In this document: positions 1 through 64,000 of the stretch, one piece after another
Layout: each line of letters opens with the position of its first letter
Position numbering within the stretch: position 1 is the first letter of the stretch
IMG/VR virus record: IMGVR_UViG_3300008107_000157
Location: 1 to 64,000 of that record
Reading direction: 5' to 3' (one strand)
From: a virus
Length of the DNA stretch: 64,000 nucleotides
Made by a program: the position numbers and the translations under genes
Notes under the pieces: generated by a model
What the model was told of the DNA's origin: nothing
Database searches by the model: none
Seen by the model: the letters and a program-made list of their open reading frames with translations, nothing else

Positions 1-98
1 TGTGAAGTTATTGTATTGTGGAACTTCAATGATATTTTGTCGGTTGTTCGGTCACGCCTTATAAGAGAAGGGTATTCATTAACCAACTAAGTCTTAAT

Positions 99-123
99 AA
101 AAAAATCCTATATAAGATAGGAT
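99..123 (-). terminator. Possible intrinsic terminator or attenuator hairpin downstream of bS21
   Basis: Minus strand reads ATCCTAT-cttat-ATAGGAT followed by T7; the stem is AT-rich and weak. Confidence 0.45.
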
Positions 124-131
124 ATTCGAAA

Positions 132-139
132 ATAAATAT
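132..139 (-). promoter_or_regulatory. ATATTTAT putative phage late promoter for the next gene, which lies off-window
   Basis: Same 8-mer recurs just upstream of many gene starts in this window. Confidence 0.5.
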
Positions 140-165
140 ATAAATTTTTTAGAAAACTAAAGAAA

Positions 166-363
166 TTATTTGTTTTTATCAAAAATATTTTGTAATTTCT
201 CTTTTCTTATAGCTTTTTGAGTTTTAATTCTTTTAGTTACAGATGGTTTTTCAAACTCTTTTCTATCTCTAAGTTGCTCAATTTGCTTTACGCTTTTTAC
301 TTTATTCTTGTAAGCTTTTAATGCTCTTTCGATGTTTCCATCTTTTACATCAATAATCAACAT
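166..363 (-). CDS. rpsU: Phage-encoded 30S ribosomal protein bS21
   Basis: 65 aa basic protein; MLIIDVKDGNIERALKAYK...LRDRKEFEKPSVTKR matches the bS21 pattern, with a Bacteroidota-like N-terminus. Confidence 0.93.
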   Translation of the reverse strand: MLIIDVKDGNIERALKAYKNKVKSVKQIEQLRDRKEFEKPSVTKRIKTQKAIRKEKLQNIFDKNK

Positions 364-369
364 AACTTT

Positions 370-741
370 TTATTGGTGATTTACTAACTTATATTTTGTT
401 TTATATAATAAAGATACAACTGTATCGATATCGTTTTGAATCCAGCTATCTTGTAATTTTGGATTCTGTCTTAACTTTGCAACCATTACACATAATTTTT
501 CAAAATAATTAATTATGTTTTTGATATCATTATTTTTATCCAATACTCCGATACCAGATAATTGTATTAAACCTTCTTTACCCTGATATACTTCTACTAA
601 TCCATCAATTAATCCACCAATTGAATCATAGTATTCACCCAATGCAACGTGTGCTGAATGTGCTCCCACACCCCTAACACCTAAATGAAATGAATGAGTT
701 TGCGTTCTACTTTGTAATAGTAATGATGCTAATTCTTCCAC
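370..741 (-). CDS. Ferritin/Dps-like four-helix-bundle protein (DUF5856-like)
   Basis: H-x2-H...H-x-ALGEYYD...D-x2-VE pattern resembles Dps ferroxidase ligands; the GTG start overlaps the upstream TAG. Confidence 0.65.
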   Translation of the reverse strand: MEELASLLLQSRTQTHSFHLGVRGVGAHSAHVALGEYYDSIGGLIDGLVEVYQGKEGLIQLSGIGVLDKNNDIKNIINYFEKLCVMVAKLRQNPKLQDSWIQNDIDTVVSLLYKTKYKLVNHQ

Positions 742-1169
742 TATTTTTTATTTTTCGATTCTCTTAACCCTAATCTTTTTCTCATAACTTCTTCGGAAAC
801 ATCTGCAATTTCAAAGTATCTATTCAATACATGTCCCATATCTTCGTAAAGAGCTTCCAATCTTTGTTCTTGTGCTTTTGCTTCTAATGCTTCTTTTTGG
901 AATTTTTCGTGCAATCCTTTTAACTCCTTCATATTACGTTTAATAGTAACTCTATCAAACCAATCACCACCTTCTCTCAAAGTGTATTCTTGTGCCGCAT
1001 CTGCAATACCACCCAAAGTTTCTGCAACAGTTCTAATATCAGATTTTCTATTCATTTGTTCACCAAATTGGCCAAATGTAGAAATTATTTCCAAAAAGTG
1101 TTTTTTGATTTCGGTAGGAAGTTGTTGAAATTCTTCTTCCTCATTCAATAAATCTTTTAACTTTATCAT
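741..1169 (-). CDS. Hypothetical head-module protein with MIKLKDLLNE leader
   Basis: 142 aa helical ORF tightly packed in the head operon. Confidence 0.7.
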   Translation of the reverse strand: MIKLKDLLNEEEEFQQLPTEIKKHFLEIISTFGQFGEQMNRKSDIRTVAETLGGIADAAQEYTLREGGDWFDRVTIKRNMKELKGLHEKFQKEALEAKAQEQRLEALYEDMGHVLNRYFEIADVSEEVMRKRLGLRESKNKK

Positions 1170-1171
1170 AA

Positions 1172-1435
1172 TTATCTCTTTACAATTTTATTTTTTTTCA
1201 ATTTTTGAACTGCTTGAGCTAATTCTTGCGGAGTCATTCCCAAAGCATCTATTAGTTTTGCTATTACTAATTGTTCTTTTCTTCTACCTAAGTTATATGA
1301 TTTGATAACATTCAATGCTCTATCTAAAAATCTTTCAACTTTAGATGGGATTGCTACATCCATATCCTCCAAATCTTCCTTTATTACTTTTGAGGTAATT
1401 TCTTTGCCAGGTATTAAATTTATTAGCTTTGCCAT
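1172..1435 (-). CDS. Hypothetical head-module protein
   Basis: 87 aa ORF with 2-4 nt spacing to its neighbours. Confidence 0.65.
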   Translation of the reverse strand: MAKLINLIPGKEITSKVIKEDLEDMDVAIPSKVERFLDRALNVIKSYNLGRRKEQLVIAKLIDALGMTPQELAQAVQKLKKNKIVKR

Positions 1436-1439
1436 TTTA

Positions 1440-2030
1440 TTAGTTTAATTCTATTATAATTTCTCTCATTAAATCCTGTGATTTACACCATTTACCACAT
1501 TCTTCTGCAACTTTTTTCCATTGCTTTGATTCGTTCATCGGAGCCATAAATGCTCCATGCGTAGATGGATTTGATACAAAATCCCATCCAACTAATTCAA
1601 AGTCTTCCTGAACCATTAAAGTACCATCATTAAGTTCTTTTACTGAACCTAATCCTCTACTACTAATACCTAAACGAATATTATTTTTTAGTAATTCTCT
1701 AAGAATGTTTCCCGATGGAGTTGAAAGGATTTCTACTACACCAACAACATCATCACCATCCCAACCAATTTCTCTAATATTATGTGAAACGTTTTTAAGG
1801 TTAATAACAGGGGAATCTGGATGGTCTAACTCACCCAATGCTCTTCTTTCTTTAATAAGTTGTCCGTATTTTTGACACTCTCTTTCTAAGATTTCTTTAG
1901 GATATCTTCTATTATTTTGGTTAGGAGCACCTGCTCTTTGTAGGATACCTTTAACCAAATAAGTTCCGTTATCTTGTTCTACTAATTTAGCTTCGAACAA
2001 ATGCGTTTCTATTAATAATCCTTTATTCAT
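1440..2030 (-). CDS. Prohead core protease (T4 gp21-like)
   Basis: NxNxRxYP, ALGELDHP, GISSRGLGS and DFVSNPS motifs. Confidence 0.93.
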   Translation of the reverse strand: MNKGLLIETHLFEAKLVEQDNGTYLVKGILQRAGAPNQNNRRYPKEILERECQKYGQLIKERRALGELDHPDSPVINLKNVSHNIREIGWDGDDVVGVVEILSTPSGNILRELLKNNIRLGISSRGLGSVKELNDGTLMVQEDFELVGWDFVSNPSTHGAFMAPMNESKQWKKVAEECGKWCKSQDLMREIIIELN

Positions 2031-2450
2031 TTATCTTATATCTTTTTTTACCTTTTCTACCGCTTTATCCGTCAATCCTTTATCTTCCCACGCTTTTAAT
2101 AATGCGGTTTTTATATGGTTTTTTAATTCAGTTTCATCCAATTTTCCGTTTGTACTATCACTCATTTTTGTTATTTGAGTTTGTACATATCCCATTTTTA
2201 AAATTCTATCAGCAACTCCGTTATTTATTCCATCGTTACTATCTAACAATTTAGCTATATCATTCATAGCTTGTTTATTATTAGATATAGATTCTAATAT
2301 TTTGATAACAGCTTTTCTATATTCACTATTACCATTTATGTAACTACCTACTTTTTTAACTAATTCATTAAAAAAATAGATAACCACTTTACCCAATATA
2401 GCAAAGGATATAGTTAAAAGTATTCCTTCAACTACACCTTCGTTAACTAC
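2031..2450 (-). CDS. Hypothetical protein, probably the -1 frame extension of the upstream ORF
   Basis: Frame is open from the A10 run at 2451-2460 to the stop at 2031; the called start is only a TTG at 2396. Confidence 0.55.
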   Translation of the reverse strand, partial: VVNEGVVEGILLTISFAILGKVVIYFFNELVKKVGSYINGNSEYRKAVIKILESISNNKQAMNDIAKLLDSNDGINNGVADRILKMGYVQTQITKMSDSTNGKLDETELKNHIKTALLKAWEDKGLTDKAVEKVKKDIR

Positions 2451-2854
2451 TTTTTTTTTTGAGCCCCTTCATTTTTGGCTCTCAATGCTGCTAAATCAGA
2501 ACCTTCAATCTCACCATCTTTATCGGTATCGATTTGCTTTTGCTTATCAGTTAATTCAGCCACACTACTAAGTGCTTTACTGAATTCACTGGAAACTTGC
2601 CCATCTACATCCGATTCCATACCACTTGTATCTGCGCTGTATCCCCCATCACTTTCATTATATCCTCTCAACTTACCTTCTGATTTTGCTTTAGCGGCTT
2701 TATCTACAGCGTTAAAGAATGCTTTCTTTTCAGTATCGCTCATAGACTCAATTGATTTACCAGTTCTATCCAACATTGCTTTGAACATTTCTTGATAATC
2801 GTTTTCTTCTTTAACAACTTGTTTGATAAGTTCTTTTAATTGAGTTAATTTCAT
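2447..2854 (-). CDS. Hypothetical head-associated protein with an EF-hand-like loop
   Basis: MKLTQLKELIKQVVKE leader; DTDKDGEIEGSD loop; ends CAA AAA AAA AAG TAG. Confidence 0.7.
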   Translation of the reverse strand: MKLTQLKELIKQVVKEENDYQEMFKAMLDRTGKSIESMSDTEKKAFFNAVDKAAKAKSEGKLRGYNESDGGYSADTSGMESDVDGQVSSEFSKALSSVAELTDKQKQIDTDKDGEIEGSDLAALRAKNEGAQKKK

Positions 2855-2855
2855 T

Positions 2856-3806
2856 TTATTCTGATATTTTTCGTATTTGTTGTTCTAATCTTATAAGTCT
2901 TTCCTTTATCTTATAAATATTACTATTTGTTCTTTTCCAAAAAGACCCGTTAGAAACTCCGTTTTCTGATTTTAATTTACCATACCAACCTAAAAACTTT
3001 TCTATTTCTGCAAGTTGTTTGTTTATGTTTGAGATACCTCTATTTACTTTTGTAGTAGCTGGTGCATCTTCTTTTTTTAATGCAACCCAACGATTTTCAT
3101 TCATTACAAAGTTTCCATCTTTATCGGATACATAGTAGGCAACCATATTATACGAACCCCCTCTTTGCTTTTCAAGCTTTTCTACCTCTTTCTTAGCATC
3201 TTTATAGGATGAATATGAATCTTTGAAAACTCCCTTACCTTGTCCTCTACCTTTGTTATATCCTACATAGTATAAACCTTCTTTTACTACACTATACCCA
3301 GTCAATGCAGCTTGTTTTTTTCCCTTAGATTCTTCATCTTCTTTTCTACCAAATGCGTATGGAGTACCATATCCGGCAACATCGCCCGTTGTAGTAGCTT
3401 CATCAACTTTCAATTCAGCATCTTTATACATACCACTAACTTTAGCATCCAATTCTGCTGCTAATTTTTTCTTTTGTGCCGTTAATGTTTTTAAATGTTG
3501 GATGTGTTGTTTTTCTTCCGGAGTTCCTTTAGATTTTTTATATAATTCTAAATGTTTCTCCATAGAATCGATTACTTTTGCATAATCGGTTTGTATAGCT
3601 CTAACTGAACGTAATTCTGCTAATACGATTTCTTTGATTTTATCGGGCAAACCTTTATGAGATGTGGATGCAAAATCTTTAGCATCTTTATCACTCATTG
3701 AATCAGCTGCTTTCGCAACTTCAGGAGATGGATTTTCCATATCACCTTTTTGAGCGGCATGTACCATTCCCATAAATTTTTGTTGAGCTTTAGATTGTGC
3801 TGGCAT
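2856..3806 (-). CDS. Hypothetical mosaic head-associated protein (N-terminus DUF3008-like)
   Basis: MPAQSKAQQKFMGMVHA start; internal VDE, VKE and MNE junctions between short modules. Confidence 0.65.
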   Translation of the reverse strand: MPAQSKAQQKFMGMVHAAQKGDMENPSPEVAKAADSMSDKDAKDFASTSHKGLPDKIKEIVLAELRSVRAIQTDYAKVIDSMEKHLELYKKSKGTPEEKQHIQHLKTLTAQKKKLAAELDAKVSGMYKDAELKVDEATTTGDVAGYGTPYAFGRKEDEESKGKKQAALTGYSVVKEGLYYVGYNKGRGQGKGVFKDSYSSYKDAKKEVEKLEKQRGGSYNMVAYYVSDKDGNFVMNENRWVALKKEDAPATTKVNRGISNINKQLAEIEKFLGWYGKLKSENGVSNGSFWKRTNSNIYKIKERLIRLEQQIRKISE

Positions 3807-4668
3807 TTTTTAGTTCTTTTAAAAGTTCATAAGACATCATTAATGCCGACAAATGTGATTCTTTTAATTTCTTAACACTTTTAATTTTCTTAATGTTAGA
3901 AATTGTTTCTGCCAATTTGATTTTTGTTACTTTATCTGAAACTTTAGAACCGATTTGCTTTAGACCTTCTGATAAAGAATTAACTTCATTAGTAACATAC
4001 TCTTTTAATTTACCAGTATTGTTAATATTGTTGATATATTCTTTAAGTAATCTTTTTTGTTCTTCTGATAAATTATTGTATTTTTTGTTGAAGTTTTCTA
4101 CTAACATTTTGTAAGATAGCATTCTAACTTCTTCATCTTGCTTTTTATATTCTTCAAAAACTCTATCGTTTACTTTTTTATCTTTATTTTCAATCGATGA
4201 GTTAATCATATTTTCAACGATTGTAAATTTGGAATTAACTATATCCTTTGGTTCAAATGATTCTTTACTAATACTTGCTTCAAAAATTTTGTAGATTGAT
4301 GCTAAAGATTTATAATTTGAAATTGGAGATTTGGTAAACTCATCAATATTATAAGTTTCTTTTATTTGCTTAATAAGATTATATTTTTCTTTTGTGATTT
4401 TCTGCTCATCTAATCTTTTACGAGCTTCGCACACAGTTTCTACGAATTTCTCAGCTTTTGATTCTGAATTATATTTTTCATTAATCAAATACTGATATAG
4501 TTTTAACTCTTTTGAAAGTTCTTTTTTAGAAGAAAAAAATTCTTTTAATATCTTTTCAGCTTTTGAATTAGTATTACCAGACATAATTTCTGATGTAATT
4601 TGTCTTACTAATAATTCAAAAATGAATCCTGTGTTTTTAAACTTTGAGTGTTTAATATTTTTCATCAA
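3790..4668 (-). CDS. Hypothetical protein between portal and protease
   Basis: 292 aa helical ORF beginning KHSKFKNTGFIFELLVRQIT; has its own ATATTTAT motif. Confidence 0.75.
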   Translation of the reverse strand: MMKNIKHSKFKNTGFIFELLVRQITSEIMSGNTNSKAEKILKEFFSSKKELSKELKLYQYLINEKYNSESKAEKFVETVCEARKRLDEQKITKEKYNLIKQIKETYNIDEFTKSPISNYKSLASIYKIFEASISKESFEPKDIVNSKFTIVENMINSSIENKDKKVNDRVFEEYKKQDEEVRMLSYKMLVENFNKKYNNLSEEQKRLLKEYINNINNTGKLKEYVTNEVNSLSEGLKQIGSKVSDKVTKIKLAETISNIKKIKSVKKLKESHLSALMMSYELLKELKNASTI

Positions 4669-4686
4669 TTATATAATTTCTCTGAT

Positions 4687-4694
4687 ATAAATAT
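4687..4694 (-). promoter_or_regulatory. ATATTTAT putative late promoter
   Basis: Intergenic, about 20 nt upstream of the 4668 start. Confidence 0.55.
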
Positions 4695-4711
4695 ACTTTT
4701 CTTTTAGATTA

Positions 4712-6466
4712 TTACTTCTTATCCAAATTCTCTGTTAAAATGGTCTTTTTATTACCATCCATATCCTTAAATACTTCTAAATAGGAAGATTTTCTCGGTT
4801 TGTAATTAACAGACCCTTCTTTTTGTTTAAGAGTTTTAATTCCTAATGGGTCTCTACCTTGTGGATGGTCATCTTTACCATATCTAACTACATCCTTCGG
4901 TCTGCCAACCCCATCTTCTTCTAATTCGTTTTTAATTTTACTAATTTCTTCTTCAACATCGGTAGGGCCGTCTGTTCCCGTTTCTTTTGCCGGGTCAACA
5001 CCTTGTGTTTCGATTGATGTTAAACGGAACATTTGTTTAGTATCCTCTAATACTGCAACTGTTTGTTCATCTTGTTCATCTTGCGCCATTCCCATAATAG
5101 ATTGATACATCCATTCTTTAGAGAACATTTTAGTTTGTTGCATTTGGGTAATCAATGCTACTTTAGAAGTATATAATTCAACCTTCTCTTGCTCATAGAT
5201 TTTAGATGGAATAGTTAATTCTAATGAAAAATCAGTTAAACTATCATCTTCAATTCCTTGTGAATATAAGTGAACTATTGCAATCTTTGTTAATTCTGAA
5301 ATCAATACTCTTTGAATTCTTTCGATGGTTTTTGCAAATCTAACATCTTGTGCTGCTAAAGTTGCCTTACCATTAATATCTTCTTCGTATCCTAAAAACG
5401 CTTTAGGAATCTTTAAAGATGACATCAATTTATTTTTAAGATAATTAATATCATCAATCATATTATATTCCAATCCCTTCAATGTATCGATAGATGTACC
5501 ATTATCACTACCACGAACTGGCATATAGTAATCTTCAATAAGGTTTTGAATATTATATTTTAAGTTGTACTCACCTGTTCTTTCATCAACGAAAGGAACT
5601 TTTTTAGATGAGTTAATAATTTTCTGCATATAGTTATCCACTTCGTTTGGTGGAATATTACCAACATCTACCTTAAAGATTCTCTTTTCAGGAGCTCTCA
5701 TTACTCTATGAATCAACATAGCATCTTCCATAAGAGATAATTGTTTCCAAACCCTTCTACCACCTTCAATCATCGATTTACCATAAGGTAGGAAGTTTGC
5801 ATCTGAATTTAAACGGAAGTGAGCTACTTCATAGTTTTCGTATTCTTTTTTATTTCCTGCGTTAGCTGGAGAATATCCACTATTTGGATTCATAAATGGT
5901 GAATATACGAATTTAACTCTTTGTGGATTTTCTATATCAAATCCTTCTACTCTGCTTGTTTCATATACAGACATTGGGATTACGTTTATAATACCCAATC
6001 CTTCAGCCATTTCTAATTGTAAAAATAAATCACCATATTTTACTAAATTTCTTGTCCAAGGCCATAATGTAAATTCGATATTCATTATATCGTAGAACAA
6101 ATTTTCTAATATTTGTTTTACATTATCATCTGGGTGATGTATCTTTAATATATTACCTTGTTCGTTTTTTGCAGTACATTCATCAGCGTATATATCTAAT
6201 GCCGATGAAAGTATCGGGTCCATGTCCATTGAATCGTAATCTCTAAACAAGTCAATTCTAACTTGCTGATAAGCCATTGCGGATTCTATCAAACCTCCAC
6301 TAAATTGTGGGGTTCTCATACGCATGTATCTATCTACTAAGTTTGTTGTTAAACTTTGGTGCTCATCGGTATCTATTACCTTAATACCTTTTTCGGTTTT
6401 TCGAACTATGGTATTGGTTGAAAATAGTTTTTGTAACCTACCAAAAAATGATTTATCTGATGCCAT
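4712..6466 (-). CDS. Portal vertex protein (T4 gp20-like)
   Basis: LMEDAMLIHRVMRAPEKRIFKVDVGNIP, EDYYMPVRG and IDTLKG motifs; LKIP. Confidence 0.95.
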   Translation of the reverse strand: MASDKSFFGRLQKLFSTNTIVRKTEKGIKVIDTDEHQSLTTNLVDRYMRMRTPQFSGGLIESAMAYQQVRIDLFRDYDSMDMDPILSSALDIYADECTAKNEQGNILKIHHPDDNVKQILENLFYDIMNIEFTLWPWTRNLVKYGDLFLQLEMAEGLGIINVIPMSVYETSRVEGFDIENPQRVKFVYSPFMNPNSGYSPANAGNKKEYENYEVAHFRLNSDANFLPYGKSMIEGGRRVWKQLSLMEDAMLIHRVMRAPEKRIFKVDVGNIPPNEVDNYMQKIINSSKKVPFVDERTGEYNLKYNIQNLIEDYYMPVRGSDNGTSIDTLKGLEYNMIDDINYLKNKLMSSLKIPKAFLGYEEDINGKATLAAQDVRFAKTIERIQRVLISELTKIAIVHLYSQGIEDDSLTDFSLELTIPSKIYEQEKVELYTSKVALITQMQQTKMFSKEWMYQSIMGMAQDEQDEQTVAVLEDTKQMFRLTSIETQGVDPAKETGTDGPTDVEEEISKIKNELEEDGVGRPKDVVRYGKDDHPQGRDPLGIKTLKQKEGSVNYKPRKSSYLEVFKDMDGNKKTILTENLDKK

Positions 6467-6493
6467 TTCTTTTTGTTAAATAATTGTAATTGT

Positions 6494-6525
6494 TAAATAT
6501 ATGGAAAAAATTTGGAATTTCCAAA
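6494..6525 (-). promoter_or_regulatory. Bacteroidota-type promoter variant TTTG-N20-TATATTTA upstream of portal
   Basis: Minus strand TTTG gaaattccaaattttttcca TATATTTA; the final G of the -7 box is replaced by A. Confidence 0.5.
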
Positions 6526-6528
6526 AAT

Positions 6529-7023
6529 TTACCACTTTCTACAAGACCAATATCTTGCTTTCCATCTTGGACCTGGTGTATCACAATTATGTCTAGCTCT
6601 GAAAGATGCTCTTCTATCAGGATTTGATTTTTTAATTCTCATATTAGGGTCACCAAAGTTTACTTTAACAACATTTCCTTTGTCGTTCTTTACATATACT
6701 TTGAATTTCTTAACATCCCCTTGCATTGGTTTGCCCAACTTAACACTTCTTCCCTGATATTCTGCTTCATATACACAATTACATTCTGCTTCTGTTAAAT
6801 ATTGTGTGTACTCCCTCATAAACTGAACGAATTCTTTCATATCTTCTCCGTTCTCTACATCATATTCAGTTGGCTCGTTTTCATCGGCCTCTTTGATAGG
6901 TACACAATTTGGTACTTCTCTGCCATCTTTTTTCTTAGTACCTACCATTTCATATCCTTTCCAACAAGGATTATCCATTTCTTTCAATGGTGATAAGTTA
7001 ACTAATCCGCCTAATTTTATCAT
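6529..7023 (-). CDS. Hypothetical protein with a CWKGY..NCV module and a C-terminal basic domain (DUF6321-like)
   Basis: Likely start is MIKLGG at 7023, downstream of the promoter motif; KVNFGD...RRASFRARHNC...ARYWSC. Confidence 0.7.
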   Translation of the reverse strand: MIKLGGLVNLSPLKEMDNPCWKGYEMVGTKKKDGREVPNCVPIKEADENEPTEYDVENGEDMKEFVQFMREYTQYLTEAECNCVYEAEYQGRSVKLGKPMQGDVKKFKVYVKNDKGNVVKVNFGDPNMRIKKSNPDRRASFRARHNCDTPGPRWKARYWSCRKW

Positions 7024-7049
7024 TTTAAATCTTTTTATAGTTTCAACAT

Positions 7050-7057
7050 ATAAATAT
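7050..7057 (-). promoter_or_regulatory. ATATTTAT putative late promoter
   Basis: Lies between the terminase stop and the ATG at 7023. Confidence 0.55.
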
Positions 7058-7064
7058 ATAAAAA

Positions 7065-8672
7065 TTATCGAAGTAACCAAGTTAAGTTTTCTGTTTCTCC
7101 TCTACCTATCTCCATTTCATACGGATTCTTTTGTTGCCAGTTAGATGTATATACTCCGGTATTGTTTTGTATCGTTGTTGCATTTAACATATTTCTTGTC
7201 AAATCAATACCTTCTTGTCTTAATCTAAGTGCAGTATTTCTAACCCATAATCCAATACTCAACGCCATTACTAAGTCATCATTATATCCTTTCATAGCTT
7301 CTGCTCTACCACCACTCCAAATAAATGTAAATAATTCATCAATCAATCTATTTGAACGAATAAGAATATCCTTATCAGTCATATAGGTATCCAATGCTGA
7401 TATGATAAGAGGACGAGTTTTGGATGTTGTAGAGAATCCCGCAACCATTTGACGTTCTTGCCTATAATGCTTATTAGTCATTTGTTTTTCAACATCTACA
7501 TATTGTAAATCGTTACTCATATAGAATAGATTCGGATATCCTCTATCTATAATTTGCTGAATACAAGCCCAACCTACGTTTGAGTTCTCTACTACTAATA
7601 ATGCGTTGTTATATTCAGTTGCTAATGCTGTTAGGAAGTTTCCAAAATCTTTTGTATCAATCTTACCTCTATATTCACCAACTTGCGATGAATCTTCTAT
7701 ATCAATGATTTGCGCAGTAGAATAATCTGAACCATCGCCCCTCGCCACGTCGGCAGATATCATATATTGTCTATTGTAGTTAGGATGTTCCCATATCCAA
7801 AGGTTTCCATCGAATCCTCTTTTCTCTACGGGCTCCATAACGTATGTATCTTTATACCAAGTCAATAATGCCGGGTCGATTACAGTATCACCCGAACCGA
7901 TAAAGTCACAATCACATTCTTGTGCTGCTCCTTTAACTCCTAAGATACGAGTTTGTTCATCTCTCCAACTTTGATTTCTTTCTGGGTGTACCGTCCAATG
8001 TAAATTGATACAATTGAAACCATTTGCTCCGCTTTCACCTTCTACCCACATTTTATGAAACCAGTTACCCACACCATTTGGAGTAGATAATACGATTGCA
8101 GAACCACCCGTTGATAGGGTTGATTGTGCCGATAACCAAATTTCATCGATATCTCTAATGAACGCTGCCTCATCCACTACTAAAAGTGATAGGGCTTCTG
8201 AACGTCCTGCATCTGGAGAAGATGCGATTGCTTTTACTTGCGAACCATTTTTTAATTTAAGTGATAGTTTATTATCTTCAACTGAACTATTTCCACCATC
8301 TCTTAACCAAATAGGAAGTAAATCGTGCATAACCCTAACTTTCTCTACTAAGTTTTTTGCAACAGTTACTTTAGTTGCAATAACCAACGCATTAAAGTCT
8401 TGGTTGAATAACATCTTCCAAAGTATAAAGCCCGCCGATAGGGTTGATAAACCTAATTGGCGGGATTTAAGAATAATGTTAAATCTATTATCTTTAAAAT
8501 CATCTAAACAATTTTCCTGAAAAGGGTATAGATGAAAAGGTATTTTACCACGAGTAGGGTGTTGGATGACACAATACTTTTTCATAAAGTATATTGGGTC
8601 TAACGCACACTTTTTGTACTCATCGGCGATGATTTCTTTTAGAGTCTTTTTAGGTTGCCCTTGAACACTCAT
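7065..8672 (-). CDS. terL: Terminase large subunit (T4 gp17-like)
   Basis: LYPFQ, KSRQLGLST Walker A, LLVVDEAAF Walker B, STPNG, nuclease DVARGDGSDYS and NDDLVMAL. Confidence 0.95.
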   Translation of the reverse strand: MSVQGQPKKTLKEIIADEYKKCALDPIYFMKKYCVIQHPTRGKIPFHLYPFQENCLDDFKDNRFNIILKSRQLGLSTLSAGFILWKMLFNQDFNALVIATKVTVAKNLVEKVRVMHDLLPIWLRDGGNSSVEDNKLSLKLKNGSQVKAIASSPDAGRSEALSLLVVDEAAFIRDIDEIWLSAQSTLSTGGSAIVLSTPNGVGNWFHKMWVEGESGANGFNCINLHWTVHPERNQSWRDEQTRILGVKGAAQECDCDFIGSGDTVIDPALLTWYKDTYVMEPVEKRGFDGNLWIWEHPNYNRQYMISADVARGDGSDYSTAQIIDIEDSSQVGEYRGKIDTKDFGNFLTALATEYNNALLVVENSNVGWACIQQIIDRGYPNLFYMSNDLQYVDVEKQMTNKHYRQERQMVAGFSTTSKTRPLIISALDTYMTDKDILIRSNRLIDELFTFIWSGGRAEAMKGYNDDLVMALSIGLWVRNTALRLRQEGIDLTRNMLNATTIQNNTGVYTSNWQQKNPYEMEIGRGETENLTWLLR

Positions 8673-9322
8673 TATTTTTTAACTTTGATTTTCCAATAAG
8701 TACCAAACCCAACGTATGGTGAGAATCCGCCGGTAGTACCATCAACAACTCTATTGTTTACACCTAAAGTAAATTGATATATTTTATCTTTCTTAGTTTT
8801 TAACATAATACCTGCTCCAACAGAAGAAACAACATCTGCTTTATTAAATCCACCATTTAAACCATAATAAACTTGGTTTCTAGCTGGTTCTTTAACAATA
8901 AGGGTTTCTTTAATAGTTCTTTGCTTAACGTTAGCATCGAATGTTCTACCTAAGATTTTGTTTTGTGAAATTGTATCAGTTACAGCCACAGTTCCCAATG
9001 AATCAGGCAATACTAATACATCTTTGTATAATACTTTTGAATAGTAATCCTTTAATAATGCCGCCGTATCTACAACTGCAGGAATTAATACTTCTTTTTC
9101 AACAATTGTTTCGTGATAGATATCATCACCTTTCTTAGTTACCACTTTTGTTTTGATTACATCTACTGTATCAATTTCGTGTTTGATAACTTCATATTTT
9201 TTACCCTCAATACGGATAGTTCTTCCACCTGGCATAACTCCACCTGGGTTAAACCATTGTAAAAGAATGTAAACTATTAATGCTGCAATAGCAATGTTTT
9301 TAAAATTCACTAATTTTTTCAT
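8672..9322 (-). CDS. Hypothetical membrane-anchored protein
   Basis: N-terminal hydrophobic helix IAIAALIVYILLQW; beta-rich C-terminus. Confidence 0.65.
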   Translation of the reverse strand: MKKLVNFKNIAIAALIVYILLQWFNPGGVMPGGRTIRIEGKKYEVIKHEIDTVDVIKTKVVTKKGDDIYHETIVEKEVLIPAVVDTAALLKDYYSKVLYKDVLVLPDSLGTVAVTDTISQNKILGRTFDANVKQRTIKETLIVKEPARNQVYYGLNGGFNKADVVSSVGAGIMLKTKKDKIYQFTLGVNNRVVDGTTGGFSPYVGFGTYWKIKVKK

Positions 9323-9326
9323 AATT

Positions 9327-9992
9327 CTATTTTTTTATAAGCTCTGAATGATTTAATTCACATAACTTTTCTTCTAATGCTGCTTTCCTCTCCAATAGAG
9401 CTTCAATTGCTTCGGTAGCACCATCTATATCTTTTTGCAAATCTGCTTTTACTTTATCCATATCAACATCGTAATTCCACTTCTCAATTCTTCCATCTTC
9501 ATTTACGAATTCCAATGTTTTAGAAAGTCCGGCTAACGCATCTTCGAATCTCATTTTTAAATCCCTAACATACGCTATTTGGTTTCTCGTTATTTTATAA
9601 TCAGCATAAAAAGGAAATGTTCCATCAATTCTTAATTGGGTTTCCATTTTTGCTAAACAATTTGAACAATATCCGGTTTTGCGAATTAATTTTTTGTCAG
9701 CGTGTCCATATTGTATAGTATTACAATCTTCTGCGGAGCAAGTATTTAATTTTTCTAAATATGCTCTTACATCATCTAATTGTGATACTGATATTTTATA
9801 TCCCTCTTTTTGTTCCCACTTCTTTCCCTCTTTATCAGTCCAAATTTCTCCTACTTCTTTTTTAGTTTCTACTTCACCTTCATAACCAAATGTAGTTTGA
9901 TTATCATCTCTACCAAAGACCGTATCTATAATTTTTTTACGGGTTGGGTGAATGTAGTTATTTTTTTCTTCAAAGCTTTTTCTCTTTGCCAT
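9327..9992 (-). CDS. Hypothetical protein with a Cys4 zinc-finger-like motif and coiled coil
   Basis: C-x4-C...C-x2-C; GEIWTD..GKKWEQKEG. Confidence 0.7.
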   Translation of the reverse strand: MAKRKSFEEKNNYIHPTRKKIIDTVFGRDDNQTTFGYEGEVETKKEVGEIWTDKEGKKWEQKEGYKISVSQLDDVRAYLEKLNTCSAEDCNTIQYGHADKKLIRKTGYCSNCLAKMETQLRIDGTFPFYADYKITRNQIAYVRDLKMRFEDALAGLSKTLEFVNEDGRIEKWNYDVDMDKVKADLQKDIDGATEAIEALLERKAALEEKLCELNHSELIKK

Positions 9993-10042
9993 AATATTTT
10001 TATTTATAACTTATTGTTTATATATACATATATATATATAAA

Positions 10043-13000
10043 TTATCTTCCAAACTTAAAAATTCCTAAAATTTGATTTAACGGAGCGAATGTGCCCGTT
10101 AATTTATAGGTATTTCCTTTGTAGAAAAATACTAATCCTTCATTTGGAACTAACTTTTCAAATCCACCAATAGCGTTTAATCTAGCTAATTCCTTTTCTA
10201 ATCTTTTTATTTGTGCTTCACTACCACCACTCTTAATATCTGATATAGATGATTCCAATGATGATTTAATCGATTGTAATGCTGCATCGGGTTGAGCGGT
10301 TAATACTGAACTCATAAATGAAAGAACTTCTGCACCAACTCCTAAAAAGATATCTTCAAATTTACGAAGGTTTCCTTTCATAATCTTATCCTTTGCATCT
10401 TTATCCACACCATCTGCCCATTTTCTGGCATCTTCATCGGCGACTGATTTGATTCCGAATGATTTATCATCAAATGCCCATCTTCTAGCTAATCCTTCTT
10501 TTTCTAATTGAGCTAAATTCTTTTTTGATTTGTTTACAAAGTTCATCCACCAAGCATAATGATAATCAGCTACACCATCTCTATCGGATAATCCAAATTC
10601 AGATTGTAGTTTGGATAACATACCATTAAACTTACCCTTTTGGGAACTTAGCTTCTCATCTTTTGGTAGTTTTGTAATTGGAGGTCCTTGTAGTGTATAT
10701 GTACTTTGTACGTGCTTATTAATATCTTTAATCATAGATGCTAATTTACTTTCAGCACCTTTTACACTACCTACTGCGTTTCCTTTTTCATCGTATTCAA
10801 CTACATTATGAAATACTAATAGATTTTGTCCATAAGGAATTACATTTGCATTTTGTGGATAGATTACTTCTAAATTACAAAACGCTGAACCATCTTTGAA
10901 TATACTCTGTCTTTCTTTTTCACTTAATCCACTAATTGCTGAATATAAATCTCTCATTGCGAAATTATATGCATCACTTAATGCACCTCTACCACCAAAC
11001 TTAGATGCCAATGCACTCATATCTAATGCACTTGCTCCACCATTTGATAAATGCCCTTTATTACGAGCTGCAATTAACTTACCATTTTTCCAACTGATTG
11101 CTAATGCCTGTCCATCGGTTTTTTCTCTAACAACTCCCAACTTACCATCTAAAGCGTTGTTGATAATCTTTTTTAAATCACCAAATGTAAGATTCATTGA
11201 AATATCAAATGGATGGTTCATATGTCCATACGCACCACCTTCACTTATAATTTCTTTTGATTCGTAAATGTGTCCGTTTCTTCTACCGAAATCTCTTAAA
11301 AGAATTCCTGCAGCCGCATTAGCTTCGTTTTCAACATCGGAGCCAGTAGCACCATCTTCATAACCACCAACAGTTCCAATTTCTCTTTGCTTTAGATGAA
11401 CTAATTCGTGTGCTAATGTTCTAAGGATATCCGGCATACTTCTATTTGAAACATACACAAATATTTCATCGGTATTTGGGTCATACCCACCATACGATTT
11501 AAATGTAGTTGCAAATTCGTTATCTTTTACTAATCTTATTTGAAATGGAAATTTATTTAAAGATAATCTATCCTTTGCGAATTTAATAAATTCACCTATG
11601 ATTTGAGCTTTACTTTTTTTTTGCTCTGGAGCTGGGATTTCTTCTTTTAATAATCCCAACTTAACAGACATATCAGTTACTTCTTCGTAATCAGTATCTC
11701 TTAAACTTCTTTCTACTTCTCTTCTATTTGCATTTGGGTCTGCACATACAGCTGCTCCAATTTTCTTTCTACCAAATGAACCTGCTTTGTCCCACATCTT
11801 CATAATGGCTTTATAGTGCCAATCACCTGCACCAACTTCGTTGAACGCAGATGGAACTTTAACTTTTACCCAACCACCATGTCTAAATAATCTAGCAGGT
11901 ATTGGTAGTGTAGAACCTATTGGTAATTTATTCTGATATTTCTTATCAATTCCAATTACTTTGGTAACAAATTCTCTATTCTTATTATCTGCTCCTACTA
12001 ATTCAACTTCTACATCAACAGGCTGTCCACCTATTTTAATTTTACCTTTAAAGAATCCTTTATTGATTTCATTTACAGTTCTAAATGTGGTTGCTTGCTT
12101 ACCATTAATTGTTGGCATTCCGTGGTCATCAGTTCCGATATCTTTAATGGTAACTTTTTTATTTTTAAATTTACCCATTAAAACTTCATCACCTTTATCA
12201 ACATCTACATTCACATCTTCTTTAACCAAATCACCAAATTCTTTACCTTGCTTATATGCTTTTATAGAATCCAATAATTGTTCATCTGACATTTCAAATG
12301 TTTCCATTTTTTCTGCCATCTTATTTATTACATTCTGAATATATTTTTCAGAATTCATTTCTTCTTCTTCGGTAACTAAATAACGAATTTCCAATAATCC
12401 CATAGTTGCTCCAGCTAATCCTGCTCCACCAAGTGCGGCCTGTGTACCACCCAATCCCATTGCTTCTAATGCAACGTGTTTAACCGCATCTTTACCCAAA
12501 TGTGCAGCAAATGCACCTACTCCGTGAGTGAATGAACCAACTATACCACTTCCGACAGCTTGACCAGCTGTGGAGGCTATTCCCGTAACACCACCGCCCG
12601 CTGCTAAACTTAAACCACCGCCCGCTGCTGCTTTACCAAGTGCTGCTAAACCACCACCAAGTGCAACACTACCAACTAAAAGAGCTAAATCTTTTACAAA
12701 ATGCTTCACATGGCCTATTTGCTCTTTTCTTTTTTCATCGGAGTATTCCCATTCGCCGGTTTCTTTATTTTTAGTAGAACCAACTTTTTGTCCGCTTGCT
12801 AATGCTTTAACAGCATGCCAACTGCCTTTAACCATATCGGATTTGTGTTGTAAAACATGTCCTATTGCTTTAACAACTTTAGTATCGGCTACTTTCTTTA
12901 AACCATCTTTCAAAGAGTTCATAAATTTAGAGCCCTGCTTATGTTCACCTTTTTCAATGAAATCCTGCTCTTCTTTACCTAATGATTTAATTTCATTATC

Positions 13001-14107
13001 TAATGTAGCTTTTAGTTCTTCTGCTTTTCTTTCTTTTGCTACTCTATCTTCTGCATCTGATTTTAATTCAGTACCACTTAATTTTTGTTCTGGTGGTGGG
13101 GCTTGTTTTTCTCCACCCTTTTCTCCACCATCGCCTTTTGGTTTATCATCAGCTTTACCTTGTTCGGTATCGCCTTTTTTAACGGGTTGGCCTGGCTGTG
13201 ATGGTTTATCATCTTTCTTTTTGGGTTCGTTTGCAGGTGCATCATCTGGTCCAACTAATTTAGCTGCTTGAATATGAGCTTCGTGGTCTTTTGGTAATCT
13301 TAATGCGTTTCTTACAGTAATTTTTTTCTTTTTACCATCTGCGGCAGTATATGTAAGTTCCTTATCCATATTTGGATTAGGTTCTTCTTCTAAGAAGTAT
13401 TCTTCAATAAAATTATCAGCTTCAAATACTAATTTTGCAATTTGTTCTGCAATTGGGTCATATACATACGAATCATCCGTAGTTGCTACTGAACGGATAT
13501 CATCATTTTTCTTTTGTATGTTTTGAACATCCTCTTTGGATGGATAACCTTTTATAAATCCTTCTTTAATCAATTTGTTAGTTATCATTTTATAAATTTC
13601 TTTATCGAATTTTGGATATGCTTTCAAAAATAGCTTTTCAGCATTATCCGAACTTAGCCAACTTCTTACATCCGTACCACTAATTGGATTTGAATCCGCT
13701 GGTATAATATAAGTATAACCAATCTCATCATAACCATATCCAGTCTTACCTTTGTATGGTTTAAAATATTTTCCTGCTAAACGAGTTGCATCTTTTTCAC
13801 CAACAGCCGCTATGTATGCGGTAGTTTTACCATCAAATTTAGAAAGTATTTCTTTTGGAGCGTATGGATTTGATACTTGTACAATTTTGTTTGGTGGGAT
13901 ACCAAACATTTTACCCATTATAACAACTTTTTCTTTAAAGTTAAATGGAGATTTACCAGAATCGGTTTTATCAGATGTACCAATATAAACATTACTAGCG
14001 CCAAATTTTGACACTAATTTTTGGTAGGCAGCGTAATGTCCTTTATGAAAAGGTTGAAAACGGCCCGAATATACTACTACGGTCTTTTTAACTTCTGGTT
14101 TATCCAC
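10043..14107 (-). CDS. Multidomain protein: HxGH nucleotidyltransferase, Gly/Ala hydrophobic segment, HExxH zincin and ligase-like nucleotidyltransferase
   Basis: GRFQPFHKGH...ISGTDVR; LRTLAHELVH...ENEANA; EKTDG...NLEV...VFH...NEGLVF...YKLTG. Confidence 0.8.
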   Translation of the reverse strand: MDKPEVKKTVVVYSGRFQPFHKGHYAAYQKLVSKFGASNVYIGTSDKTDSGKSPFNFKEKVVIMGKMFGIPPNKIVQVSNPYAPKEILSKFDGKTTAYIAAVGEKDATRLAGKYFKPYKGKTGYGYDEIGYTYIIPADSNPISGTDVRSWLSSDNAEKLFLKAYPKFDKEIYKMITNKLIKEGFIKGYPSKEDVQNIQKKNDDIRSVATTDDSYVYDPIAEQIAKLVFEADNFIEEYFLEEEPNPNMDKELTYTAADGKKKKITVRNALRLPKDHEAHIQAAKLVGPDDAPANEPKKKDDKPSQPGQPVKKGDTEQGKADDKPKGDGGEKGGEKQAPPPEQKLSGTELKSDAEDRVAKERKAEELKATLDNEIKSLGKEEQDFIEKGEHKQGSKFMNSLKDGLKKVADTKVVKAIGHVLQHKSDMVKGSWHAVKALASGQKVGSTKNKETGEWEYSDEKRKEQIGHVKHFVKDLALLVGSVALGGGLAALGKAAAGGGLSLAAGGGVTGIASTAGQAVGSGIVGSFTHGVGAFAAHLGKDAVKHVALEAMGLGGTQAALGGAGLAGATMGLLEIRYLVTEEEEMNSEKYIQNVINKMAEKMETFEMSDEQLLDSIKAYKQGKEFGDLVKEDVNVDVDKGDEVLMGKFKNKKVTIKDIGTDDHGMPTINGKQATTFRTVNEINKGFFKGKIKIGGQPVDVEVELVGADNKNREFVTKVIGIDKKYQNKLPIGSTLPIPARLFRHGGWVKVKVPSAFNEVGAGDWHYKAIMKMWDKAGSFGRKKIGAAVCADPNANRREVERSLRDTDYEEVTDMSVKLGLLKEEIPAPEQKKSKAQIIGEFIKFAKDRLSLNKFPFQIRLVKDNEFATTFKSYGGYDPNTDEIFVYVSNRSMPDILRTLAHELVHLKQREIGTVGGYEDGATGSDVENEANAAAGILLRDFGRRNGHIYESKEIISEGGAYGHMNHPFDISMNLTFGDLKKIINNALDGKLGVVREKTDGQALAISWKNGKLIAARNKGHLSNGGASALDMSALASKFGGRGALSDAYNFAMRDLYSAISGLSEKERQSIFKDGSAFCNLEVIYPQNANVIPYGQNLLVFHNVVEYDEKGNAVGSVKGAESKLASMIKDINKHVQSTYTLQGPPITKLPKDEKLSSQKGKFNGMLSKLQSEFGLSDRDGVADYHYAWWMNFVNKSKKNLAQLEKEGLARRWAFDDKSFGIKSVADEDARKWADGVDKDAKDKIMKGNLRKFEDIFLGVGAEVLSFMSSVLTAQPDAALQSIKSSLESSISDIKSGGSEAQIKRLEKELARLNAIGGFEKLVPNEGLVFFYKGNTYKLTGTFAPLNQILGIFKFGR

Positions 14108-14127
14108 AATACCCTATTATTTTGTAT

Positions 14128-14135
14128 ATAAATAT
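14128..14135 (-). promoter_or_regulatory. ATATTTAT putative late promoter
   Basis: About 20 nt upstream of the GTG at 14107. Confidence 0.55.
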
Positions 14136-14149
14136 CTTTTTATAAAAGA

Positions 14150-14275
14150 TTAGAAACTTTTATAAACAAATGGGTCTCTTTTTTTAAGTTCCTCTAACTT
14201 TTTTTTGAATCTTTTTTGCTTTTGTCTTTCTTCCCATAGTTTTACGAAAAAAGAAATGATAGGCCAATTTTTCAT
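14150..14275 (-). CDS. Small basic 41-aa protein not in the ORF track
   Basis: MKNWPIISFFVKLWEERQKQKRFKKKLEELKKRDPFVYKSF; the ATG is 4 nt after the upstream stop and the ORF fills the gap. Confidence 0.6.
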   Translation of the reverse strand: MKNWPIISFFVKLWEERQKQKRFKKKLEELKKRDPFVYKSF

Positions 14276-14279
14276 AATA

Positions 14280-14822
14280 TTAGTTTTTATAATACAATTC
14301 AGGATATTCTATTAAACAATGTACTCCGCCATTTTTGTAAGCGTTTATGTAAGCTGTTTCAATATCTTTCCAATCTTTTAAATTATGAAATTGTATATTT
14401 TTACACATTGATTTAAATTCTTCAAAATAATTTCCTTTATGTTGGTGACCAGGGTCTAATGGTTTATCAGAACCTTTTCCTAATCTAATTAAAATATTTG
14501 CTTTTTTACCCGTCATTAATTCATACTTATCGATATGATTTATTAACTGATTTGTCGCACATATTATAAAATCCCAACGAGGATAGAATGTTACAACAGT
14601 CTTTCCAGCCATAGCCATTCCCAAACTCATACCCATTTGAGTTTCTTCCATTACAGGCAATTCTACCATCTTTTCTTTTGGCACATCGCCCAATGTGGTA
14701 CTCATTGGATTTCCGGCATAAACTATTTGTTGTCCTATAAATATAACATCATCTTTTTCTCCTAAAACTTTCATTGAATTTGAAAGTGCATCTTTATATG
14801 GAGTGTATTCTGGTTGACTCAT
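14280..14822 (-). CDS. TPP-dependent E1-beta/transketolase pyrimidine-binding domain (short form)
   Basis: ELPVMEETQMGMSLGMAMAG, NQLINH and GHQH motifs; lacks the C-terminal domain. Confidence 0.85.
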   Translation of the reverse strand: MSQPEYTPYKDALSNSMKVLGEKDDVIFIGQQIVYAGNPMSTTLGDVPKEKMVELPVMEETQMGMSLGMAMAGKTVVTFYPRWDFIICATNQLINHIDKYELMTGKKANILIRLGKGSDKPLDPGHQHKGNYFEEFKSMCKNIQFHNLKDWKDIETAYINAYKNGGVHCLIEYPELYYKN

Positions 14823-15817
14823 TATGGTTTTGAATTTGGGTTAAATAAATGTTTATTTGTTTTGTACCAATTTAGTGCATCTTCCAATCCGCTTTTTAAA
14901 TCGTATTTAGGTTTCCATCCCAACTTCTTTAATCTTCTATTAGATAATAATCTGACTGGAATCATTGGTGCTTTATTACTTACATACTCAATTGGATTAT
15001 TATTACCTTCAATCTCTTTAATGGTATCCAAAACCTCATTAACAGTGTATCCACTTCCATAGCAAACATTGTAAATATCATATTTGTCAACATTCTCTGC
15101 AACACATATGAATCCACTAACCATATCATCAACGTGAATAATATCTCTTACTTCCGTTCCATCACCCCAAACTGGGATTGGATTTAAACCATCTGCTACT
15201 TTACGAATGTTTGCAGGAGTAACGTGGCATTTTTCAAAATCGTATTTATCATTTGGACCAAATGCGTTTGAAGGTCTAATAATTACACATTGCATTGGAT
15301 TGTGAATATGATTTGATAAAAAATCACAAAGGGTTTCACCATAACGTTTCATATTACCAACTGCTTTATAAGCCGGATAGATATTTGGAGTTTGTACTTC
15401 CATTTCTTCTACACAATATTCACTTCCTATATTTGGATAAACTGTATTTGATGATATAAACATAAATTTACGAACATTATTTTTCCAACATTGTTCCATT
15501 AAATTTACATTCATTTCTACATTTTGAGTAACATGTAATAGTGGGTTTACCTTCGTATCTAATGCATTTGTGGTATTTGCTGCACAATGGAACACAACAT
15601 CTACATCGGTTGATACCAATTTACAAAATTCAGCATCCGTTAAATCGCCTTTAAAATGTTCAAAATTACCTTCTACGTTTGGTATATCATTAGTTAAATT
15701 ACGTTTATGTGTAACTGCTCTAACATTTGTGTATCCATTTTCTATTAGCATTTTTAGTAAACGCGAACCAATGAATCCACTAGCTCCTGTAACTAATACC
15801 TTATCTATTTTCTTCAT
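14822..15817 (-). CDS. NDP-sugar epimerase/reductase (GDP-L-fucose synthase-like extended SDR)
   Basis: TGASGFIG, RPSNAFGPND, HVTPA and VWGDGTEVRD motifs. Confidence 0.85.
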   Translation of the reverse strand: MKKIDKVLVTGASGFIGSRLLKMLIENGYTNVRAVTHKRNLTNDIPNVEGNFEHFKGDLTDAEFCKLVSTDVDVVFHCAANTTNALDTKVNPLLHVTQNVEMNVNLMEQCWKNNVRKFMFISSNTVYPNIGSEYCVEEMEVQTPNIYPAYKAVGNMKRYGETLCDFLSNHIHNPMQCVIIRPSNAFGPNDKYDFEKCHVTPANIRKVADGLNPIPVWGDGTEVRDIIHVDDMVSGFICVAENVDKYDIYNVCYGSGYTVNEVLDTIKEIEGNNNPIEYVSNKAPMIPVRLLSNRRLKKLGWKPKYDLKSGLEDALNWYKTNKHLFNPNSKP

Positions 15818-16733
15818 AAAATTTATATGTTTTTTTGATTCCTTCTTTTATACCCATTTTTGGTAAAATATTATAATAAGTTTGATTTGTAATATCCATT
15901 TGTCTTCGTTTATCCCCGTTGGGTTTAGAAGTATCCCATTTTATTAAAATTGATTTTCCGCTGATTTCTACAATGGTTTCTATAATTTCTTTAATTGTAA
16001 CTTCTTCACCACAACCAAAATTTATAGTTATATGATAATTTCTTTCATATAATTCAATAATTGCATCTGCTACATCTCCTGCATAAACAAAATCTCTAAT
16101 AGGAGAACCATCGCCCCAAGCTTCTATTTGATTATATGCTTCAAACACCTTTTTAATAGTAGATGCTATAACTGTTCCATTACCACTAAAATCATCATAT
16201 TCACCAAATATATTTGCAGGTCTGATTATTGACCACTTACTATATCCGGTCTGAACTTTATAGGATTCCAATAGCAATTCTCCCATTCGTTTACTCCAAG
16301 CCGGAAACCAATCTGCTTCCGATGGTAAAGTTTTCCATACACTATCTTCTACAAATTTTTCCGCAGGTGCATATACTCCAACCGAACTTACAAATATTAA
16401 CCAAATATTATGTTTAGCACATTGATTAATAATTTCAGTATTAATTTTAAATGATGGGTATAGGAAATCAACTGGTTGATTTTTTGCCCTCATAGGAGAA
16501 CCTTTGACACCAAACGCATTTAATACAACATCCGGAGATTCATAAAAAAATAAATTCTTTACATTTTCTTCATTGGTTAAGTCCAATTCATAAAAAGTAA
16601 ATCTATCGGATATTGGCAAGTTATCGGAATATCTGATATCTGCGCCAATAACTTCGTATCCTTTTTCTAAACACTTTTTTACTAAATGGATTCCTACTAA
16701 TCCACTACATCCTGTTATTAAAACTTTTTTCAT
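15801..16733 (-). CDS. NDP-sugar epimerase/reductase (GDP-L-fucose synthase-like extended SDR)
   Basis: Likely start MKKVLITGCSGLVG at 16733; RPANIFGEYD and WGDGSPIRDF motifs. Confidence 0.85.
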   Translation of the reverse strand: MKKVLITGCSGLVGIHLVKKCLEKGYEVIGADIRYSDNLPISDRFTFYELDLTNEENVKNLFFYESPDVVLNAFGVKGSPMRAKNQPVDFLYPSFKINTEIINQCAKHNIWLIFVSSVGVYAPAEKFVEDSVWKTLPSEADWFPAWSKRMGELLLESYKVQTGYSKWSIIRPANIFGEYDDFSGNGTVIASTIKKVFEAYNQIEAWGDGSPIRDFVYAGDVADAIIELYERNYHITINFGCGEEVTIKEIIETIVEISGKSILIKWDTSKPNGDKRRQMDITNQTYYNILPKMGIKEGIKKTYKFYEENR

Positions 16734-16734
16734 A

Positions 16735-17364
16735 TTAAAATGCAATCCATTTGCCGCTTCCATAATGCGGATATTTTGATTTATAATCATACCAAATAAC
16801 ATCTTCAGGAACTTCTCTTTTCCCATTCCACGTTGCTTCAGTTGGTGTGTATGTAGATACTCCGTTATCTTCAACTACAAAATATAATGGTAAGTCAAAT
16901 CGTCTGGCATACTTATGAACTTCATAGAATATACCACTTTCAAAACTCATATCCCCAACAAATACCCACACCTTATCATCTCCTCCATCTTTCTTAATAG
17001 CGGATGCTACTCCCAATGCAATCGGTAGAGTTCCACCCACAATAGCTGATGCATAAAATCGATTATCGTGGTCACACATTGTAATTGATTTACCTTCTTT
17101 TATTACTTCGGTAGCATAGTCAGCTGATAACCCACTTAATACCCAATGATAGTGAGAACGCCAAGTTGAGAATACCCAATCGGTTTCTTTAATTCTTTTG
17201 AAAACTTCAATTAATTGTGATTCATTTCCATTTGATAAATGCACGGGTCCTCTTATTTTGCCGCCTTCCCAAATATCAACTATACTTTGTTCAAACGCTA
17301 TTAATTTTTCTACCGTCCAATCGATATCCCTAACAATTGGATATTGTTCTAAATTTTTTATCAT
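16735..17364 (-). CDS. TPP-dependent E1-alpha-like subunit (short form)
   Basis: GPVHLSNGNE, STWRSH, SAIVGG and the TPP motif GDM...VVEDN. Confidence 0.85.
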   Translation of the reverse strand: MIKNLEQYPIVRDIDWTVEKLIAFEQSIVDIWEGGKIRGPVHLSNGNESQLIEVFKRIKETDWVFSTWRSHYHWVLSGLSADYATEVIKEGKSITMCDHDNRFYASAIVGGTLPIALGVASAIKKDGGDDKVWVFVGDMSFESGIFYEVHKYARRFDLPLYFVVEDNGVSTYTPTEATWNGKREVPEDVIWYDYKSKYPHYGSGKWIAF

Positions 17365-17906
17365 CTATCTCTTTTTTGTAATATTGGAGAATCTGTTGGC
17401 CATTCTATTTGAAATTCCGGGTCATTCCACTTAACTACGCCTTGTGCATTTTCTTCAACGAAATCTCCTTCATAAAATAAATTATAATGAAATACACAAT
17501 CCGTTAATGCATAGTGTCCATTTGCAAACCCAGGTGGAACTAAAATTTGGTCTCTTGATTTTTCAGTAAGTAGATATGAGTTCCAATCGCCATATGTTGG
17601 TGACTCTTGTCTAACGTCCAACACTACTAAAAATATATCACCTACTAATGCTTGAACCATTTTCCAAGTCTTATTATCCCAATGCAATCCTCTTAATACA
17701 CCTTTATATGATTTTGAAAATCTACCATGTACTTTTAAATCTCCATGCATAAAATTATGAACGGGGTGTTCTTCAGAATGATACGTTGTCCATATCTCAC
17801 CTCTATACTCTCTATATACTGATGGTGAAAATATTGGAACATCGTTTCCAAATGGTTTTAGAAATGATACATCTATATCATTCCATTTTTTGTCTTTATA
17901 ACTCAT
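17361..17906 (-). CDS. rmlC: dTDP-4-dehydrorhamnose 3,5-epimerase family protein
   Basis: SKSYKGVLRGLH, VVLDVRQESPTYG, VPPGFANG and WNDPEFQIEWP motifs. Confidence 0.9.
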   Translation of the reverse strand: MSYKDKKWNDIDVSFLKPFGNDVPIFSPSVYREYRGEIWTTYHSEEHPVHNFMHGDLKVHGRFSKSYKGVLRGLHWDNKTWKMVQALVGDIFLVVLDVRQESPTYGDWNSYLLTEKSRDQILVPPGFANGHYALTDCVFHYNLFYEGDFVEENAQGVVKWNDPEFQIEWPTDSPILQKRDR

Positions 17907-17907
17907 A

Positions 17908-18873
17908 TTATGTTCTATTTGCGTATCCTAAAGGAAATCCGTTTCTAAATTCTGCTCCCATTTTAGGAACTATCATTTGATATCCCTGAATTAATTGTTT
18001 AATACCTTTATCCAATCCCCAATGTGGCACCCACCCAGTCGCTTCTATTTTAGCGTTTGATACGATATAATCTCTTTTATCGGGGTCCTCATAATAATCG
18101 TTATATGATACCGCAAAATCCTTTACATGAGATTGTATCTTTTCCAACAATTCTTGCTTTGATAAATTGGCAGAGCTTAACCCAACATTGAAAACTTCAC
18201 CTTTATATTGTTCATAGTTTTCTAACATAAAAAGAAATGCCGATGCTACATCTTCTATGTGGATAAAATTTCTTTTAAAGTTCTTTTCAAACACAACGAT
18301 GTATTTATCCGTAATTGCTTTATAAACAAAATCGTTTACTAATAAATCGGTTCTCATACGAGATGATACACCAAATACAGTTGCTAATCTAAATGTAATC
18401 GCTGATGTATTTGCTCTAAGGAAATTTTCTGCTGCACATTTGGTATTACCATAAACCGATATAGGATTTAATGGCGATTCTTCGGTACATTCGGTTTGCC
18501 CTACACCAATACCATACCCACTATTAGTATTTGGGTACAATATTTTTTTATCTTTTGCAAATCTTACAATATTAAAGATTTGTTTAAAATTTATTTCATT
18601 TGCCAATTGAGGGTCAGCCGCACATGCGGGGAATCCTACTATTGCCGCCAATGGTATTATAACATCTGCTTCTATACAAAGTTCTTCTAATAATGTTTCA
18701 TTACGAACATCTCCATAGATAAATTTAAAATTTGAATTAGATGTATATTGAAGTAGCGATGTTTGGTTAAACAATAACTTATCCAATACAACTACTTCAT
18801 ATCCGGCTTTCAACATCTTGTCTACAATAACCGAACCCAAATAACCGGCGCCGCCTGTGATTAATATTTTCAT
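17908..18873 (-). CDS. NAD-dependent sugar epimerase/dehydratase
   Basis: TGGAGYLG, LAAIVG, catalytic YGNTK (YxxxK) and RLATVFG. Confidence 0.88.
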   Translation of the reverse strand: MKILITGGAGYLGSVIVDKMLKAGYEVVVLDKLLFNQTSLLQYTSNSNFKFIYGDVRNETLLEELCIEADVIIPLAAIVGFPACAADPQLANEINFKQIFNIVRFAKDKKILYPNTNSGYGIGVGQTECTEESPLNPISVYGNTKCAAENFLRANTSAITFRLATVFGVSSRMRTDLLVNDFVYKAITDKYIVVFEKNFKRNFIHIEDVASAFLFMLENYEQYKGEVFNVGLSSANLSKQELLEKIQSHVKDFAVSYNDYYEDPDKRDYIVSNAKIEATGWVPHWGLDKGIKQLIQGYQMIVPKMGAEFRNGFPLGYANRT

Positions 18874-19229
18874 AATTTTATTAATTCCCTTTTAGCTGTT
18901 TCTAAATCCATAGCCTTATCATCTATAAGTAAATCATAATGCAATTTACCCATAAATAATCCGTGATGTTTTACACCCCATTCTTTTAAATGATTTAAAG
19001 TTAACTCATAAAGTTGTTCATATATAACTTTAATATCACCATCAAATGTTTTCATACCTCTTGCGGTATAGATATATATGGTATTTCCACCATCATATAA
19101 TTTATTGGAAATATCAATCATTTCTTGTATTGGTTTACAATGGTGGTATTTATCACCGCCTAAATGTTCTACATCTTTAGGTCTGTAACAAAGTGTATCA
19201 TCTAAATCAAAAGCAAATATTTTTTCCAT
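18870..19229 (-). CDS. Minimal HAD-superfamily phosphatase (capsule-biosynthesis type)
   Basis: FDLDDTL, YTARG and GK...IDDKA motifs. Confidence 0.85.
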   Translation of the reverse strand: MEKIFAFDLDDTLCYRPKDVEHLGGDKYHHCKPIQEMIDISNKLYDGGNTIYIYTARGMKTFDGDIKVIYEQLYELTLNHLKEWGVKHHGLFMGKLHYDLLIDDKAMDLETAKRELIKL

Positions 19230-20170
19230 TATGGTAAATGATTTAATTTATTTTTAATATTTTCTTTAACTATATTATCTATTTTTGGCATATTGTACAA
19301 ATCAAAACAATAATGGCCACACACTTTAATTAGTAATTTTTTAGATAAAGTAGTATTTCCATCCGGCACCCATCTCTGCCATTTCATAGATTTTAAACAT
19401 ATTTCATAAAATTCATCAATTTGTGTTTTTGTCATATGTTCTAAATAGGTAAGTGTTTCTATTTGAGCAATTTCAGGACCAATATTAATTGAATCCAACC
19501 CATTTTGAAATCGTATTTTTAATTCCGGTGTACTTAAATAATCTCCATTATGCTCTTTTGTTTTTTTACCAAATGATTTTACTAAAAGAGATTGTGTTTT
19601 TAATTTTTCTAAATTAAATATTCCCGTATTTTTTCCACCAACTAAATCCAATCCAACTCCTGATTGAATTACAATGTATATGATACTATCAAATTCATCT
19701 TTTGTCAAATTGGTTATTAAATATTGTAGAATATTGATTAGTTCGTTATCCGAAAATGGTTTTATAGCTTCTTCTGTAAGGATTTCAAATTTAGTATTTG
19801 GATTTATATGATGTATATATTTTATAGCATCTACTGTTTCTTTTATCCCTAACAAATGATTTTGAGTATATTTCCAAGGGTCTAAATGTATTACATCAAA
19901 GTAGTTTGCGTCGTGTGTATATGTCTCATACCCAAAATCTTCCACACTTCCTTGTAATGGGCCGGAATGGTCACGTTCTAATATTATATTAGGATTTATA
20001 GATTTGACGTATTCGTAAAAACTTTTAGTATTCCATCCATTTACATATCCACTATTAAAATCAATTTGTCTGCGTGTTGGTAACAATCCAAATGCTGAAT
20101 TGTTTAATTCCAAAACGGAATCAACAATGTTTTTAGACATTGGGCATATGTAATATTTAGGTAGCATCAT
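19229..20170 (-). CDS. GatZ/KbaZ-like TIM-barrel sugar-phosphate epimerase/aldolase-like protein
   Basis: RRQID..GY, RDHSGP, IHLDP, KEHNGDY and INIGPE motifs. Confidence 0.6.
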   Translation of the reverse strand: MMLPKYYICPMSKNIVDSVLELNNSAFGLLPTRRQIDFNSGYVNGWNTKSFYEYVKSINPNIILERDHSGPLQGSVEDFGYETYTHDANYFDVIHLDPWKYTQNHLLGIKETVDAIKYIHHINPNTKFEILTEEAIKPFSDNELINILQYLITNLTKDEFDSIIYIVIQSGVGLDLVGGKNTGIFNLEKLKTQSLLVKSFGKKTKEHNGDYLSTPELKIRFQNGLDSINIGPEIAQIETLTYLEHMTKTQIDEFYEICLKSMKWQRWVPDGNTTLSKKLLIKVCGHYCFDLYNMPKIDNIVKENIKNKLNHLP

Positions 20171-20798
20171 ATTCTATTCCTGTATATAATTTGAATTGAT
20201 GCTTTGCTTGATATTCTGCAACAATTTTTCCATAATGAGTATGTGGTCTTAAATCTATTATTTTATTGTGTGTAGATTCAAATTCAATTGGAGTTGCGTT
20301 TATAAAAATCTCATCTACAACATTAAACATTGTTTTGGTATCCTCCCTTTTAATTATCTTATATTCAATATTCATTTTTTTACAAGCATATTGAATTGCT
20401 TTACTAAATCCCCCATTACCAATTATGTTTATATTCTTTTCTATGTTAATATACGAAAAAAAATCAATAATACCAAAAAAATCGGTATTAAATCCGGTCA
20501 ATTCTCCATTTATATTTACAACAGTATTAACCGCTCCTATTTTATGAGAAATTTCATCCAAATGATTTAGATATGGTATTACATTTATTTTATGTGGCAT
20601 ACTTAACGCAAATCCACTAAATCCCAAATGCTTTACAGAAGTAATTGTATCTTTTATGTTATCCGAATAAAAGGATTTATATATTGCATTTATATTATGC
20701 TTTTCAAATGCGGCATTAAAAAATAAACATCCGTTGTTGCCAGGTGTTTCTGAAAATGAACCAAAGATTTTTGTATCTTTATTTATTTGCAAACCCAT
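20157..20798 (-). CDS. Shikimate dehydrogenase-like oxidoreductase
   Basis: SMPHK, IGAVNTV, GFNTD, GNGG, NATP and QAKHQF.LYTG motifs. Confidence 0.8.
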   Translation of the reverse strand: MGLQINKDTKIFGSFSETPGNNGCLFFNAAFEKHNINAIYKSFYSDNIKDTITSVKHLGFSGFALSMPHKINVIPYLNHLDEISHKIGAVNTVVNINGELTGFNTDFFGIIDFFSYINIEKNINIIGNGGFSKAIQYACKKMNIEYKIIKREDTKTMFNVVDEIFINATPIEFESTHNKIIDLRPHTHYGKIVAEYQAKHQFKLYTGIEYDAT

Positions 20799-22689
20799 AA
20801 AGTATTTCTATTGATTTGAACCACAACATTTTTGAAAACTTCTCATCATGCAATGGCGACATATTTAAAAATATTAAGCCAGTTATTAGTTTTACTTTAT
20901 CTAAGTCAAACCCAACTTTAATGACCCAATCTTCAAATTCTTTTTTAAATAAATTTAGATTATCCGAAATATCGTATGAATATCTAATCGAATATTCCCC
21001 TTCAACATAATCTATATTAGATTCATCCTTCATCATATTATATGGTATTATAGAACCACCATATAATTTAGCTAAATCATAGTATATATCGCCCGATTCA
21101 GTATAGCCTCCAAACGATTCTCTCCAATCAATATATGTAAATTTATCATTTTTTGAATTATAAATAATATTATCAAATTGAAGGTCTCCGTGAAACACTT
21201 TATAAAAAGTATTACTATTAAACTTACTAAAATTTATATTACCAAAAAAAGAATCATATGATGGGTAATCTACTCCATTTATGTTATGTGGATGTTTAAA
21301 ATACTTATCCCCATTTTTACTTATAAATTTATTAAGTCTTTGATAAGTTTTATCTTTGTAAAATTTATGAATGTGCTCCAATGAATTATTAGAAATATTT
21401 TGTAAATTATTTTCTAATGTTTTTAAAAATTTTTTAAACAATTCTAAATTATCAATGGTGTACAACGTATTACCATCTTCCCAATTATAATACATAAACT
21501 TTGAAACACATCCAAAGTTAGATGGAATTTGATTTTGAATTAATTGAGCTCGTTTAATTCTATTTTCTAATATGTTTGTATCAGGTGTAAATTTAATAAA
21601 TAAATTACCTTCTTTGTACGTTATTTCATTATTATCTTTTTGTAATGATAATGGAACATCGTTAAAATATTGCTTTGTTTTATTTAAATCATCTAAGTTG
21701 CCGGTATCTAACCACTTTAGTTTTTTAATTTTAAATGTTGGATATTCTAATGGCGATTCAAATGCTGATACCAATTCTCCATTAATAGTTTTTGATTCCA
21801 ACTGCTTCCAAAATACATTATAATCCCATATTCCCGCCAATCCAATAAATGCCAAATCAAAACCGCTTTCGCTTTTATTAGAATAATTTATAATATTATC
21901 ACCATCAGATAATATTGTAGAATATTTTTCAGGATATGATGTTGGTTGAACTCCTAACCAATTACCATCTAAATGTGGCATTGGTGAATCGATTAGACAA
22001 TCGCAAGTTGTTATATAAAAAGGTCTTTGCAAATATTCCTTACACTTTAATGTAGAATATCCAGGACCAGAACCTTGTCCATCTATATTGTCTATTTCGA
22101 CAAATGTAAATTTATGATTAGGAAACACTAATTTACAATATTCTTTAACCAATTCACCTTTGTATCCAATTGCTACTATAAATTCATAATCTTTTGGAAA
22201 TTTATCAATTATGTGAGATATAATTGCACGGTTGTTAATTGGTAAAAGTGCTTTGTTAATTTCTTTTGTAAGAGTTTCCAATCGTGTTCCTAATCCAGCT
22301 GCTAATATTAATACAGCAGGAGTCTGATGTTCTCCTTCTATTTTACCATCTCCTCTAGCGAATTCATCATTGATTCTGATTACATCATCTACTTCGGGTG
22401 TAGAAACTTCCTGAAGTATTATATCGGTAAGTGCTATAACTCTGTGCTTTTTTGGTGGAGTTACATTAAAGTAATCTCCTGCTTTCATAATTTTCTTTTC
22501 AACAACTCCCTCATCGTTTTCTAACCATACCTCTGCTTCACCGGAAATTATATAATTGGTTTCTTTTTTGAAATTATGATATTGATAAGATGTTTTGTAT
22601 CCAGCATTTATGTATATGCGTTTATAACAATATCTATCATTGAGTTCTAACCACTCTTCTTTGCCCCAAGGCTTTGTAACTGTTTTCAT
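20779..22689 (-). CDS. Cupin, NTP-transferase and aminoglycoside/choline kinase-like triple fusion
   Basis: KPWG..SYQYH..K.ET cupin; LAAGLGTRL..NKALLP nucleotidyltransferase; HGDLQFDNI..IDWR..YDLAKL kinase. Confidence 0.85.
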   Translation of the reverse strand: MKTVTKPWGKEEWLELNDRYCYKRIYINAGYKTSYQYHNFKKETNYIISGEAEVWLENDEGVVEKKIMKAGDYFNVTPPKKHRVIALTDIILQEVSTPEVDDVIRINDEFARGDGKIEGEHQTPAVLILAAGLGTRLETLTKEINKALLPINNRAIISHIIDKFPKDYEFIVAIGYKGELVKEYCKLVFPNHKFTFVEIDNIDGQGSGPGYSTLKCKEYLQRPFYITTCDCLIDSPMPHLDGNWLGVQPTSYPEKYSTILSDGDNIINYSNKSESGFDLAFIGLAGIWDYNVFWKQLESKTINGELVSAFESPLEYPTFKIKKLKWLDTGNLDDLNKTKQYFNDVPLSLQKDNNEITYKEGNLFIKFTPDTNILENRIKRAQLIQNQIPSNFGCVSKFMYYNWEDGNTLYTIDNLELFKKFLKTLENNLQNISNNSLEHIHKFYKDKTYQRLNKFISKNGDKYFKHPHNINGVDYPSYDSFFGNINFSKFNSNTFYKVFHGDLQFDNIIYNSKNDKFTYIDWRESFGGYTESGDIYYDLAKLYGGSIIPYNMMKDESNIDYVEGEYSIRYSYDISDNLNLFKKEFEDWVIKVGFDLDKVKLITGLIFLNMSPLHDEKFSKMLWFKSIEILYGFANK

Positions 22690-22709
22690 ATTAATATGTT
22701 CTATTAATT

Positions 22710-22717
22710 ATAAATAT
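22710..22717 (-). promoter_or_regulatory. ATATTTAT putative late promoter heading the nucleotide-sugar sub-operon
   Basis: Sits in the 29-nt gap upstream of the 22689 start. Confidence 0.55.
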
Positions 22718-22718
22718 A

Positions 22719-23480
22719 CTAAACGGGTAAATTAAAAAAATACCTTCTCCAATTGTTTTCGTAATCTTCTATTGTTCTATTTTGTTCATAAAGATTACTC
22801 CATCGGTATGGGATACCTTCATTTCCACAAAACAATCGTTTAAACGATATATTATTTTTGATTAAATATTCCGCCATTTCCGTTTGCCAATCTACTTCAT
22901 TCGTTCCCAATCTTTCGAAGTAATAATTTACAGCAACATCAAAAACGTTTGATGTAGCAATCCAAAAAACATCTTCAAATTTATTTAAACTTATTACATT
23001 TCCAAAATCCATAGTATATATACTATTTCCGTAATCGGAATTTAATATTATTTCCAATTCATCTTTTAATTTATATGATGGGTTATAAATAAAATCAGGC
23101 CTTATTTTTATTATAAAATGATAATCTAAATTATTTTCTTTTTGATATTCTTTTCTTAGTTTATCACATTCATATAAAGAATAAAATAAAGGTTCTATTT
23201 TAATATATTGTTTTTGCCAGTCAATAAAATCATCAACAATCATTTTTTTAGGATTCCATATTTTTGAAAATTCTTCAAACAAAGAATTAGGCTCTTTAAA
23301 TGGAACACCTGCTATACTTAAATCCGATGATGTTTCACTTCTAACATCCCAAGTATGAACAAATACATCGCATTGGTCTATTAAATCTCCTATAAAATTT
23401 TTAATATTTTTATAGGTTAATAACCCTGTTCTTATTTGTCCACTAAAACAAATCGCTATTTTTATATTTTCAATTTTCAT
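22719..23480 (-). CDS. Putative glycosyltransferase, SGQxR family paralog
   Basis: IAICFSGQIR, FVHTW, KIRPD and EDVF motifs. Confidence 0.6.
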   Translation of the reverse strand: MKIENIKIAICFSGQIRTGLLTYKNIKNFIGDLIDQCDVFVHTWDVRSETSSDLSIAGVPFKEPNSLFEEFSKIWNPKKMIVDDFIDWQKQYIKIEPLFYSLYECDKLRKEYQKENNLDYHFIIKIRPDFIYNPSYKLKDELEIILNSDYGNSIYTMDFGNVISLNKFEDVFWIATSNVFDVAVNYYFERLGTNEVDWQTEMAEYLIKNNISFKRLFCGNEGIPYRWSNLYEQNRTIEDYENNWRRYFFNLPV

Positions 23481-24378
23481 TTAAATAAACTTTGTTGTCC
23501 ATATCATCAAAATCAACACCAACCTCATTAGGTAAGTCATATACATAAAAATTACCATTAGGGTTTAATTTATAATAGCTATAATAATATCCATCAGCTT
23601 CTGATATTTTTTCTATACACTCTTTACTAACCTCTTCCTTTGCTAAATGTTTATATGCATCTCTTAACACAAATGGTTCATCAAACGCATGTATTGGATT
23701 TATGTTTTTAAAAAATGTGTGCATATATTGAGTATATCCATATCCATCATTTTTACAATACGCTGGATTTATTGATTTATCATATTTCATTTTGTCTATA
23801 AAAAATGTTGAATATGAGTCCATTGTTTTAGAATTTGAAATAAAAAAAATATCGTTTGCGCTTATTGTATTTAAAATACTAGTCCAGTCTGAGCTATATC
23901 TGAAATGAGTAGCCATTGTATTATCACTCTTACTTAAAATATGCTCAATATGCTCATCAAACGTATCAACATTTTTAAACATAGAATCCGGTCTTATTTT
24001 TATAACAATATCATATTTAAAATTATGTTTTCTTTCATACCATCTTTTTAAAATAATACTTTTATAAAAAGAATACCAAAGCTCTAATCCACTACCAAAT
24101 CCTTTTTCTACATATTTTTTTAAATAATCCAAATGCGATTCTATTTTTATTGCTTTTGGATTGTAAGTTTGTTTTAAAAATTCTACTTCATCCGATGTAA
24201 TAAATCTAGTACGATGTGGATAAATGTTTGTGCCATTGAAATTTTTGTAAGATGTGTTATCCCAAGTATGAATAAAAAAATCAATCTCATGCTTTTTGCT
24301 TGAGAAAAATCGTTTTAGATTAGGTGCACATTCGTTTGCTGTCCTAATCTGCCCACTAAAACATACTGCTACTTTCAT
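23470..24378 (-). CDS. Putative glycosyltransferase, SGQxR family paralog
   Basis: VAVCFSGQIR, FIHTW, KIRPD and NDIF motifs. Confidence 0.6.
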   Translation of the reverse strand: MKVAVCFSGQIRTANECAPNLKRFFSSKKHEIDFFIHTWDNTSYKNFNGTNIYPHRTRFITSDEVEFLKQTYNPKAIKIESHLDYLKKYVEKGFGSGLELWYSFYKSIILKRWYERKHNFKYDIVIKIRPDSMFKNVDTFDEHIEHILSKSDNTMATHFRYSSDWTSILNTISANDIFFISNSKTMDSYSTFFIDKMKYDKSINPAYCKNDGYGYTQYMHTFFKNINPIHAFDEPFVLRDAYKHLAKEEVSKECIEKISEADGYYYSYYKLNPNGNFYVYDLPNEVGVDFDDMDNKVYLNEN

Positions 24379-25187
24379 AATTTTTTATCTACAAAGATAA
24401 AAAACTTTTTTGAAAATTCCAAATGCCATTTTTCGCCAGGGTGATGATTATCTCTTGCTGCAAAATCGGTTTGATAACAATCCAATGGTTCAAAAAATGT
24501 GCTATAATCAATTGTATTTTTAAGATGCGGTTTTAGTTCTTTAAATATATCGTAATAATATCCGGAAATGGTATGTATAACATTTATATTATATAGTTTT
24601 GCGGTCATTTCAACCAATTTATAAGCTTCCCAAAACTCCATTAAATCCTGATAATCATTTCTTAGTTCAACAAATAATCTATCTTCTTCTTCGTTTTTCC
24701 AAATAACATCTCTTTCATGTGCTAATCTAAACCCCCCTACCTTTTTAAATACTCCATTATCTTTTAAGTAATCTCGTCTACTAAACCCAGGCCACATTAT
24801 TAAAACCAAATCGGGTTTAATTTCGGATGTTACAATTTTATAAAAATTTTTAGCTGTAAAAGAAGTTGATACACCATATGTTCCATAATTAAATAAAGAT
24901 ACTTTTTTATTTATTTTATTTTGTATTTTTTCTGCTATCAATGTAGGCCATATGGCTTCATTTCTAACGCCAACACCCATAGTCCAAGAACACCCTAATG
25001 TTAGAATATTATATTCTGATTTGTTTTTGAATGAATTTGAACGGTATCCATGCTCATTCATTTTATATAAAATAGAACCATCATCTTTTGTATCACTAGC
25101 TATTGTGAGTAGTTCCTTATTTACATAATTTTTGTTTATAAAAACATCATCCGATAGTATTAATTCGTAATCTTTTGTATAACTCAT
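24375..25187 (-). CDS. SGNH-like hydrolase/acyltransferase
   Basis: LGCSWTMG...RDNHHPG. Confidence 0.65.
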   Translation of the reverse strand: MSYTKDYELILSDDVFINKNYVNKELLTIASDTKDDGSILYKMNEHGYRSNSFKNKSEYNILTLGCSWTMGVGVRNEAIWPTLIAEKIQNKINKKVSLFNYGTYGVSTSFTAKNFYKIVTSEIKPDLVLIMWPGFSRRDYLKDNGVFKKVGGFRLAHERDVIWKNEEEDRLFVELRNDYQDLMEFWEAYKLVEMTAKLYNINVIHTISGYYYDIFKELKPHLKNTIDYSTFFEPLDCYQTDFAARDNHHPGEKWHLEFSKKFFIFVDKKL

Positions 25188-25189
25188 TT

Positions 25190-26635
25190 TTAAATAATAT
25201 TATGTGTGATATCATAGAATTCTTTAACTAAATCTTCTCCAAATAATTTATTCTTATGATGATTTATTAATGTTCTATGATTATGAATTAGTATATCTTC
25301 CATTTTCCAATACCAATCGTGTATTTCCTCTTTACTCATTTCACATAATCTTTTAACTTCTAAAAATATAGCTTCTAATCTTTCATTAACATTTTCTATA
25401 TTATCATAGCTTTCATCGATAAACCCTTCAAATGTTTTAAATCCTAAATTTCTCAATAATTGTAATCCTCCTGGGAATGCAACAAAGAAAAATGGTTGGA
25501 AATTTATAATTGGTTTAAATATTTTTTCCGTTAATGATTTGTGGTCGCCATGTACAAATGTTTCAAAACATATTTCAAAATAAGAATTTATATGTGGTTG
25601 AAAGTGAGAATCAGTCCACGCATTAATTTGTCCATATGATATATCTCTTTCACTTTGTAAAACATGCGGAGCCGTTTCATGTAACCTTTTAATATTTCCC
25701 AAATGTTGATTTTTTAAGTCATAATTTTGAATTACGTGCTGAACCGAATCCATAAAATTTTGGTTAACATTTGGTGTAAGGAATGAAAAATCTCCCATTT
25801 CCAATAAATTAGCACTTGCCATTTTATACAAAAATGCGATTCTATGCTGTCTACCATTTCTAATTTTCATTAAAAAATGGTTTTTTCTTATTGTATTTTT
25901 TGTATTTAAAAAATCAGCTTCGGTCATACAAACTCCTGTATTTCTTTCTAATTCACTATTATAATACCAAGAGCTATGGTCTAAACAGAATGGTAAATTT
26001 CTAACTGAATACATTCTTTCATTTTCTGGATAATAGTTCTCATAACAAGTTCTTGCATTAAAACTATTTACACATAAAATTATAGATTCTTTTGGAATAC
26101 CACTATTTTTTAATCCTTCGTGAAATGCATCATGTAAGTATTTATCAATATATGGCTCCATTGAATAATCTATGAATATAATTCCATCTTTTCGTAAAAT
26201 ATGTTCCATAGCTTGTGCCGAAATATATTTCCAAAAGAATTCCCCATTCATTCTACTACCAATTGTTTGATTTACGCCAATAAAATCACTTAATACAGGA
26301 TTAGGTTTTATTGGATATATAAATCTATCTTGTCCATTATTATTGTTATATAATGGTTTTTGTATAAAATCTAATATAGGTTGATAAACTTGTGCTTGAT
26401 AAAAATACCCAGTACCGGAATTAGGCATACCATTAAATTTATCCCCAAACAATTCTTGTAAACCAATTTGCTGTTCAAACACAGTTGCATTTTGTGCTTT
26501 ATTTGTGTGCATTGAAGCTAAATAATTTACAATACCAATTTCAGGCATAGTTGCATTTGGTAAAATGAAACTTGGAAAAAAGTAATCAAAAACGAAGTTT
26601 AATTTATATTTGTTCATATTAAAATAAGGGAGCAC
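25190..26635 (-). CDS. Putative glycosyltransferase (C-terminus reminiscent of the GT10-like GT-B nucleotide-binding region)
   Basis: SYFEICFET...LTEKIFKPI...LGFKTF..IDESYD. Confidence 0.5.
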   Translation of the reverse strand: MLPYFNMNKYKLNFVFDYFFPSFILPNATMPEIGIVNYLASMHTNKAQNATVFEQQIGLQELFGDKFNGMPNSGTGYFYQAQVYQPILDFIQKPLYNNNNGQDRFIYPIKPNPVLSDFIGVNQTIGSRMNGEFFWKYISAQAMEHILRKDGIIFIDYSMEPYIDKYLHDAFHEGLKNSGIPKESIILCVNSFNARTCYENYYPENERMYSVRNLPFCLDHSSWYYNSELERNTGVCMTEADFLNTKNTIRKNHFLMKIRNGRQHRIAFLYKMASANLLEMGDFSFLTPNVNQNFMDSVQHVIQNYDLKNQHLGNIKRLHETAPHVLQSERDISYGQINAWTDSHFQPHINSYFEICFETFVHGDHKSLTEKIFKPIINFQPFFFVAFPGGLQLLRNLGFKTFEGFIDESYDNIENVNERLEAIFLEVKRLCEMSKEEIHDWYWKMEDILIHNHRTLINHHKNKLFGEDLVKEFYDITHNII

Positions 26636-27413
26636 CGAATGCTTTGTTTTTTTGTTGATTAAAATTCAGTTGATATGATTGTTGTTGATTGTGCCAAGAT
26701 GAAGTATCCTTTAACGATTCTAACAATTCAAATGTATTTTTAGATTTTTCTGTATCGAATTGTGGAAATTTATCTTTCATAAATTCGTAATGCATCTTTT
26801 GAGTAGGATGTGCATCTCTGAAATCTTCTTTTTTATATAACTCATAATCATTTGGATACTCATATCGTTTTCCCTTCCACTTATCTAATGATTCAGAATC
26901 GGCTAATGAATTGTAAATATTGTTTACAAATTTATTTGATAAAGCGTTTGTTAATGTATCATCAAACGGAGATTCTTCAAAATAAATACTATCCATAGCC
27001 ATTAGCAATTTATTTTCTAAAGCTTTATATCTCAATAATTGTTTGATTGTGTTTATTGCTATCCAAGAATTATAAATTCCCCAATCTTCGGACCACATTT
27101 GATTTCTAAATTGTTCTGGGTATGTTTCATTTTTATAAACGCTTCCTTGTAATTTCCAACCAACTTTATCGTAGTATGAAAATCTATTGAAATTAGTAAA
27201 CATAACAACTATGTAATCCGTTTCATAATCAAATTTATATTTAACATCTGCTTCTATAAATTTACTCATTATATATGTGTTGCATGCTCCACCTCTTCCA
27301 AAGTTGTAGTATTCTTCAAAGTTTGAACCAATATAATCTGCCCAAGTTCCAGCTATATGACATGTGTAACTACACCCAAATGCAAAAAATCTTTTTTTAT
27401 TTACTCCATCCAT
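26619..27413 (-). CDS. SGNH-like hydrolase/acyltransferase
   Basis: FGCSYT, NFGRGGACN and RDAHPT motifs. Confidence 0.65.
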   Translation of the reverse strand: MDGVNKKRFFAFGCSYTCHIAGTWADYIGSNFEEYYNFGRGGACNTYIMSKFIEADVKYKFDYETDYIVVMFTNFNRFSYYDKVGWKLQGSVYKNETYPEQFRNQMWSEDWGIYNSWIAINTIKQLLRYKALENKLLMAMDSIYFEESPFDDTLTNALSNKFVNNIYNSLADSESLDKWKGKRYEYPNDYELYKKEDFRDAHPTQKMHYEFMKDKFPQFDTEKSKNTFELLESLKDTSSWHNQQQSYQLNFNQQKNKAFGAPLF

Positions 27414-28197
27414 TGCTTTGTAATTTTTTTATTATCGTTTCAAAAACCTCTTTATGGCCTTCGGCTGATGTATGTAGTGTATTCAAATCATCGGGATACT
27501 TCTTTGATAATATCCCCCAATCTACGTTAACTAAACTTTCATCTGGTATATAATTTTTAAAATCCGCATCATAAGTTAATACCAATGATTTTATATTTCT
27601 ATTTTCTAATAAATTATATGCCATAGTAATTACGCCTATATCATAATAACGTTGTATTCTATCATCAAAAACTTCTGCATAATAATTTCTAAGTAAACGC
27701 ATTCTATCAGGCCTTTCGTTTTTGAATTTAGCAAAGTAATCTCCAGCTCCACGCTTTCCATCTAAAACATTATCCACATAATCTACTACACCATAATAAT
27801 TTTCAGTAAACATTTCGCCTGTATATCTTTCATCATATTTCATTGGGTTTTCTAAAATATACTGATAAGTATCTCTCCCATATGGCGGATATTGATGGTA
27901 ATTAACACCTGTTAATTTCAAATCTCCATCGGATGCATCCGCATCTTCTGGAAACCATTCTACTCTATTATATGAGGTTGGTGCAATACATACAAAATCT
28001 ATATCCGATGGATTTATATTTTCTACAACATATTTTACTTGTAAAAAAATAGATAGATTTGTGGATGAGCCTTTTGCATAGTTTAAAATATTTCTATCAA
28101 ACTTATTTGCTAGCCTAGAACCATATGGTTCATTGTGTAAATCGTGGCACCCTATTCCAATACTAAATGAATCACCACAAATAACTATATTTTTCAT
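27397..28197 (-). CDS. SGNH-like hydrolase/acyltransferase
   Basis: CGDSFS, NYAKGSSTN and TLHTSAEGH motifs. Confidence 0.65.
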   Translation of the reverse strand: MKNIVICGDSFSIGIGCHDLHNEPYGSRLANKFDRNILNYAKGSSTNLSIFLQVKYVVENINPSDIDFVCIAPTSYNRVEWFPEDADASDGDLKLTGVNYHQYPPYGRDTYQYILENPMKYDERYTGEMFTENYYGVVDYVDNVLDGKRGAGDYFAKFKNERPDRMRLLRNYYAEVFDDRIQRYYDIGVITMAYNLLENRNIKSLVLTYDADFKNYIPDESLVNVDWGILSKKYPDDLNTLHTSAEGHKEVFETIIKKLQSNGWSK

Positions 28198-28198
28198 A

Positions 28199-28972
28199 TT
28201 AACGATTTATTCTTTTTCTTAAATAAGTATCTATACGTTTTAATTCTTCTTCAGAAAAAACATTTAATTCTTTATAATAATGTAGAGTTGTAAATGTATC
28301 TAAACTTCCGGACCAGTGCCATCCAAATGCGTTTGAATTGTATTTAAAAAATGATGAAAAATTAAAAGAATCACATATTTCATCATTTTCATTTAATGGA
28401 TTAAATGGTTCGTTTAATAATAAATTTTTATTTTCTATAAATTCACACCAATCATATCTTATTCTACTATCTTCGCCGGGTATCTTTTTAGCATTATGTT
28501 TATAAAACATAGAGTAATACGAATCTTCATTTGTATATAAAGAATTTACATTACCAAATCCATTTATACACTCCATTAATTCATTGGTTGATAGATTTCG
28601 CATCATATTGGTTTTTCTTAAAGAAAATCCACCATTTTGTAAACGATGTCCACCGCCAATGAAATCATATTTTAGCCAATTCGGATTCCAACTTAATGGG
28701 TTTATTATAAATCCATCCCATTGGAAAGTTAAATAATATTCGGTATTTACTAACCAAGGTAATTCTCTTACAAAAAAGTTTTCGAATTCGCCGGTTTTTA
28801 AACTTCGATTGAATCCATTTAACGGAGAAAATTCTAATATTTCTCCAAAATTAATATATTGCTTTGAATAATCTAATGCTTTCTTTACTATTATGTTTCG
28901 TATGTTAGATTCTGATGGATTATCTCTATAATCATCTACTATAACAACAGATACATTTGTTAAATCTAACAT
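28199..28972 (-). CDS. DUF5672-like putative glycosyltransferase
   Basis: FQWDGFI, YDFIGG, NGGFSLRK, NED and FGWH motifs. Confidence 0.7.
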   Translation of the reverse strand: MLDLTNVSVVIVDDYRDNPSESNIRNIIVKKALDYSKQYINFGEILEFSPLNGFNRSLKTGEFENFFVRELPWLVNTEYYLTFQWDGFIINPLSWNPNWLKYDFIGGGHRLQNGGFSLRKTNMMRNLSTNELMECINGFGNVNSLYTNEDSYYSMFYKHNAKKIPGEDSRIRYDWCEFIENKNLLLNEPFNPLNENDEICDSFNFSSFFKYNSNAFGWHWSGSLDTFTTLHYYKELNVFSEEELKRIDTYLRKRINR

Positions 28973-28974
28973 TA

Positions 28975-29856
28975 TTAAAGTAATTTGTATTGATTTATAT
29001 ATCTAACCAATTCTTCAGCCCAAATAGTATGTGATTCAGGAGATGGGTGCCATCCATAATATACGGGGGTTGGATTTTTCTTTTCCATAAAACTTTTAAA
29101 TGTATTGTTTGGTTGGTCTTTTTTATAGAAACGAATTCTATCTACTGTATCCCACATTGGAACGTAATCATATTGATAAACGTGTCTACCTTTATGATTG
29201 GATATACTATATGGAGTACCATGTAAGTTTAATTTTTGTAACTCGTCTCTAACGTTTAAATCTTCCCAATCCATTGGATTTTTTCCTGGTGTTTGATAAA
29301 ACGCATTAAACATCATCCATTTAATATTATGAGCTTTAAAAAAGTTTTGAAGTTGTAAAACGTTCATAACATATCTTGGTAAATATTCTTCCGCATTCCA
29401 AAGATATTGTACATATAACTTCCAAAATTCTTCTTGCTGTGGTTTATCGAAGTGCTGAACTTGTGGCCATAATCTAAATCTCATTGAGAAGTTTTCAATA
29501 TCATCCTTATACCAAAAGAAATTTCTTTCAGGAGATGACCATCCAACTATTACAAATAAATCATCTGTTGGTAATTCTTTATCAATGTAATTTGATGTTA
29601 TATATGCCATTGTTCTATGTGCAATAGTTCCATTATCATCGGCAGGCCAAGCTAAGTTTGTAACTTCTGCATTCATCATTTCTGATAATCGTGTTGGAAA
29701 TATTTTTGGAATTCTATAATTATCATTCTCTTCCATCCAATCATATTTACCAGGATGAACTTCACCATCGAATCTCATACTGATTTGTGGGTCTGCTATT
29801 TCAGAACCAAATACCCAACTATCTCCATTGGTAATTATTTTTAATTTTTTATTCAT
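28975..29856 (-). CDS. SGNH-like hydrolase/acyltransferase
   Basis: NGDSWVFG, VGWSSPER and WHPSPESH motifs. Confidence 0.65.
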   Translation of the reverse strand: MNKKLKIITNGDSWVFGSEIADPQISMRFDGEVHPGKYDWMEENDNYRIPKIFPTRLSEMMNAEVTNLAWPADDNGTIAHRTMAYITSNYIDKELPTDDLFVIVGWSSPERNFFWYKDDIENFSMRFRLWPQVQHFDKPQQEEFWKLYVQYLWNAEEYLPRYVMNVLQLQNFFKAHNIKWMMFNAFYQTPGKNPMDWEDLNVRDELQKLNLHGTPYSISNHKGRHVYQYDYVPMWDTVDRIRFYKKDQPNNTFKSFMEKKNPTPVYYGWHPSPESHTIWAEELVRYINQYKLL

Positions 29857-30481
29857 ATTCTTTTATTTTTTGTACTATTTCTTCAGCAAATGCTTTATGT
29901 CCTTTAAAAGACCAATGTCCATCATTTATTTGTGCATCGATATCACTAATTCTTTCAAATTTTATATGATACCCATCTTCTAAATCCCAAAATAAACACA
30001 CTTTAACTTTTTTATGAACATCTAATATTTTTTTAAAAAAATGCATTCGTTCTAGCCACCTTTCATTGTGTAAATCGGTATCAATTAGTGATAAGGTATG
30101 TAAAAAAGATAATATATCATTTTTAGAATATCCTTTTTCTTTTAAAAACACTTCCGATGTTGGAGTTATGGTTTCCCATTGATATCCACTATCATCATCA
30201 TTTTTAGAACATATATCAAATCTATGCGAAAATGTTTTTTGTATTATGACAACATCTCCTTCACCTATTAAGTCGAAATTTTGCATAATACTGTCAATTA
30301 TATAATCATTTCCAACGCCACCCATTCCTAAATTAAATAATTTTAAATTTAATTTTTTAGCTATGATTTCCGGCCATATTAAATCATCTTCGGACTTTTT
30401 ATATTTTAAAGAATATGGGTCATTTGGTAAACAACCATTTCCATGCGTAAACGAACATCCAAATACAAATAAATTATTCAT
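29849..30481 (-). CDS. SGNH-like hydrolase/acyltransferase
   Basis: FGCSFTHG, NLGMGGVGN and DGHWSFKGH motifs. Confidence 0.65.
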   Translation of the reverse strand: MNNLFVFGCSFTHGNGCLPNDPYSLKYKKSEDDLIWPEIIAKKLNLKLFNLGMGGVGNDYIIDSIMQNFDLIGEGDVVIIQKTFSHRFDICSKNDDDSGYQWETITPTSEVFLKEKGYSKNDILSFLHTLSLIDTDLHNERWLERMHFFKKILDVHKKVKVCLFWDLEDGYHIKFERISDIDAQINDGHWSFKGHKAFAEEIVQKIKEYE

Positions 30482-30483
30482 AA

Positions 30484-31380
30484 TTAATGTATATCAGCTT
30501 TTGATTTTTCAAAATAACCATTTTCATACCAATCTTTTGATACGTTGAATACTTCTTGCCAATCATTAATGCTATGCAATCCCCTATCTTCTGCTTCTTT
30601 TCTAACTACATAGTATGGATTAGCATGTTCTCCATATGGATGAATATTCCAATTAGTCATATATTTGTATAAAAGTGTACCCGGTCCATAGTAGAATTCG
30701 GGAAATTCAACGAACTCCCCTGTAACTTTTTGTAGTCTACCTTTTTCCATTATTTTTTTATACCATCTGTAAATTTGTGCTATTATATCCATAGTGGATG
30801 AGTCTGCATAAAAGAATACATCATCAAAGCAAACCTGATTGAATTCGTTTGGAAATCTTGTAGGAGTTGCCGATGAGGCATATGCCGTAAATGGTTTTAT
30901 CGGATGTACATAGAATTTATTTATGGGTAACCCAAATTTATTAACACCTTCTTGTAGAAAGTTTATATCAAATCGGGTTTTAATAACCATATCATATGTG
31001 ATATCTTTCATTAACTCATATCTTCGTTTAAGTTCTACGCTTTTCATAAAGCTATAAAACATGCCATCCCAAGCTTCAATAAATCCTTCCGAATTAAATG
31101 GTTCATACTCCATCAACTTTGGTTTAAAAGCAAATTTTATTTCATCAGCTTCATTTGGATTATCTATTACATAATCAGTATTTTCCCATCTCGGTTGTGT
31201 TTTATCTCTGTAACTATTTGTATCCCAAGTGTGAATAAAGAAGTCAACATTTACTTTACAATTTTTATGTGTATTAATTTTTACATCAAAATAGTTAAGA
31301 ATGTTTTCCTTAGCCGTTCTCCAAGTACGTGATTGTCCGCTTAAACAAACTGCTATATTATATGTTGTTAACTTTTTCAT
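30484..31380 (-). CDS. Putative glycosyltransferase, SGQxR family paralog
   Basis: IAVCLSGQSR, FIHTW, KTRFD and DDVFF motifs. Confidence 0.6.
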   Translation of the reverse strand: MKKLTTYNIAVCLSGQSRTWRTAKENILNYFDVKINTHKNCKVNVDFFIHTWDTNSYRDKTQPRWENTDYVIDNPNEADEIKFAFKPKLMEYEPFNSEGFIEAWDGMFYSFMKSVELKRRYELMKDITYDMVIKTRFDINFLQEGVNKFGLPINKFYVHPIKPFTAYASSATPTRFPNEFNQVCFDDVFFYADSSTMDIIAQIYRWYKKIMEKGRLQKVTGEFVEFPEFYYGPGTLLYKYMTNWNIHPYGEHANPYYVVRKEAEDRGLHSINDWQEVFNVSKDWYENGYFEKSKADIH

Positions 31381-31381
31381 A

Positions 31382-32185
31382 TTATCTTATTATATCTGGG
31401 TCAATTTTTAATCTTACGTTTTTAATATCAAATATTCGTATTAAGTATGCTAATATCGATTCAACTTTAACATCCGGTGGAAATATATCAGGCGATATTT
31501 GTGGTAAATAATTGTATGCGTTTGCTATAATATCATATGTAAAACTATCTGCGTAGAAAAATATATCACCAACCGCATCATGTGGAAAGTATTCTGTATT
31601 AAAACTATGAACCGAATATAATGTTTTTTCTTTTGGCATTTCAAAATCGTTAACAAATATCATACGATTTAAATAATCAAAACTTAAATCATTTCTCATT
31701 CTTACCACCATATCATATTCAAATCCATAAGCTAATTCCCAATTTCGTTTCATTTCAGCTGCTCTCATAATTCCATATAGTTGAGAACCGGCCCAACTTA
31801 TTGGTGACCACTTTGTGTAATCTCCCAATCTCCATTGAGTTCTGGCATCTAATTCTTCTTTACGACTTGTACTTTTGAATATGTTTTCAATGATGTGTTG
31901 TTTTGGTTTTATAGTTTCCAAAAATTCATCTATTTCTTCCTTTGTAACACCTTCCGCTGGAGGTTGTTCAAAGCCTGAATGGTATTTACCAGCATCCCAT
32001 TGTTGTTTTGTCCAAACCGCAAATGGTGTACTATTAAAATCCCATGTATGTACAAAGTAATCAACTTCTAATTCTTCACCATCTAATATAGGTGATTTTT
32101 GAAGTTCATCAAAGAATAATCCCCAACTTTTGTAGGAATCTTTCCAAGTTCTTAATTGTCCACTTAAACAAACAGCTAATTTCAT
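31382..32185 (-). CDS. Putative glycosyltransferase, SGQxR family paralog
   Basis: LAVCLSGQLR, FVHTW, RMRND and GDIFF motifs. Confidence 0.6.
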   Translation of the reverse strand: MKLAVCLSGQLRTWKDSYKSWGLFFDELQKSPILDGEELEVDYFVHTWDFNSTPFAVWTKQQWDAGKYHSGFEQPPAEGVTKEEIDEFLETIKPKQHIIENIFKSTSRKEELDARTQWRLGDYTKWSPISWAGSQLYGIMRAAEMKRNWELAYGFEYDMVVRMRNDLSFDYLNRMIFVNDFEMPKEKTLYSVHSFNTEYFPHDAVGDIFFYADSFTYDIIANAYNYLPQISPDIFPPDVKVESILAYLIRIFDIKNVRLKIDPDIIR

Positions 32186-32188
32186 TTT

Positions 32189-33121
32189 TTATTGTTTTTC
32201 TACTAATTCATCAATGTAATTATCTACATCATCATTAATAATATATCTATCTTTTAATAAATTTATATAATGTCCCTCCGGAGTTATCGGATTTTTTTGA
32301 GGATTCCCATAGTAGTAGTCTTCGCATCCAATACATCTATGATACCCATCAATGGTACTATCATTATATTCCAAACATTCTGGTCTTAACACTATATAGC
32401 CCGATTCGCCACCTAAATCTCTCCTTTTAAATTGCAATAGTTTTAAATTGTGTAATATAGAATGTCTTATAAATCCATAAAATGGTTTAGTCCTATCTCC
32501 AATACCCCAATCCAACCATTTTAAATAGTATTCAGATGCAATATTCATACTTTCTGAATTTGATAAAAAATAAACATCGTCTATCGTATGAGTATCAATA
32601 GAATAATCTCTTATCAAATTTTCTATATAAAATTCACCCGAATCTAATTCATTTTTATACATTTCTATATCTTGACTTAATCGTCTATTTGGATGAAGTA
32701 ATATATCTGGTCTTAATTTTATAACATAATCATATTTAAATCCATTATCAATTTCATATTCATTTTTTAACTGAATACTTTTGTAAAAAGAATACCATAG
32801 AGGTTGAACTATATCAAATATATTTACAGTTGTATATAGTAAAGGTTCATATTTTACTAACTCTTTATAAGCAATTTGATAATCATCTACTATTATTTTT
32901 TTAGGGTTGTATTTATTTTTAATTTCATTGATATCATTCGATGTTAACTTTGTTTCTTTTGAAAATACATTGGATAAATTATAGCACTTTTGTTTATTTA
33001 TATCCCAAGTGTGAATAAAGAAATCGCAATATGGATACAATATACCAAAAAATTGTTTTAAGTTTTCATAACAATAGTTTCCGGTTCTCCATTGACCACT
33101 AAAACAAACTGCTATTCTCAT
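32189..33121 (-). CDS. Putative glycosyltransferase, SGQxR family paralog
   Basis: IAVCFSGQWR, FIHTW, KLRPD and DDVYF motifs. Confidence 0.6.
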   Translation of the reverse strand: MRIAVCFSGQWRTGNYCYENLKQFFGILYPYCDFFIHTWDINKQKCYNLSNVFSKETKLTSNDINEIKNKYNPKKIIVDDYQIAYKELVKYEPLLYTTVNIFDIVQPLWYSFYKSIQLKNEYEIDNGFKYDYVIKLRPDILLHPNRRLSQDIEMYKNELDSGEFYIENLIRDYSIDTHTIDDVYFLSNSESMNIASEYYLKWLDWGIGDRTKPFYGFIRHSILHNLKLLQFKRRDLGGESGYIVLRPECLEYNDSTIDGYHRCIGCEDYYYGNPQKNPITPEGHYINLLKDRYIINDDVDNYIDELVEKQ

Positions 33122-33124
33122 ATA

Positions 33125-33874
33125 TTAATAATATACGTTTCCATCAATATAGATTTGTGGATAGTTTCCATTAAATGCATAATTCCAAAGTTTGTATCTA
33201 TTTGATATTTCAAAATTACAAAAGAAAGCAAAGTATTTGGTTAATTCCCAATTTGGATTGAATATTTTATAATTTCCAAATGCTCTTCTACTATACTTAG
33301 CTTCATAATTTTTTAAAATATCTTGAACATCCAACGTTAATAATTTTTTCTTAATTGCAAAGACAATATCATATTCAAAATCGCCTATACCTCTAGTGTT
33401 TTCATCACCAAACATACTACCACATCCTATCCAATACGGAGCATCTACATAGGAAAGTTTATTAAGACCTGAATACACTATACTACCAACGATGTTATTG
33501 TTAAGATAGCAAGATATTTTTGCTTTCGCATCATCGTTTGTCATATATACATCTATAAAATCATCTAAATCTGAATCTTTTAGTTCTATTTGAACTTGCT
33601 TAACCGATTTACTTCCATCTTCTTCATTTTCAAACCAATATGTGTATTGTAAAAATACTTTATCTAACTGATTTTTAAATATAGATATGCCTGAATGCAT
33701 TCCACTTCTGGAAATAATAAACGATTCGTTTTCTGTTAAAGTTTCTTTATCAATTTTTACTCTAGCAAATAAAGTAAAATCGTTTTCCATAGAATCACCT
33801 ATATTAGATTCTTTAAATGATACATTTGATGGGAGTACCAAATATAAATTTTCTGCGTTTATTTTTAAACTCAT
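33125..33874 (-). CDS. Stand-alone LamG/ConA-like beta-sandwich protein
   Basis: DFTLFARVK, IISRSGMHSGI, YLNN and YWIG resemble the inserts in the neighbouring GT7 genes; start probably MSLK at 33874. Confidence 0.5.
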   Translation of the reverse strand: MSLKINAENLYLVLPSNVSFKESNIGDSMENDFTLFARVKIDKETLTENESFIISRSGMHSGISIFKNQLDKVFLQYTYWFENEEDGSKSVKQVQIELKDSDLDDFIDVYMTNDDAKAKISCYLNNNIVGSIVYSGLNKLSYVDAPYWIGCGSMFGDENTRGIGDFEYDIVFAIKKKLLTLDVQDILKNYEAKYSRRAFGNYKIFNPNWELTKYFAFFCNFEISNRYKLWNYAFNGNYPQIYIDGNVYY

Positions 33875-35289
33875 ATTGTAATAGTTGAACAAAAGTGATA
33901 AAATTCTTCTAATTCCGGAAACGTTTTAATGAAATCAGTACCTCTGCGTTTATCATGTTCACTAAAATATTTAAAGAAGTTATGTCTATTTTTCATTTGC
34001 TGCATCGAATCTTGTGGTGCTAGCATCCAATCGTAAATTCTTTTAATCTTTTGAACCTCAACATCTGAATATCCAATTTGAGTAGAATTAAAAGATGGGG
34101 TTGAAAAGAATGTTGCCAATTTAGCTTGGTTCATTATTTTTTCTGAAAACTGATGTGGTAACACTTGAACCGTTTGATGTAGTGGGTATCGTAGATATGA
34201 TGAATCTAAGAAAGTTGCCGAATTCCAATAACGATATGGACTTGCATATGTTTCTTTTAATTTATAAATTTCTTTTATCAATTTATCATAATTAAAAACG
34301 GATAAAGCATTATATGTAACCATAAAGGTTACAACTATCTTCGGACAGTTTAAAAGAATTTTATTAATATTATCCCAAAAACGATTAAATTCTAAACCAG
34401 TTCGAATGTATTCAGCTTGTTGTCCCCAAGTATCAGCGGATGTAAATAGAATCAATTCTTTAACTCTACCTTCATCTTCAATTTTCTTTATTTTTTCAAT
34501 CAATTTATCAATCAACGCATCAGGTACACCTAAATTCGAATTAATTGCTAATTTAAGATTTCTATTTGGATTCTTTTCACTAATAATGTAATCCAAAACA
34601 CTCCAAGTATCTTTTGATAATAATGGCTCACCTCCGGTGATTCTGAAGGTGTGTAAATCTCTATATAACTCTGGCCACCATTTCCAAAATGCTTCTACAT
34701 ATGGATTATGCTGTCTTTGTGGAATAGGCATTTTATCTTCACGCTTCATCCAAGTAATATCGTTGAAATTATCAGTAGTTGGAAATCCACCGAATTGCTC
34801 AATTTCTTCCATCCAAGTTGTACTGAATGATGGTCCACAATATGAGCATTTGAAATTACAAACATTTGAAAATGCAACTTCAACATATTTTGGATTATAA
34901 TCATCTCTCCAATCTGAATTAAAAATTTCTTCTTTATGTTCCCAACTCCAACTTTCAGATGATTTAAATATTCTATCACTAAATCTATCCGAATTATCTT
35001 CCACATTCCAACAATAATCACATTCAGCAGGCCTTGCTCCACTTAACATTTCTTTTCTTTTTAGTTTTTTGAAACGAGTATTATGAAGTGCAGATGGATT
35101 TCTTGCTATTTCTTGTTCTGAAATTTTATGAGTAGCGGGGTGATGGCAGGAATGGTTATGTCCACTTTGTAATTGCATAGTTACTTGTGTCCACTTTGCC
35201 AAACACATACCATGTCCGATGGAATCTAATTCGTTTTTTACCTGAACATACAGTGGATTTTCTCCTTTTATAATTTTATCTTCTGCCAT
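33871..35289 (-). CDS. Radical SAM protein with an N-terminal Twitch-like Cys cluster
   Basis: CNFKCSYC (CxxxCxxC), TGGEPLL; N-terminal C..CH...CDYCW. Confidence 0.88.
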   Translation of the reverse strand: MAEDKIIKGENPLYVQVKNELDSIGHGMCLAKWTQVTMQLQSGHNHSCHHPATHKISEQEIARNPSALHNTRFKKLKRKEMLSGARPAECDYCWNVEDNSDRFSDRIFKSSESWSWEHKEEIFNSDWRDDYNPKYVEVAFSNVCNFKCSYCGPSFSTTWMEEIEQFGGFPTTDNFNDITWMKREDKMPIPQRQHNPYVEAFWKWWPELYRDLHTFRITGGEPLLSKDTWSVLDYIISEKNPNRNLKLAINSNLGVPDALIDKLIEKIKKIEDEGRVKELILFTSADTWGQQAEYIRTGLEFNRFWDNINKILLNCPKIVVTFMVTYNALSVFNYDKLIKEIYKLKETYASPYRYWNSATFLDSSYLRYPLHQTVQVLPHQFSEKIMNQAKLATFFSTPSFNSTQIGYSDVEVQKIKRIYDWMLAPQDSMQQMKNRHNFFKYFSEHDKRRGTDFIKTFPELEEFYHFCSTITI

Positions 35290-35293
35290 TTTA

Positions 35294-36640
35294 TTATTTT
35301 ATACAATGAACGTTAATCATCTTATGTTTATCAAATATAGTTTGTGTATTTAGATATTTAAATTTTTCATCTAAATTACTCATACCATCGTTTTTATAAT
35401 CTATTTTACCTTGCTGCATTTCTAACACATATCTTCTTTCGTTTGCAGCTGTGGTTTCTCCTTTTGCCCACTTTTCTATTCCACCAACATTAATTAATCC
35501 TTCGGTTTGATGCGGTAAGCATAGAAATTTACCATCTCGTCTATATGGTAAAATTACATCAGAAATTTTTATATCTCTATCTTCAAATGAAACATTTTTA
35601 CATATTCCATCATTTAATTCGGATTGGTCTATAACTCTACCCATCTCATCAAATTCTTTAAAATTATAATGTAATAACAATCCCTTTGTTGAGAATTGTT
35701 TGTGTAATAATTCTATTTCAGCTTCACCTAAAGCTCTGTTCCAAAATTTAATATCTGCAATTTCGCCTTTAAAAAAGGCGTTTGGTTCAAATCCAGCTAC
35801 CGATGGGGTATATCCTATATAGAATGGTTCGCTCCCATATCTTTTTAAAGTATGTTCGTATCTTAGTGGAGATTCTGTACCCGTACCATGTCTTGCGCTA
35901 CTCTCTCTACCATTTAGATAAAAGTGCATTTTTTTGTTATAATCATCTGCAACCATTGTTAGCCAACTCCACTCACCTTCATATCGTTTAAACCATTGAT
36001 ATAAATGTTCTTTATGTGAGTTCCATAGCATGGCTGTATAAGCTCTGCTATTATTAAATGATACACCCCAATCGTAACCTGGCTTTCTAAATATGGGGTA
36101 TTCAACAAACTTTCTATTTTCATCTCCTATCAACCAAATGGGTACTTTTTCAATCTGCTGGTCAGCCTTTACTAATATTGATATTGTATGAGAACTACTT
36201 ATTGCAAATCGCATATCTTCATTGCATGGTATTTTAATCATAGATGTTTTACCATCAAAAATAGCAGCAGTTTTTGTTTTATCAAACTCTATAAACTGCC
36301 TATCAGCCATTCCTTCTTTTACACATCTCCAAAATAAATCATCATCCTCCATACCCCAATCCCAATAATCATTTGAATAACCATTGGTTTTTAGGACTTG
36401 TTCTTTTGTAAATAAAACTGCACCACCAAAATATTCATAATATTTTAATCCATAGTCGGATTGTGAAATACGAACTGCTAAGTGTTTTGGATTATCCGAA
36501 TTGTACGAATAATCGCAACTCTCATCTTCTGGCACCATATCAATATCATGCCATACAATGTAATCACACCCATCTTCAAATGCGTATTTAGCAGCAACAT
36601 TTTTCATCAATCCCCTATTAAAAAGATGTTCATCAATATA
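35294..36640 (-). CDS. GT7 galactosyltransferase-like protein with LamG insert, N-terminally truncated
   Basis: FNRG, HDID, FGG, NGYSN.YWDWGMEDDDL motifs; the frame begins right after the upstream TAG and lacks the first strand (IVPY). Confidence 0.75.
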   Translation of the reverse strand, partial: YIDEHLFNRGLMKNVAAKYAFEDGCDYIVWHDIDMVPEDESCDYSYNSDNPKHLAVRISQSDYGLKYYEYFGGAVLFTKEQVLKTNGYSNDYWDWGMEDDDLFWRCVKEGMADRQFIEFDKTKTAAIFDGKTSMIKIPCNEDMRFAISSSHTISILVKADQQIEKVPIWLIGDENRKFVEYPIFRKPGYDWGVSFNNSRAYTAMLWNSHKEHLYQWFKRYEGEWSWLTMVADDYNKKMHFYLNGRESSARHGTGTESPLRYEHTLKRYGSEPFYIGYTPSVAGFEPNAFFKGEIADIKFWNRALGEAEIELLHKQFSTKGLLLHYNFKEFDEMGRVIDQSELNDGICKNVSFEDRDIKISDVILPYRRDGKFLCLPHQTEGLINVGGIEKWAKGETTAANERRYVLEMQQGKIDYKNDGMSNLDEKFKYLNTQTIFDKHKMINVHCIK

Positions 36641-38068
36641 CTAAATTAATACAGATAAATGATGATACTTTTGTATATGTGAATTACCAATAATCTGATA
36701 CATACAGCTATTTAATCCATCCTTTTTTGTATCATATAAATCTTGCTTTATTTCATTTAAGAATTTTATCTGATTTATACGGGTTTCATTATGAACCCAT
36801 CTACCACCATCCCAACTATTTGTCTTATGTGATAATAGTTTAAATAATCCAACACGTCTATATGGAACATCTATCATTTTACCCAATGATTCTGTTGATT
36901 TAATAAAATGAGAATTAAATACTTGTCCATCATTTTTATTAAAAGTTAAGTCCATTATGTAATTGTTTCTAACAAATTTTGAATCATAATAGAGCATTAA
37001 ATTTTCAGCGGAATTGTAGCCTCTAAAATTTTCTAATAAAGAATTTTCTAAAGCCGTTTCTGATAATGTTTGAATTTCTTTAGGACTCAATATATCGTTG
37101 AATATTGCAAATTCGGAAATTGTTCCTGAAAAATAATTTGGATTACTTCTTTTCGGGTCTCCTACTCCTAAATAAAAATGCTGCTCCTTAGAATAATCTT
37201 TTAATTTTCCTTTGTAATAATCTCTACCAACTAACTCACCATCTTTATAAAAAGAAATTGTTTTTTCTTCAGCATTTATTACTAAAGCTATTTGTGTAAA
37301 ATGGTTTGTAAGTATTTCCGAATTTATTGAGATACATTTATTTTTATCATCCCAAACATCTACTTTATATCTTCTAAAAGAATTAAAAGAAATATTTGTA
37401 TCGTATCCCGGTATAGAAAATACCGTAAAATCATCATATTCCAAATTTGGATTTGAAACCAAATCATCTGGCTTAAAACTTATTAATATGGTTCTGTTTT
37501 TTGAAAAATCTAATAAATCTTTTTTCTCTATTTTAATATGAGATTGCGAACCATCGAAGTACAATCCATATACATTTTTTACATCATTTTTTCCAATGAT
37601 TGTAGTATCTAATGGTAGATTTTCGTTTTTACTTCTAAATAATAAATCATCATCTTCAAACCCCCATCCCCAATATAAATTAGAATAACCATTTATTTTT
37701 TCAAATGCTTCATTTGAAAACATAGTTACACCACCAAAATAATCTTCAAATGATAAATTTTTTGATTTATCGTTTTCTAATTCAAATTCGGTAGCAAGAT
37801 GTAGTGGTATATCTGAATATGAATAATCAACATCAATCGGAATCATATCCACATCGTGAAATACAACGTAATTACAATCTAATTTTTTAGCTTCTAAAAA
37901 GCCTATATTTAATAATTTTCCTCTATTAAATGGTTTTTTATCAGATTGCTCTACGACTATTAATTCGTATTCTATATCATTGTTCGAAAGATAGGAAGGC
38001 ATTTGCTTTATAAATTTTTCCAAATGTTCTTGTCTATCTCTATATGGAACTATAACTCCTAATTTCAT
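36641..38068 (-). CDS. GT7 galactosyltransferase-like protein with LamG insert
   Basis: IVPYRDR, FNRGKLLN, FHDVD, FGGV, NGYSNLYWGWGFEDDDL and DGLNS motifs. Confidence 0.88.
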   Translation of the reverse strand: MKLGVIVPYRDRQEHLEKFIKQMPSYLSNNDIEYELIVVEQSDKKPFNRGKLLNIGFLEAKKLDCNYVVFHDVDMIPIDVDYSYSDIPLHLATEFELENDKSKNLSFEDYFGGVTMFSNEAFEKINGYSNLYWGWGFEDDDLLFRSKNENLPLDTTIIGKNDVKNVYGLYFDGSQSHIKIEKKDLLDFSKNRTILISFKPDDLVSNPNLEYDDFTVFSIPGYDTNISFNSFRRYKVDVWDDKNKCISINSEILTNHFTQIALVINAEEKTISFYKDGELVGRDYYKGKLKDYSKEQHFYLGVGDPKRSNPNYFSGTISEFAIFNDILSPKEIQTLSETALENSLLENFRGYNSAENLMLYYDSKFVRNNYIMDLTFNKNDGQVFNSHFIKSTESLGKMIDVPYRRVGLFKLLSHKTNSWDGGRWVHNETRINQIKFLNEIKQDLYDTKKDGLNSCMYQIIGNSHIQKYHHLSVLI

Positions 38069-38076
38069 ATTTTAAT

Positions 38077-38397
38077 TTAGACTGTTTCTATATCTTTTTT
38101 TGGTCTTACCTTTCTAACAGGCATTGGATTTGATTCGGATTGAGTTACTTCTGCTGTATCTTCATCCCCGCCATTACTTCTAGCTTTTGCTAAATTGTGA
38201 AACTCATACAAATAGTATGCAATTCTCTCACTCCAATCTTTTTTATCAATTTCTTCAAACCAAATAGTTAACGCATCTAATGAATTTGCAATCTTTTCCA
38301 TTGCTTTCACTTTTCTGGTTTCTAACACAACTAATTCTAAATTGGTAGGTTGCGGGGTTTGTTCTTGTTTTACATCTTCTTTTTTACTTGTAGCCAT
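38077..38397 (-). CDS. Hypothetical protein
   Basis: 106 aa, operon-packed. Confidence 0.6.
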   Translation of the reverse strand: MATSKKEDVKQEQTPQPTNLELVVLETRKVKAMEKIANSLDALTIWFEEIDKKDWSERIAYYLYEFHNLAKARSNGGDEDTAEVTQSESNPMPVRKVRPKKDIETV

Positions 38398-38401
38398 ATT
38401 A

Positions 38402-39856
38402 TTAAATTTTAATTGAATGTATGAATATGTTTTCTTTTATTTTTTTAGTTTCCTTTAGGTCATACGATAAAGTATTTAACCCAAAATTATCAGTATTTAA
38501 TACGCCAGATGCAATTTCATAAAAGAATATATTTTCATTCTCTATAAAGTTTTCATCTTTTTCATCCCACTTATAATTCTCTAATTTAAGGAATTTTTTT
38601 GAATTTTCCAAAATTTCAAAATATCCTGGGGATTCTTCGGGCATTGGAAATTTATATGATACGTTTATATCTTCTTTTTCTATCTCTGAAATCAATCCGG
38701 TTGATATTCCCCTTAAATTACTTTTTGATTTCTTAGAAATATCTACATAGAAATCTCCGAATCTTTTATCAAATGGTATATTGATTACAGGTTCAAACGT
38801 TGTACTTTTTTCTTTGTACCCATCTACATATATTTTTTGAATTTCTGATTCTTTTAGTGCGTAATCAAATATTAGTAGTTCTGATATTTTTCCTCTTAAA
38901 TTGTTTTTATATTCTAAACTACCAACCCAAACATCACTCATTGATGTATCCAATATATTTGGTGATATATTTACTCTACTAACATCTTTTCCATTCAAAT
39001 ATAAAACCATTTCCGAATTATTTAAATCGATGGTTAATCCAATATTAACCCATTCGTTACAATAGTTTCTATGTGGAAACCATATTTGATGTAATTCTTT
39101 TTTATCATTCCAAATTTGAGCAACTATGGCTTCATTCTTCATCACAAATAATCCAATATCATATCCTTTTTTCCCAACAATGCAGGCATTTTGAATTTGG
39201 TCATCATTTATATATGCATTTACCGATATTGTAAATGAATCGTTAAATGTTAAATTGGTAACTTTATTGGATTTAATTACACCACATGTATTATCGCTAC
39301 ACAACAATGGATATATTGTTTTTTTAATTTCTCTATTAGCTAACTTACTATCTGTTAGCATATGAGGTTTATATAAATTTTTAGTAAAGAACTTATTGAG
39401 AGTTAGGTATCCTTTTTTATTTAATCGATAATGTAAATCATTCCAATGAAATGCTCCACCCCAATAATCATTACTAAATCCATTAATTTTTTGGAATTGT
39501 TGTTTATTTATTTTAAATGCTCCTCCAATCCAATCGGCATAAGGTCTTAAATTTGAACACAAATGCGTTGGTTTATCCGAATACCAATAATCACATCTTT
39601 CGTCTTTCGGTAAAACATCTATATCGTGAAATATGAAATAGTCATTATCATCTTTTGCTAAATCGAATCCGATGTTACATAATTTACCATAATTAAAATA
39701 TAAATCTGCATATTTTTGGTTCATAAAATGAATAGTATAATCCATTTTATCTTCTAAGAAATATTCCATATGGCCGGAGAATTTATACATTTCATCCAAC
39801 CTATTTTCGGTATATGGTACAATTATTGCTAATTTTTTATTTTCAGCACCTTTCAT
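38402..39856 (-). CDS. GT7-like protein with LamG insert and degenerate catalytic motif
   Basis: IIVPY, FNYGK, FHDID and NGFSNDYWG are present, but GAFHWND replaces WGxEDDD. Confidence 0.75.
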   Translation of the reverse strand: MKGAENKKLAIIVPYTENRLDEMYKFSGHMEYFLEDKMDYTIHFMNQKYADLYFNYGKLCNIGFDLAKDDNDYFIFHDIDVLPKDERCDYWYSDKPTHLCSNLRPYADWIGGAFKINKQQFQKINGFSNDYWGGAFHWNDLHYRLNKKGYLTLNKFFTKNLYKPHMLTDSKLANREIKKTIYPLLCSDNTCGVIKSNKVTNLTFNDSFTISVNAYINDDQIQNACIVGKKGYDIGLFVMKNEAIVAQIWNDKKELHQIWFPHRNYCNEWVNIGLTIDLNNSEMVLYLNGKDVSRVNISPNILDTSMSDVWVGSLEYKNNLRGKISELLIFDYALKESEIQKIYVDGYKEKSTTFEPVINIPFDKRFGDFYVDISKKSKSNLRGISTGLISEIEKEDINVSYKFPMPEESPGYFEILENSKKFLKLENYKWDEKDENFIENENIFFYEIASGVLNTDNFGLNTLSYDLKETKKIKENIFIHSIKI

Positions 39857-40713
39857 TATAAACTTATTATTTTTTTACTTAAATGATTCCAGTTTTTATA
39901 GTTTTCATAGTTTGGAGTTATACACTCCTCAAACATATACTCTTTATTAGAAATATCTACTATGAATTTATTCTCTTTTAGAGATTCATACATTTTCCTA
40001 TATTCATCTGAATATGAATATGGTGTATTAATATCTGCAACTGCTTTTAATCTTCTTCTTACTGTTGAATCCCATTTAAAATGATGTACTTGTGTGAAAT
40101 TTTTATCAACGGGGTATCTTAGCGGATGATTCCAACCTCTCCACTTCCAAGTAGTTTCACCATCAATAATAGCATAATGTTGTCCGTTTGATATTTGAAC
40201 ATTACCCTTACATAAAGTAACTTTATTTGGACAAGCTCCACTCATCGGTTGTCTAAAAAATCCAGCCATTGGAAACTCTTTCCAAATATTAGTATCATCA
40301 TCTATTGATGGAAAATCGCCATCAATACCAATTCTATCTATAAATCCACCAGTTACGAATTTCCATCCATTTATATCACAATCGGTTATTATTTCTGATA
40401 TCGGTTTTGAATACAATTGAAATTCATCATCATCTGCTACAATCCACCAATCATTTGGGAATAGCATTTTAGTTTCATTGTATAGATTTGTAACCATTTC
40501 CCAATCAAATGGTTTGTGAGTTTTTACTTTGTGAATTTTTAATCCGAAATCGGCACAAATATCTGCTATCTCAAATTCTATTTTCTTATTTGTTTCGGAG
40601 TTTTCATATACCACAACAAATATATCGCTCACTATATCTTTATAGTGATTCAATTGATGTCGTAATGTATTGGTGCGGTGTCCTGTAACTGTTACCAATT
40701 TTGGTTTAACCAT
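39856..40713 (-). CDS. GT-A fold (GT2-like) glycosyltransferase
   Basis: HY..I..IFVVV, WWIVADDDEF and HHFKW motifs. Confidence 0.7.
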   Translation of the reverse strand: MVKPKLVTVTGHRTNTLRHQLNHYKDIVSDIFVVVYENSETNKKIEFEIADICADFGLKIHKVKTHKPFDWEMVTNLYNETKMLFPNDWWIVADDDEFQLYSKPISEIITDCDINGWKFVTGGFIDRIGIDGDFPSIDDDTNIWKEFPMAGFFRQPMSGACPNKVTLCKGNVQISNGQHYAIIDGETTWKWRGWNHPLRYPVDKNFTQVHHFKWDSTVRRRLKAVADINTPYSYSDEYRKMYESLKENKFIVDISNKEYMFEECITPNYENYKNWNHLSKKIISL

Positions 40714-40738
40714 AACTTATTGTCTTCGTTTATATATA

Positions 40739-41497
40739 TTATTTTTTGGTTAATACTGTTAAACCAGTACTTGTGGTTTTAGATGTAAACATACGAAAAT
40801 TTTTTAAATTTACCAAATTCCAATCATTATTTTTTTCTAATTCTTTAATAAATTTAGCAGGGCCATCAAATGGAACAAAATCTTTTTTAGCTTCTTCTGT
40901 AATAATAAATGTGTCTTGGTATTTTTGGTCTATATCGTGAATTGTAATAATTCCGTTTTCTGACATTATTTGTGAATATAGTTCAAAATCTTTTTTAACT
41001 CCCTCATATGAATGGTCACCATCTATGTGTAGATAATCAATTTTAATATCTTGTCTTACAAAATAATCATAATATGCTCTTTCGGATGTTTCTAAAATTA
41101 CTTGGGGTTGAAAATGTGTTCTTAAAAAAGAATTCTCATCAGTCCAATCGGTATATCCACCTATACCATTAGCCGCATCTACGATAATTGTAGTTCCAAT
41201 ATCTCCCCATTCGTTTGTATTTTTTCCTTCAAAAATACCCTGCTCCCATAAATCATATCGTGATTGTGTCATAAGACGTGGTATAAATCCACCTCCCGTT
41301 CCAATACATACGCATATTTTTGCTCTAATAAATTGAATGAAAGAATATACCAACAACCCATCGCCTAAGTGTAAATCGGTTGCACCATGTGTCCAACGAT
41401 AATTTATCGGAGTATGTATCATATTACCATCTTCATTAATAATATGATTATTAGTTAAATAATCTTTAACTATATTTAAATTGATAAGACTTTGCAT
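40739..41497 (-). CDS. Class I SAM-dependent methyltransferase (Methyltransf_24-like)
   Basis: CIGTGGG and IDYLHIDGDHSYEGVKKDF...GIITIHD motifs. Confidence 0.85.
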   Translation of the reverse strand: MQSLINLNIVKDYLTNNHIINEDGNMIHTPINYRWTHGATDLHLGDGLLVYSFIQFIRAKICVCIGTGGGFIPRLMTQSRYDLWEQGIFEGKNTNEWGDIGTTIIVDAANGIGGYTDWTDENSFLRTHFQPQVILETSERAYYDYFVRQDIKIDYLHIDGDHSYEGVKKDFELYSQIMSENGIITIHDIDQKYQDTFIITEEAKKDFVPFDGPAKFIKELEKNNDWNLVNLKNFRMFTSKTTSTGLTVLTKK

Positions 41498-42465
41498 ATT
41501 TCAGTAACCCAGTTTTGTTTATTAATGTATTTGGTTAATCCATCTCTTAATTTAGAAAATTCTAAATTTATAGTATTGAAATCATCTTCTAATATTTTTA
41601 AATATCTTTGGTGAAATTCACCTTTACTACCTGCTCTATATTTGTAATCAATATGTTTCATCCATTCCGTATGTATGATTGGAATTTTACCATTATCGAC
41701 CGCATCAAAGATTGCGTATCCAAATGGCTCTTTTTCATAACATCCGTGAAATATCTGAAAATTACTTTCAAAAAACTTTTTATGAAATCTATAATCAAAT
41801 TCTATAAATCTATGATAATCTGAATTTGTATTCGAACTTTCTAACATTCGTTTATAGTCATATTTGTTTGAAAATATAATCGATGGAATGTAATCTAAAT
41901 AATGTGCGTTTTTTCTCGTTTCACACCTAGCCGCATATCCCACTTTATTGGTTATGATTCCTAAAAATGGTTTGCTTTCTTTCCATTCATAATAATTTGT
42001 AATGTTAATAACGTGTGGATAACTTTCATGTATAGTATCGTTTTCATATCCAATCCAAATTATATTATCCGAATTATCTAATATTTCCTTTTGCCATTCC
42101 CAATCTATTTTAGTCATTATGTTTTCATAATCAGAATTCAAACCCATCATATCAGGAATAAAAGCATGAACAAAGGTTGTGTGAGTTTTATGTAAATACT
42201 TTTTGATTATAGGATTTGGTTTGTAAGAATGATGTAAAAAAACTATTTTATCACAAGACTCCAATAAGGCATCTACTTTTCCATCATTTTCAAATGTGTA
42301 TAATTTATAAAAATCTTCTTTTCTATTTACTAAAGGTCTACCATCTATTAGTAAAACAAATTTCTCTTTTATTAATGGAAATATATTTTCTATAAAATTA
42401 GACACCCATAAATCAGAACCTCCTATAACATTTTCATTATAACCCGTTGTTATGAATACTATCAT
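41476..42465 (-). CDS. GT-B fold (GT4-like) glycosyltransferase
   Basis: IGGSD N-terminal loop, AARCETRKN and EPFGYAIFDAVDNGKIPI motifs. Confidence 0.72.
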   Translation of the reverse strand: MIVFITTGYNENVIGGSDLWVSNFIENIFPLIKEKFVLLIDGRPLVNRKEDFYKLYTFENDGKVDALLESCDKIVFLHHSYKPNPIIKKYLHKTHTTFVHAFIPDMMGLNSDYENIMTKIDWEWQKEILDNSDNIIWIGYENDTIHESYPHVINITNYYEWKESKPFLGIITNKVGYAARCETRKNAHYLDYIPSIIFSNKYDYKRMLESSNTNSDYHRFIEFDYRFHKKFFESNFQIFHGCYEKEPFGYAIFDAVDNGKIPIIHTEWMKHIDYKYRAGSKGEFHQRYLKILEDDFNTINLEFSKLRDGLTKYINKQNWVTEICKVLSI

Positions 42466-45400
42466 ATACTTCCACTTATTTTTGCTTCCAATTCATCTAT
42501 TTTGGCAGATAATTGCTGAATTGATTTAATCATAGGTGATATTAATTCATTATATGCAATACCAAGCTCTTGTCTATCAGATGCAGCCATTTCACGCTCA
42601 TACACTTCCCAATCTCTTCTATCTTTAAATTTTTCAATTTCTTCCGCAGTATAATTTACAGAAGAACTTACTAAAAATCCAGCATCAGAAGTTGTTAATC
42701 CATAATCTACTAAAGATGCTGTAACTTCTTGTGCAATCAATCCATAATGAAATCTTGGACTAGATGCTCCTATTCTTTTATATTTTACAGGATTTAATTT
42801 GTTTATAAAATCTAAACCCAAATCAGTTGGTTGTATATCCTCTTTTAATCTTCTATCTGAAACTTGTAATAGATTATTTGAATATATGTATCTCCACCTA
42901 TTACCACTTGTACCTAAATCGTTTGTATTTCCTGTAAATGGATGAACAACTCCATCGAAGTATGAAAAAGTACTAGTATTCGGAGATTTTACATAAATAG
43001 CACCTAAAGATTCGAATGCATATGAACTATTTCTAGCTATTTTTGCAAATTGATTTGCAGATGATGCAACTTGTAAACCAAACTCTGTTAATTCACCAAA
43101 ATCTACTTCAGGGGTAAAATTACTACTTCCCCCCGTATAACCACCACCAGCGAGTTGTACATATCCACTTGTAAAATTACCTTGCACTGTCCTTACAGGA
43201 AACAAATAATAAGTACCCGCAGTAGGAAATGATAACGTTGTGAGGGATGAGTATATGCCCATAACTCCCGTTTCATTCGGCATACCATATGTTGTATCAC
43301 CACCAACACTTATATATCCAACACTATTTGCAGTTGCGTATGTAGGTCCATCTTTAATCTCAATCCAAAAATTAACAGAAAAATATCCATTAAAAGTTGG
43401 GCTCGTATAATATAAGTTAGAGCCATTTCCAGAAAATGATGGAGTACCAACGTAGCTACCCGCATCCGGTATATATATAGTTTGAACAACACCAACTGTT
43501 TGATTATACACATTTGAATAATAAGTACCAGCACCGGTTGTTTGGGATGGCATTGAAAGATTTACACTATTTCCTCCTAAATATGTTAGCTGACCTGTTC
43601 TTATTGTTAATTTTGTTGCACCGTTGGCGTTATTGAATCTCATAGATGGTATAGATGGGTCTAATATGATTTTACCAGCAGAACCACTACCTTCCAAAGC
43701 AGTACCACTAATAGTCCATCCACCAATTCTACCGGTATTTGCGGTTACCGTACCCGTCATAGATGCGTTATTGGCAACCATATTTCCAGAAGTATCTACT
43801 GAAAAGTTAGAGCCAATTGTAATAGCACCACCACTAATAGTAACATTTGTTGCAGTTAGTGCACCTGCAGGTGTTACTCTAAATGGCGCAGAAGCAAATG
43901 TTGTATTACCCAAATATATACCATTTGAGTCCGCTTTAAAAATGTTATTTCCTGTACCAATTGAAATAGTTCCACCACTAAATGTTGATGCATTCATAGT
44001 TCCAGTAAGCGATAAAGCACTTCCATTAAAAGATAATTTATCGCCTAATGAAAATATATCAGTAGAACCTGATTTGAAATAAAATGGAGTGTTTGCATTG
44101 TTGTAAGTTCCCGCTCCAACGTATATACTTTTATTTGTACCATCCAATGTAATACCATTTGGCCCTACTCTAAATATTTCATCAAAATAGCCAGCATTAC
44201 CAGCAATAGCCGGTGAATATATAAAACTATCATTAATAAAAGTACCCGTTAAAGTAGAGTTACCATTAACAACTGCTTGTAAGTTATTAGCAACTGTTGT
44301 TGCTGCTGATTGCGCATTTGATGCCGCAGTTGATGCATTAGAAGCAGCGGTTGCGGCATTGTTTGCGGTTGTTTGTGCAGTTGCCGCCGATGCAGTTGCT
44401 GCGTTTGCGGTTGTTTGTGCCGTAGCTGCATTACTAACGCCTGTATTTGCCGTTAATTGTGCGGTATTAACACTTCCTGATAGTGTTGTAAATCCACCAA
44501 ATCCACCCAAGTCTACCGATGATTGATTTGTAAAGTTTAATGAACCTTTTATTTCCAAAGAAGTTCCTGTCCACTTTAAGAATGATGTAGTTCCGTTTAC
44601 AATACTAAATTTAGCAACGTTACTATCTCTACCCAAAAATATTCCATCATTTGCATATCCTTGCGTTGATTGTCCAATTGATAAATACGGATTTGTACTA
44701 CCGCCGGCTAATGTAATATTAGCAGATGATACTCCACCATTATTATTTGTACCAATGTTTAATGTACTTTGAACATATGAATCTTCAAATAAACCTATCT
44801 TTGCAGCCACAAAGAAATCTTGTGTTCCTAATGAAATCCACGGCCCACCTAAATCTGGTCTACCTGTTAAAGAATTTGAGTTATTTGTTGATGTGTGTTG
44901 TCTAGTTGCTGCATAATATGTATCATATGGAGCGTTTCCGTTTGAACTCCACAATACAGTATCTCTTCGTCCATCACCAGAAGTTAACCCATCCGAATAT
45001 TGATAAGCTCTTCCTGCTTCCCAAATTCCAGTATGAACCACACCAGGTCCAGTTTGTCCATCTAATGTTACTGATACTTTATGTGATTGTGAAACAGAAG
45101 CCGGAGTACCAGCCGCGTTTTTATATTCAACCGTAAACGTTACATTTGTTCCTGCGGTTGTTGTTGGAGTTGTTGGTGTTATAGATGCGTTTGTGTGTGC
45201 TTGATGCCCAGATAAACTTACAATTCTAAATGTAGAAGCTGAAGCTAATGTTGCACTATATGTATAAGTTGTGGCTCCCTCAACAACACTAACCACAAAT
45301 GCGGTTGGTGTTCCATATGTTCCCGTATTACTTCGTGTAACAATTTGTGATGCTGGATTTAAGTTTACTACAACTCCACTTTCTCCTTGTTTTATTTTGG

Positions 45401-46310
45401 AAGCTCTTATTGTTATGTTTTGCGTTTGACCCGTTGTACCTTCACTATTAGTATGAACTACTGTCAATGTTACCGATGCTTCATCTGCGTTCATAACAGC
45501 CGATGTCATTGTAAGAGTGGCACCACTAACAGTTGGCAGAGTTGAAAATCCAACTGCATTGGCTGGCGTAAATGACATAGATGTGAACATAGAATTTGTT
45601 CCTTCTAATGCACTTATTGTAACATTTTGTAATGTTCCTGTTTGTGTACCAGCTGCGTTTGCTGCAACAGTTTGTGCTTGCGGAGTTGCTGAAATAGTAA
45701 CGCTTGGTACTGCTTTTCTTGCTTTAGATATTGTAGCTACTACATTTTTTGTTCCCGTTGTTCCTTCACTATCGGTATAATTTACAGGAATAGTTACTTG
45801 TCCCGTATCAGCAGACATTGATGATGCGTTTGAAGTAAATGTTAAGGTGTTTGTAGACGTAGTTCCACTTAATCCATTTGTATATGTCGGTGTTCCTAAA
45901 GATGAAAACCTAGTAGTATTACCTTCTAATGCGGTTATTGTAAGAGAATTAGGGGTAGCAGAACCACTACCTTTTGAATTAGCTTCTATCGTTTGAGCCG
46001 GTGGTGTAACTGCCACTACAACATTAGGAACTCCATCTTTTGCTTTTGAATAAGTTACAACTTTTGTAATATCAGTTGTACTACCTCTACCGTCTTTATA
46101 TCTTACCAATAAACTTAATGAACCACTATCAGCGGTTAATGATGTAATTCCATAAGTAGCATCATCTGGTGTTGTATCATTTGGAGTACAATTTATACCC
46201 GTTGCTGAAATTATATCAAATCTATTATTTGTTGCTAAATTTTCTTCTCTTGCAATATCTTCTCCACCAACTTTAACACTTACCGAACCACTTGTTGCAA
46301 CAAATGAACT
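42462..46310 (-). CDS. Tail fibre, C-terminal part, with intramolecular chaperone (peptidase S74)
   Basis: Thr/Ser/Gly-rich repeats, AQTTAN coiled-coil repeats, NDLGTSGNRW, SDRRLKEDI...GLIAQEV..YNELISPMIKSIQQL; no convincing start of its own. Confidence 0.85.
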   Translation of the reverse strand, partial: SSFVATSGSVSVKVGGEDIAREENLATNNRFDIISATGINCTPNDTTPDDATYGITSLTADSGSLSLLVRYKDGRGSTTDITKVVTYSKAKDGVPNVVVAVTPPAQTIEANSKGSGSATPNSLTITALEGNTTRFSSLGTPTYTNGLSGTTSTNTLTFTSNASSMSADTGQVTIPVNYTDSEGTTGTKNVVATISKARKAVPSVTISATPQAQTVAANAAGTQTGTLQNVTISALEGTNSMFTSMSFTPANAVGFSTLPTVSGATLTMTSAVMNADEASVTLTVVHTNSEGTTGQTQNITIRASKIKQGESGVVVNLNPASQIVTRSNTGTYGTPTAFVVSVVEGATTYTYSATLASASTFRIVSLSGHQAHTNASITPTTPTTTAGTNVTFTVEYKNAAGTPASVSQSHKVSVTLDGQTGPGVVHTGIWEAGRAYQYSDGLTSGDGRRDTVLWSSNGNAPYDTYYAATRQHTSTNNSNSLTGRPDLGGPWISLGTQDFFVAAKIGLFEDSYVQSTLNIGTNNNGGVSSANITLAGGSTNPYLSIGQSTQGYANDGIFLGRDSNVAKFSIVNGTTSFLKWTGTSLEIKGSLNFTNQSSVDLGGFGGFTTLSGSVNTAQLTANTGVSNAATAQTTANAATASAATAQTTANNAATAASNASTAASNAQSAATTVANNLQAVVNGNSTLTGTFINDSFIYSPAIAGNAGYFDEIFRVGPNGITLDGTNKSIYVGAGTYNNANTPFYFKSGSTDIFSLGDKLSFNGSALSLTGTMNASTFSGGTISIGTGNNIFKADSNGIYLGNTTFASAPFRVTPAGALTATNVTISGGAITIGSNFSVDTSGNMVANNASMTGTVTANTGRIGGWTISGTALEGSGSAGKIILDPSIPSMRFNNANGATKLTIRTGQLTYLGGNSVNLSMPSQTTGAGTYYSNVYNQTVGVVQTIYIPDAGSYVGTPSFSGNGSNLYYTSPTFNGYFSVNFWIEIKDGPTYATANSVGYISVGGDTTYGMPNETGVMGIYSSLTTLSFPTAGTYYLFPVRTVQGNFTSGYVQLAGGGYTGGSSNFTPEVDFGELTEFGLQVASSANQFAKIARNSSYAFESLGAIYVKSPNTSTFSYFDGVVHPFTGNTNDLGTSGNRWRYIYSNNLLQVSDRRLKEDIQPTDLGLDFINKLNPVKYKRIGASSPRFHYGLIAQEVTASLVDYGLTTSDAGFLVSSSVNYTAEEIEKFKDRRDWEVYEREMAASDRQELGIAYNELISPMIKSIQQLSAKIDELEAKISGSI
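44280..44470 (-). repeat. Ala/Thr-rich heptad repeats (AATAQTTAN) in the tail fibre
   Basis: gtttgcggttgtttgtgc occurs twice; protein AQLTAN/AQTTAN/AQTTAN. Confidence 0.75.
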
Positions 46311-49056
46311 GTGATTCTGCGATAACCGATGATAGTGTAACCTCATCATTATATGCGATGCCATTTAAATCATATGCCGTAAATGTGTATGTTTGTACTC
46401 CGGTACTATATTGGTAATTTGAAGATTGTCCAGCTGAAATTGTATAAGATGTAACACCATTTCCTTCATAGTTTGGTGCTGATAAAGCAGGAACTCCACT
46501 ACCGCTTGTTACAGTTATAGTGTTTGTTAAACTTCCTAAGTTTAATCTTTTTGCTAATATTGTTATGGTTTGTGAAGATGGAATAGGTGATAAATCAGTC
46601 ATCTTATAAAAAAACTGATTTGCATCTGATGTTGCTATTAACCCTTTACCTTTATCTCCTTTTAATACCGCATCAATTGTTACGGATGAGGTAAAATCTC
46701 CATCAACAGTATCGTATTTAAAATCATAATGTGATTGTCCAAAATCATATACATAACCACTTCCAGAAATCGGTGTTGCGCTATATTGGTGAGTAGATGA
46801 TGTTACAAATAATCTATAAACAGTTGCATTTCCAACACTTTCTATTTCGTGTAATGGTGGAGGCGTTCCTACTTCCGAACCCGATGTTATATTAAACCCT
46901 TCACTTTCAAATGATGGTAGATTTTGTCTTACTAAACGAATATCAATATAATCATCGGAAATATCAGATTTATATCTATCATCCGGGTCAAATACAAAAT
47001 TATTTTTATCTGCCGTAGCATAGAATAATCTTGCAGGTGCACCTTGGTCTATTCTAAAAATTGTAAAGTATCTATTAACATCTTCACAACTAGCCGTATA
47101 TGTAATTGCTCCAACAGTTACTCCTAAAGCAGAAGAACCTGTGAAGTTTGGTAAAGATAATGTTCTCGTATCAACATCTACATAATCCAATGTTCCCGGC
47201 TTTGGCGTTCCGGTAATTAAATTACCATTAACATCAACCGATTGTGATTGAAATGTAACAGAACCAGTCAATCCTGTTTTTGTAAAATCAATTGTTACCA
47301 ATTGTGGAAATATGGATGCCGTTGAAAAGTTAAACGAATTATTCGAAACGTTTAATTGTAAATCCCTTCTAACATCAACATCGTTACCACCCGTAAAAGT
47401 AAATTCTTCCTCCAATAAAACGGGAACATAATTATTGTTGATATCATATAACTCAAATTTAAAATCAAATGTTTCATTATTGATTTTAACTGGCACATTT
47501 ACAGTTAATGTAATTTCATTTGGTGAAAACGATGATTCTTGTGCCGCTCTTAAACTTATATCGCTAATATGCCAAACCCCTCCTTTAACAACATAAACTA
47601 AATTACCAATGCCATCGGCATCGGGCTTAAAGTTTATTTGTTGTTTATCATATTTTCTGAATTGAGTATTTGTTGTTAAATCCCCAATCTTTTTTCCGTA
47701 GTTTGTTTCTAATGATGTTGGAGTAAAGGCAGAACCACTCATATAAACTTCAATACCACCAAATGTATCAGCTGCTGCGGATAACAATGGTGTAAAATCT
47801 AATTGATATTCTGTATTCTTTGTGAAATTTACCGATTCTTTGTTATAGAATTTAAATAATCCAACCGATGAACTATAATCGCTTTGTGGTGTTAATAATA
47901 CTGATTTTAAAAGAGTTGTATTATCAACACTAAGATTTACACCCGTTTCTATTACCGATGATGTCCAAAATGATGATAATATAGCATTGGTAAATAAACC
48001 AGTTCTAACATTTAATTGATTTGCAAAAGATGATGTTAATAATAACTCATTACTTTCTAATTGAACATCTTCTAATAATTGAAAATCGCCTAAATCATTT
48101 TTAGAACTAGCATAAACTTTAATTCGGTTTACATCACCACTAAATGTATCTAAATCGGTAATGTTTATGGTAGCAAATGATGAATTGATTGCTGAATCGG
48201 TTAGTGTTACATCCGCATCGTATGACATTGTGTATGATGCCGATGTAAATGCGGTAACCGAATAATAATTTGGTAAAGATGAACCCGTTACATAATATGG
48301 TACATCTACAAATGCTTTTTTATTTGTTGTAACATCGGTTATGGTTGGCGAATATATTTTATTAAAACCAGAGCCGGTTATTTCTATAATCTCTCTTTCC
48401 ATTGATTCGGAAAATTGAGATAACGCATTTAATGATAATTCGTATCGTGAAACTCCTTTAAATGTTCTATAATCTTCGCCAGCCGATGGTACTATTGGTG
48501 TACCATTTAATGAACCAGATATTGTTAATCTACTTACATTTCTATTATAAATCGGAAGTATTGATTCCGTTATATCAATTTTTGGTCTACGATAAAATCT
48601 TATCTTAGATGTATTTGCTAATATTGGGTTTACATTTATTTGCTTTTCCCACTTAACGTTGTATGTGTCTTTCCAATTTTCAGGAACAGGAACTCTAACT
48701 CCGTTTGAAACATACTCACTTAACTCACCCAATATTGTTACAGTACACGGACCAAATGCAGTATCGGGGTATATATAAACGGCAACGACTTTAGAAGTTC
48801 CTTCAAAATATTCAGGAATACCTTCACCTGGTTCGTGATAAATTATGTTACCCTGTGAATCTCTGATTTGTATTTTTACAATTGTATCGGAAACCAATTC
48901 CGGCGAACCTTGAATAAGGAATGCGTTTTTACCTCCCGTAAATGTATCGGGTAATTCTGTTATTTTAAAATATCTACTATTAGGGTCGGTATCGTTTACT
49001 AAAACATTAATTGTTTCTAAACTTTCATCGAAAAGAGTTTTCTTCAGAATTGCCAT
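46273..49056 (-). CDS. Tail fibre/structural protein, N-terminal part
   Basis: Beta-rich and SGS/TGS-rich; the last 11 residues (FICCNKWFGKC) look out of frame. Confidence 0.75.
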   Translation of the reverse strand: MAILKKTLFDESLETINVLVNDTDPNSRYFKITELPDTFTGGKNAFLIQGSPELVSDTIVKIQIRDSQGNIIYHEPGEGIPEYFEGTSKVVAVYIYPDTAFGPCTVTILGELSEYVSNGVRVPVPENWKDTYNVKWEKQINVNPILANTSKIRFYRRPKIDITESILPIYNRNVSRLTISGSLNGTPIVPSAGEDYRTFKGVSRYELSLNALSQFSESMEREIIEITGSGFNKIYSPTITDVTTNKKAFVDVPYYVTGSSLPNYYSVTAFTSASYTMSYDADVTLTDSAINSSFATINITDLDTFSGDVNRIKVYASSKNDLGDFQLLEDVQLESNELLLTSSFANQLNVRTGLFTNAILSSFWTSSVIETGVNLSVDNTTLLKSVLLTPQSDYSSSVGLFKFYNKESVNFTKNTEYQLDFTPLLSAAADTFGGIEVYMSGSAFTPTSLETNYGKKIGDLTTNTQFRKYDKQQINFKPDADGIGNLVYVVKGGVWHISDISLRAAQESSFSPNEITLTVNVPVKINNETFDFKFELYDINNNYVPVLLEEEFTFTGGNDVDVRRDLQLNVSNNSFNFSTASIFPQLVTIDFTKTGLTGSVTFQSQSVDVNGNLITGTPKPGTLDYVDVDTRTLSLPNFTGSSALGVTVGAITYTASCEDVNRYFTIFRIDQGAPARLFYATADKNNFVFDPDDRYKSDISDDYIDIRLVRQNLPSFESEGFNITSGSEVGTPPPLHEIESVGNATVYRLFVTSSTHQYSATPISGSGYVYDFGQSHYDFKYDTVDGDFTSSVTIDAVLKGDKGKGLIATSDANQFFYKMTDLSPIPSSQTITILAKRLNLGSLTNTITVTSGSGVPALSAPNYEGNGVTSYTISAGQSSNYQYSTGVQTYTFTAYDLNGIAYNDEVTLSSVIAESQFICCNKWFGKC

Positions 49057-49078
49057 TGTATATCTTTGAGTTACAATG

Positions 49079-49114
49079 ATAAATATTTCAAAAAAATATT
49101 ATCTTCATATTTAT
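49079..49114. promoter_or_regulatory. Divergent pair of ATATTTAT motifs (minus 49079-49086, plus 49107-49114)
   Basis: Each motif points toward its adjacent gene start (49056 on minus, 49153 on plus). Confidence 0.6.
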
Positions 49115-49120
49115 ATAAAG

Positions 49121-49143
49121 AAAACTAATAAAAACTAAAGAAA
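49121..49143 (+). promoter_or_regulatory. Tandem AAAACTAA repeat with 10-bp period, putative operator
   Basis: AAAACTAATA AAAACTAAAG AAA lies between the promoter motif and the RHH start; the same 13-mer occurs at 153-165. Confidence 0.5.
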
Positions 49144-49152
49144 TATAAAGTT

Positions 49153-49332
49153 ATGAAATATTCTATGTTGCAAATAAAAAAAGAAACCCACGAACTTCTC
49201 AAAAAATATTGCGAAGAACATGGGTTTAAGATGGGGAGTTTAGTTGAAAATTTAATTAAAAAACACGTCGGTGTTACTAAACCTCAAGCGAGTGTGTTAA
49301 GAGCTGATAAGGTTAAAAATCAATCTTACTAA
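49153..49332 (+). CDS. Small ribbon-helix-helix-like DNA-binding protein (59 aa, not in the ORF track)
   Basis: MKYSMLQIKKETHELLKKYCEEHGFKMGSLVENLIKKH shows a beta-strand/helix/G-turn/helix pattern; has its own promoter motif; the only credible plus-strand gene. Confidence 0.7.
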   Translation: MKYSMLQIKKETHELLKKYCEEHGFKMGSLVENLIKKHVGVTKPQASVLRADKVKNQSY

Positions 49333-52300
49333 ATCCATCTATCTTTTTTATCTCTATCAATCCATCTACGATATCTCTCATTTGTTCTAAGTGAGAAATC
49401 ATCCAAATAAAATCAAATTGAGTTTTTAAATATTGCATCATCATAAATAATGATGATAAGTTGTTTGCATCCAATGTACCAAATCCTTCATCAATTACTA
49501 AGAAGTTTGGACGAGGTAGGTTACATATGTTAATTAGAGCTACTCTAATAGCCAATCCACTTACGAATTTCTCCATACCACTACACATCTCTAAAGGCCA
49601 TTCTTGGTCTTCATAAACAATCTTTGCGTTAATGTTTTTACCATCGATGTCCATTACAATACTAAAATCAACAACCTGTCCTAAGATATTATTGATTTCA
49701 TTTTCAATAACTGGCATTGCTTTAGAAATTAATTCGTATGGAACTCCATCACGCTTAACTGCATCTAAATAATAGGTGTATAGGCGGTTCTTTTCTTCCA
49801 AATCCTTAACTTCATTCATCTTAGATTTAATACCTTCTATAAACGATTCTAATGAAGAAATAGAGCCATTCAATCCAGCTATATCTTTGTTAATAGATTT
49901 GATTTCTAATTCAATCTCACCCTTAGTTCTATTTAACCCATTAATAACGGATTCTATTTGTTTGTTACGTTTAATAGTATCTTCGTTATCGTGATACTTT
50001 TGGATATCGGTATTTACCTGCTCTAATTGAGTATCATATAATTGTTTTTGAGTTTCGAATCCGTTTAATTCAGCAATTGTTTTTTCTTTAATTACAATTG
50101 CTTTTTGATATTTGGATTTTAACTCAACTAATTCATCCCATTGTTCTTCTACATCTGCAATATAAGATGCCTGTTGAATTAATGATTGGTGCTTGTTTCC
50201 TAATTCTTCTAACTTATCTTCTTGCTCTTCTACTTTAGATTTGGTTTCTAATGCATCTTTTACAAACACATTATTCATACAAAACTTACAATTTGGGTCA
50301 TATTCGTGTTGTTCCAAATGTGAAAGTTTTTCTCTATTAGATTCCAAAGATTGTTCTAATAATTGAATCTGATGTTCGGTTTCATTTATCTCACTTTTAT
50401 ATTCATCCCATTCTTTTTTTGCATCTTCAATTGGTTTACCATTTATAATTTTATGTTCTTCAATTGATTGGGATATTTCTGTAATCGATTTAGTATATTC
50501 ATCCAATTTACCATTCTTACTTTTTTCTTCGGAAAGAACGTGTAAAATATCAAATCCAATTTGATTCTTTTTCTTTTCTAATTTTTCTAAATCCAAATTA
50601 GCATCTACTGGCACTAACTCTTTTGTTAATCCCAATATTCTATTAGATAAATCTTCTACATCATTTGTTTTTGTTTCTAATTCTTTTTCTTTACCTCTTA
50701 GTTCTGATTTCTTAGTTTGCTTTTCTAAACCCTTTTCAGCCAACTCTGTCGTAAAGTCGGTTTTCTTAAAATTTTTGATAAGTACCGATACTTCTTTAAT
50801 ATCTTCGGTTGCGGTTTCGTATAATTTATCAAACACATTTAATCCCATAAATTGTGCTAATAAATCTTTTCTTTCCGATTGTGATTTATCAATAAAGATT
50901 GAGTTATTACCTTGTAATGATAATGCGGTCAATACGAAATCTTCATACTTACCAACGTATTGTTCAATTACGGCGTTTGTATCCCTACGTTCCGTACCAT
51001 TTAAAGAAGTTGTAACTCCACCTTCTTCTTTCCAAAATTGTACATCTACTTTAACGTTCTTACCTTTGTTAATAGTTCTAGCAGTTCTTTTGATAAAGAA
51101 ATCCATTCCATTAACTTGGAAGTGTAGCTCACATTCGAAATCAGATTTACGATTATTCATAATGTTTTGAGCTTTGAATGCTCTACTACTCTTATCGTAT
51201 AAACAAAATGAAATAGCATCGAATAAAGAAGATTTACCTGCTGCGTTTGGTGCAAATAATCCCATCAATCCTCCTATCTTTTGGAAATCGATTTTATTCT
51301 TCTCACCATATGAGAACATATTACTGAATGTAAACTTAATAGGTTTCCAATGAATATTTCTATGTACTTCCTCTTGCGTTATTCTACTATTGATATCTCT
51401 ATTGATTACTTCCAATCCATCTAAGTCGGTAGTAGTTGTAAACGGCATCATTCTTTGAACGTAATCTCTTATCAATGTGTTTTGATGATTGATATCAGTT
51501 ACATCTTCAAAATCTAATTTACTTAATCGATTACCAGTCTTTTGCTTATTAAATGAATCGGTTCTGATGATTGTGAAATCTTCAACACCATATCTCATTT
51601 TAATTTCAGTAATTACTTTCTTTGTATCAGCCGTATCCGTATTAGATAAACGAACTCTTAAACGAGGTTTCTTTGGCATATCCATTACAATAGGAACTAC
51701 TCCATTATCAACATCCAATGTATAATATCCATATTCATTTGGAATATCGATTGCTTCGTATTTCATTGAATCCATATCCCAAGCTAAGAATCCGTGTCCA
51801 TTTAAACTTTCACCAAAGTTTTGTTGTACCAATGAACCGGCATAAACTACTTTACATCCGCTTGGTGAAATCATAGTTTGTCTTTTATGGATATCACCTA
51901 ATAAGGCTAAATCATATCCATCAAACATATCGGTAGTGAAATGGCGAGATGATACCACATACCCAACATCGGTTTGGGAATTATCAACAGGTCCATGAAA
52001 CAATGCAATCTTCTTATTACCAAATAGGGTATTAGCTTTTGGCCAATTTGCTTTGTCATCAAAGATACTGAATACACCAAAATCAACATCACCAATAGAA
52101 TATACTTGCGTATCTCTTAGGTATGTAAAATTGGGTAGATTCAATGCATCTACGATAGGAGTAAGTACATCTAATCTATCGGAGTTATTCATATTACAAT
52201 CGTGATTACCTGTAATAAGGATTGTTTCACAATGTTTAGAACATTCCGTAAATAGCCAACTTATCTCTCTAACCAATTCAGGAGATAATTCCAATTTAGC

Positions 52301-52459
52301 ATGCGCAATATCACCTGCTAAATAAATGAGTGAATTTTCCGTACCTCTTTTACGGATTTCTTCAAACATCTTTTCAAACACTTGTCTATACTCTTTGTGT
52401 CTTTGTACGTTGCGAATGTGTACATCCGCAATATGATAGATTGTTTTTAATCTTTTCAT
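49313..52459 (-). CDS. Fused SbcD-SbcC (Mre11-Rad50, gp47-gp46-like) nuclease/ATPase
   Basis: ADVH, AGD, GNHD and GDIH phosphoesterase motifs; APNAAGKSS Walker A; CKFC zinc hook; SGME signature; IDEGFG; ISH. Confidence 0.93.
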   Translation of the reverse strand: MKRLKTIYHIADVHIRNVQRHKEYRQVFEKMFEEIRKRGTENSLIYLAGDIAHAKLELSPELVREISWLFTECSKHCETILITGNHDCNMNNSDRLDVLTPIVDALNLPNFTYLRDTQVYSIGDVDFGVFSIFDDKANWPKANTLFGNKKIALFHGPVDNSQTDVGYVVSSRHFTTDMFDGYDLALLGDIHKRQTMISPSGCKVVYAGSLVQQNFGESLNGHGFLAWDMDSMKYEAIDIPNEYGYYTLDVDNGVVPIVMDMPKKPRLRVRLSNTDTADTKKVITEIKMRYGVEDFTIIRTDSFNKQKTGNRLSKLDFEDVTDINHQNTLIRDYVQRMMPFTTTTDLDGLEVINRDINSRITQEEVHRNIHWKPIKFTFSNMFSYGEKNKIDFQKIGGLMGLFAPNAAGKSSLFDAISFCLYDKSSRAFKAQNIMNNRKSDFECELHFQVNGMDFFIKRTARTINKGKNVKVDVQFWKEEGGVTTSLNGTERRDTNAVIEQYVGKYEDFVLTALSLQGNNSIFIDKSQSERKDLLAQFMGLNVFDKLYETATEDIKEVSVLIKNFKKTDFTTELAEKGLEKQTKKSELRGKEKELETKTNDVEDLSNRILGLTKELVPVDANLDLEKLEKKKNQIGFDILHVLSEEKSKNGKLDEYTKSITEISQSIEEHKIINGKPIEDAKKEWDEYKSEINETEHQIQLLEQSLESNREKLSHLEQHEYDPNCKFCMNNVFVKDALETKSKVEEQEDKLEELGNKHQSLIQQASYIADVEEQWDELVELKSKYQKAIVIKEKTIAELNGFETQKQLYDTQLEQVNTDIQKYHDNEDTIKRNKQIESVINGLNRTKGEIELEIKSINKDIAGLNGSISSLESFIEGIKSKMNEVKDLEEKNRLYTYYLDAVKRDGVPYELISKAMPVIENEINNILGQVVDFSIVMDIDGKNINAKIVYEDQEWPLEMCSGMEKFVSGLAIRVALINICNLPRPNFLVIDEGFGTLDANNLSSLFMMMQYLKTQFDFIWMISHLEQMRDIVDGLIEIKKIDGFSKIDF

Positions 52460-52464
52460 ATTTT

Positions 52465-53076
52465 TTATATTAAATTTTGTATATTTTTTTCTTTATAAAA
52501 TTCTCTACCATTAAATGTAGTATATTTTAATTCATAATCACCATATTTAAAATAAGAATTTTTATATGGGAGAGATTCATATTCCGTTTCCGATAAGTTA
52601 TATCTAATAGCATTAAATATGCCATCCACCATTGGTGTCTGAAAAAATGCAACTATTGTTCCTTTTTTACAATTAGGTTTTACATAATCTAAAAATTTAG
52701 GAATATTTGAATCCAAATGCGTATCGTGTAAAACTCCATCAAATTTATCATTTAACGTTGGTAAAATATCAATCCAATCGCCTAAAAGTATTTTAGTATT
52801 TGGTTTATCTTTACACCATTCTAATGCGTTTTGATATATTTCGGGATGAACTTCTATAATTGTGTGCGATGTTACATTTGGGTTGGATTGTATTTCATCA
52901 GCTGATAAATGCATTCCAAATCCTATTTCTAAAATATCCCCACCATTTTTAGTAACTATATTTGCTAGTTTTTGCATTAATGATAATTCACCTATATGCA
53001 TAACTCTATCGCCATTTGTACAATCATCCATCATAATTTCATCTGATGATACAATTATTTTTTCTTTTCCATTCAT
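52465..53076 (-). CDS. SAM-dependent methyltransferase, GAMT/Rmt2-like
   Basis: ILEIGFGM, HTIIEVHP, GDW and FDGVLHDT motifs. Confidence 0.78.
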   Translation of the reverse strand: MNGKEKIIVSSDEIMMDDCTNGDRVMHIGELSLMQKLANIVTKNGGDILEIGFGMHLSADEIQSNPNVTSHTIIEVHPEIYQNALEWCKDKPNTKILLGDWIDILPTLNDKFDGVLHDTHLDSNIPKFLDYVKPNCKKGTIVAFFQTPMVDGIFNAIRYNLSETEYESLPYKNSYFKYGDYELKYTTFNGREFYKEKNIQNLI

Positions 53077-53852
53077 AATGAGTTTATTTTACTTATTAAT
53101 AAATCTTCGGATGAAAACTCTTTAGTTTTCTTTAGTTCTTCATAAAAACTTTCATAACCCATTTCAGATGCATCTTTATCTTTAAGATACATCATTTTTA
53201 CATTGATTCCATTTTTTCTAAAATAATCGGCTGCTTTAAGTGCTTCGTTGATTGCATCGTTATCTAATGAAATTACAATATCACTAACCCCACTCATAAA
53301 GATTTTCTCAACCAATTGTTTGGATGGAAACTTACCTAAAAGTTAATTTAGTGAACCATCGGAATTATATGATGGGATAATTACTCTGCGTGAGTACAAT
53401 CCTTCTTTGCAATAACCAATATTATGTTTAATAATATCTTTTACATTAATACCTCTTTGATTTAAATAATGAATAGCATGTTTGTATTCAGGATTAAATC
53501 CTTTTGGTTCTTCTGCTAAACTAATAAATTCTTTTGGAAGTTGAATGAATACTTTTGTTTCAGCATCTTCTTGCTGTGGCGTCCAATTACTATCACCATA
53601 GATTTCTCTAATAAGAGATATAGTTTTTCTATCTACATCTAATTTACGAAGTAAAGATGTTAATTTCTTACCACCACTATTGCAAGTCCAACAATGCCAC
53701 TTTTGAGTTTCCGTATTAACTTGTAGTTTTTGTTTGTGGTGATTACAAAATGGACAATAAAATGCCAACTCATTCCCTTTAAGAGTGAGGTGACTACCCA
53801 ATACATTAGTAAGGGCAGTAATTACCTTATTTTTATCATTGCTACTTAACAC
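53073..53852 (-). pseudogene. DNA primase (zinc finger plus TOPRIM) interrupted by an in-frame TAA and an apparent internal deletion
   Basis: CPFC..H...WHCWTC zinc finger, YLNQRGI and RVIIP, then SLN*LLGKFPS and LDNDA..KDAS; the EG..D TOPRIM segment is absent. Confidence 0.8.
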
Positions 53853-53856
53853 AAAC

Positions 53857-53888
53857 CAAATATACGACAAATATTTGAAATTACCAAA
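53857..53888 (-). promoter_or_regulatory. Bacteroidota sigma-A consensus promoter TTTG-N20-TATATTTG
   Basis: Matches the -33 TTTG and -7 TAnnTTTG consensus with a 20-nt spacer, directly upstream of primase. Confidence 0.7.
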
Positions 53889-53891
53889 TTT

Positions 53892-54308
53892 TTATGGTTC
53901 TAAAAACCATTCTTCTGGTATTTCTTTATCTGCGTATTTGTAACCATTCTTTTCACACCACATTCCGTAGGTGGTTTTAGAATTTTTGGTGATTTTGTTC
54001 TTTGAATTGGAGAATACGAAACGAATATCCAAATTTGGATGTTGTTCCTTTACCAAAAGATGCTTTTTACGGTCTGCTGCAACAAACCTACCTTTGGTTT
54101 CGATTATGATTCCATTTGGTAACCTAAAATCAGGATTGTAAGTATGTTGAGAAGCAGGTATAATATAAGCCACCTTTTCGGACTCATATTTAACCTCAAT
54201 TCCCTTACCTGCGATTTGATTGGAAATATTTTCTTCAAGACCGGATTTGAATCCATACTTTTTAGCAACCCATTTAGGGTTGGACTTTTTTGTAACTTTT
54301 TTTGGCAT
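53892..54308 (-). CDS. Phage endonuclease I (T7 gp3-like Holliday junction resolvase)
   Basis: FKSGLEE, YNPDF.LPNGIIIETKGRF, DRKKHL and DIRFVF motifs. Confidence 0.92.
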   Translation of the reverse strand: MPKKVTKKSNPKWVAKKYGFKSGLEENISNQIAGKGIEVKYESEKVAYIIPASQHTYNPDFRLPNGIIIETKGRFVAADRKKHLLVKEQHPNLDIRFVFSNSKNKITKNSKTTYGMWCEKNGYKYADKEIPEEWFLEP

Positions 54309-54315
54309 TAAATTA

Positions 54316-54528
54316 TTATTTCTTTACTGAATCCGAATATTTCGGAGAAGAAGTTACTTCACCACCTCTACCTGTTTTGAATTTTGCAGCAGTTAACACT
54401 TGGTCATCTACTTTTTTCAAATCGTCTGTAGTGTATGGAGTTTTTGCAGCAACACCTGCTTCGAATCCAATTTTATCAACACCTAAAGATGCTTGAGATG
54501 ATTTGTATAAATCTAAAATCTTTGACAT
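54316..54528 (-). CDS. Small hypothetical protein, probably virion-associated
   Basis: 70 aa; ATATTTAT motif at 54546-54553 upstream. Confidence 0.6.
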   Translation of the reverse strand: MSKILDLYKSSQASLGVDKIGFEAGVAAKTPYTTDDLKKVDDQVLTAAKFKTGRGGEVTSSPKYSDSVKK

Positions 54529-54556
54529 AGTTTCTATTGTTTAATATAAATATAAG

Positions 54557-55759
54557 TTAAGTATCAAAACGTACAATAAAGTTTACAGGTAATTCCGGGT
54601 CTGATTTAATTGCTTGTGGAAGTTTAGCCACAGCTACTAAATCACAATTATCATCATATAAACCTATTGTTGTTATAAATGGTGCTAAGAATGAGCCTGT
54701 TGAATCTACCGAACCACTTGCTTCCCAATGTTCAAATCCAGCTTTAGCGCTTCCCGTAGTACCACTAAATCTATAATCTAAAACATCTCCGTTTTCTAAT
54801 ACGGATTTTTTACGAATATATTTAACGCCTGGGGTTGTAGTTGTTTTATATATTTTACCATCGGAGCCTGTTATATATTCTTGCACTTTTCCTACTTCTA
54901 CTACGGCTGATGGGTTTTGTGAAATATTAAATTCATCTGGTTGAACTATTAATAAGAATTCGTTTTCATAAATAGTTTCGGTTGATTTATAATCTAAAGT
55001 CCAACCACTATTTAATCTATTTGCCGCATCTCTTGTTAATACTATTAAACCTTGTGTATAGAATACGTTACCTATTTTTATACCCTGCGCTGCTTCTGGT
55101 AAGAATGGTAAATCATCTGCAATTAATACACCGGATTGTACATCGTATGATATCAATTGTTGGAAGTATGTATCACCTTGATATATAATTTCTATTTCTT
55201 CATTTTGAATATCAACGAATACAGTTGTTGGATATGGAGATGAAGCACTATATTGAGTATTAATATAATCTACAAAATTTACTTCATTTGTTTGATTATC
55301 TATTAATGATACAACTACACTATCTCTCGGGTCTTGTATATTACCATACCCATCATCAACATAAGTTGCGGATGAATCTATTAATGTAACAGAAAACTTT
55401 TTTATACCTTCACCAACTGCTATTTGTGGAATGCTGATTACTTTTGCGTAATCTTCAAAATATCTTTCTTTTGCTAATGTAGCAGTTTCATAATAATTTC
55501 TTTTAGAACCAAATCTTATAAATGGATTATCTTCATTTCCATTATAAAATTGAGCTCTAAGTTGACCATAAAGCCCCAATTTACTATAAGATGAACCACT
55601 TAAACTTCCGGTTGTGATTATATTAGAAGATAATGATTCATAGTTGCCGGCTTCTGCTTCCAATACGGCTATTTCTGGAGAACCACTAATAAAGCTCCAT
55701 TCTTTATAAGCCTTAAAAGGTCTTATACTAATATCTGATTTTGGTATTCTTTTTAACAT
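54557..55759 (-). CDS. Virion structural protein (baseplate/tail-associated)
   Basis: C-terminal FITTIGLYDD..DLVAVAKL is shared with the upstream paralog; ATATTTAT at 55767-55774. Confidence 0.65.
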   Translation of the reverse strand: MLKRIPKSDISIRPFKAYKEWSFISGSPEIAVLEAEAGNYESLSSNIITTGSLSGSSYSKLGLYGQLRAQFYNGNEDNPFIRFGSKRNYYETATLAKERYFEDYAKVISIPQIAVGEGIKKFSVTLIDSSATYVDDGYGNIQDPRDSVVVSLIDNQTNEVNFVDYINTQYSASSPYPTTVFVDIQNEEIEIIYQGDTYFQQLISYDVQSGVLIADDLPFLPEAAQGIKIGNVFYTQGLIVLTRDAANRLNSGWTLDYKSTETIYENEFLLIVQPDEFNISQNPSAVVEVGKVQEYITGSDGKIYKTTTTPGVKYIRKKSVLENGDVLDYRFSGTTGSAKAGFEHWEASGSVDSTGSFLAPFITTIGLYDDNCDLVAVAKLPQAIKSDPELPVNFIVRFDT

Positions 55760-55784
55760 ATCACATATAAATATCTTTGAAACT

Positions 55785-55810
55785 AAAAACCCAACTTTTT
55801 GGAGTTGGGT
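55785..55810 (-). terminator. Intrinsic terminator
   Basis: Minus strand ACCCAACT-ccaaaa-AGTTGGGT followed by TTTT, about 40 nt after the stop at 55852. Confidence 0.75.
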
Positions 55811-55851
55811 CTAGCCTATACATTGATAGTTCGGTATAAGTTACTCTCTGA

Positions 55852-57066
55852 TTAAAAGTCTAATTTAACCTTAATTGCAACTTCCTTATCAAATGATTTT
55901 TCAATTGGTTTAGATACTTTTGCAACTGCTAATAATTCGTTAGCATCATCGTAAAGACCTACGGTAGTAATGTACACTTTAGGGTCTCTTTCAAAAGTAG
56001 GTTGAACAAATTGACCAGTTGAGCCGGTTACAAATGTTGGGTTGTTTGAGAAATTGAATTCTCTATTGTTAGCTCTTACGAAATAATGTGAAGTAGAAAC
56101 GTTTTCAGTTCTACGAGCTTGGAAATCTTCTCCTTTTTTCAATGCAGCAAATAAATTGTGCATATTAGTTACGTTACTATATGTGTTAGCTGCTGATGCT
56201 GAAACAAATGTTGTTCCAACTCCTGCTCTAACAGCCGAAGGGTTTAAAATGATAACACCTGCATCTGGGTAAAATAATCCCCATCCTAATCCGTTTGATG
56301 CCGTTACTGAATTGATTGTACCTTCGTTGCCAGTACCGATGTTCAATGCACCACTAACCATATTAAATACTCTACCGCTTGAACCAACAGTTTCAGTTTG
56401 ACCTGAATCATCGATTAGGGTTATCAATCCTGTTGAACCCGATAAATCGATTTGGATATTACCTGGGTCTAATTTTTCTTTGTATCTAGCTCTATTAATG
56501 TTTAATGCGTAGAAATGCTCTAAGTCGTGTCCACCTTCGGTAGAACCGTTATAAACACTAAAGTATGTATCACCACCATCTAATAATAAGTTTCTCATTT
56601 GAGAATAGATAGCTTTGGTTGCTAAAGTTGAGCTATCAGTTTGTGATAATGTTGGTACACCACCTCCACTAATATGTGCATATGCAATAGAAAACTGAAC
56701 TTCAGCTGATGCTGATGTATAGTGTTCGTTGTAAACATCTAAGTAATATTTACCACTTACCGATGAACTTTGCTCCGATGATGAATAGAATGCGGTTAAA
56801 GAACCTGCATCACTACTCCAAATACCAGAAGTTACAACTTCAGTTCTATTTGTTACTTTATCAATAGCACCAAACTTTTTGTAAATACCATTTGTTACGG
56901 TAGTTACATCGGCACTAATTTGTTCACCTTGTCCTAAGAATTGGTTTACGATGTTTACTAATTCGTTTGTATCAACGGGAGTTCCTGCGGTGTTAGCTGC
57001 ACCTGCTAAGTATTGTGATAAATTACTTGCTAAAAGGGCTCCTCTATTGTCTCTTATTACTGCCAT
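55852..57066 (-). CDS. Virion structural protein (baseplate/tail-associated)
   Basis: YITTVGLYDDANELLAVAK C-terminus; Ser/Thr/Gly-rich. Confidence 0.65.
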   Translation of the reverse strand: MAVIRDNRGALLASNLSQYLAGAANTAGTPVDTNELVNIVNQFLGQGEQISADVTTVTNGIYKKFGAIDKVTNRTEVVTSGIWSSDAGSLTAFYSSSEQSSSVSGKYYLDVYNEHYTSASAEVQFSIAYAHISGGGVPTLSQTDSSTLATKAIYSQMRNLLLDGGDTYFSVYNGSTEGGHDLEHFYALNINRARYKEKLDPGNIQIDLSGSTGLITLIDDSGQTETVGSSGRVFNMVSGALNIGTGNEGTINSVTASNGLGWGLFYPDAGVIILNPSAVRAGVGTTFVSASAANTYSNVTNMHNLFAALKKGEDFQARRTENVSTSHYFVRANNREFNFSNNPTFVTGSTGQFVQPTFERDPKVYITTVGLYDDANELLAVAKVSKPIEKSFDKEVAIKVKLDF

Positions 57067-57074
57067 AGTTTATA

Positions 57075-57698
57075 TTATTGAACGTAAGTTACTGTCACTG
57101 GAATTGTTTGTGAACCACCCGTTTCGTTACCATAAACAGTTATAGTTGTTTTGATAGTCGAAGTTAAAGATGGGTTTGGAATAAATTTGAAAGTTAATCC
57201 CTTTGCAACTGCTGCAGTTGCTGATACATCATCACCAATAAAAATAGGTACAGTACCAACATCTGCTGTTACACCTTCACCTACAATATCACCAGCGTTT
57301 TTATTTGATAATACAATTGTATATCCTAATCTTCTATTTCCGGCAGGAGATGTAGTTGGAGATAATGAAACCTCACCACTTCTTTGATTAACTGCTACGT
57401 TAGGAACACCAAATTCTACAACTGGGATTCTTGTAGTATTTTTTGGAAGTGTTACAATTTTGTATTTCATCACCTGAGTCTCATCAGGAGATGCTTCTAA
57501 TACAGGCATATTTTTGATTGCTGCGTCATAATAAGCCGAACCCAATGGGTGTGCTGGCTCATATAAAGAGTAATCAATTTCATCGTCTGCTAAAGCAAAT
57601 TGGGTAATATTTAAACCCAAACCTGCTGCTAATTTTTCTCTACCTTTTTTAGTAAGAATTGCATCAACTGTCAATTCATTATTACTTAAATATCCCAT
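57075..57698 (-). CDS. Virion structural protein (baseplate/tail-associated)
   Basis: DAILTKKGREKLA..ITQFALADDEIDY resembles tail-fibre attachment N-termini; tandem ATATTTAT at 57721-57734. Confidence 0.65.
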   Translation of the reverse strand: MGYLSNNELTVDAILTKKGREKLAAGLGLNITQFALADDEIDYSLYEPAHPLGSAYYDAAIKNMPVLEASPDETQVMKYKIVTLPKNTTRIPVVEFGVPNVAVNQRSGEVSLSPTTSPAGNRRLGYTIVLSNKNAGDIVGEGVTADVGTVPIFIGDDVSATAAVAKGLTFKFIPNPSLTSTIKTTITVYGNETGGSQTIPVTVTYVQ

Positions 57699-57746
57699 AG
57701 TTTTTTAATTATCTTTGTTTATAAATATAAATATTTTAAAATTCCG

Positions 57747-60700
57747 TTATTCCACTTCTAATATTGGTTCACTTGCATCTCTACCTGCTTTGTTTACTCT
57801 TAATGTGTTTGGATTTGTTAAGAATGTTTCAACAGGCGGTGTACCATCTAATGTAGTTGCTGCAGTATTTTTTGAACCCTTATAGAATGAATTTTGTAAT
57901 CCTCTTGTCAAATCCGTTGTGTTTCTATAATGTGTTGGCAAGTATCCATTTAATGGAATTACTTTTACATTTGCATTTGATGATGTTAATGCGGATGAGC
58001 CAGAAAATGGTTGTATATTTAATTTTGTTTCAACATAAGTATCAGTTCCAACTTTATTATAAAGTCCACTAACACCCACACTTCCTGTTAAATATACATA
58101 TTCTCTCGTTTTAGTTTCTTTTATTAATTGTACCCTAACTCTTTCCTTTTTAAGATTACCATCTTTATCATAGTAAGTTCTTATAGCAGAACCACTTTGT
58201 GCATAAATACCAAATCCTAATGTTTCATAATCATTTTGTCCAACAACAACGTTGCCATTTATTAATTCAACTTCGGTTAATATGGTTGGTACATCAAATA
58301 TAGAATCTATACTTGCCGTATATTGATATGAATTACCTTCTAATAGTGAAAATTCTTTTGCATCTATTGTAGATGTATATTGATATGATTCTCCATTTAA
58401 AATTGCTGCTGATGCTGAATCCAAAGTTGCATCATATTGATTGTTTTCACCAACTAATGAATATTCACTTTCAGTATCTAAAACAACATCGTATTGTATG
58501 TGTTCCGCTGATAATAATTCATTTCCATATTTTATTACCGATTCATAATCATTATGTTCACCAACTGGTTTTGAATGTTGGTGTTTGCTTCTTTCTAAAA
58601 TGTGTGGTTCAATTAAAAGACCTGTACTAGCTTTAACTCTAGCCGGCAACATCTTCTTAATATCTTCAAACATAGATTTCTCATATAGTTTGATTAAGTT
58701 GATGTATGCGTAGATATCTCTACCATCAAATCTCTGGAAGTAATAGTGTCTTAATTTATCTAAACTCTTATAAGTATCTTTATATCTATCAGATGGGTCA
58801 CCGATATAGTTATCTAAGTTAATTCCACCAAACGATTTAGCAATATCAATATTCAACTCTTTTGTAGGAGAGAAGAATAAACCAATTCTGTTAGAATCAG
58901 TTGGAGATTGGTCAAATGCTTTTTTAGTAGAACGAGTCTTTGATGATAAATCGGAAACTAATGTTTGCTCTTCAAATCTAACTTTGTTTGTAGAGTATCT
59001 TGTAGAACCCATATCAGGAACTTCTAACACAACACTTCTATCTATTGCTTCAAAGTTAAAAGGATAAGAACCACTATTCGGAAAATTATGTGCACTTGCC
59101 GAATATGAAGCTGATGGGTTTAGTGAATATAATTCAGTCGCACTTCCACTTTCATAACTTACTCTATCGGCACTACCACTAAAATAAATATTTGTATCTA
59201 CGTTTGGTATGGATTGATATTGAGATAAGTTCTTTGGATATTCAAAGTCTAAACGGAAATGTAAATCATCAGTTGAAGATGAGATATGGTTACCATTAAT
59301 CATTTCGGGAAATGAAACGTGCTCATAGAATCTTTCTTTATCTAATGGTGTAGACCATAATCTGAATTCATCAGCCGTTCCTACGAAATCATTACCAAAT
59401 GTTATATTAGACCCATTATTCCAATTTGAATTTGTTCCTAAAACACTTATAGTGTTTGATTCTTCAAATATTGTTCTATCTTTATCAGCCTGTCTTACAT
59501 TTAATTCAAAATTATGATAGCTTGAACTAATTTCTCTACTAACTTCTATACCAAAAAATCTACCATTAAATAATGGTAATAAAGATGATGATATAGCGTT
59601 TGAGCCAGAGTAATTAAATATAACTCTACCATAGTTTTGATTTGCAGAACCACTTATATGTACACCCCAACCACTACCCGATATAACATTATAGTTATCT
59701 GCTTCGGATGGTTTTACAAAAAACTCTATTGTATCAGGTTTTCTATTTTCGTTTGTATCAAACCAATCTATTGATAGGTAAGAGCCACTAATCATTTTTA
59801 AACCATAAGTAAGATTATCAAATACTAATTTAGATTTTGTAACTTCACTAACTTCTGGTCCACCAAATTCTAAAATTGAAAGGTTTGATGATGGGATACC
59901 ATAACAACTTAATAGTGCATAAATACCTCTACGAGTACCTTTATGTTTTAAAAGATATGGTAAATTGTTTACAATTCTTCTCCAAACTTCGTATGTTCTT
60001 TGTTTAGCAGGATTTTCATTTTTAATATTACCATCTACATCTATACCAAATGTATATTCCCAAAGTTTAGAATCTGCTGCAAGATTTTTTGCATCCCAAT
60101 TGAATGATTTAAGAATATCAAATAATAGTTTATCTGATATTCCATCTTTTGCTTTGTATCCTAATCCTCTACTTTTTTCAATTGCTTTAGTATGGTAGTA
60201 GATGTTATCAAAGTGTTGACCAACCATTGTAAAGAATAAAATAAATTGGTCATTGTTTTCATTATTTACAATGTATTCCGGTATGTTATTTAAAACGTAG
60301 TTTGGATTCTCAATATCAAAATCTTCTGCTAATTCTATAATATTATCATACCAACCTGTATTAAAAATGTTTGTTATAATATGCGATGTGCTTGATATCC
60401 TATCACCATTATTATCATATGGCCATGTTATAGAGCTTCCCGTATTATTTGTATATAATGAAGATGATGTATATAAAAACTTTTCAAAACCATCGAATCC
60501 AGCTATTAACGTATCTTTTTTAGATTGCTGTCTATTAACTTCTTGTATTGATGCAATAGAGCCGGTATATGAACCAGATGGTCCATTAGTATAGTTTGTA
60601 GAAGCTGATAGTATTAAATTATCGTAAGCTTCAATCAATTGAACTTTATAAACAAAGTTATCTACTCTTTCTTTAGCAGAACTAAAATGTACAAAGTTAC

Positions 60701-63092
60701 TCCATTCATAATTATCCGAACCACTTATATAATATTCTACATTTAATTCATCAGTATTTATTAATGATGATGTTAAGTATGTAGAAACTAATTGAGCTGA
60801 TGTTGTTGAACCACTTAATATTAAATTATCCAAAGATTCGTATGCGGTAGATTGACCACTTACAAAATCAACATCAATATTGAAATTAGGTCCTTTTATT
60901 GGTGGACATTTAACTTCATCTTGCTCCGTAAGAATTACAGTTTCAATTAATGGATTTGACATTAATTTAGTAATCCACAAAGTAGAGTTTGCGGTTATAT
61001 TTGGATTTAAAGGTGTGTATAATTTAAGAATTAAAGAATCAACTTTATTTGTTACCTTTATGTTTCCTATTTCATCCGTTTCTTTATCCGATAAAGTCCA
61101 ATCATCATTTTCCCAAGACGAAATTAATATTTGCTCATCATTACCAAAATTTGTTAAGTGAGATAAATATTTACTTTCTTTTTCAGGTTCAACTATACTT
61201 AATTTTTCTGCAAATGCATCAAATATAACAGTTGAAAATATATTCTCATCTAATTGAAATGCCGGCAATCCTAAAGTAGTTATTACTTCGTATTCATTAC
61301 CAATAAGCTCTTCGGCGCCACCTCTATTAAATGGTTTAAATACCAAAGTTACATTATCACTACCTGCCCAATTTGTAAATCTTTCTCTTAAAGATTTTAT
61401 GTTTATTAAAACTTCTCCGTTTGGATTTAAGTTTTTAAATAAACCTATTCTACTTTTATCTTTTAATAATAAATCTACATCCACCGTTGTTGTTGAGAAC
61501 GATGTGTATTCTATTTTATATTCAATGTTAAAATCTGAAAAAGATGGTACATCTATATTTTGCGGAAAGTTTATTTCGGTAATAGATGGAAAATCATTTA
61601 CAGCAGTAAAAGTAATTAAAGTAGTAGCAGAATCTCCTGTTCCGTATCTATTACTTTTAGCTAATAAAACTATTTTTTTAGTTCCATAAACTTCAGCAAA
61701 ATCATTTTTAAATGATAAAGTTATATATTGATTAGATGGTGGTATTGATATTACTTGAGAACTCCCATCGATATAAAGTAATACCTCATCTGCATTTATC
61801 GTTCTAAATGGAATTGAAATATTTTTATCATCATCCGATTCTTTTACCTGAACAGATATTTGTTTATATACATCATCAATTTCAACAGATGGTCTTTCTA
61901 CTTCTATTTCTTTTTCGAATAGAGTTACGACAGATATGCCTGTTTTTAAAAGCTCACTAGATACACTAAACGCAGATGGTTGCTTATTCCATTTGTTATA
62001 ATCGGGTTCGGTTGTAGCAAACAATCCATTTGGTGTGGCTGTTTGATATATGTTTGTTAAAAAATAATTAGATGGCAGATTGTTGTATCTTATTTTAAAA
62101 TCTACTCTACCTCCATTTAATTCTTTTAAATCAATTTTCTGTATATCATTACCATCTGATAATGATATCGAACTTTGTTTTAATATATTTTCCTGTGCTG
62201 AAAATATTATATAATCCAATATTACATTATTTCCTAATTCGTTTTTTAAATTAGAAGAAAATACAATTTCATATTCCAGCTTATCAGCTACATTTGGGTC
62301 TCCACCTAATCCACCGCCAAATCCACCTCCAGTATCGCCGCTTAAACCACCACCGCTTTTAGTTTTTGCCTTAGTTGTAAAGTTTAATGTTATAGAACCA
62401 AAATCAGAATCTAAATTTTTAGTATTATCTAGTAAATAACTACCATCCGGTTGTAATCTATATTCGTTTATTGTTAAAACTTCAGCATATTTGTAATCAA
62501 TAGCTGTTGTTTTAGGGTTAAAATTATATCTTAATTTTGGGGTATATCTAGTTAAAAAGTTATTTCTATCATCATTATAGTAATCATCATTAAATCCAAA
62601 AATACCCCTTCTGTTTGAATTAAATCCATATGAATTTCTTCCAAATCTTATATATTCTGGGTTTAGATAATCTATATCCAAATCCAATGGTGTATTTATT
62701 TCTTTTGGTGGTTGATATTTTTTTGTAACGCTAACTTCATAGTATTGTTCTGCGATACTACCATCTTTAACGATTTCATATTTTTTTGTGCCGGAAAATG
62801 TAGAAGCTGGAAAGAATCCTTTTCTAAAACTCTGACCAAATGATAATGAAACTCCGTTTTCAAAAAATTCAACTACATCATCCCCAGCCGTTAATGATAT
62901 TTTAATCATTTTACTGGTAGTAGTATCCACTATATCAATCGGAACATATGTTGGGTTTGGTGGTACAGGTGGTACATATCCTCCTCCTCCGCCTCCTCCA
63001 CCATTATCAATGAAAGCAGAGTATTGACCGTTACCATCATATGCGTTTAGGGTAGGTTCTCCTCCAAAAATATTTTCTAATGCTTTTACCAC
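57747..63092 (-). CDS. Large baseplate wedge-like structural protein
   Basis: 1781 aa; LPYLLKHKGTRRGI (P2 gpI-like motif), LamG-like region (TIEFFVK..DEFRLWSTPL), many SGS motifs; ATATTTAT at 63108-63115. Confidence 0.65.
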   Translation of the reverse strand: MVKALENIFGGEPTLNAYDGNGQYSAFIDNGGGGGGGGYVPPVPPNPTYVPIDIVDTTTSKMIKISLTAGDDVVEFFENGVSLSFGQSFRKGFFPASTFSGTKKYEIVKDGSIAEQYYEVSVTKKYQPPKEINTPLDLDIDYLNPEYIRFGRNSYGFNSNRRGIFGFNDDYYNDDRNNFLTRYTPKLRYNFNPKTTAIDYKYAEVLTINEYRLQPDGSYLLDNTKNLDSDFGSITLNFTTKAKTKSGGGLSGDTGGGFGGGLGGDPNVADKLEYEIVFSSNLKNELGNNVILDYIIFSAQENILKQSSISLSDGNDIQKIDLKELNGGRVDFKIRYNNLPSNYFLTNIYQTATPNGLFATTEPDYNKWNKQPSAFSVSSELLKTGISVVTLFEKEIEVERPSVEIDDVYKQISVQVKESDDDKNISIPFRTINADEVLLYIDGSSQVISIPPSNQYITLSFKNDFAEVYGTKKIVLLAKSNRYGTGDSATTLITFTAVNDFPSITEINFPQNIDVPSFSDFNIEYKIEYTSFSTTTVDVDLLLKDKSRIGLFKNLNPNGEVLINIKSLRERFTNWAGSDNVTLVFKPFNRGGAEELIGNEYEVITTLGLPAFQLDENIFSTVIFDAFAEKLSIVEPEKESKYLSHLTNFGNDEQILISSWENDDWTLSDKETDEIGNIKVTNKVDSLILKLYTPLNPNITANSTLWITKLMSNPLIETVILTEQDEVKCPPIKGPNFNIDVDFVSGQSTAYESLDNLILSGSTTSAQLVSTYLTSSLINTDELNVEYYISGSDNYEWSNFVHFSSAKERVDNFVYKVQLIEAYDNLILSASTNYTNGPSGSYTGSIASIQEVNRQQSKKDTLIAGFDGFEKFLYTSSSLYTNNTGSSITWPYDNNGDRISSTSHIITNIFNTGWYDNIIELAEDFDIENPNYVLNNIPEYIVNNENNDQFILFFTMVGQHFDNIYYHTKAIEKSRGLGYKAKDGISDKLLFDILKSFNWDAKNLAADSKLWEYTFGIDVDGNIKNENPAKQRTYEVWRRIVNNLPYLLKHKGTRRGIYALLSCYGIPSSNLSILEFGGPEVSEVTKSKLVFDNLTYGLKMISGSYLSIDWFDTNENRKPDTIEFFVKPSEADNYNVISGSGWGVHISGSANQNYGRVIFNYSGSNAISSSLLPLFNGRFFGIEVSREISSSYHNFELNVRQADKDRTIFEESNTISVLGTNSNWNNGSNITFGNDFVGTADEFRLWSTPLDKERFYEHVSFPEMINGNHISSSTDDLHFRLDFEYPKNLSQYQSIPNVDTNIYFSGSADRVSYESGSATELYSLNPSASYSASAHNFPNSGSYPFNFEAIDRSVVLEVPDMGSTRYSTNKVRFEEQTLVSDLSSKTRSTKKAFDQSPTDSNRIGLFFSPTKELNIDIAKSFGGINLDNYIGDPSDRYKDTYKSLDKLRHYYFQRFDGRDIYAYINLIKLYEKSMFEDIKKMLPARVKASTGLLIEPHILERSKHQHSKPVGEHNDYESVIKYGNELLSAEHIQYDVVLDTESEYSLVGENNQYDATLDSASAAILNGESYQYTSTIDAKEFSLLEGNSYQYTASIDSIFDVPTILTEVELINGNVVVGQNDYETLGFGIYAQSGSAIRTYYDKDGNLKKERVRVQLIKETKTREYVYLTGSVGVSGLYNKVGTDTYVETKLNIQPFSGSSALTSSNANVKVIPLNGYLPTHYRNTTDLTRGLQNSFYKGSKNTAATTLDGTPPVETFLTNPNTLRVNKAGRDASEPILEVE

Positions 63093-63116
63093 TCTTTATT
63101 GTTTATTATAAATATC

Positions 63117-64000
63117 CTATTGTATATTTTCTCTTTGACTCATATCTCTTTCAAAAACTTGCTCTCTACCGTACCCACCCCCTCTTTCGAAGTAATCGTA
63201 GCTACCACCGCCGCCGCCTCCGCCGCTGCCACCTCCCGTGTATGGTGGCACATCTGCTATTGGAGTTTTAATCGGGTCCTCTTTTATTGGTTCTTCCTTA
63301 ATAGGTTCAATCTTAATAATTGGGTCTGGCGGAAGTATAATTTTAATCGGCTCTTCTTTTATTGGTTCTATTTTAATAGGTTCTTCCTCAACCGGTGGGT
63401 TTGGTGGTAAATCAAATATTGGAAGAATTTCTTTTGGTGGTGGAACTATATCAATTGGGTCTGTTTTTATAGTGTATATTTTACTTCCCTTTACATTTAA
63501 TTCAACTTTCTCTGGGTTATAAACATTCCTTACTCTATTTTCTTCAACTTTTATTTCACCAACCAAATCCTTAACTTCTTTTTTAAGTTCGGTAATTTCG
63601 AATTCTTTTGGAAGAGTTTTAATAGCTATATTTCTTCTTTTTAAAGTTTTAGTATGATAATCTATACAATTTCTTAATATAGAATACATCTCACTTAATA
63701 ATCTACTAAAATCATATTGTTCACAATCTTCAAATCTAATTGCCGATGGTTTTCCAAAATTAGATTCGGCAACATTGTAGTTTTTATTTGTTGTCCAATA
63801 TGTTACACTATCTTTAAAATCTCTGAATATTCTTTTTTTAAATCCATCAAAATCAGATAATCCAAAGTCTGTTCTAAGAACTGATAAAAAATCTTTACCA
63901 AATCTGGCAACCATAGCATCGGTAATTGAATCCAAATATGTAACTTCAAATGAATCCAATGCATCTAATATATTTTTTCTATAATATTTAAAATCTTTAT
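63117..64000 (-). CDS. Hypothetical structural protein, 5' end outside the window
   Basis: Frame is open to the window edge; Pro/Ile/Lys/Glu repeats and a poly-Gly tail. Confidence 0.65.
   Translation of the reverse strand, partial: KDFKYYRKNILDALDSFEVTYLDSITDAMVARFGKDFLSVLRTDFGLSDFDGFKKRIFRDFKDSVTYWTTNKNYNVAESNFGKPSAIRFEDCEQYDFSRLLSEMYSILRNCIDYHTKTLKRRNIAIKTLPKEFEITELKKEVKDLVGEIKVEENRVRNVYNPEKVELNVKGSKIYTIKTDPIDIVPPPKEILPIFDLPPNPPVEEEPIKIEPIKEEPIKIILPPDPIIKIEPIKEEPIKEDPIKTPIADVPPYTGGGSGGGGGGGSYDYFERGGGYGREQVFERDMSQRENIQ
63270..63395 (-). repeat. EPIK pentapeptide-like tandem repeats
   Basis: EEPIK IEPIK EEPIK ... IEPIK EEPIK EDPIK. Confidence 0.75.

Follow-up and report, generated by a model that had tools for sequence, protein, structure and literature searches.

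Gene content of the locus

The window analysed here is a 64,000-nucleotide stretch from a freshwater T4-like phage and forms part of an 89-kb viral record that is estimated to be 41% complete. It includes a 28-kb island with many glycosyltransferases, positioned between the terminase/portal genes and a tail-fibre-like gene. Six densely spaced minus-strand genes at 14280-18873 are the subject of this analysis. In ascending coordinates they encode a mini-E1 beta subunit that has only the pyrimidine-binding (Pyr) domain (14280..14822, 180 aa); two GDP-fucose-synthase-like extended SDRs, here called V-type (14822..15817, 331 aa; Pfam Epimerase, 158 bits) and P-type (15801..16730, 309 aa; 136 bits); a mini-E1 alpha subunit with the diphosphate-binding (PP) domain (16735..17364, 209 aa); an RmlC-fold 3,5-epimerase (17361..17906, 181 aa; PF00908, 116.5 bits); and a third extended SDR homologous to PDB 6vo6 and 6vo8 (17908..18873, 321 aa). 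At the junctions, neighbouring genes overlap by up to 17 nt or lie up to 4 nt apart, and the stop of the epimerase gene overlaps the alpha start by 4 nt. For the P-type SDR, the ORF list starts the gene at a TTG (16874), which makes it overlap alpha; the ATG at 16730 was adopted because the Pfam Epimerase match then starts at residue 3. An earlier sequence-only reading had described two subunits, both shorter than pyruvate dehydrogenase (PDH) E1, that flank two GDP-fucose-synthase-like SDRs beside RmlC and a third SDR, and the ORF positions, partial alignments and gene order bear this out.

Next to these genes, 18870..22689 on the minus strand holds a cassette that probably supplies the sugar nucleotide. 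It encodes a small HAD-type phosphatase (119 aa), a protein of no assigned family (313 aa), a truncated shikimate-dehydrogenase-like protein (213 aa) and a 636-aa protein combining a PMI-type cupin, a nucleotidyltransferase and a kinase-like C-terminal part. No GmhA, HddA or HddC turned up in the 89-kb record, which has the cupin-nucleotidyltransferase-kinase protein and the HAD instead.

A reduced E1-type enzyme pair

Alpha and beta are of the E1 type, reduced to the two cofactor domains. In alpha, residues 23-178 match positions 8-172 of the 300 in Pfam PF00676 (E1_dh; 49.5 bits, cut-off 22), and hhalign places residues 21-183 on 34-207 of a canonical E1-alpha of ~340 aa, whose C-terminal third has no counterpart. 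The Pfam call for beta is borderline (PF02779, Transket_pyr; 27.0 bits, exactly the cut-off of 27) but is backed by an hhalign alignment of residues 8-178 to 5-178 of a canonical E1-beta of ~330 aa (probability 97.7%), by a match to positions 237-399 of 405 in PHROG 34187 (E 4e-21), and by fused alpha-beta homologues. The C-terminal E2-binding domain of E1-beta is missing. Alpha matches positions 2-199 of the same PHROG (E 7e-49), a family listed as of unknown function in PHROGs, and fused forms of ~400 aa occur in the cyanophages P-TIM68 and S-SM2 as well as in PHROG 34187 itself.

Judging from the residues retained, the cofactor machinery of the pair is intact. The metal/diphosphate motif of alpha (Gly137-Asp138-Met139...Asn167) is conserved together with His42, Arg69 and His71 as invariant columns of 47 diverse homologues. 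Glu60 of beta aligns by hhalign to the cofactor-activating Glu of E1-beta, and a 'GHQHK' motif (His126/His128) occupies the place of the E1-beta active-site His; invariant columns of beta were read among 19 phage copies. The C-terminus of alpha bears a family-specific motif with a His200 that is likewise invariant in the 47 homologues; its identification with the His of the E1-alpha 'YRYRGHS' motif was not supported (hhalign probability 0.04%).

The two chains are predicted to form one heteromeric enzyme, as suggested by the fusions and by a model of the complex. The model scored 0.76 (best control, 0.01); 116 of 157 solved complexes attain this mark, as do 2 of 215 mismatched pairs. Its contacts were 100% concordant between runs, with a partner pLDDT of at least 89, and place beta 58-74 against alpha 113-126 and 145-152. 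This result may reflect likeness to E1 heterotetramers, because those structures are solved.

One possibility is that the phage encodes a genuine E1 of an auxiliary pyruvate or acetoin dehydrogenase, which would use the E2 and E3 of the host to redirect central carbon metabolism during infection. Close homologues carry the public automatic name 'pyruvate dehydrogenase E1 component alpha subunit', and the best NCBIfam model is PDH E1 alpha, but the scores fall far under the equivalog cut-offs (alpha, TIGR03182, 81 bits against 394; beta, 32 against 321). Pfam scans of 56 ORFs of the window found no 2-oxoacid_dh, lipoyl or Pyr_redox domain, in agreement with the earlier statement that E2 and E3 are absent from the window, and the record, at an estimated 41% completeness, gave 0 matches to PF00198 (E2) and to PF02780 (the transketolase-C domain) and yielded no E2 or E3. 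A phylogenetic comparison with PDH E1 had been proposed earlier; when this was done as a quick ML tree, a branch with SH-aLRT support of 100% divided 77 mini-alpha rows from 11 canonical E1-alpha rows. Moreover, all contexts examined for the pair are sugar-nucleotide clusters. Given that the pair has neither the E2-binding domain nor the last third of alpha, that no E2 or E3 was found in the 41%-complete record and that the contexts are those of sugar nucleotides, a PDH annotation would be wrong, as the sequence-only reading had argued; this conclusion is well supported, and an auxiliary E1 is very improbable and already close to refuted.

Heptose-type neighbours and reductases that lack the catalytic Tyr

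The third SDR matches PDB 6vo6 over residues 2-307 (E 3e-105, 355 bits; next match, 4e-25), a structure that we take to be the C. jejuni GDP-heptose C4-dehydrogenase Cj1427. Its Tyr-x3-Lys motif is intact ('YGNTK'), with both residues present in 58 of 59 distinct phage homologues, and on our reading of the sequence it lacks the Asp-Glu pair of 4,6-dehydratases. The epimerase is closest to GDP-D-glycero-4-keto-D-lyxo-heptose 3- and 3,5-epimerases (best PDB matches 8db5, 8dco, 7m14 and 8dcl, E 3e-37 to 2e-36, against 3e-25 for the dTDP-type RmlC). These two matches place the pair in a Campylobacter-type GDP-heptose module, a context that the sequence-only reading had missed. Because its neighbours are homologues of the C. 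jejuni C4-dehydrogenase, 3,5-epimerase and C4-reductase set, the acceptor is likely to be GDP-4-keto-heptose rather than a 6-deoxyhexose.

Both GDP-fucose-synthase-like SDRs were said earlier to lack the canonical Tyr, and alignment to E. coli GDP-fucose synthase agrees. Tyr136 of that enzyme (PDB 1bsv) aligns to Val153 of the V-type protein ('AVGNMK'), which retains the Ser and Lys of the triad, and to Pro143 of the P-type protein ('FPAWSK'; PDB 1bsv and 7ll6), which retains the Lys140 equivalent as Lys147. The NCBIfam GDP-L-fucose synthase model gives 141.7 bits for the former, far below the cut-off of 500, and a below-cut-off 137 bits for the latter. Of 65 distinct phage homologues of the V-type protein, 53 have Val and 12 have Tyr at the catalytic position; of 59 distinct homologues of the P-type protein, 50 have Pro, 8 have Ala and 1 has Tyr there. 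Both motifs recur on a chromosome in Pelagibacterales. The loss in both reductases is real and conserved. That the Tyr-less state is kept in phages and Pelagibacterales fits a substrate with a reducible carbonyl other than ring C4; the altered chemistry proposed earlier for these reductases holds up only in that the loss is conserved.

Conserved neighbourhoods and a candidate sugar-branching reaction

The linkage of these genes is conserved. Clustering of ORFs from 86 loci recovered alpha in 84, SDRs in 84, the RmlC-like protein in 74 and beta in 67. In the phage family of the window, alpha follows the genes for the Cj1427-like SDR and the RmlC-like protein, the latter gene lying directly upstream at 53 of 83 loci; in the fused, cyanophage-type family, a Zn-ADH is directly upstream at 59 of 62 loci; and on a 1.30-Mb Pelagibacterales contig a Gmd-type 4,6-dehydratase gene is followed by alpha, beta, an unknown gene, a YerE/ALS-type ThDP enzyme and a split transketolase, in that order. 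A keto-sugar-forming enzyme is thus upstream of the pair in three independent settings. The islands recurrently carry SDRs, radical-SAM enzymes, 2OG oxygenases and DegT aminotransferases.

The best reading, to which we give somewhat better than even odds (about 0.55), is that the pair is a ThDP carboligase that adds a C2 unit to GDP-4-keto-heptose. Alpha and beta would assemble into a minimal heteromeric thiamine-diphosphate enzyme, with PP and Pyr domains only, and decarboxylate a 2-oxo acid, most likely pyruvate. The Cj1427-like dehydrogenase (17908-18873) would make GDP-4-keto-heptose, which the RmlC-like enzyme (17361-17906) would epimerise, and the acyl-anion equivalent would add to the carbonyl of the GDP-linked 4-keto-heptose to give a sugar that bears a tertiary alcohol together with an acetyl-type branch. 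The Tyr-less SDRs may act on this branched product, for example by reducing the branch ketone instead of the ring C4 ketone, and the finished sugar may be used by the many glycosyltransferases of the 28-kb island. We infer the donor, the acceptor, the branch position and the SDR roles from the neighbours. There is precedent in E1-type (alphaKADH2) pairs, which attach C2 branches to C3 or C4 of keto sugars; one of them, KbDH-alpha/beta, couples pyruvate to ketones in vitro, and later steps reduce, methylate, oxidise or transaminate the branch (PMC12247030). The keto-sugar makers upstream in three settings and the YerE-like and transketolase neighbours in Pelagibacterales strengthen the proposal of a C2 branch on an NDP-4-keto sugar, which the sequence-only reading had made with a 6-deoxyhexose as acceptor, a part that now gives way to the likelier GDP-4-keto-heptose.

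An alternative is that the enzyme is a carboligase or lyase that acts either ahead of the activation of the sugar or on the side chain of the heptose. A DXS- or transketolase-like extension or remodelling of a sugar phosphate or aldehyde would then build or alter the seven-carbon skeleton, which a kinase, phosphatase and nucleotidyltransferase would activate. At almost all of its loci, the fused family has HldE-type heptose-7-phosphate kinase/adenylyltransferase domains, a HAD and a cupin, both small, in its neighbourhood (kinase at 61, adenylyltransferase at 39, HAD at 35 and cupin at 35 of 62 loci), with the HldE-type kinase adjoining the enzyme. In one Pelagibacterales genome the pair is flanked by genes for a SIS (GmhA-like) isomerase on one side and a GHMP (HddA-like) kinase on the other, and one homologue (P0194) is an APH-kinase-alpha fusion. 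Such placements among sugar-phosphate enzymes count against a branching carboligase. The absence of a detectable SIS isomerase from the record of the window also agrees with early action. At E 1e-8 and a query coverage of 50% or more, the best-matched genes of the window and the cyanophage clusters are alpha, beta and the small HAD, at 38-45% identity, the window HAD being 38-40% identical to a cyanophage neighbour of the fused enzyme; S-SM2 has further matches, at 21-25%, to two window SDRs and one unknown protein. That so few other genes are common to the two likewise counts against C2 branching. In Foldseek searches with the fused model, DXS and transketolase rank above E1 chains, and the best TM-score (0.65) is to a transketolase, a ranking that is expected because those single chains cover both domains.

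Against this alternative, the pair is E1-like by sequence, transketolase and DXS models scoring only ~20 bits. The kinase/nucleotidyltransferase cassette of the window recurs at only two others (L023 and L031) among 80 related viral loci, and most relatives of the window have alpha and beta with neither a kinase nor a nucleotidyltransferase within 10 kb. The dehydrogenase or dehydratase directly upstream in all three settings would also be left with no role. Sedoheptulose 7-phosphate is a common metabolite, so a dedicated synthase for the heptose skeleton seems unnecessary. Action before activation or on the side chain is unlikely.

Somewhat less probable still is a plain 2-oxo-acid decarboxylase that does not ligate, and that might instead cut a sugar-derived ulosonic acid down to an aldose or provide an aldehyde or acyl unit for use elsewhere in the island. 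Such an enzyme would equally need the retained cofactor Glu, His residues and diphosphate motif, and there is a truncated shikimate-dehydrogenase-like gene nearby. Minimal two-chain ThDP decarboxylases are known in another superfamily, as sulfopyruvate decarboxylase illustrates. Cj1427-type enzymes, moreover, take 2-oxoglutarate as co-substrate (PMC10680097). However, Pfam scans of the window revealed no gene for making an ulosonic acid, the genes that recur with the pair encode keto-sugar makers and other ThDP enzymes of the sugar-branching type, and the E2-less E1-type enzymes of sugar clusters described in PMC12247030 have so far been carboligases.

Comparison with known systems

Canonical E1 enzymes (PDH, BCKDH and AcoA/AcoB) have the PP and Pyr folds and motifs in common with the phage pair, and E. 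coli E1 is capable of carboligation (PMC7696235). They differ in having an alpha of ~320-370 aa and a beta of ~330 aa with the C-terminal domain, and in working with E2 and E3; one locus (L087) carries such a canonical E1 in an aco operon. The 28-kb island resembles the host recognition clusters or 'LPS gene' islands of pelagimyophages and cyanomyophages in its placement beside a tail-fibre-like gene. Those islands are hypervariable, rich in glycosyltransferases, located among structural and tail-fibre genes and equipped with rfaE-type genes (PMC7029224); the words 'thiamine', 'transketolase' and 'pyruvate dehydrogenase' occur 0 times in the main text of that paper.

The C. jejuni capsular GDP-heptose pathway comprises the C4-dehydrogenase Cj1427, Cj1430-type epimerases and Cj1428-type C4-reductases (PMC10680097). 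The phage has a matching SDR and epimerase, followed by two Fcl-like SDRs, but unlike the C4-reductases these lack the catalytic Tyr. No mention of ThDP enzymes was found in the pathway paper ('thiamine', 0 occurrences).

YerE, ErwE and MygE (yersiniose, erwiniose and gastriose) carry out the proposed type of reaction, the addition of a 2-oxo acid to an NDP-4-keto sugar, and YerF and ErwF then perform an NAD(P)H-dependent reduction of the branch after the YerE/ErwE step (PMC9306805). In the Pelagibacterales operon, a gene of the YerE/ALS type is the second one after the mini pair. These enzymes are, however, single chains of ~560 aa with TPP_enzyme_N/M/C domains, of the decarboxylase superfamily, whereas the phage pair belongs to a different one; Pfam found no match to the N or M domain among the proteins of the window.

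The alphaKADH2-type pairs of actinomycete antibiotics (AviB1/AviB2, Pau11/Pau12, the aldgamycin pair and KbDH-alpha/beta) are, like the phage pair, E1-type alpha plus beta subunits that occur with neither E2 nor E3, among sugar-nucleotide genes and adjacent to a keto-sugar-making enzyme. With pyruvate as donor they generate a tertiary alcohol and an acetyl branch (PMC12247030; PMC4425429; PMC4753412). Pau11 (325 aa) and Pau12 (345 aa) are of full length (PMC4425429), against 209 and 180 aa in the phage, and the full length of the known sugar-branching E1 pairs counts against the carboligase reading. The actinomycete pairs serve secondary metabolism; their substrates are 6-deoxy or pentose sugars, and some proposals place their step after glycosyl transfer. 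The phage pair, by contrast, belongs to a surface-glycan island of phages and Pelagibacterales with GDP-heptose-type enzymes.

The six-gene set and its heptose-type neighbours

Six genes lie packed end to end on the minus strand at 14280-18873. In order of transcription, they encode a 321-aa SDR (17908-18873), a 181-aa RmlC-fold protein (17361-17906), alpha (209 aa, 16735-17364), a 309-aa SDR (15801-16730), a 331-aa SDR (14822-15817) and beta (180 aa, 14280-14822). An ORF listing bears out the coordinates and sizes that the sequence-only reading had given for these genes, with one adjustment at the start of the 309-aa SDR. The mechanical ORF start of that gene is a TTG within alpha, and we took the alternative ATG at 16730 since the Pfam match then starts at residue 3. 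All of the window ORFs of at least 75 aa (57/57 in the ORF pass) are on the minus strand.

The 321-aa SDR matches PDB 6vo6/6vo8 with an E value of 3e-105, as against 4e-25 for the next match, and 6vo6 is presumably the Campylobacter jejuni GDP-heptose C4-dehydrogenase Cj1427. The best matches of the RmlC-fold protein (8db5, 8dco and 7m14, E about 1e-37) are GDP-D-glycero-4-keto-D-lyxo-heptose 3-/3,5-epimerases, while its match to the dTDP-type RmlC is weaker (E about 1e-25). The 309-aa and 331-aa SDRs are GDP-fucose-synthase-like. Judged by these matches, the neighbours of the alpha/beta pair are heptose enzymes, with members of the C. jejuni-type dehydrogenase and epimerase present. Upstream of the six-gene set are genes for a small HAD phosphatase and a 636-aa cupin-nucleotidyltransferase-kinase-like protein, and these two could supply the activated sugar in place of GmhA/HddA/GmhB/HddC; no SIS_2 domain of the GmhA type was found in the 89-kb record. 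The 636-aa protein (20779-22689, minus strand) has a PMI-type cupin at residues 2-108, a nucleotidyltransferase domain at about 125-280 and a C-terminal kinase-like 'HGDLQFDN' motif, and its PHROG hits are of unknown function. From this domain content, it is possible that the protein alone carries the sugar from isomerisation to the NDP-sugar. Also inside the sugar island, at 20157-20798 on the minus strand, is a gene for a 213-aa truncated shikimate-dehydrogenase-like protein that comprises the substrate domain and a partial NAD domain, and it adjoins a gene for a 313-aa protein (19229-20170, minus strand) with no family or PDB match.

The source record is viral, 89 kb long and, by estimate, 41% complete. 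The window has genes for a T4-type portal and prohead protease, and the large terminase shares 53% identity with its counterparts in Flavobacterium phage 'immuto' and Microcystis phage Mel-JY01. The sugar genes belong to a 28-kb island (about 14.2-42.5 kb) that is bounded by terminase/portal genes and a 1300-aa tail-fibre-like gene, and that resembles the hypervariable 'host recognition cluster' of pelagimyophages, described in a paper whose main text does not feature thiamine enzymes (PMC7029224). Directly downstream of beta is a gene for a 1354-aa protein (10043-14107, minus strand) with an N-terminal cytidylyltransferase-like domain (a weak Pfam hit; PHROG 395), long low-complexity Gly/Ala/Lys-rich stretches and a 'HELVH' zincin-like motif. 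Farther along are three paralogous glycosyltransferases (35294-39856, minus strand), each combining a GT7 (beta-4-galactosyltransferase-like) domain with a concanavalin/laminin-G lectin domain, and an adjoining gene for a 472-aa radical-SAM protein (33871-35289). At 49313-52459 on the minus strand, a Mre11-type phosphoesterase and a Rad50/SMC-type ATPase form one 1048-aa chain, and a T7 endonuclease-I family gene is nearby (53892-54308, minus strand).

The stretch recurs nearly unchanged in 18 DNA runs labelled as freshwater or lake metagenomes, and the 20 runs that contain it are drawn from 12 studies. A DNA-level search of the region against the phage collection gave no match. Two freshwater metatranscriptome runs have short contigs, mostly 90-95% alike to the window, that cover portions of beta, of the epimerase and of the 331-aa and 321-aa SDRs, plus one identical 168-nt piece (15783-15950). 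Since these contigs come from relatives and DNA carry-over is possible, they do not demonstrate transcription, and the parts that they leave uncovered carry no meaning. Between 13900 and 27500, promoter-like sites (82 versus a mean of 98 in shuffles) and terminator-like sites (3 versus a shuffle mean of 4.1) both fall below the shuffled counts, and thus the scan is uninformative on transcription.

Alpha and beta as a trimmed E1-type enzyme

Alpha scores 49.5 bits against Pfam E1_dh, covering profile positions 8-172 of 300, and beta matches Transket_pyr with 27.0 bits, which equals the cut-off. In profile-profile alignments, alpha residues 21-183 correspond to residues 34-207 of a canonical E1-alpha of about 340, and beta residues 8-178 correspond to residues 5-178 of a 329-residue E1-beta. 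Both proteins are therefore E1-type, trimmed to their PP and Pyr cofactor domains. In alpha, Gly137-Asp138-Met139...Asn167 occupies the place of the Gly-Asp-Gly...Asn metal/diphosphate motif; across 47 diverse homologues, Gly137 and Asn167 are invariant, Asp138 is found in at least 90%, and conservation extends to Arg69 and His71. The invariant cofactor Glu of nine canonical E1-beta sequences has its counterpart in beta Glu60 and their invariant His in beta His126, with His126/128 at the E1-beta His site. As read from these residues, the cofactor machinery of the pair is retained. A C-terminal alpha motif, 'Y..Y....PH.G.G', was considered as the E1-alpha active-site motif 'YRYRGHS' and discarded (hhalign probability 0.04%, aligned elsewhere).

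What has been trimmed includes the last third of canonical E1-alpha (209 aa versus about 320-370 aa at full length) and the E2-docking C-terminal domain of E1-beta, Transketolase_C, which is absent from beta and has no match (PF02780) in the 89-kb record. Scores against NCBIfam models fall far below the equivalog cut-offs, at 81.3 bits for alpha against TIGR03182 (cut-off 393.85) and 31.9 bits for beta against NF006667 (cut-off 321). The sequence-only reading had noted that the window lacks E2 and E3, and a Pfam scan of 56 window ORFs agrees, finding no E2, lipoyl or E3 domain; in the 89-kb record, itself about 41% complete, E2 (PF00198) has no match. Supply of E2 and E3 by the host is possible but improbable.

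Cyanophages P-TIM68 and S-SM2 encode homologues with alpha and beta fused into one chain of about 400 aa, under the annotation 'transketolase central region-containing protein', and such fusions are also found among metagenomic representatives and as PHROG 34187, which is listed as of unknown function. A model of the alpha-beta complex scored 0.76 against 0.01 for the best control, a mark that 116 of 157 solved complexes attain, as do 2 of 215 mismatched pairs; since solved structures of E1 heterotetramers exist, the score expresses likeness to them and is not proof of binding. The runs agree in 100% of contacts, partner pLDDT is at least 89, and the beta loop at Glu60 packs against alpha residues 113-126 and 145-152. 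Together, the fused homologues and the modelled complex suggest that alpha and beta form one enzyme. A fused homologue modelled with AlphaFold (pLDDT 78.8, pTM 0.83) has two alpha/beta domains joined by a poorly defined linker. In Foldseek searches the whole chain retrieves DXS and transketolase and the second half retrieves E1-beta chains at 2.5-3.3 A rmsd, and the likeness to transketolase and DXS is due to the common two-domain core.

The alpha family is large, with about 3,900 relatives in the clustered protein database at E <=1e-5 and 103 clusters (50% identity) at E <=1e-30. Two mini-alpha homologues (P0135 and P0161) are interrupted by inteins with LAGLIDADG and Hint domains. In another, the 552-aa P0194, the mini alpha is preceded in the same chain by an APH-family kinase domain; no relatives of this fusion were found in viral contigs, and BLASTP detected no kinship between its kinase part and the 636-aa protein of the window. 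A fused mini-E1 that is 53% identical to representative P0218 is carried by the 6.9-kb IMG/VR contig GVMAG-S-1045057-15 (locus L136), whose name denotes a giant-virus MAG.

Conserved linkage in viruses and Pelagibacterales

A scan of viral contigs found 184 alpha relatives, of which the best 80 were kept; with the window, two MAG contigs, two cyanophages and a 735-kb phage, these made up 86 clustered loci, some of them cut by contig ends. By ORF clustering, 84 of the 86 loci have alpha and 84 have SDRs, which number 232 copies; a 460-aa family without assigned function is present in 80, the RmlC-like gene in 74 and beta in 67. In 53 of 83 loci, the gene directly upstream of alpha is the RmlC-like one. 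Downstream of alpha, the distance to beta reaches about 10 kb, and the variable cassette between them encodes radical-SAM enzymes, GT7-lectin glycosyltransferases, methyltransferases, 2OG oxygenases, a carbamoyltransferase and DegT aminotransferases. Judged by tblastn coordinates, 11 of the 80 viral loci (the best 80 of 184) have the beta start no more than about 25 nt from the alpha end, which differs from the ORF-cluster count of three loci with no ORF intervening. In the fused family, a Zn-ADH gene is directly upstream in 59 of 62 loci, and downstream are HldE-type heptose kinase and adenylyltransferase domains, a small HAD, a small cupin and an Fcl-like SDR. In the 735-kb phage (LR756501.1, 4968-10889), a radical-SAM/SPASM gene lies between beta and alpha, and the two are flanked by two TylC3-type sugar C-methyltransferases, enzymes of a kind that also acts on keto sugars. 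A record labelled Acinetobacter phage MD-2021a (CAKLQF020000010.1) carries an acetoin dehydrogenase operon with acoA, acoB, E2, E3 and butanediol dehydrogenases, flanked by trpB, aroC and lipA; from its gene content, this 'phage' record looks like bacterial DNA.

Loss of the catalytic Tyr in both reductases, which the sequence-only reading had pointed out in the window, is real and proves stronger than stated there, being conserved across homologues. At this position, distinct homologues of the 331-aa SDR have Val in 53 of 65 and Tyr in 12, and those of the 309-aa SDR have Pro in 50 of 59, Ala in 8 and Tyr in 1. The Lys and Ser of the triad are kept in both the Val- and Pro-type SDRs, and the Cj1427-like SDR keeps its Tyr in 58 of 59 homologues. 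Since the Val and Pro motifs are conserved and both are also carried by the Pelagibacterales copies, they mark two maintained SDR lineages and not decaying genes. In the C. jejuni module, by comparison, the C4-reductase has a Ser-Tyr-Lys triad. Three homologues of the Val-type SDR (P0371, P0375 and P0389; 535-543 aa), about 70% identical to it, carry a fused 2OG-Fe(II) oxygenase domain. The proposal for avilamycin includes AviO2, a non-haem iron enzyme, alongside AviB1/B2 (PMC4425429).

Mini alpha is also present in 8 of 301 Pelagibacterales genomes. A 1,297,477-base contig encodes a Gmd-type 4,6-dehydratase, alpha, beta, an unknown protein, a YerE/ALS-type ThDP enzyme and a split transketolase, and near this operon are a B12-radical-SAM enzyme, GT2 transferases, an ABC transporter and a trio of Pro-type SDR, RmlC and Val-type SDR. 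At 8869-15264 of locus L174 (G411:C1), a Pelagibacterales operon has three different ThDP types (mini-E1, YerE/ALS-type and split transketolase) in series immediately after a Gmd-type dehydratase. Another Pelagibacterales genome has genes for a GT4, a SIS isomerase, alpha, beta, a GHMP kinase, DegT, a B12-radical-SAM enzyme, and RmlC-like and Cj1427-like proteins. A phylogeny against PDH E1, proposed with the sequence-only reading, set 77 mini-alpha rows apart from 11 canonical E1-alpha rows with an SH-aLRT of 100% in a quick ML tree, whose outgroups were Bacteroidota PDH-type E1-alpha and one AcoA only and whose root serves for drawing only. In the same tree, the phage clade of the window groups with three Pelagibacterales chromosomal copies (95% support). 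Bacteroidota were surveyed in 401 genomes, 197 of which had matches at E <=1e-25. Among the 150 matches listed (there are 54 further), all but one on a phage-like contig (genome G002) have open frames of 330-654 aa and stop at model position about 165-192; the listed matches are therefore canonical E1-alpha. A mini form in Bacteroidota was set aside, as the 150 matches listed hold only canonical long forms save for the phage-like G002 contig.

A proposed carboligase and its relation to known ThDP enzymes

What reaction might so small an E1 pair catalyze? A gene for making a sugar ketone is upstream of mini-E1 in three independent settings (C4-dehydrogenase plus epimerase, 4,6-dehydratase, and Zn-ADH), directly so in the fused family and on the Pelagibacterales contig, and in one setting two other ThDP types tied to keto-sugar branching come after the pair. 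E1-type pairs without E2 are an accepted C2-branching class, with about 120 gene clusters known, and KbDH-alpha/beta couples pyruvate to ketones in vitro, according to the account in PMC12247030. The upstream ketone makers, the ThDP neighbours and this precedent together lead us to read alpha/beta as a carboligase. Most likely, the pair would move an acyl-anion equivalent from pyruvate onto a GDP-4-keto-heptose, as suggested by gene content and analogy, and the Tyr-less SDRs may act on a carbonyl other than ring C4. The main alternative is that alpha and beta act at the sugar-phosphate or side-chain level, which would suit the kinase, phosphatase and isomerase neighbours of the pair and the one kinase-alpha fusion. 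A role for the pair in 2-oxoglutarate-dependent cofactor recycling of the Cj1427-type enzyme was dismissed, there being no mechanistic link.

Extending the carboligase reading, it is possible that a carbon-branched heptose, effectively a branched nonose, is made by aquatic T4-like phages and the Pelagibacterales that are their likely hosts, by means of the smallest heteromeric 2-oxo-acid-dependent ThDP carboligase yet seen and with two Tyr-less SDR families retooled for the branch. The product would decorate virions or alter the host surface in freshwater and marine microbes that are among the most abundant. We give this full account a probability of about three in ten. To our knowledge, there is no described example of a carbon-branched heptose or branched nonose. 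Our literature searches, which were not phage-specific, found no account of a truncated E1 pair in phages or heptose pathways. Were the carboligase reading true, it would extend E1-type sugar branching beyond actinomycete antibiotics, into the surface glycans of very abundant aquatic bacteria and their phages. It would provide a core-only ThDP carboligase of roughly 390 residues, possibly useful for tertiary-alcohol synthesis. Labels such as 'pyruvate dehydrogenase E1' and 'transketolase', which are widespread and suggest auxiliary genes of central metabolism in viromes, would then be corrected. A separate, testable puzzle for SDR enzymology is posed by the conserved Tyr-less SDRs.

Among known ThDP enzymes, the canonical heterotetrameric E1 has the PP and Pyr motifs in common with the window pair, whereas the pair lacks Transketolase_C and a full-length alpha, and no E2/E3 genes were found among the window ORFs scanned. 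Transketolase and DXS have their own PP-domain type and a C-terminal domain, while the window pair scores as E1_dh without Transketolase_C; alpha reaches 49.5 bits against E1_dh, as against 20.6 for DXP_synthase_N and, among NCBIfam models, 22.9 for transketolase and 19 for dxs. YerE-type enzymes are single chains with TPP_enzyme_N, _M and _C, and the Pfam scan found neither N nor M domains in the window proteins, with alpha giving a weak overlap to TPP_enzyme_C (24.5 bits). In arrangement there is a likeness to the alphaKADH2-type sugar C2-branching pairs (AviB1/B2, Pau11/12, KbDH), with which the window, the fused family and the Pelagibacterales copies share an E1-like alpha/beta without E2/E3, a sugar-nucleotide cluster and an adjacent keto-sugar-forming enzyme. 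The alphaKADH2-type subunits, however, are full length, as reported for Pau11 (325 aa) and Pau12 (345 aa) (PMC4425429), whereas the phage pair comprises 209 and 180 aa.

What the first reader, a model, noticed from the sequence alone, without database searches (positions are those of the whole stretch)
46273..63092. [S/T]-[G/A/S]-S motif recurs in tail and baseplate proteins: candidate glycosylation sequon
Seen: the structural ORFs repeatedly contain ISGSLN, ITGSGF, VTGSS, MSGSAF, TSGSEV, ISGSGY (46273-49056); LSGST, ISGSDN, PSGSYTGSIAS, ISGSYL, ISGSGW, ISGSAN, YSGSNA, FSGSAD, ESGSAT, PSASYSASAH, NSGSY, QSGSA (57747-63092); and ISGSP, TTGSLSGSS, ASGSV (54557-55759). By eye the motif is rare in portal, terminase, SbcCD and the metabolic enzymes. 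Established: Ser-Gly is the proteoglycan attachment site, and its linker is extended by a GT7 enzyme (B4GALT7). Inference: this is the acceptor sequon for the adjacent glycan island.
Basis: partly seen in the sequence, partly recalled or inferred. Interest (0 to 1): 0.85.

Follow-up and report, generated by a model that had tools for sequence, protein, structure and literature searches.

The report
Ser-Gly-Ser tag on phage tail proteins
The outer tail and baseplate proteins of this uncultured freshwater phage and its whole clade carry the tripeptide Ser/Thr-Gly/Ala/Ser-Ser several times more often than chance, and it may be where the phage attaches its own sugars, although no chemistry shows this.

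Summary
In five tail, baseplate and fibre ORFs, SGS occurs 28 times against 4.4 expected. It is the most over-represented of all tripeptides there. In 52 other ORFs of the window the broad motif occurs 5 times against 17 expected.

The signal lies at protein level and in proteins that are not homologous to one another. It holds across 80 related IMG/VR loci (1048 vs 178) and across 150 distant representatives of one family (327 vs 47). Two cultured distant relatives show it too: Flavobacterium phage immuto and Microcystis phage Mel-JY01. T4 and a cyanomyovirus do not.

The last Ser is the best-kept position, and the middle residue swaps among G, A and S.

- The motif is far older than the adjacent GT7-LamG island.
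- Its flanks are hydrophobic, not acidic.
- No GT14 was found on this contig.

What does co-occur is an adjacent pair of GT4-like genes. At least one member is present in 6 of 6 motif-bearing genomes with enough sequence and in 0 of 2 controls. The pair is not on this contig, which is about 41% complete.

The co-occurrence amounts to one clade, many motif glycines are structurally fixed, and no glycan has been seen.

This scan has noted the same motif before in many other phage genomes.

The parts
57747..63092 (-). 1781-aa baseplate protein. It holds a LamG-like region at about residues 1080-1360.
   Evidence: It carries 27 [ST][GAS]S vs 6.4 expected and 12 SGS vs 1.2, z 10.0. 54 orthologues in related loci hold 314 SGS vs 41.0 expected. 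In the LamG-region alignment ISGSGW, x-SGS-x and FNYSGS recur, and the third Ser of one site is invariant. It is syntenic with the large baseplate ORFs of immuto and Mel-JY01. No Pfam or PHROG family matched.
55852..57066 (-). 404-aa virion protein. Only its last 55 residues resemble the 400-aa protein.
   Evidence: It carries 7 [ST][GAS]S vs 2.2 expected. 78 orthologues hold 271 SGS vs 35.8. Recurrent sites include LSGS[VLI] in 42 of 48 sequences and V[TS]GS in 47 of 48. The BLAST similarity to 54557-55759 covers the C-terminal 55 aa only.
54557..55759 (-). 400-aa baseplate or tail protein of a very large phage family.
   Evidence: It carries 7 [ST]GS vs 0.5 expected. The family has 3416 hits and 1279 representatives. 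The 150 listed representatives hold 327 SGS vs 46.9 expected. In the AF2 model (pLDDT 77.6) sites 25, 50 and 54 lie in loops just after strands; site 297 does too, but its region, like sites 335-354, has low confidence. The best fold match is weak: phi812 baseplate chain, Z 5.3.
46273..49056 (-). 927-aa tail or fibre-like protein of unknown family.
   Evidence: It carries 17 [ST][GAS]S vs 4.4 expected and 9 [ST]GS vs 1.3. 23 orthologues hold 199 SGS vs 42.9. No Pfam or PHROG family matched.
42462..46364 (-). 1300-aa tail fibre with a C-terminal Peptidase_S74 chaperone domain. It lies outside the given coordinates.
   Evidence: PF13884 matches at E 4e-13 and PHROG tail-fibre families match. SGS is 7 vs 1.9 expected (5 of 2000 shuffles reach it). 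The broad motif is not enriched, 11 vs 12.0, because the protein is very rich in Ser, Thr and Gly.
49313..54308 (-). Contrast set among the virion genes: SbcCD fusion, a 203-aa ORF, an 80-aa ORF, a primase-like protein and an endonuclease.
   Evidence: There are 0 motif instances in 1644 aa. In related loci the orthologues hold 0 SGS against 8.2 (SbcCD), 6.0 (primase) and 2.5 (endonuclease) expected. The orthologues are 83-85% identical, so they are not independent.
57075..57698 (-). 207-aa, highly conserved protein between two motif-rich genes. It has no motif.
   Evidence: It has 0 instances. 60 orthologues at a mean 93% identity hold 0 SGS vs 5.2 expected.
35294..39856 (-). Three paralogous GT7 glycosyltransferases, each with a LamG domain. 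They are candidate glycan-extending enzymes; a link to the motif is not shown.
   Evidence: PF13733, PF02709 and PF13385 match. 2-3 copies occur in 4 of 4 longer related contigs. The LamG domain sits between the catalytic motifs and the C-terminal part of the GT7 domain (alignment; the comparison with B4GALT1 is recalled). A profile of these proteins finds no homologue in the fetched parts of immuto or Mel-JY01.

Best explanation
[S/T]-[G/A/S]-S, usually between hydrophobic residues at the point where a beta-strand runs into a loop, is a short tag kept by selection on the outward-facing tail proteins of this phage clade: sheath, outer baseplate and fibres.

The most likely reader of the tag is a soluble, phage-encoded glycosyltransferase. 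It would act in the host cytoplasm on folded or folding virion proteins and put a sugar on a serine, probably the last and best-conserved one.

The likeliest starting enzyme is the clade-wide adjacent pair of GT4-like genes. These are seen in relatives, and in this phage they are presumably in the missing part of the genome.

The 28-kb island beside the tail genes would then supply unusual nucleotide sugars and extend or decorate the glycan. The island carries nucleotide-sugar enzymes, three GT7-LamG proteins, a methyltransferase and a radical SAM enzyme. A carbamoyltransferase lies outside the island at 72059-73756.

Shown: the statistics, the distribution and the co-occurrence. Inferred: that there is any modification, which residue carries it, and which enzyme makes it.
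For: 1. Strength and specificity. SGS is the top tripeptide, 28 vs 4.47. It exceeds the dipeptide expectation, 28 vs 9.9. It is ordered: TGS is 2.9x but SGT 1.04x, SGN 0.58x and SGA 0.77x in 80 loci.

2. Convergence. The seven motif-rich ORFs compared (the five in the window plus two baseplate ORFs beyond its end) share no BLAST similarity, apart from 55 residues of two of them.

3. Persistence with turnover. Homologues at 27-35% identity keep 3-5 SGS, mostly at other positions. 150 representatives below 50% identity hold 327 vs 46.9.

4. Substitution pattern at 70 recurrent sites. Position 3 is Ser in 74%. Position 2 is G 46%, S 23% or A 16%. Position 1 is S 49% or T 27%. Several sites swap G, A and S between fixed serines. 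That fits a need for a small residue better than a need for a glycine turn.

5. Location.
- Loop starts in the AF2 model.
- Seven of 10 instances in the immuto sheath fall in the variable middle region, residues 92-292, which is not alignable with a relative's sheath.
- Immuto's portal, tape measure, hub and tail-completion protein hold 0 SGS.

6. Controls.
- T4 tail, baseplate and fibres hold SGS 5 vs 5.3.
- T4 ORFs overall hold 11 vs 8.0.
- The cyanomyovirus Sf-FR1 baseplate region holds 4 vs 4.9.

7. Co-occurrence.
- At least one gene of the GT4-like pair is present in immuto, Mel-JY01, the three near-complete close relatives G010-G012 and the more distant G014.
- The pair is adjacent in five of these six genomes.
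- Neither T4 nor Sf-FR1 has it.
- Among 50,697 phage records it occurs only in the immuto phages and Mel-JY01.

8. Island proteins lack membrane segments. This fits direct cytoplasmic transfer rather than a lipid-linked export route.
Against: - No chemical evidence exists for any glycan on any of these virions.
- The co-occurrence equals one clade, so it is effectively a single evolutionary event and cannot be told apart from shared ancestry.
- The GT pair is not on this contig. Its presence here is inferred from relatives.
- Many sites have an invariant Gly while the flanking residues vary. TGS[FY] near the C-terminus of the 400-aa family is invariant in 60 of 60 sequences. Both look structural.
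- Hydrophobic flanks and strand-to-loop positions also fit a plain turn motif.
- The depletion in non-virion proteins was not reproduced. It is 5 vs 17 in the window. The 114 ORFs of the other genome half of relative G010 hold 61 vs 46.7. For [ST]GS there is only a weak trend there: 8 vs 13.5, with 40 of 500 shuffles as low.
- Exposure rests on one AF2 secondary-structure string without coordinates. Four of its seven sites lie in low-confidence stretches.
- The island could instead modify DNA, as other phage glycosyltransferases do (abstracts listed).
Confidence: 0.45

Rival explanations
1. The motif is purely structural. Hydrophobic-S-G-S-hydrophobic would be this clade's preferred way to end a beta-strand and make a tight turn in beta-rich tail proteins. 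Nothing is attached to it.
For: - Gly is invariant at many sites while the neighbouring residues vary, for example D[TAV]GSL, [STNA]G[ST]T and V[SE]G[SAT]L.
- TGS[FY] is invariant in 60 of 60 sequences.
- In the AF2 model the sites sit where strands end and loops begin.
- The flanks are hydrophobic.
- Thr is tolerated at position 1, which is in the strand, but not at position 3, which is in the loop. That agrees with residue propensities (established knowledge, recalled).
Against: - Other common turn formers are not enriched: NGS 1.2x, DGS 1.2x, SGN 0.58x, SGD 1.2x.
- At other sites the middle residue swaps freely among G, A and S between fixed serines.
- Analogous beta-rich tail proteins of T4 and a cyanomyovirus show no excess.
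- Unrelated proteins of the same virion share the excess, while internal virion parts lack it.
Confidence: 0.33
2. The motif is a recognition tag for something other than glycosylation. Examples are another serine modification (phosphorylation, acylation, an ester cross-link) or a docking site for an assembly chaperone or decoration protein.
For: The specificity, convergence and turnover require only some reader of the tripeptide.
Against: No kinase, acyltransferase or chaperone was found to co-occur with the motif, but I did not search for one systematically. The only conserved clade-specific enzymes that I found co-occurring are glycosyltransferases.
Confidence: 0.12
3. The excess is an artefact of composition, low complexity, shared ancestry or post-hoc selection of proteins.
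For: - The proteins are rich in Ser, Thr and Gly.
- I chose the five ORFs after seeing the counts.
- Orthologue counts in related loci are not independent. Other tripeptides such as MKY and RIP also score high there because conserved blocks repeat.
- In the very S/T/G-rich fibre 42462-46364 the broad motif is not enriched, 11 vs 12.0.
Against: - Per-protein composition shuffles and a dipeptide model both fail to explain it.
- A single ORF gives z 10.0.
- SGS is first of all tripeptides, by nine orders of magnitude in p.
- Representatives below 50% identity keep a 7x excess.
- The sites are isolated tripeptides, not serine runs: SSS is 8 vs 5.6.
Confidence: 0.03

Closest known systems
Virion glycosylation of mycobacteriophages (Che8, Rita) by phage-encoded glycosyltransferases (Freeman et al. 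2023). I saw it only as cited in passages of PMC11256854. The paper itself is not held.
   Same: Phage-encoded glycosyltransferases are said to attach glycans covalently to virion proteins and form a glycan shield (passage read). Here too a phage carries its own glycosyltransferases and sugar-synthesis genes next to virion genes.
   Different: - There the stated targets are major capsid proteins. That the sites lie at C-termini, and also on the tail tube, is my recollection.
- Here the candidate sites are internal tripeptides on sheath, baseplate and fibres.
- The immuto capsid protein has 1 SGS vs 0.31 expected.
- Here there is no chemistry, and the hosts and phage lineage differ.
GtfA/GtfB O-GlcNAc transferase pair that modifies serine-rich-repeat adhesins of streptococci and staphylococci (recalled, not from a call).
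   Same: Both involve an adjacent pair of GT-B-fold proteins, one with clear and one with degenerate glycosyltransferase signatures. Here the 460-aa protein matches PF00534 at E 2e-9 and the 422-aa protein only at E 4e-4, below the cut-off. Both act in the cytoplasm, and in both the acceptor is a serine next to a small residue (S-x-S).
   Different: - No sequence link was found. The best solved relative of the 460-aa protein is the chlorovirus glycosyltransferase B736L (3oy2, E 2e-11).
- No GtfA or GtfB chain is among its 38 hits, or among the partner's 2 hits, at E up to 1.
- The sites here are isolated tripeptides in folded domains, not long tandem repeats.
Proteoglycan linkage region of animals: xylosyltransferase (GT14) on Ser-Gly, then B4GALT7 (GT7).
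   Same: The acceptor contains Ser-Gly, and three proteins with GT7 domains are encoded nearby.
   Different: - The flanks are hydrophobic, not acidic.
- No GT14/Branch family member is on the contig.
- The motif is shared with phages that lack GT7-LamG proteins.
- The third residue must be Ser, which is not part of the xylosylation consensus (recalled).
Cytoplasmic glycosylation of bacterial adhesins at short motifs: HMW1C at N-X-S/T, and the autotransporter heptosyltransferases TibC and Aah (recalled).
   Same: In both, soluble enzymes use nucleotide sugars to decorate beta-rich surface proteins at many short sites before export or assembly.
   Different: The enzyme families and the residue chemistry differ. 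Neither family was tested here.
Chlorovirus capsid glycosylation by virus-encoded enzymes (review abstracts listed: PMC9614988, PMC7019647).
   Same: The virus encodes its own glycosylation machinery, which acts without the host's usual route. The nearest solved relative of the phage's 460-aa GT4-like protein is a chlorovirus glycosyltransferase.
   Different: That is a eukaryotic virus with N-linked glycans on the capsid protein at atypical sites (recalled). The similarity covers only about 130 residues of the C-terminal Rossmann domain.

Membership tests
Phage virion glycosylation system (mycobacteriophage type) | The phage encodes its own glycosyltransferases. | tested here: met
   Three GT7-domain proteins are in the window. 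An adjacent GT4-like pair is present in 3 of 3 near-complete close relatives.
Phage virion glycosylation system (mycobacteriophage type) | A glycan is covalently attached to virion proteins. | not testable with these tools
   This needs mass spectrometry or glycan staining of purified virions.
Phage virion glycosylation system (mycobacteriophage type) | The targets are the major capsid protein, and the tail tube by recollection. | tested here: inconclusive
   The capsid gene is not on this contig. In immuto the capsid protein has 1 SGS vs 0.31 expected, while the sheath has 5 vs 0.63.
Proteoglycan-type linkage (GT14 xylosyltransferase plus GT7 B4GALT7) | A GT7 catalytic domain is present. | tested here: met
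   PF13733 and PF02709 score over the cut-off in proteins 36641-38068 and 38402-39856. PF02709 does so in 35294-36610.
Proteoglycan-type linkage (GT14 xylosyltransferase plus GT7 B4GALT7) | A GT14/Branch-family starting enzyme is present. | tested here: inconclusive
   PF02485 finds nothing on the contig, but the contig is about 41% complete.
Proteoglycan-type linkage (GT14 xylosyltransferase plus GT7 B4GALT7) | The acceptor is Ser-Gly flanked by acidic residues (consensus recalled). | tested here: not met
   In 1048 SGS sites the residue before is L (3.6x) or V (2.4x) and the residue after is V (3.6x), A (2.4x) or L (1.8x). D after the motif is 0.6x.
GtfA/GtfB serine-rich-repeat glycosylation | There is an adjacent pair of GT-B-fold proteins, one of them degenerate. 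| tested here: met
   This was tested in relative G010, not in the window. A 460-aa protein (PF00534 E 2e-9) lies next to a 422-aa protein (PF00534 E 4e-4, below the cut-off).
GtfA/GtfB serine-rich-repeat glycosylation | The proteins show sequence homology to GtfA or GtfB. | tested here: inconclusive
   No such chain appears among the PDB sequence hits at E up to 1. The best hit is chlorovirus B736L. No fold comparison was possible.
GtfA/GtfB serine-rich-repeat glycosylation | The substrate is a long tandem Ser-x repeat. | tested here: not met
   The sites are isolated tripeptides within folded domains.

The most novel reading that the evidence does not exclude
A large clade of aquatic T4-like phages has hosts as different as Flavobacterium and Microcystis. 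In this reading, these phages coat the exposed surfaces of their tails with phage-made O-glycans. A dedicated cytoplasmic two-protein glycosyltransferase attaches the glycans at a three-residue sequon, [S/T]-[G/A/S]-S. Lineage-specific islands, here 28 kb with LamG-bearing GT7 enzymes, then diversify the glycan. This would be the first defined O-glycosylation sequon for a phage virion and a general glycan shield on phage tails in nature.
Probability: 0.4. Interest if true: 0.85.

Novelty: new variant of a known kind. Interest (0 to 1): 0.66.

Why it matters
If the tag is a glycosylation site, three things follow.
- Phage virion glycosylation would not be a mycobacteriophage curiosity. It would be a widespread trait of abundant freshwater and marine phages.
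- It would have a sequon that can be read from sequence alone.
- It would explain why such phages carry very large sugar-gene islands inside their virion modules.

It would also bear on how phage tails resist proteases, stickiness or grazing, and on how host recognition evolves.

Two cultured members, Flavobacterium phage immuto and Microcystis phage Mel-JY01, make it directly testable by mass spectrometry.

If instead the motif is structural, it is still a clean example of a lineage-specific turn signature shared by unrelated proteins of one particle.

Tried and rejected
DNA-level explanation: rejected. Codons are mixed, the hexamer lies almost only in frame 0, and the AGT preference before Gly is general in this genome.

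General property of myovirus tail proteins: rejected, using T4 and the cyanomyovirus Sf-FR1.

Shared domains spreading the motif: rejected.

Avoidance of the motif in non-virion proteins: suggested by the window (5 vs 17). It was not reproduced in the independent half of relative G010 (61 vs 46.7), so I do not rely on it.

A glycosyltransferase shared between this island and the immuto or Mel-JY01 islands: none found.
- tblastn at E 1e-5 matched only the three epimerase-type enzymes.
- A profile of the GT7-LamG proteins found nothing.
- Only parts of the two genomes were fetched: immuto 30-160 kb, Mel-JY01 70-112 kb and 143-185 kb.
- Weak PF02709 matches below the cut-off exist in both, at 21.7 and 14 bits.

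Naming the 400-aa protein's fold:
- Foldseek against the PDB gave nothing at E 0.001 or better.
- The wide search gave at best Z 5.3, 71 residues aligned at rmsd 2.0, to a phi812 baseplate chain. This is too weak to name a fold.

A relative that lacks the motif:
- The six listed representatives of the 400-aa family with 0 SGS still carry the invariant TGS.
- A search started from one of them (P0252) brought three loci, and all three are again enriched.
- I found no clade member without the motif, so no within-clade loss test was possible.

Literature:
- Searches for phage virion glycosylation brought no paper on a tripeptide sequon in phage tail proteins.
- A search for 'Ser-Gly-Ser' with O-glycosylation brought none either.
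- A search for 'Mel-JY01' (0 papers) found nothing.
- These searches cover only the held library. No supplements were consulted.
Full report
WHAT THE WINDOW IS

All genes lie on the minus strand and G+C is about 30%. The window is the first 64 kb of a single 89,344-base viral contig. CheckV rates the contig about 41% complete.

Recognisable genes:
- Prohead protease, portal and large terminase.
- A fused SbcCD nuclease, a primase-like protein and an endonuclease.
- A tail fibre with a Peptidase_S74 end.
- Just past the window, a gp6-like baseplate wedge protein and a Nol-like carbamoyltransferase.

Between the tail fibre and the terminase lies a sugar island. It carries three epimerase/dehydratase-type enzymes, an RmlC-like epimerase, a nucleotidyltransferase, a TPP enzyme, a radical SAM enzyme and a methyltransferase. 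It also carries DUF5672 and DUF6071 proteins and three proteins with GT7 domains plus a LamG domain.

No close relative is in the GenBank phage collection. The nearest cultured phages are Flavobacterium phage vB_FspM_immuto and Microcystis phage Mel-JY01. Their baseplate wedge proteins are 40% and 42% identical to this phage's.

THE OBSERVATION

In the five ORFs 42462-46364, 46273-49056, 54557-55759, 55852-57066 and 57747-63092 (4812 aa), 2000 per-protein composition shuffles give:

| Motif | Observed | Expected | z |
|---|---|---|---|
| SGS | 28 | 4.4 | 11.1 |
| [ST]GS | 40 | 8.8 | 10.9 |
| [ST][GAS]S | 70 | 26.4 | 8.8 |

No shuffle reached any of the three observed counts.

The remaining 52 ORFs of the window (16,063 aa) hold the broad motif 5 times against 17.0 expected, and SGS once against 3.3.

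A scan of all tripeptides puts SGS first (p 7e-14). The next best is at p 2e-5. A dipeptide-based expectation is 9.9, still far below 28.

The motif is ordered. TGS is enriched (12 vs 4.3), but SGT is not (4 vs 4.3).

It is not a nucleotide motif. Serine codons of both boxes are used. The commonest hexamer lies in frame 0 in 27 of 28 cases. The preference for AGT before a glycine codon holds for all Ser-Gly pairs of the genome.

One exception should be stated. In the very Ser/Thr/Gly-rich fibre 42462-46364 the broad motif is not enriched (11 vs 12.0), and only SGS itself is (7 vs 1.9).

HOW FAR IT REACHES

- Eighty IMG/VR loci around homologues of the 400-aa protein hold 621 ORFs, with 1048 SGS against 177.8 expected.
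- Split by orthologous group, the excess sits in the same proteins as here:
  - 400-aa group: 213 vs 22.7.
  - 404-aa group: 271 vs 35.8.
  - 1781-aa group: 314 vs 41.0.
  - 927-aa group: 199 vs 42.9.
- The SbcCD, primase, endonuclease and 207-aa groups have none, against 8.2, 6.0, 2.5 and 5.2 expected. These orthologues are close kin and not independent.
- A fairer sample is the 150 listed representatives of the 400-aa family, clustered at 50% identity. They hold 327 SGS vs 46.9 and 614 [ST]GS vs 83.4.
- Immuto: eleven baseplate and fibre ORFs hold 33 SGS against 7.3. The sheath holds 5 against 0.63. Portal, tape measure, hub and tail completion protein hold 0, and the capsid protein 1 against 0.31.
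- Mel-JY01: six baseplate and fibre ORFs hold 28 against 3.3.
- Controls: T4's tail, baseplate and fibre proteins hold 5 against 5.3. T4 ORFs overall hold 11 against 8.0. The baseplate region of the cyanomyovirus Sf-FR1 holds 4 against 4.9.

The excess is therefore a trait of one phage clade, not of contractile tails in general.

ANATOMY OF THE SITES

- In the 1048 sites the residue before the motif is most enriched for L (3.6x) and V (2.4x). The residue after is most enriched for V (3.6x), A (2.4x) and L (1.8x).
- The motif-rich proteins compared (the five in the window and two baseplate ORFs beyond its end) are not homologous to one another. The only similarity is the last 55 residues of the two ~400-aa proteins.
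- Within orthologous groups many sites are kept: LSGSA in 42 of 60 sequences, LSGS[VI] in 43 of 60, and TGS[FY] in 60 of 60. Homologues at 27-35% identity carry 3-5 SGS, mostly elsewhere.
- I took 70 sites occupied in at least 30% of sequences. Position 3 is Ser in 74% of cells. Position 2 is G 46%, S 23% or A 16%. Position 1 is S 49% or T 27%. The sites were chosen by the motif, which inflates all three figures.
- The pattern is mixed. Some sites swap G, A and S between fixed serines, which speaks for a small-residue rule. Others keep an invariant Gly with variable neighbours, which speaks for a structural turn.
- An AF2 model of the 400-aa protein (pLDDT 77.6) places sites 25, 50 and 54 in loops directly after strands. 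Site 297 is placed the same way, but its region has low confidence, as do the regions of sites 335, 348 and 354. I had only the secondary-structure string, not coordinates.
- In the immuto sheath all 10 motif instances lie between residues 62 and 393. Seven lie in the stretch 92-292, which does not align with a relative's sheath. By recalled knowledge of sheath proteins, that stretch is the outer inserted domain.

THE ENZYMES

The GT7 domains are real and are conserved in 4 of 4 longer related contigs. Three things speak against that link:
1. The flanks are hydrophobic, not acidic.
2. No GT14/Branch protein is on the contig (the contig is incomplete).
3. Immuto and Mel-JY01 share the motif but have nothing like the GT7-LamG proteins or any other island glycosyltransferase, within the parts I fetched.

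Both cultured phages do have glycosyltransferase clusters of their own.

Earlier notes of this scan said that the excess goes with a conserved pair of glycosyltransferase genes. They did not say which pair. I looked for it myself.
- Immuto genes 89 and 90 have clear counterparts in Mel-JY01, at 37-54% and 43% identity, adjacent and in the same order.
- In 50,697 phage records the second gene occurs only in the immuto phages and Mel-JY01.
- The pair is absent from this contig and from four related fragments.
- Three near-complete genomes of this phage's own lineage (180, 199 and 245 kb; 80-87% identical in a head-module protein) all carry both genes side by side.
- A more distant member, G014, has at least the first gene.
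- T4 and Sf-FR1 have neither.
- The first protein is a GT4-type enzyme: PF00534 at E 2e-9, with the chlorovirus glycosyltransferase B736L as its best solved relative at E 2e-11. The second gives only sub-threshold GT1 matches.

None of the 32 called minus-strand island ORFs has a convincing membrane segment. This fits direct transfer in the cytoplasm.

WEIGHING

Points for a sequon:
- The sharp and ordered specificity.
- Convergence in unrelated proteins of one particle.
- Density kept while positions turn over.
- Absence from internal virion parts and from control phages.
- Co-occurrence with clade-specific glycosyltransferases.

Points against:
- There is no chemistry.
- The co-occurrence is one clade and so amounts to one event.
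- Many sites have structurally fixed glycines.
- The apparent avoidance of the motif in non-virion proteins failed to replicate in the other half of a relative's genome: 61 vs 46.7 for the broad motif, and 8 vs 13.5 for [ST]GS.
- The island might serve DNA modification instead, as in other phages (abstracts listed).

My odds are about 45% for a glycosylation tag, 33% for a purely structural motif and 12% for another kind of recognition tag. The remainder is artefact or something not thought of.

KNOWN WORK

Phage-encoded virion glycosylation is reported for mycobacteriophages. I read this only as cited in PMC11256854; the original paper is not held. My searches of the held library found nothing on a tripeptide sequon on phage tail proteins.

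The same motif has been noted and followed up before in this scan on many other phage genomes. A word search returned 168 notes in at least 153 genomes, of which I saw eight. It is therefore not new to the scan, but I found it in no paper.

Noticed in passing
window 46273-46364: The stop of ORF 46273-49056 lies 91 bases inside the called start of the tail-fibre ORF 42462-46364. The fibre's first residues look unlike a real N-terminus. The true start may lie further down, or the two ORFs may be joined by a frameshift.
   Followed up: no
window 35294-39856: In all three GT7 proteins the LamG domain is inserted inside the catalytic domain. It sits after the WGWG-EDDD-like block and before the C-terminal DGLNS-like block, near where B4GALT1 has its acceptor loop (comparison recalled). 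A profile of these proteins found no such fusion in the fetched parts of immuto or Mel-JY01.
   Followed up: partly
G000 88054-89344, and loci L189-L193: Five of the six related contigs found with this gene end within about 1.6 kb upstream of the homologue of gene 88054-89073, as this contig does. This suggests a repeat, a hypervariable stretch or a physical genome end at that point.
   Followed up: no
window 14280-42465: None of the 32 called minus-strand ORFs of the sugar island has a convincing transmembrane segment. There is no sign of a flippase, polymerase or lipid-carrier transferase.
   Followed up: partly
whole contig: There is a strong codon-pair bias. Serine before a glycine codon is AGT in 59 of 116 SG[^S] pairs, against 22% AGT among all serine codons.
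   Followed up: partly
window 57075-57698: A 207-aa protein rich in Thr and Gly sits between two motif-rich genes. It is 93% conserved over 60 relatives and never carries SGS. It may be an internal tail or baseplate part.
   Followed up: partly
G000 72059-73756 (beyond the window): A Nol-like carbamoyltransferase (PHROG 1601, E 6e-124) lies among the baseplate genes. It could decorate a sugar.
   Followed up: no
PP395634.1 5212-5895 (Mel-JY01): Mel-JY01 has a second, weak match (27% identity) to the GT4-like partner protein, inside a 1234-aa ORF.
   Followed up: no
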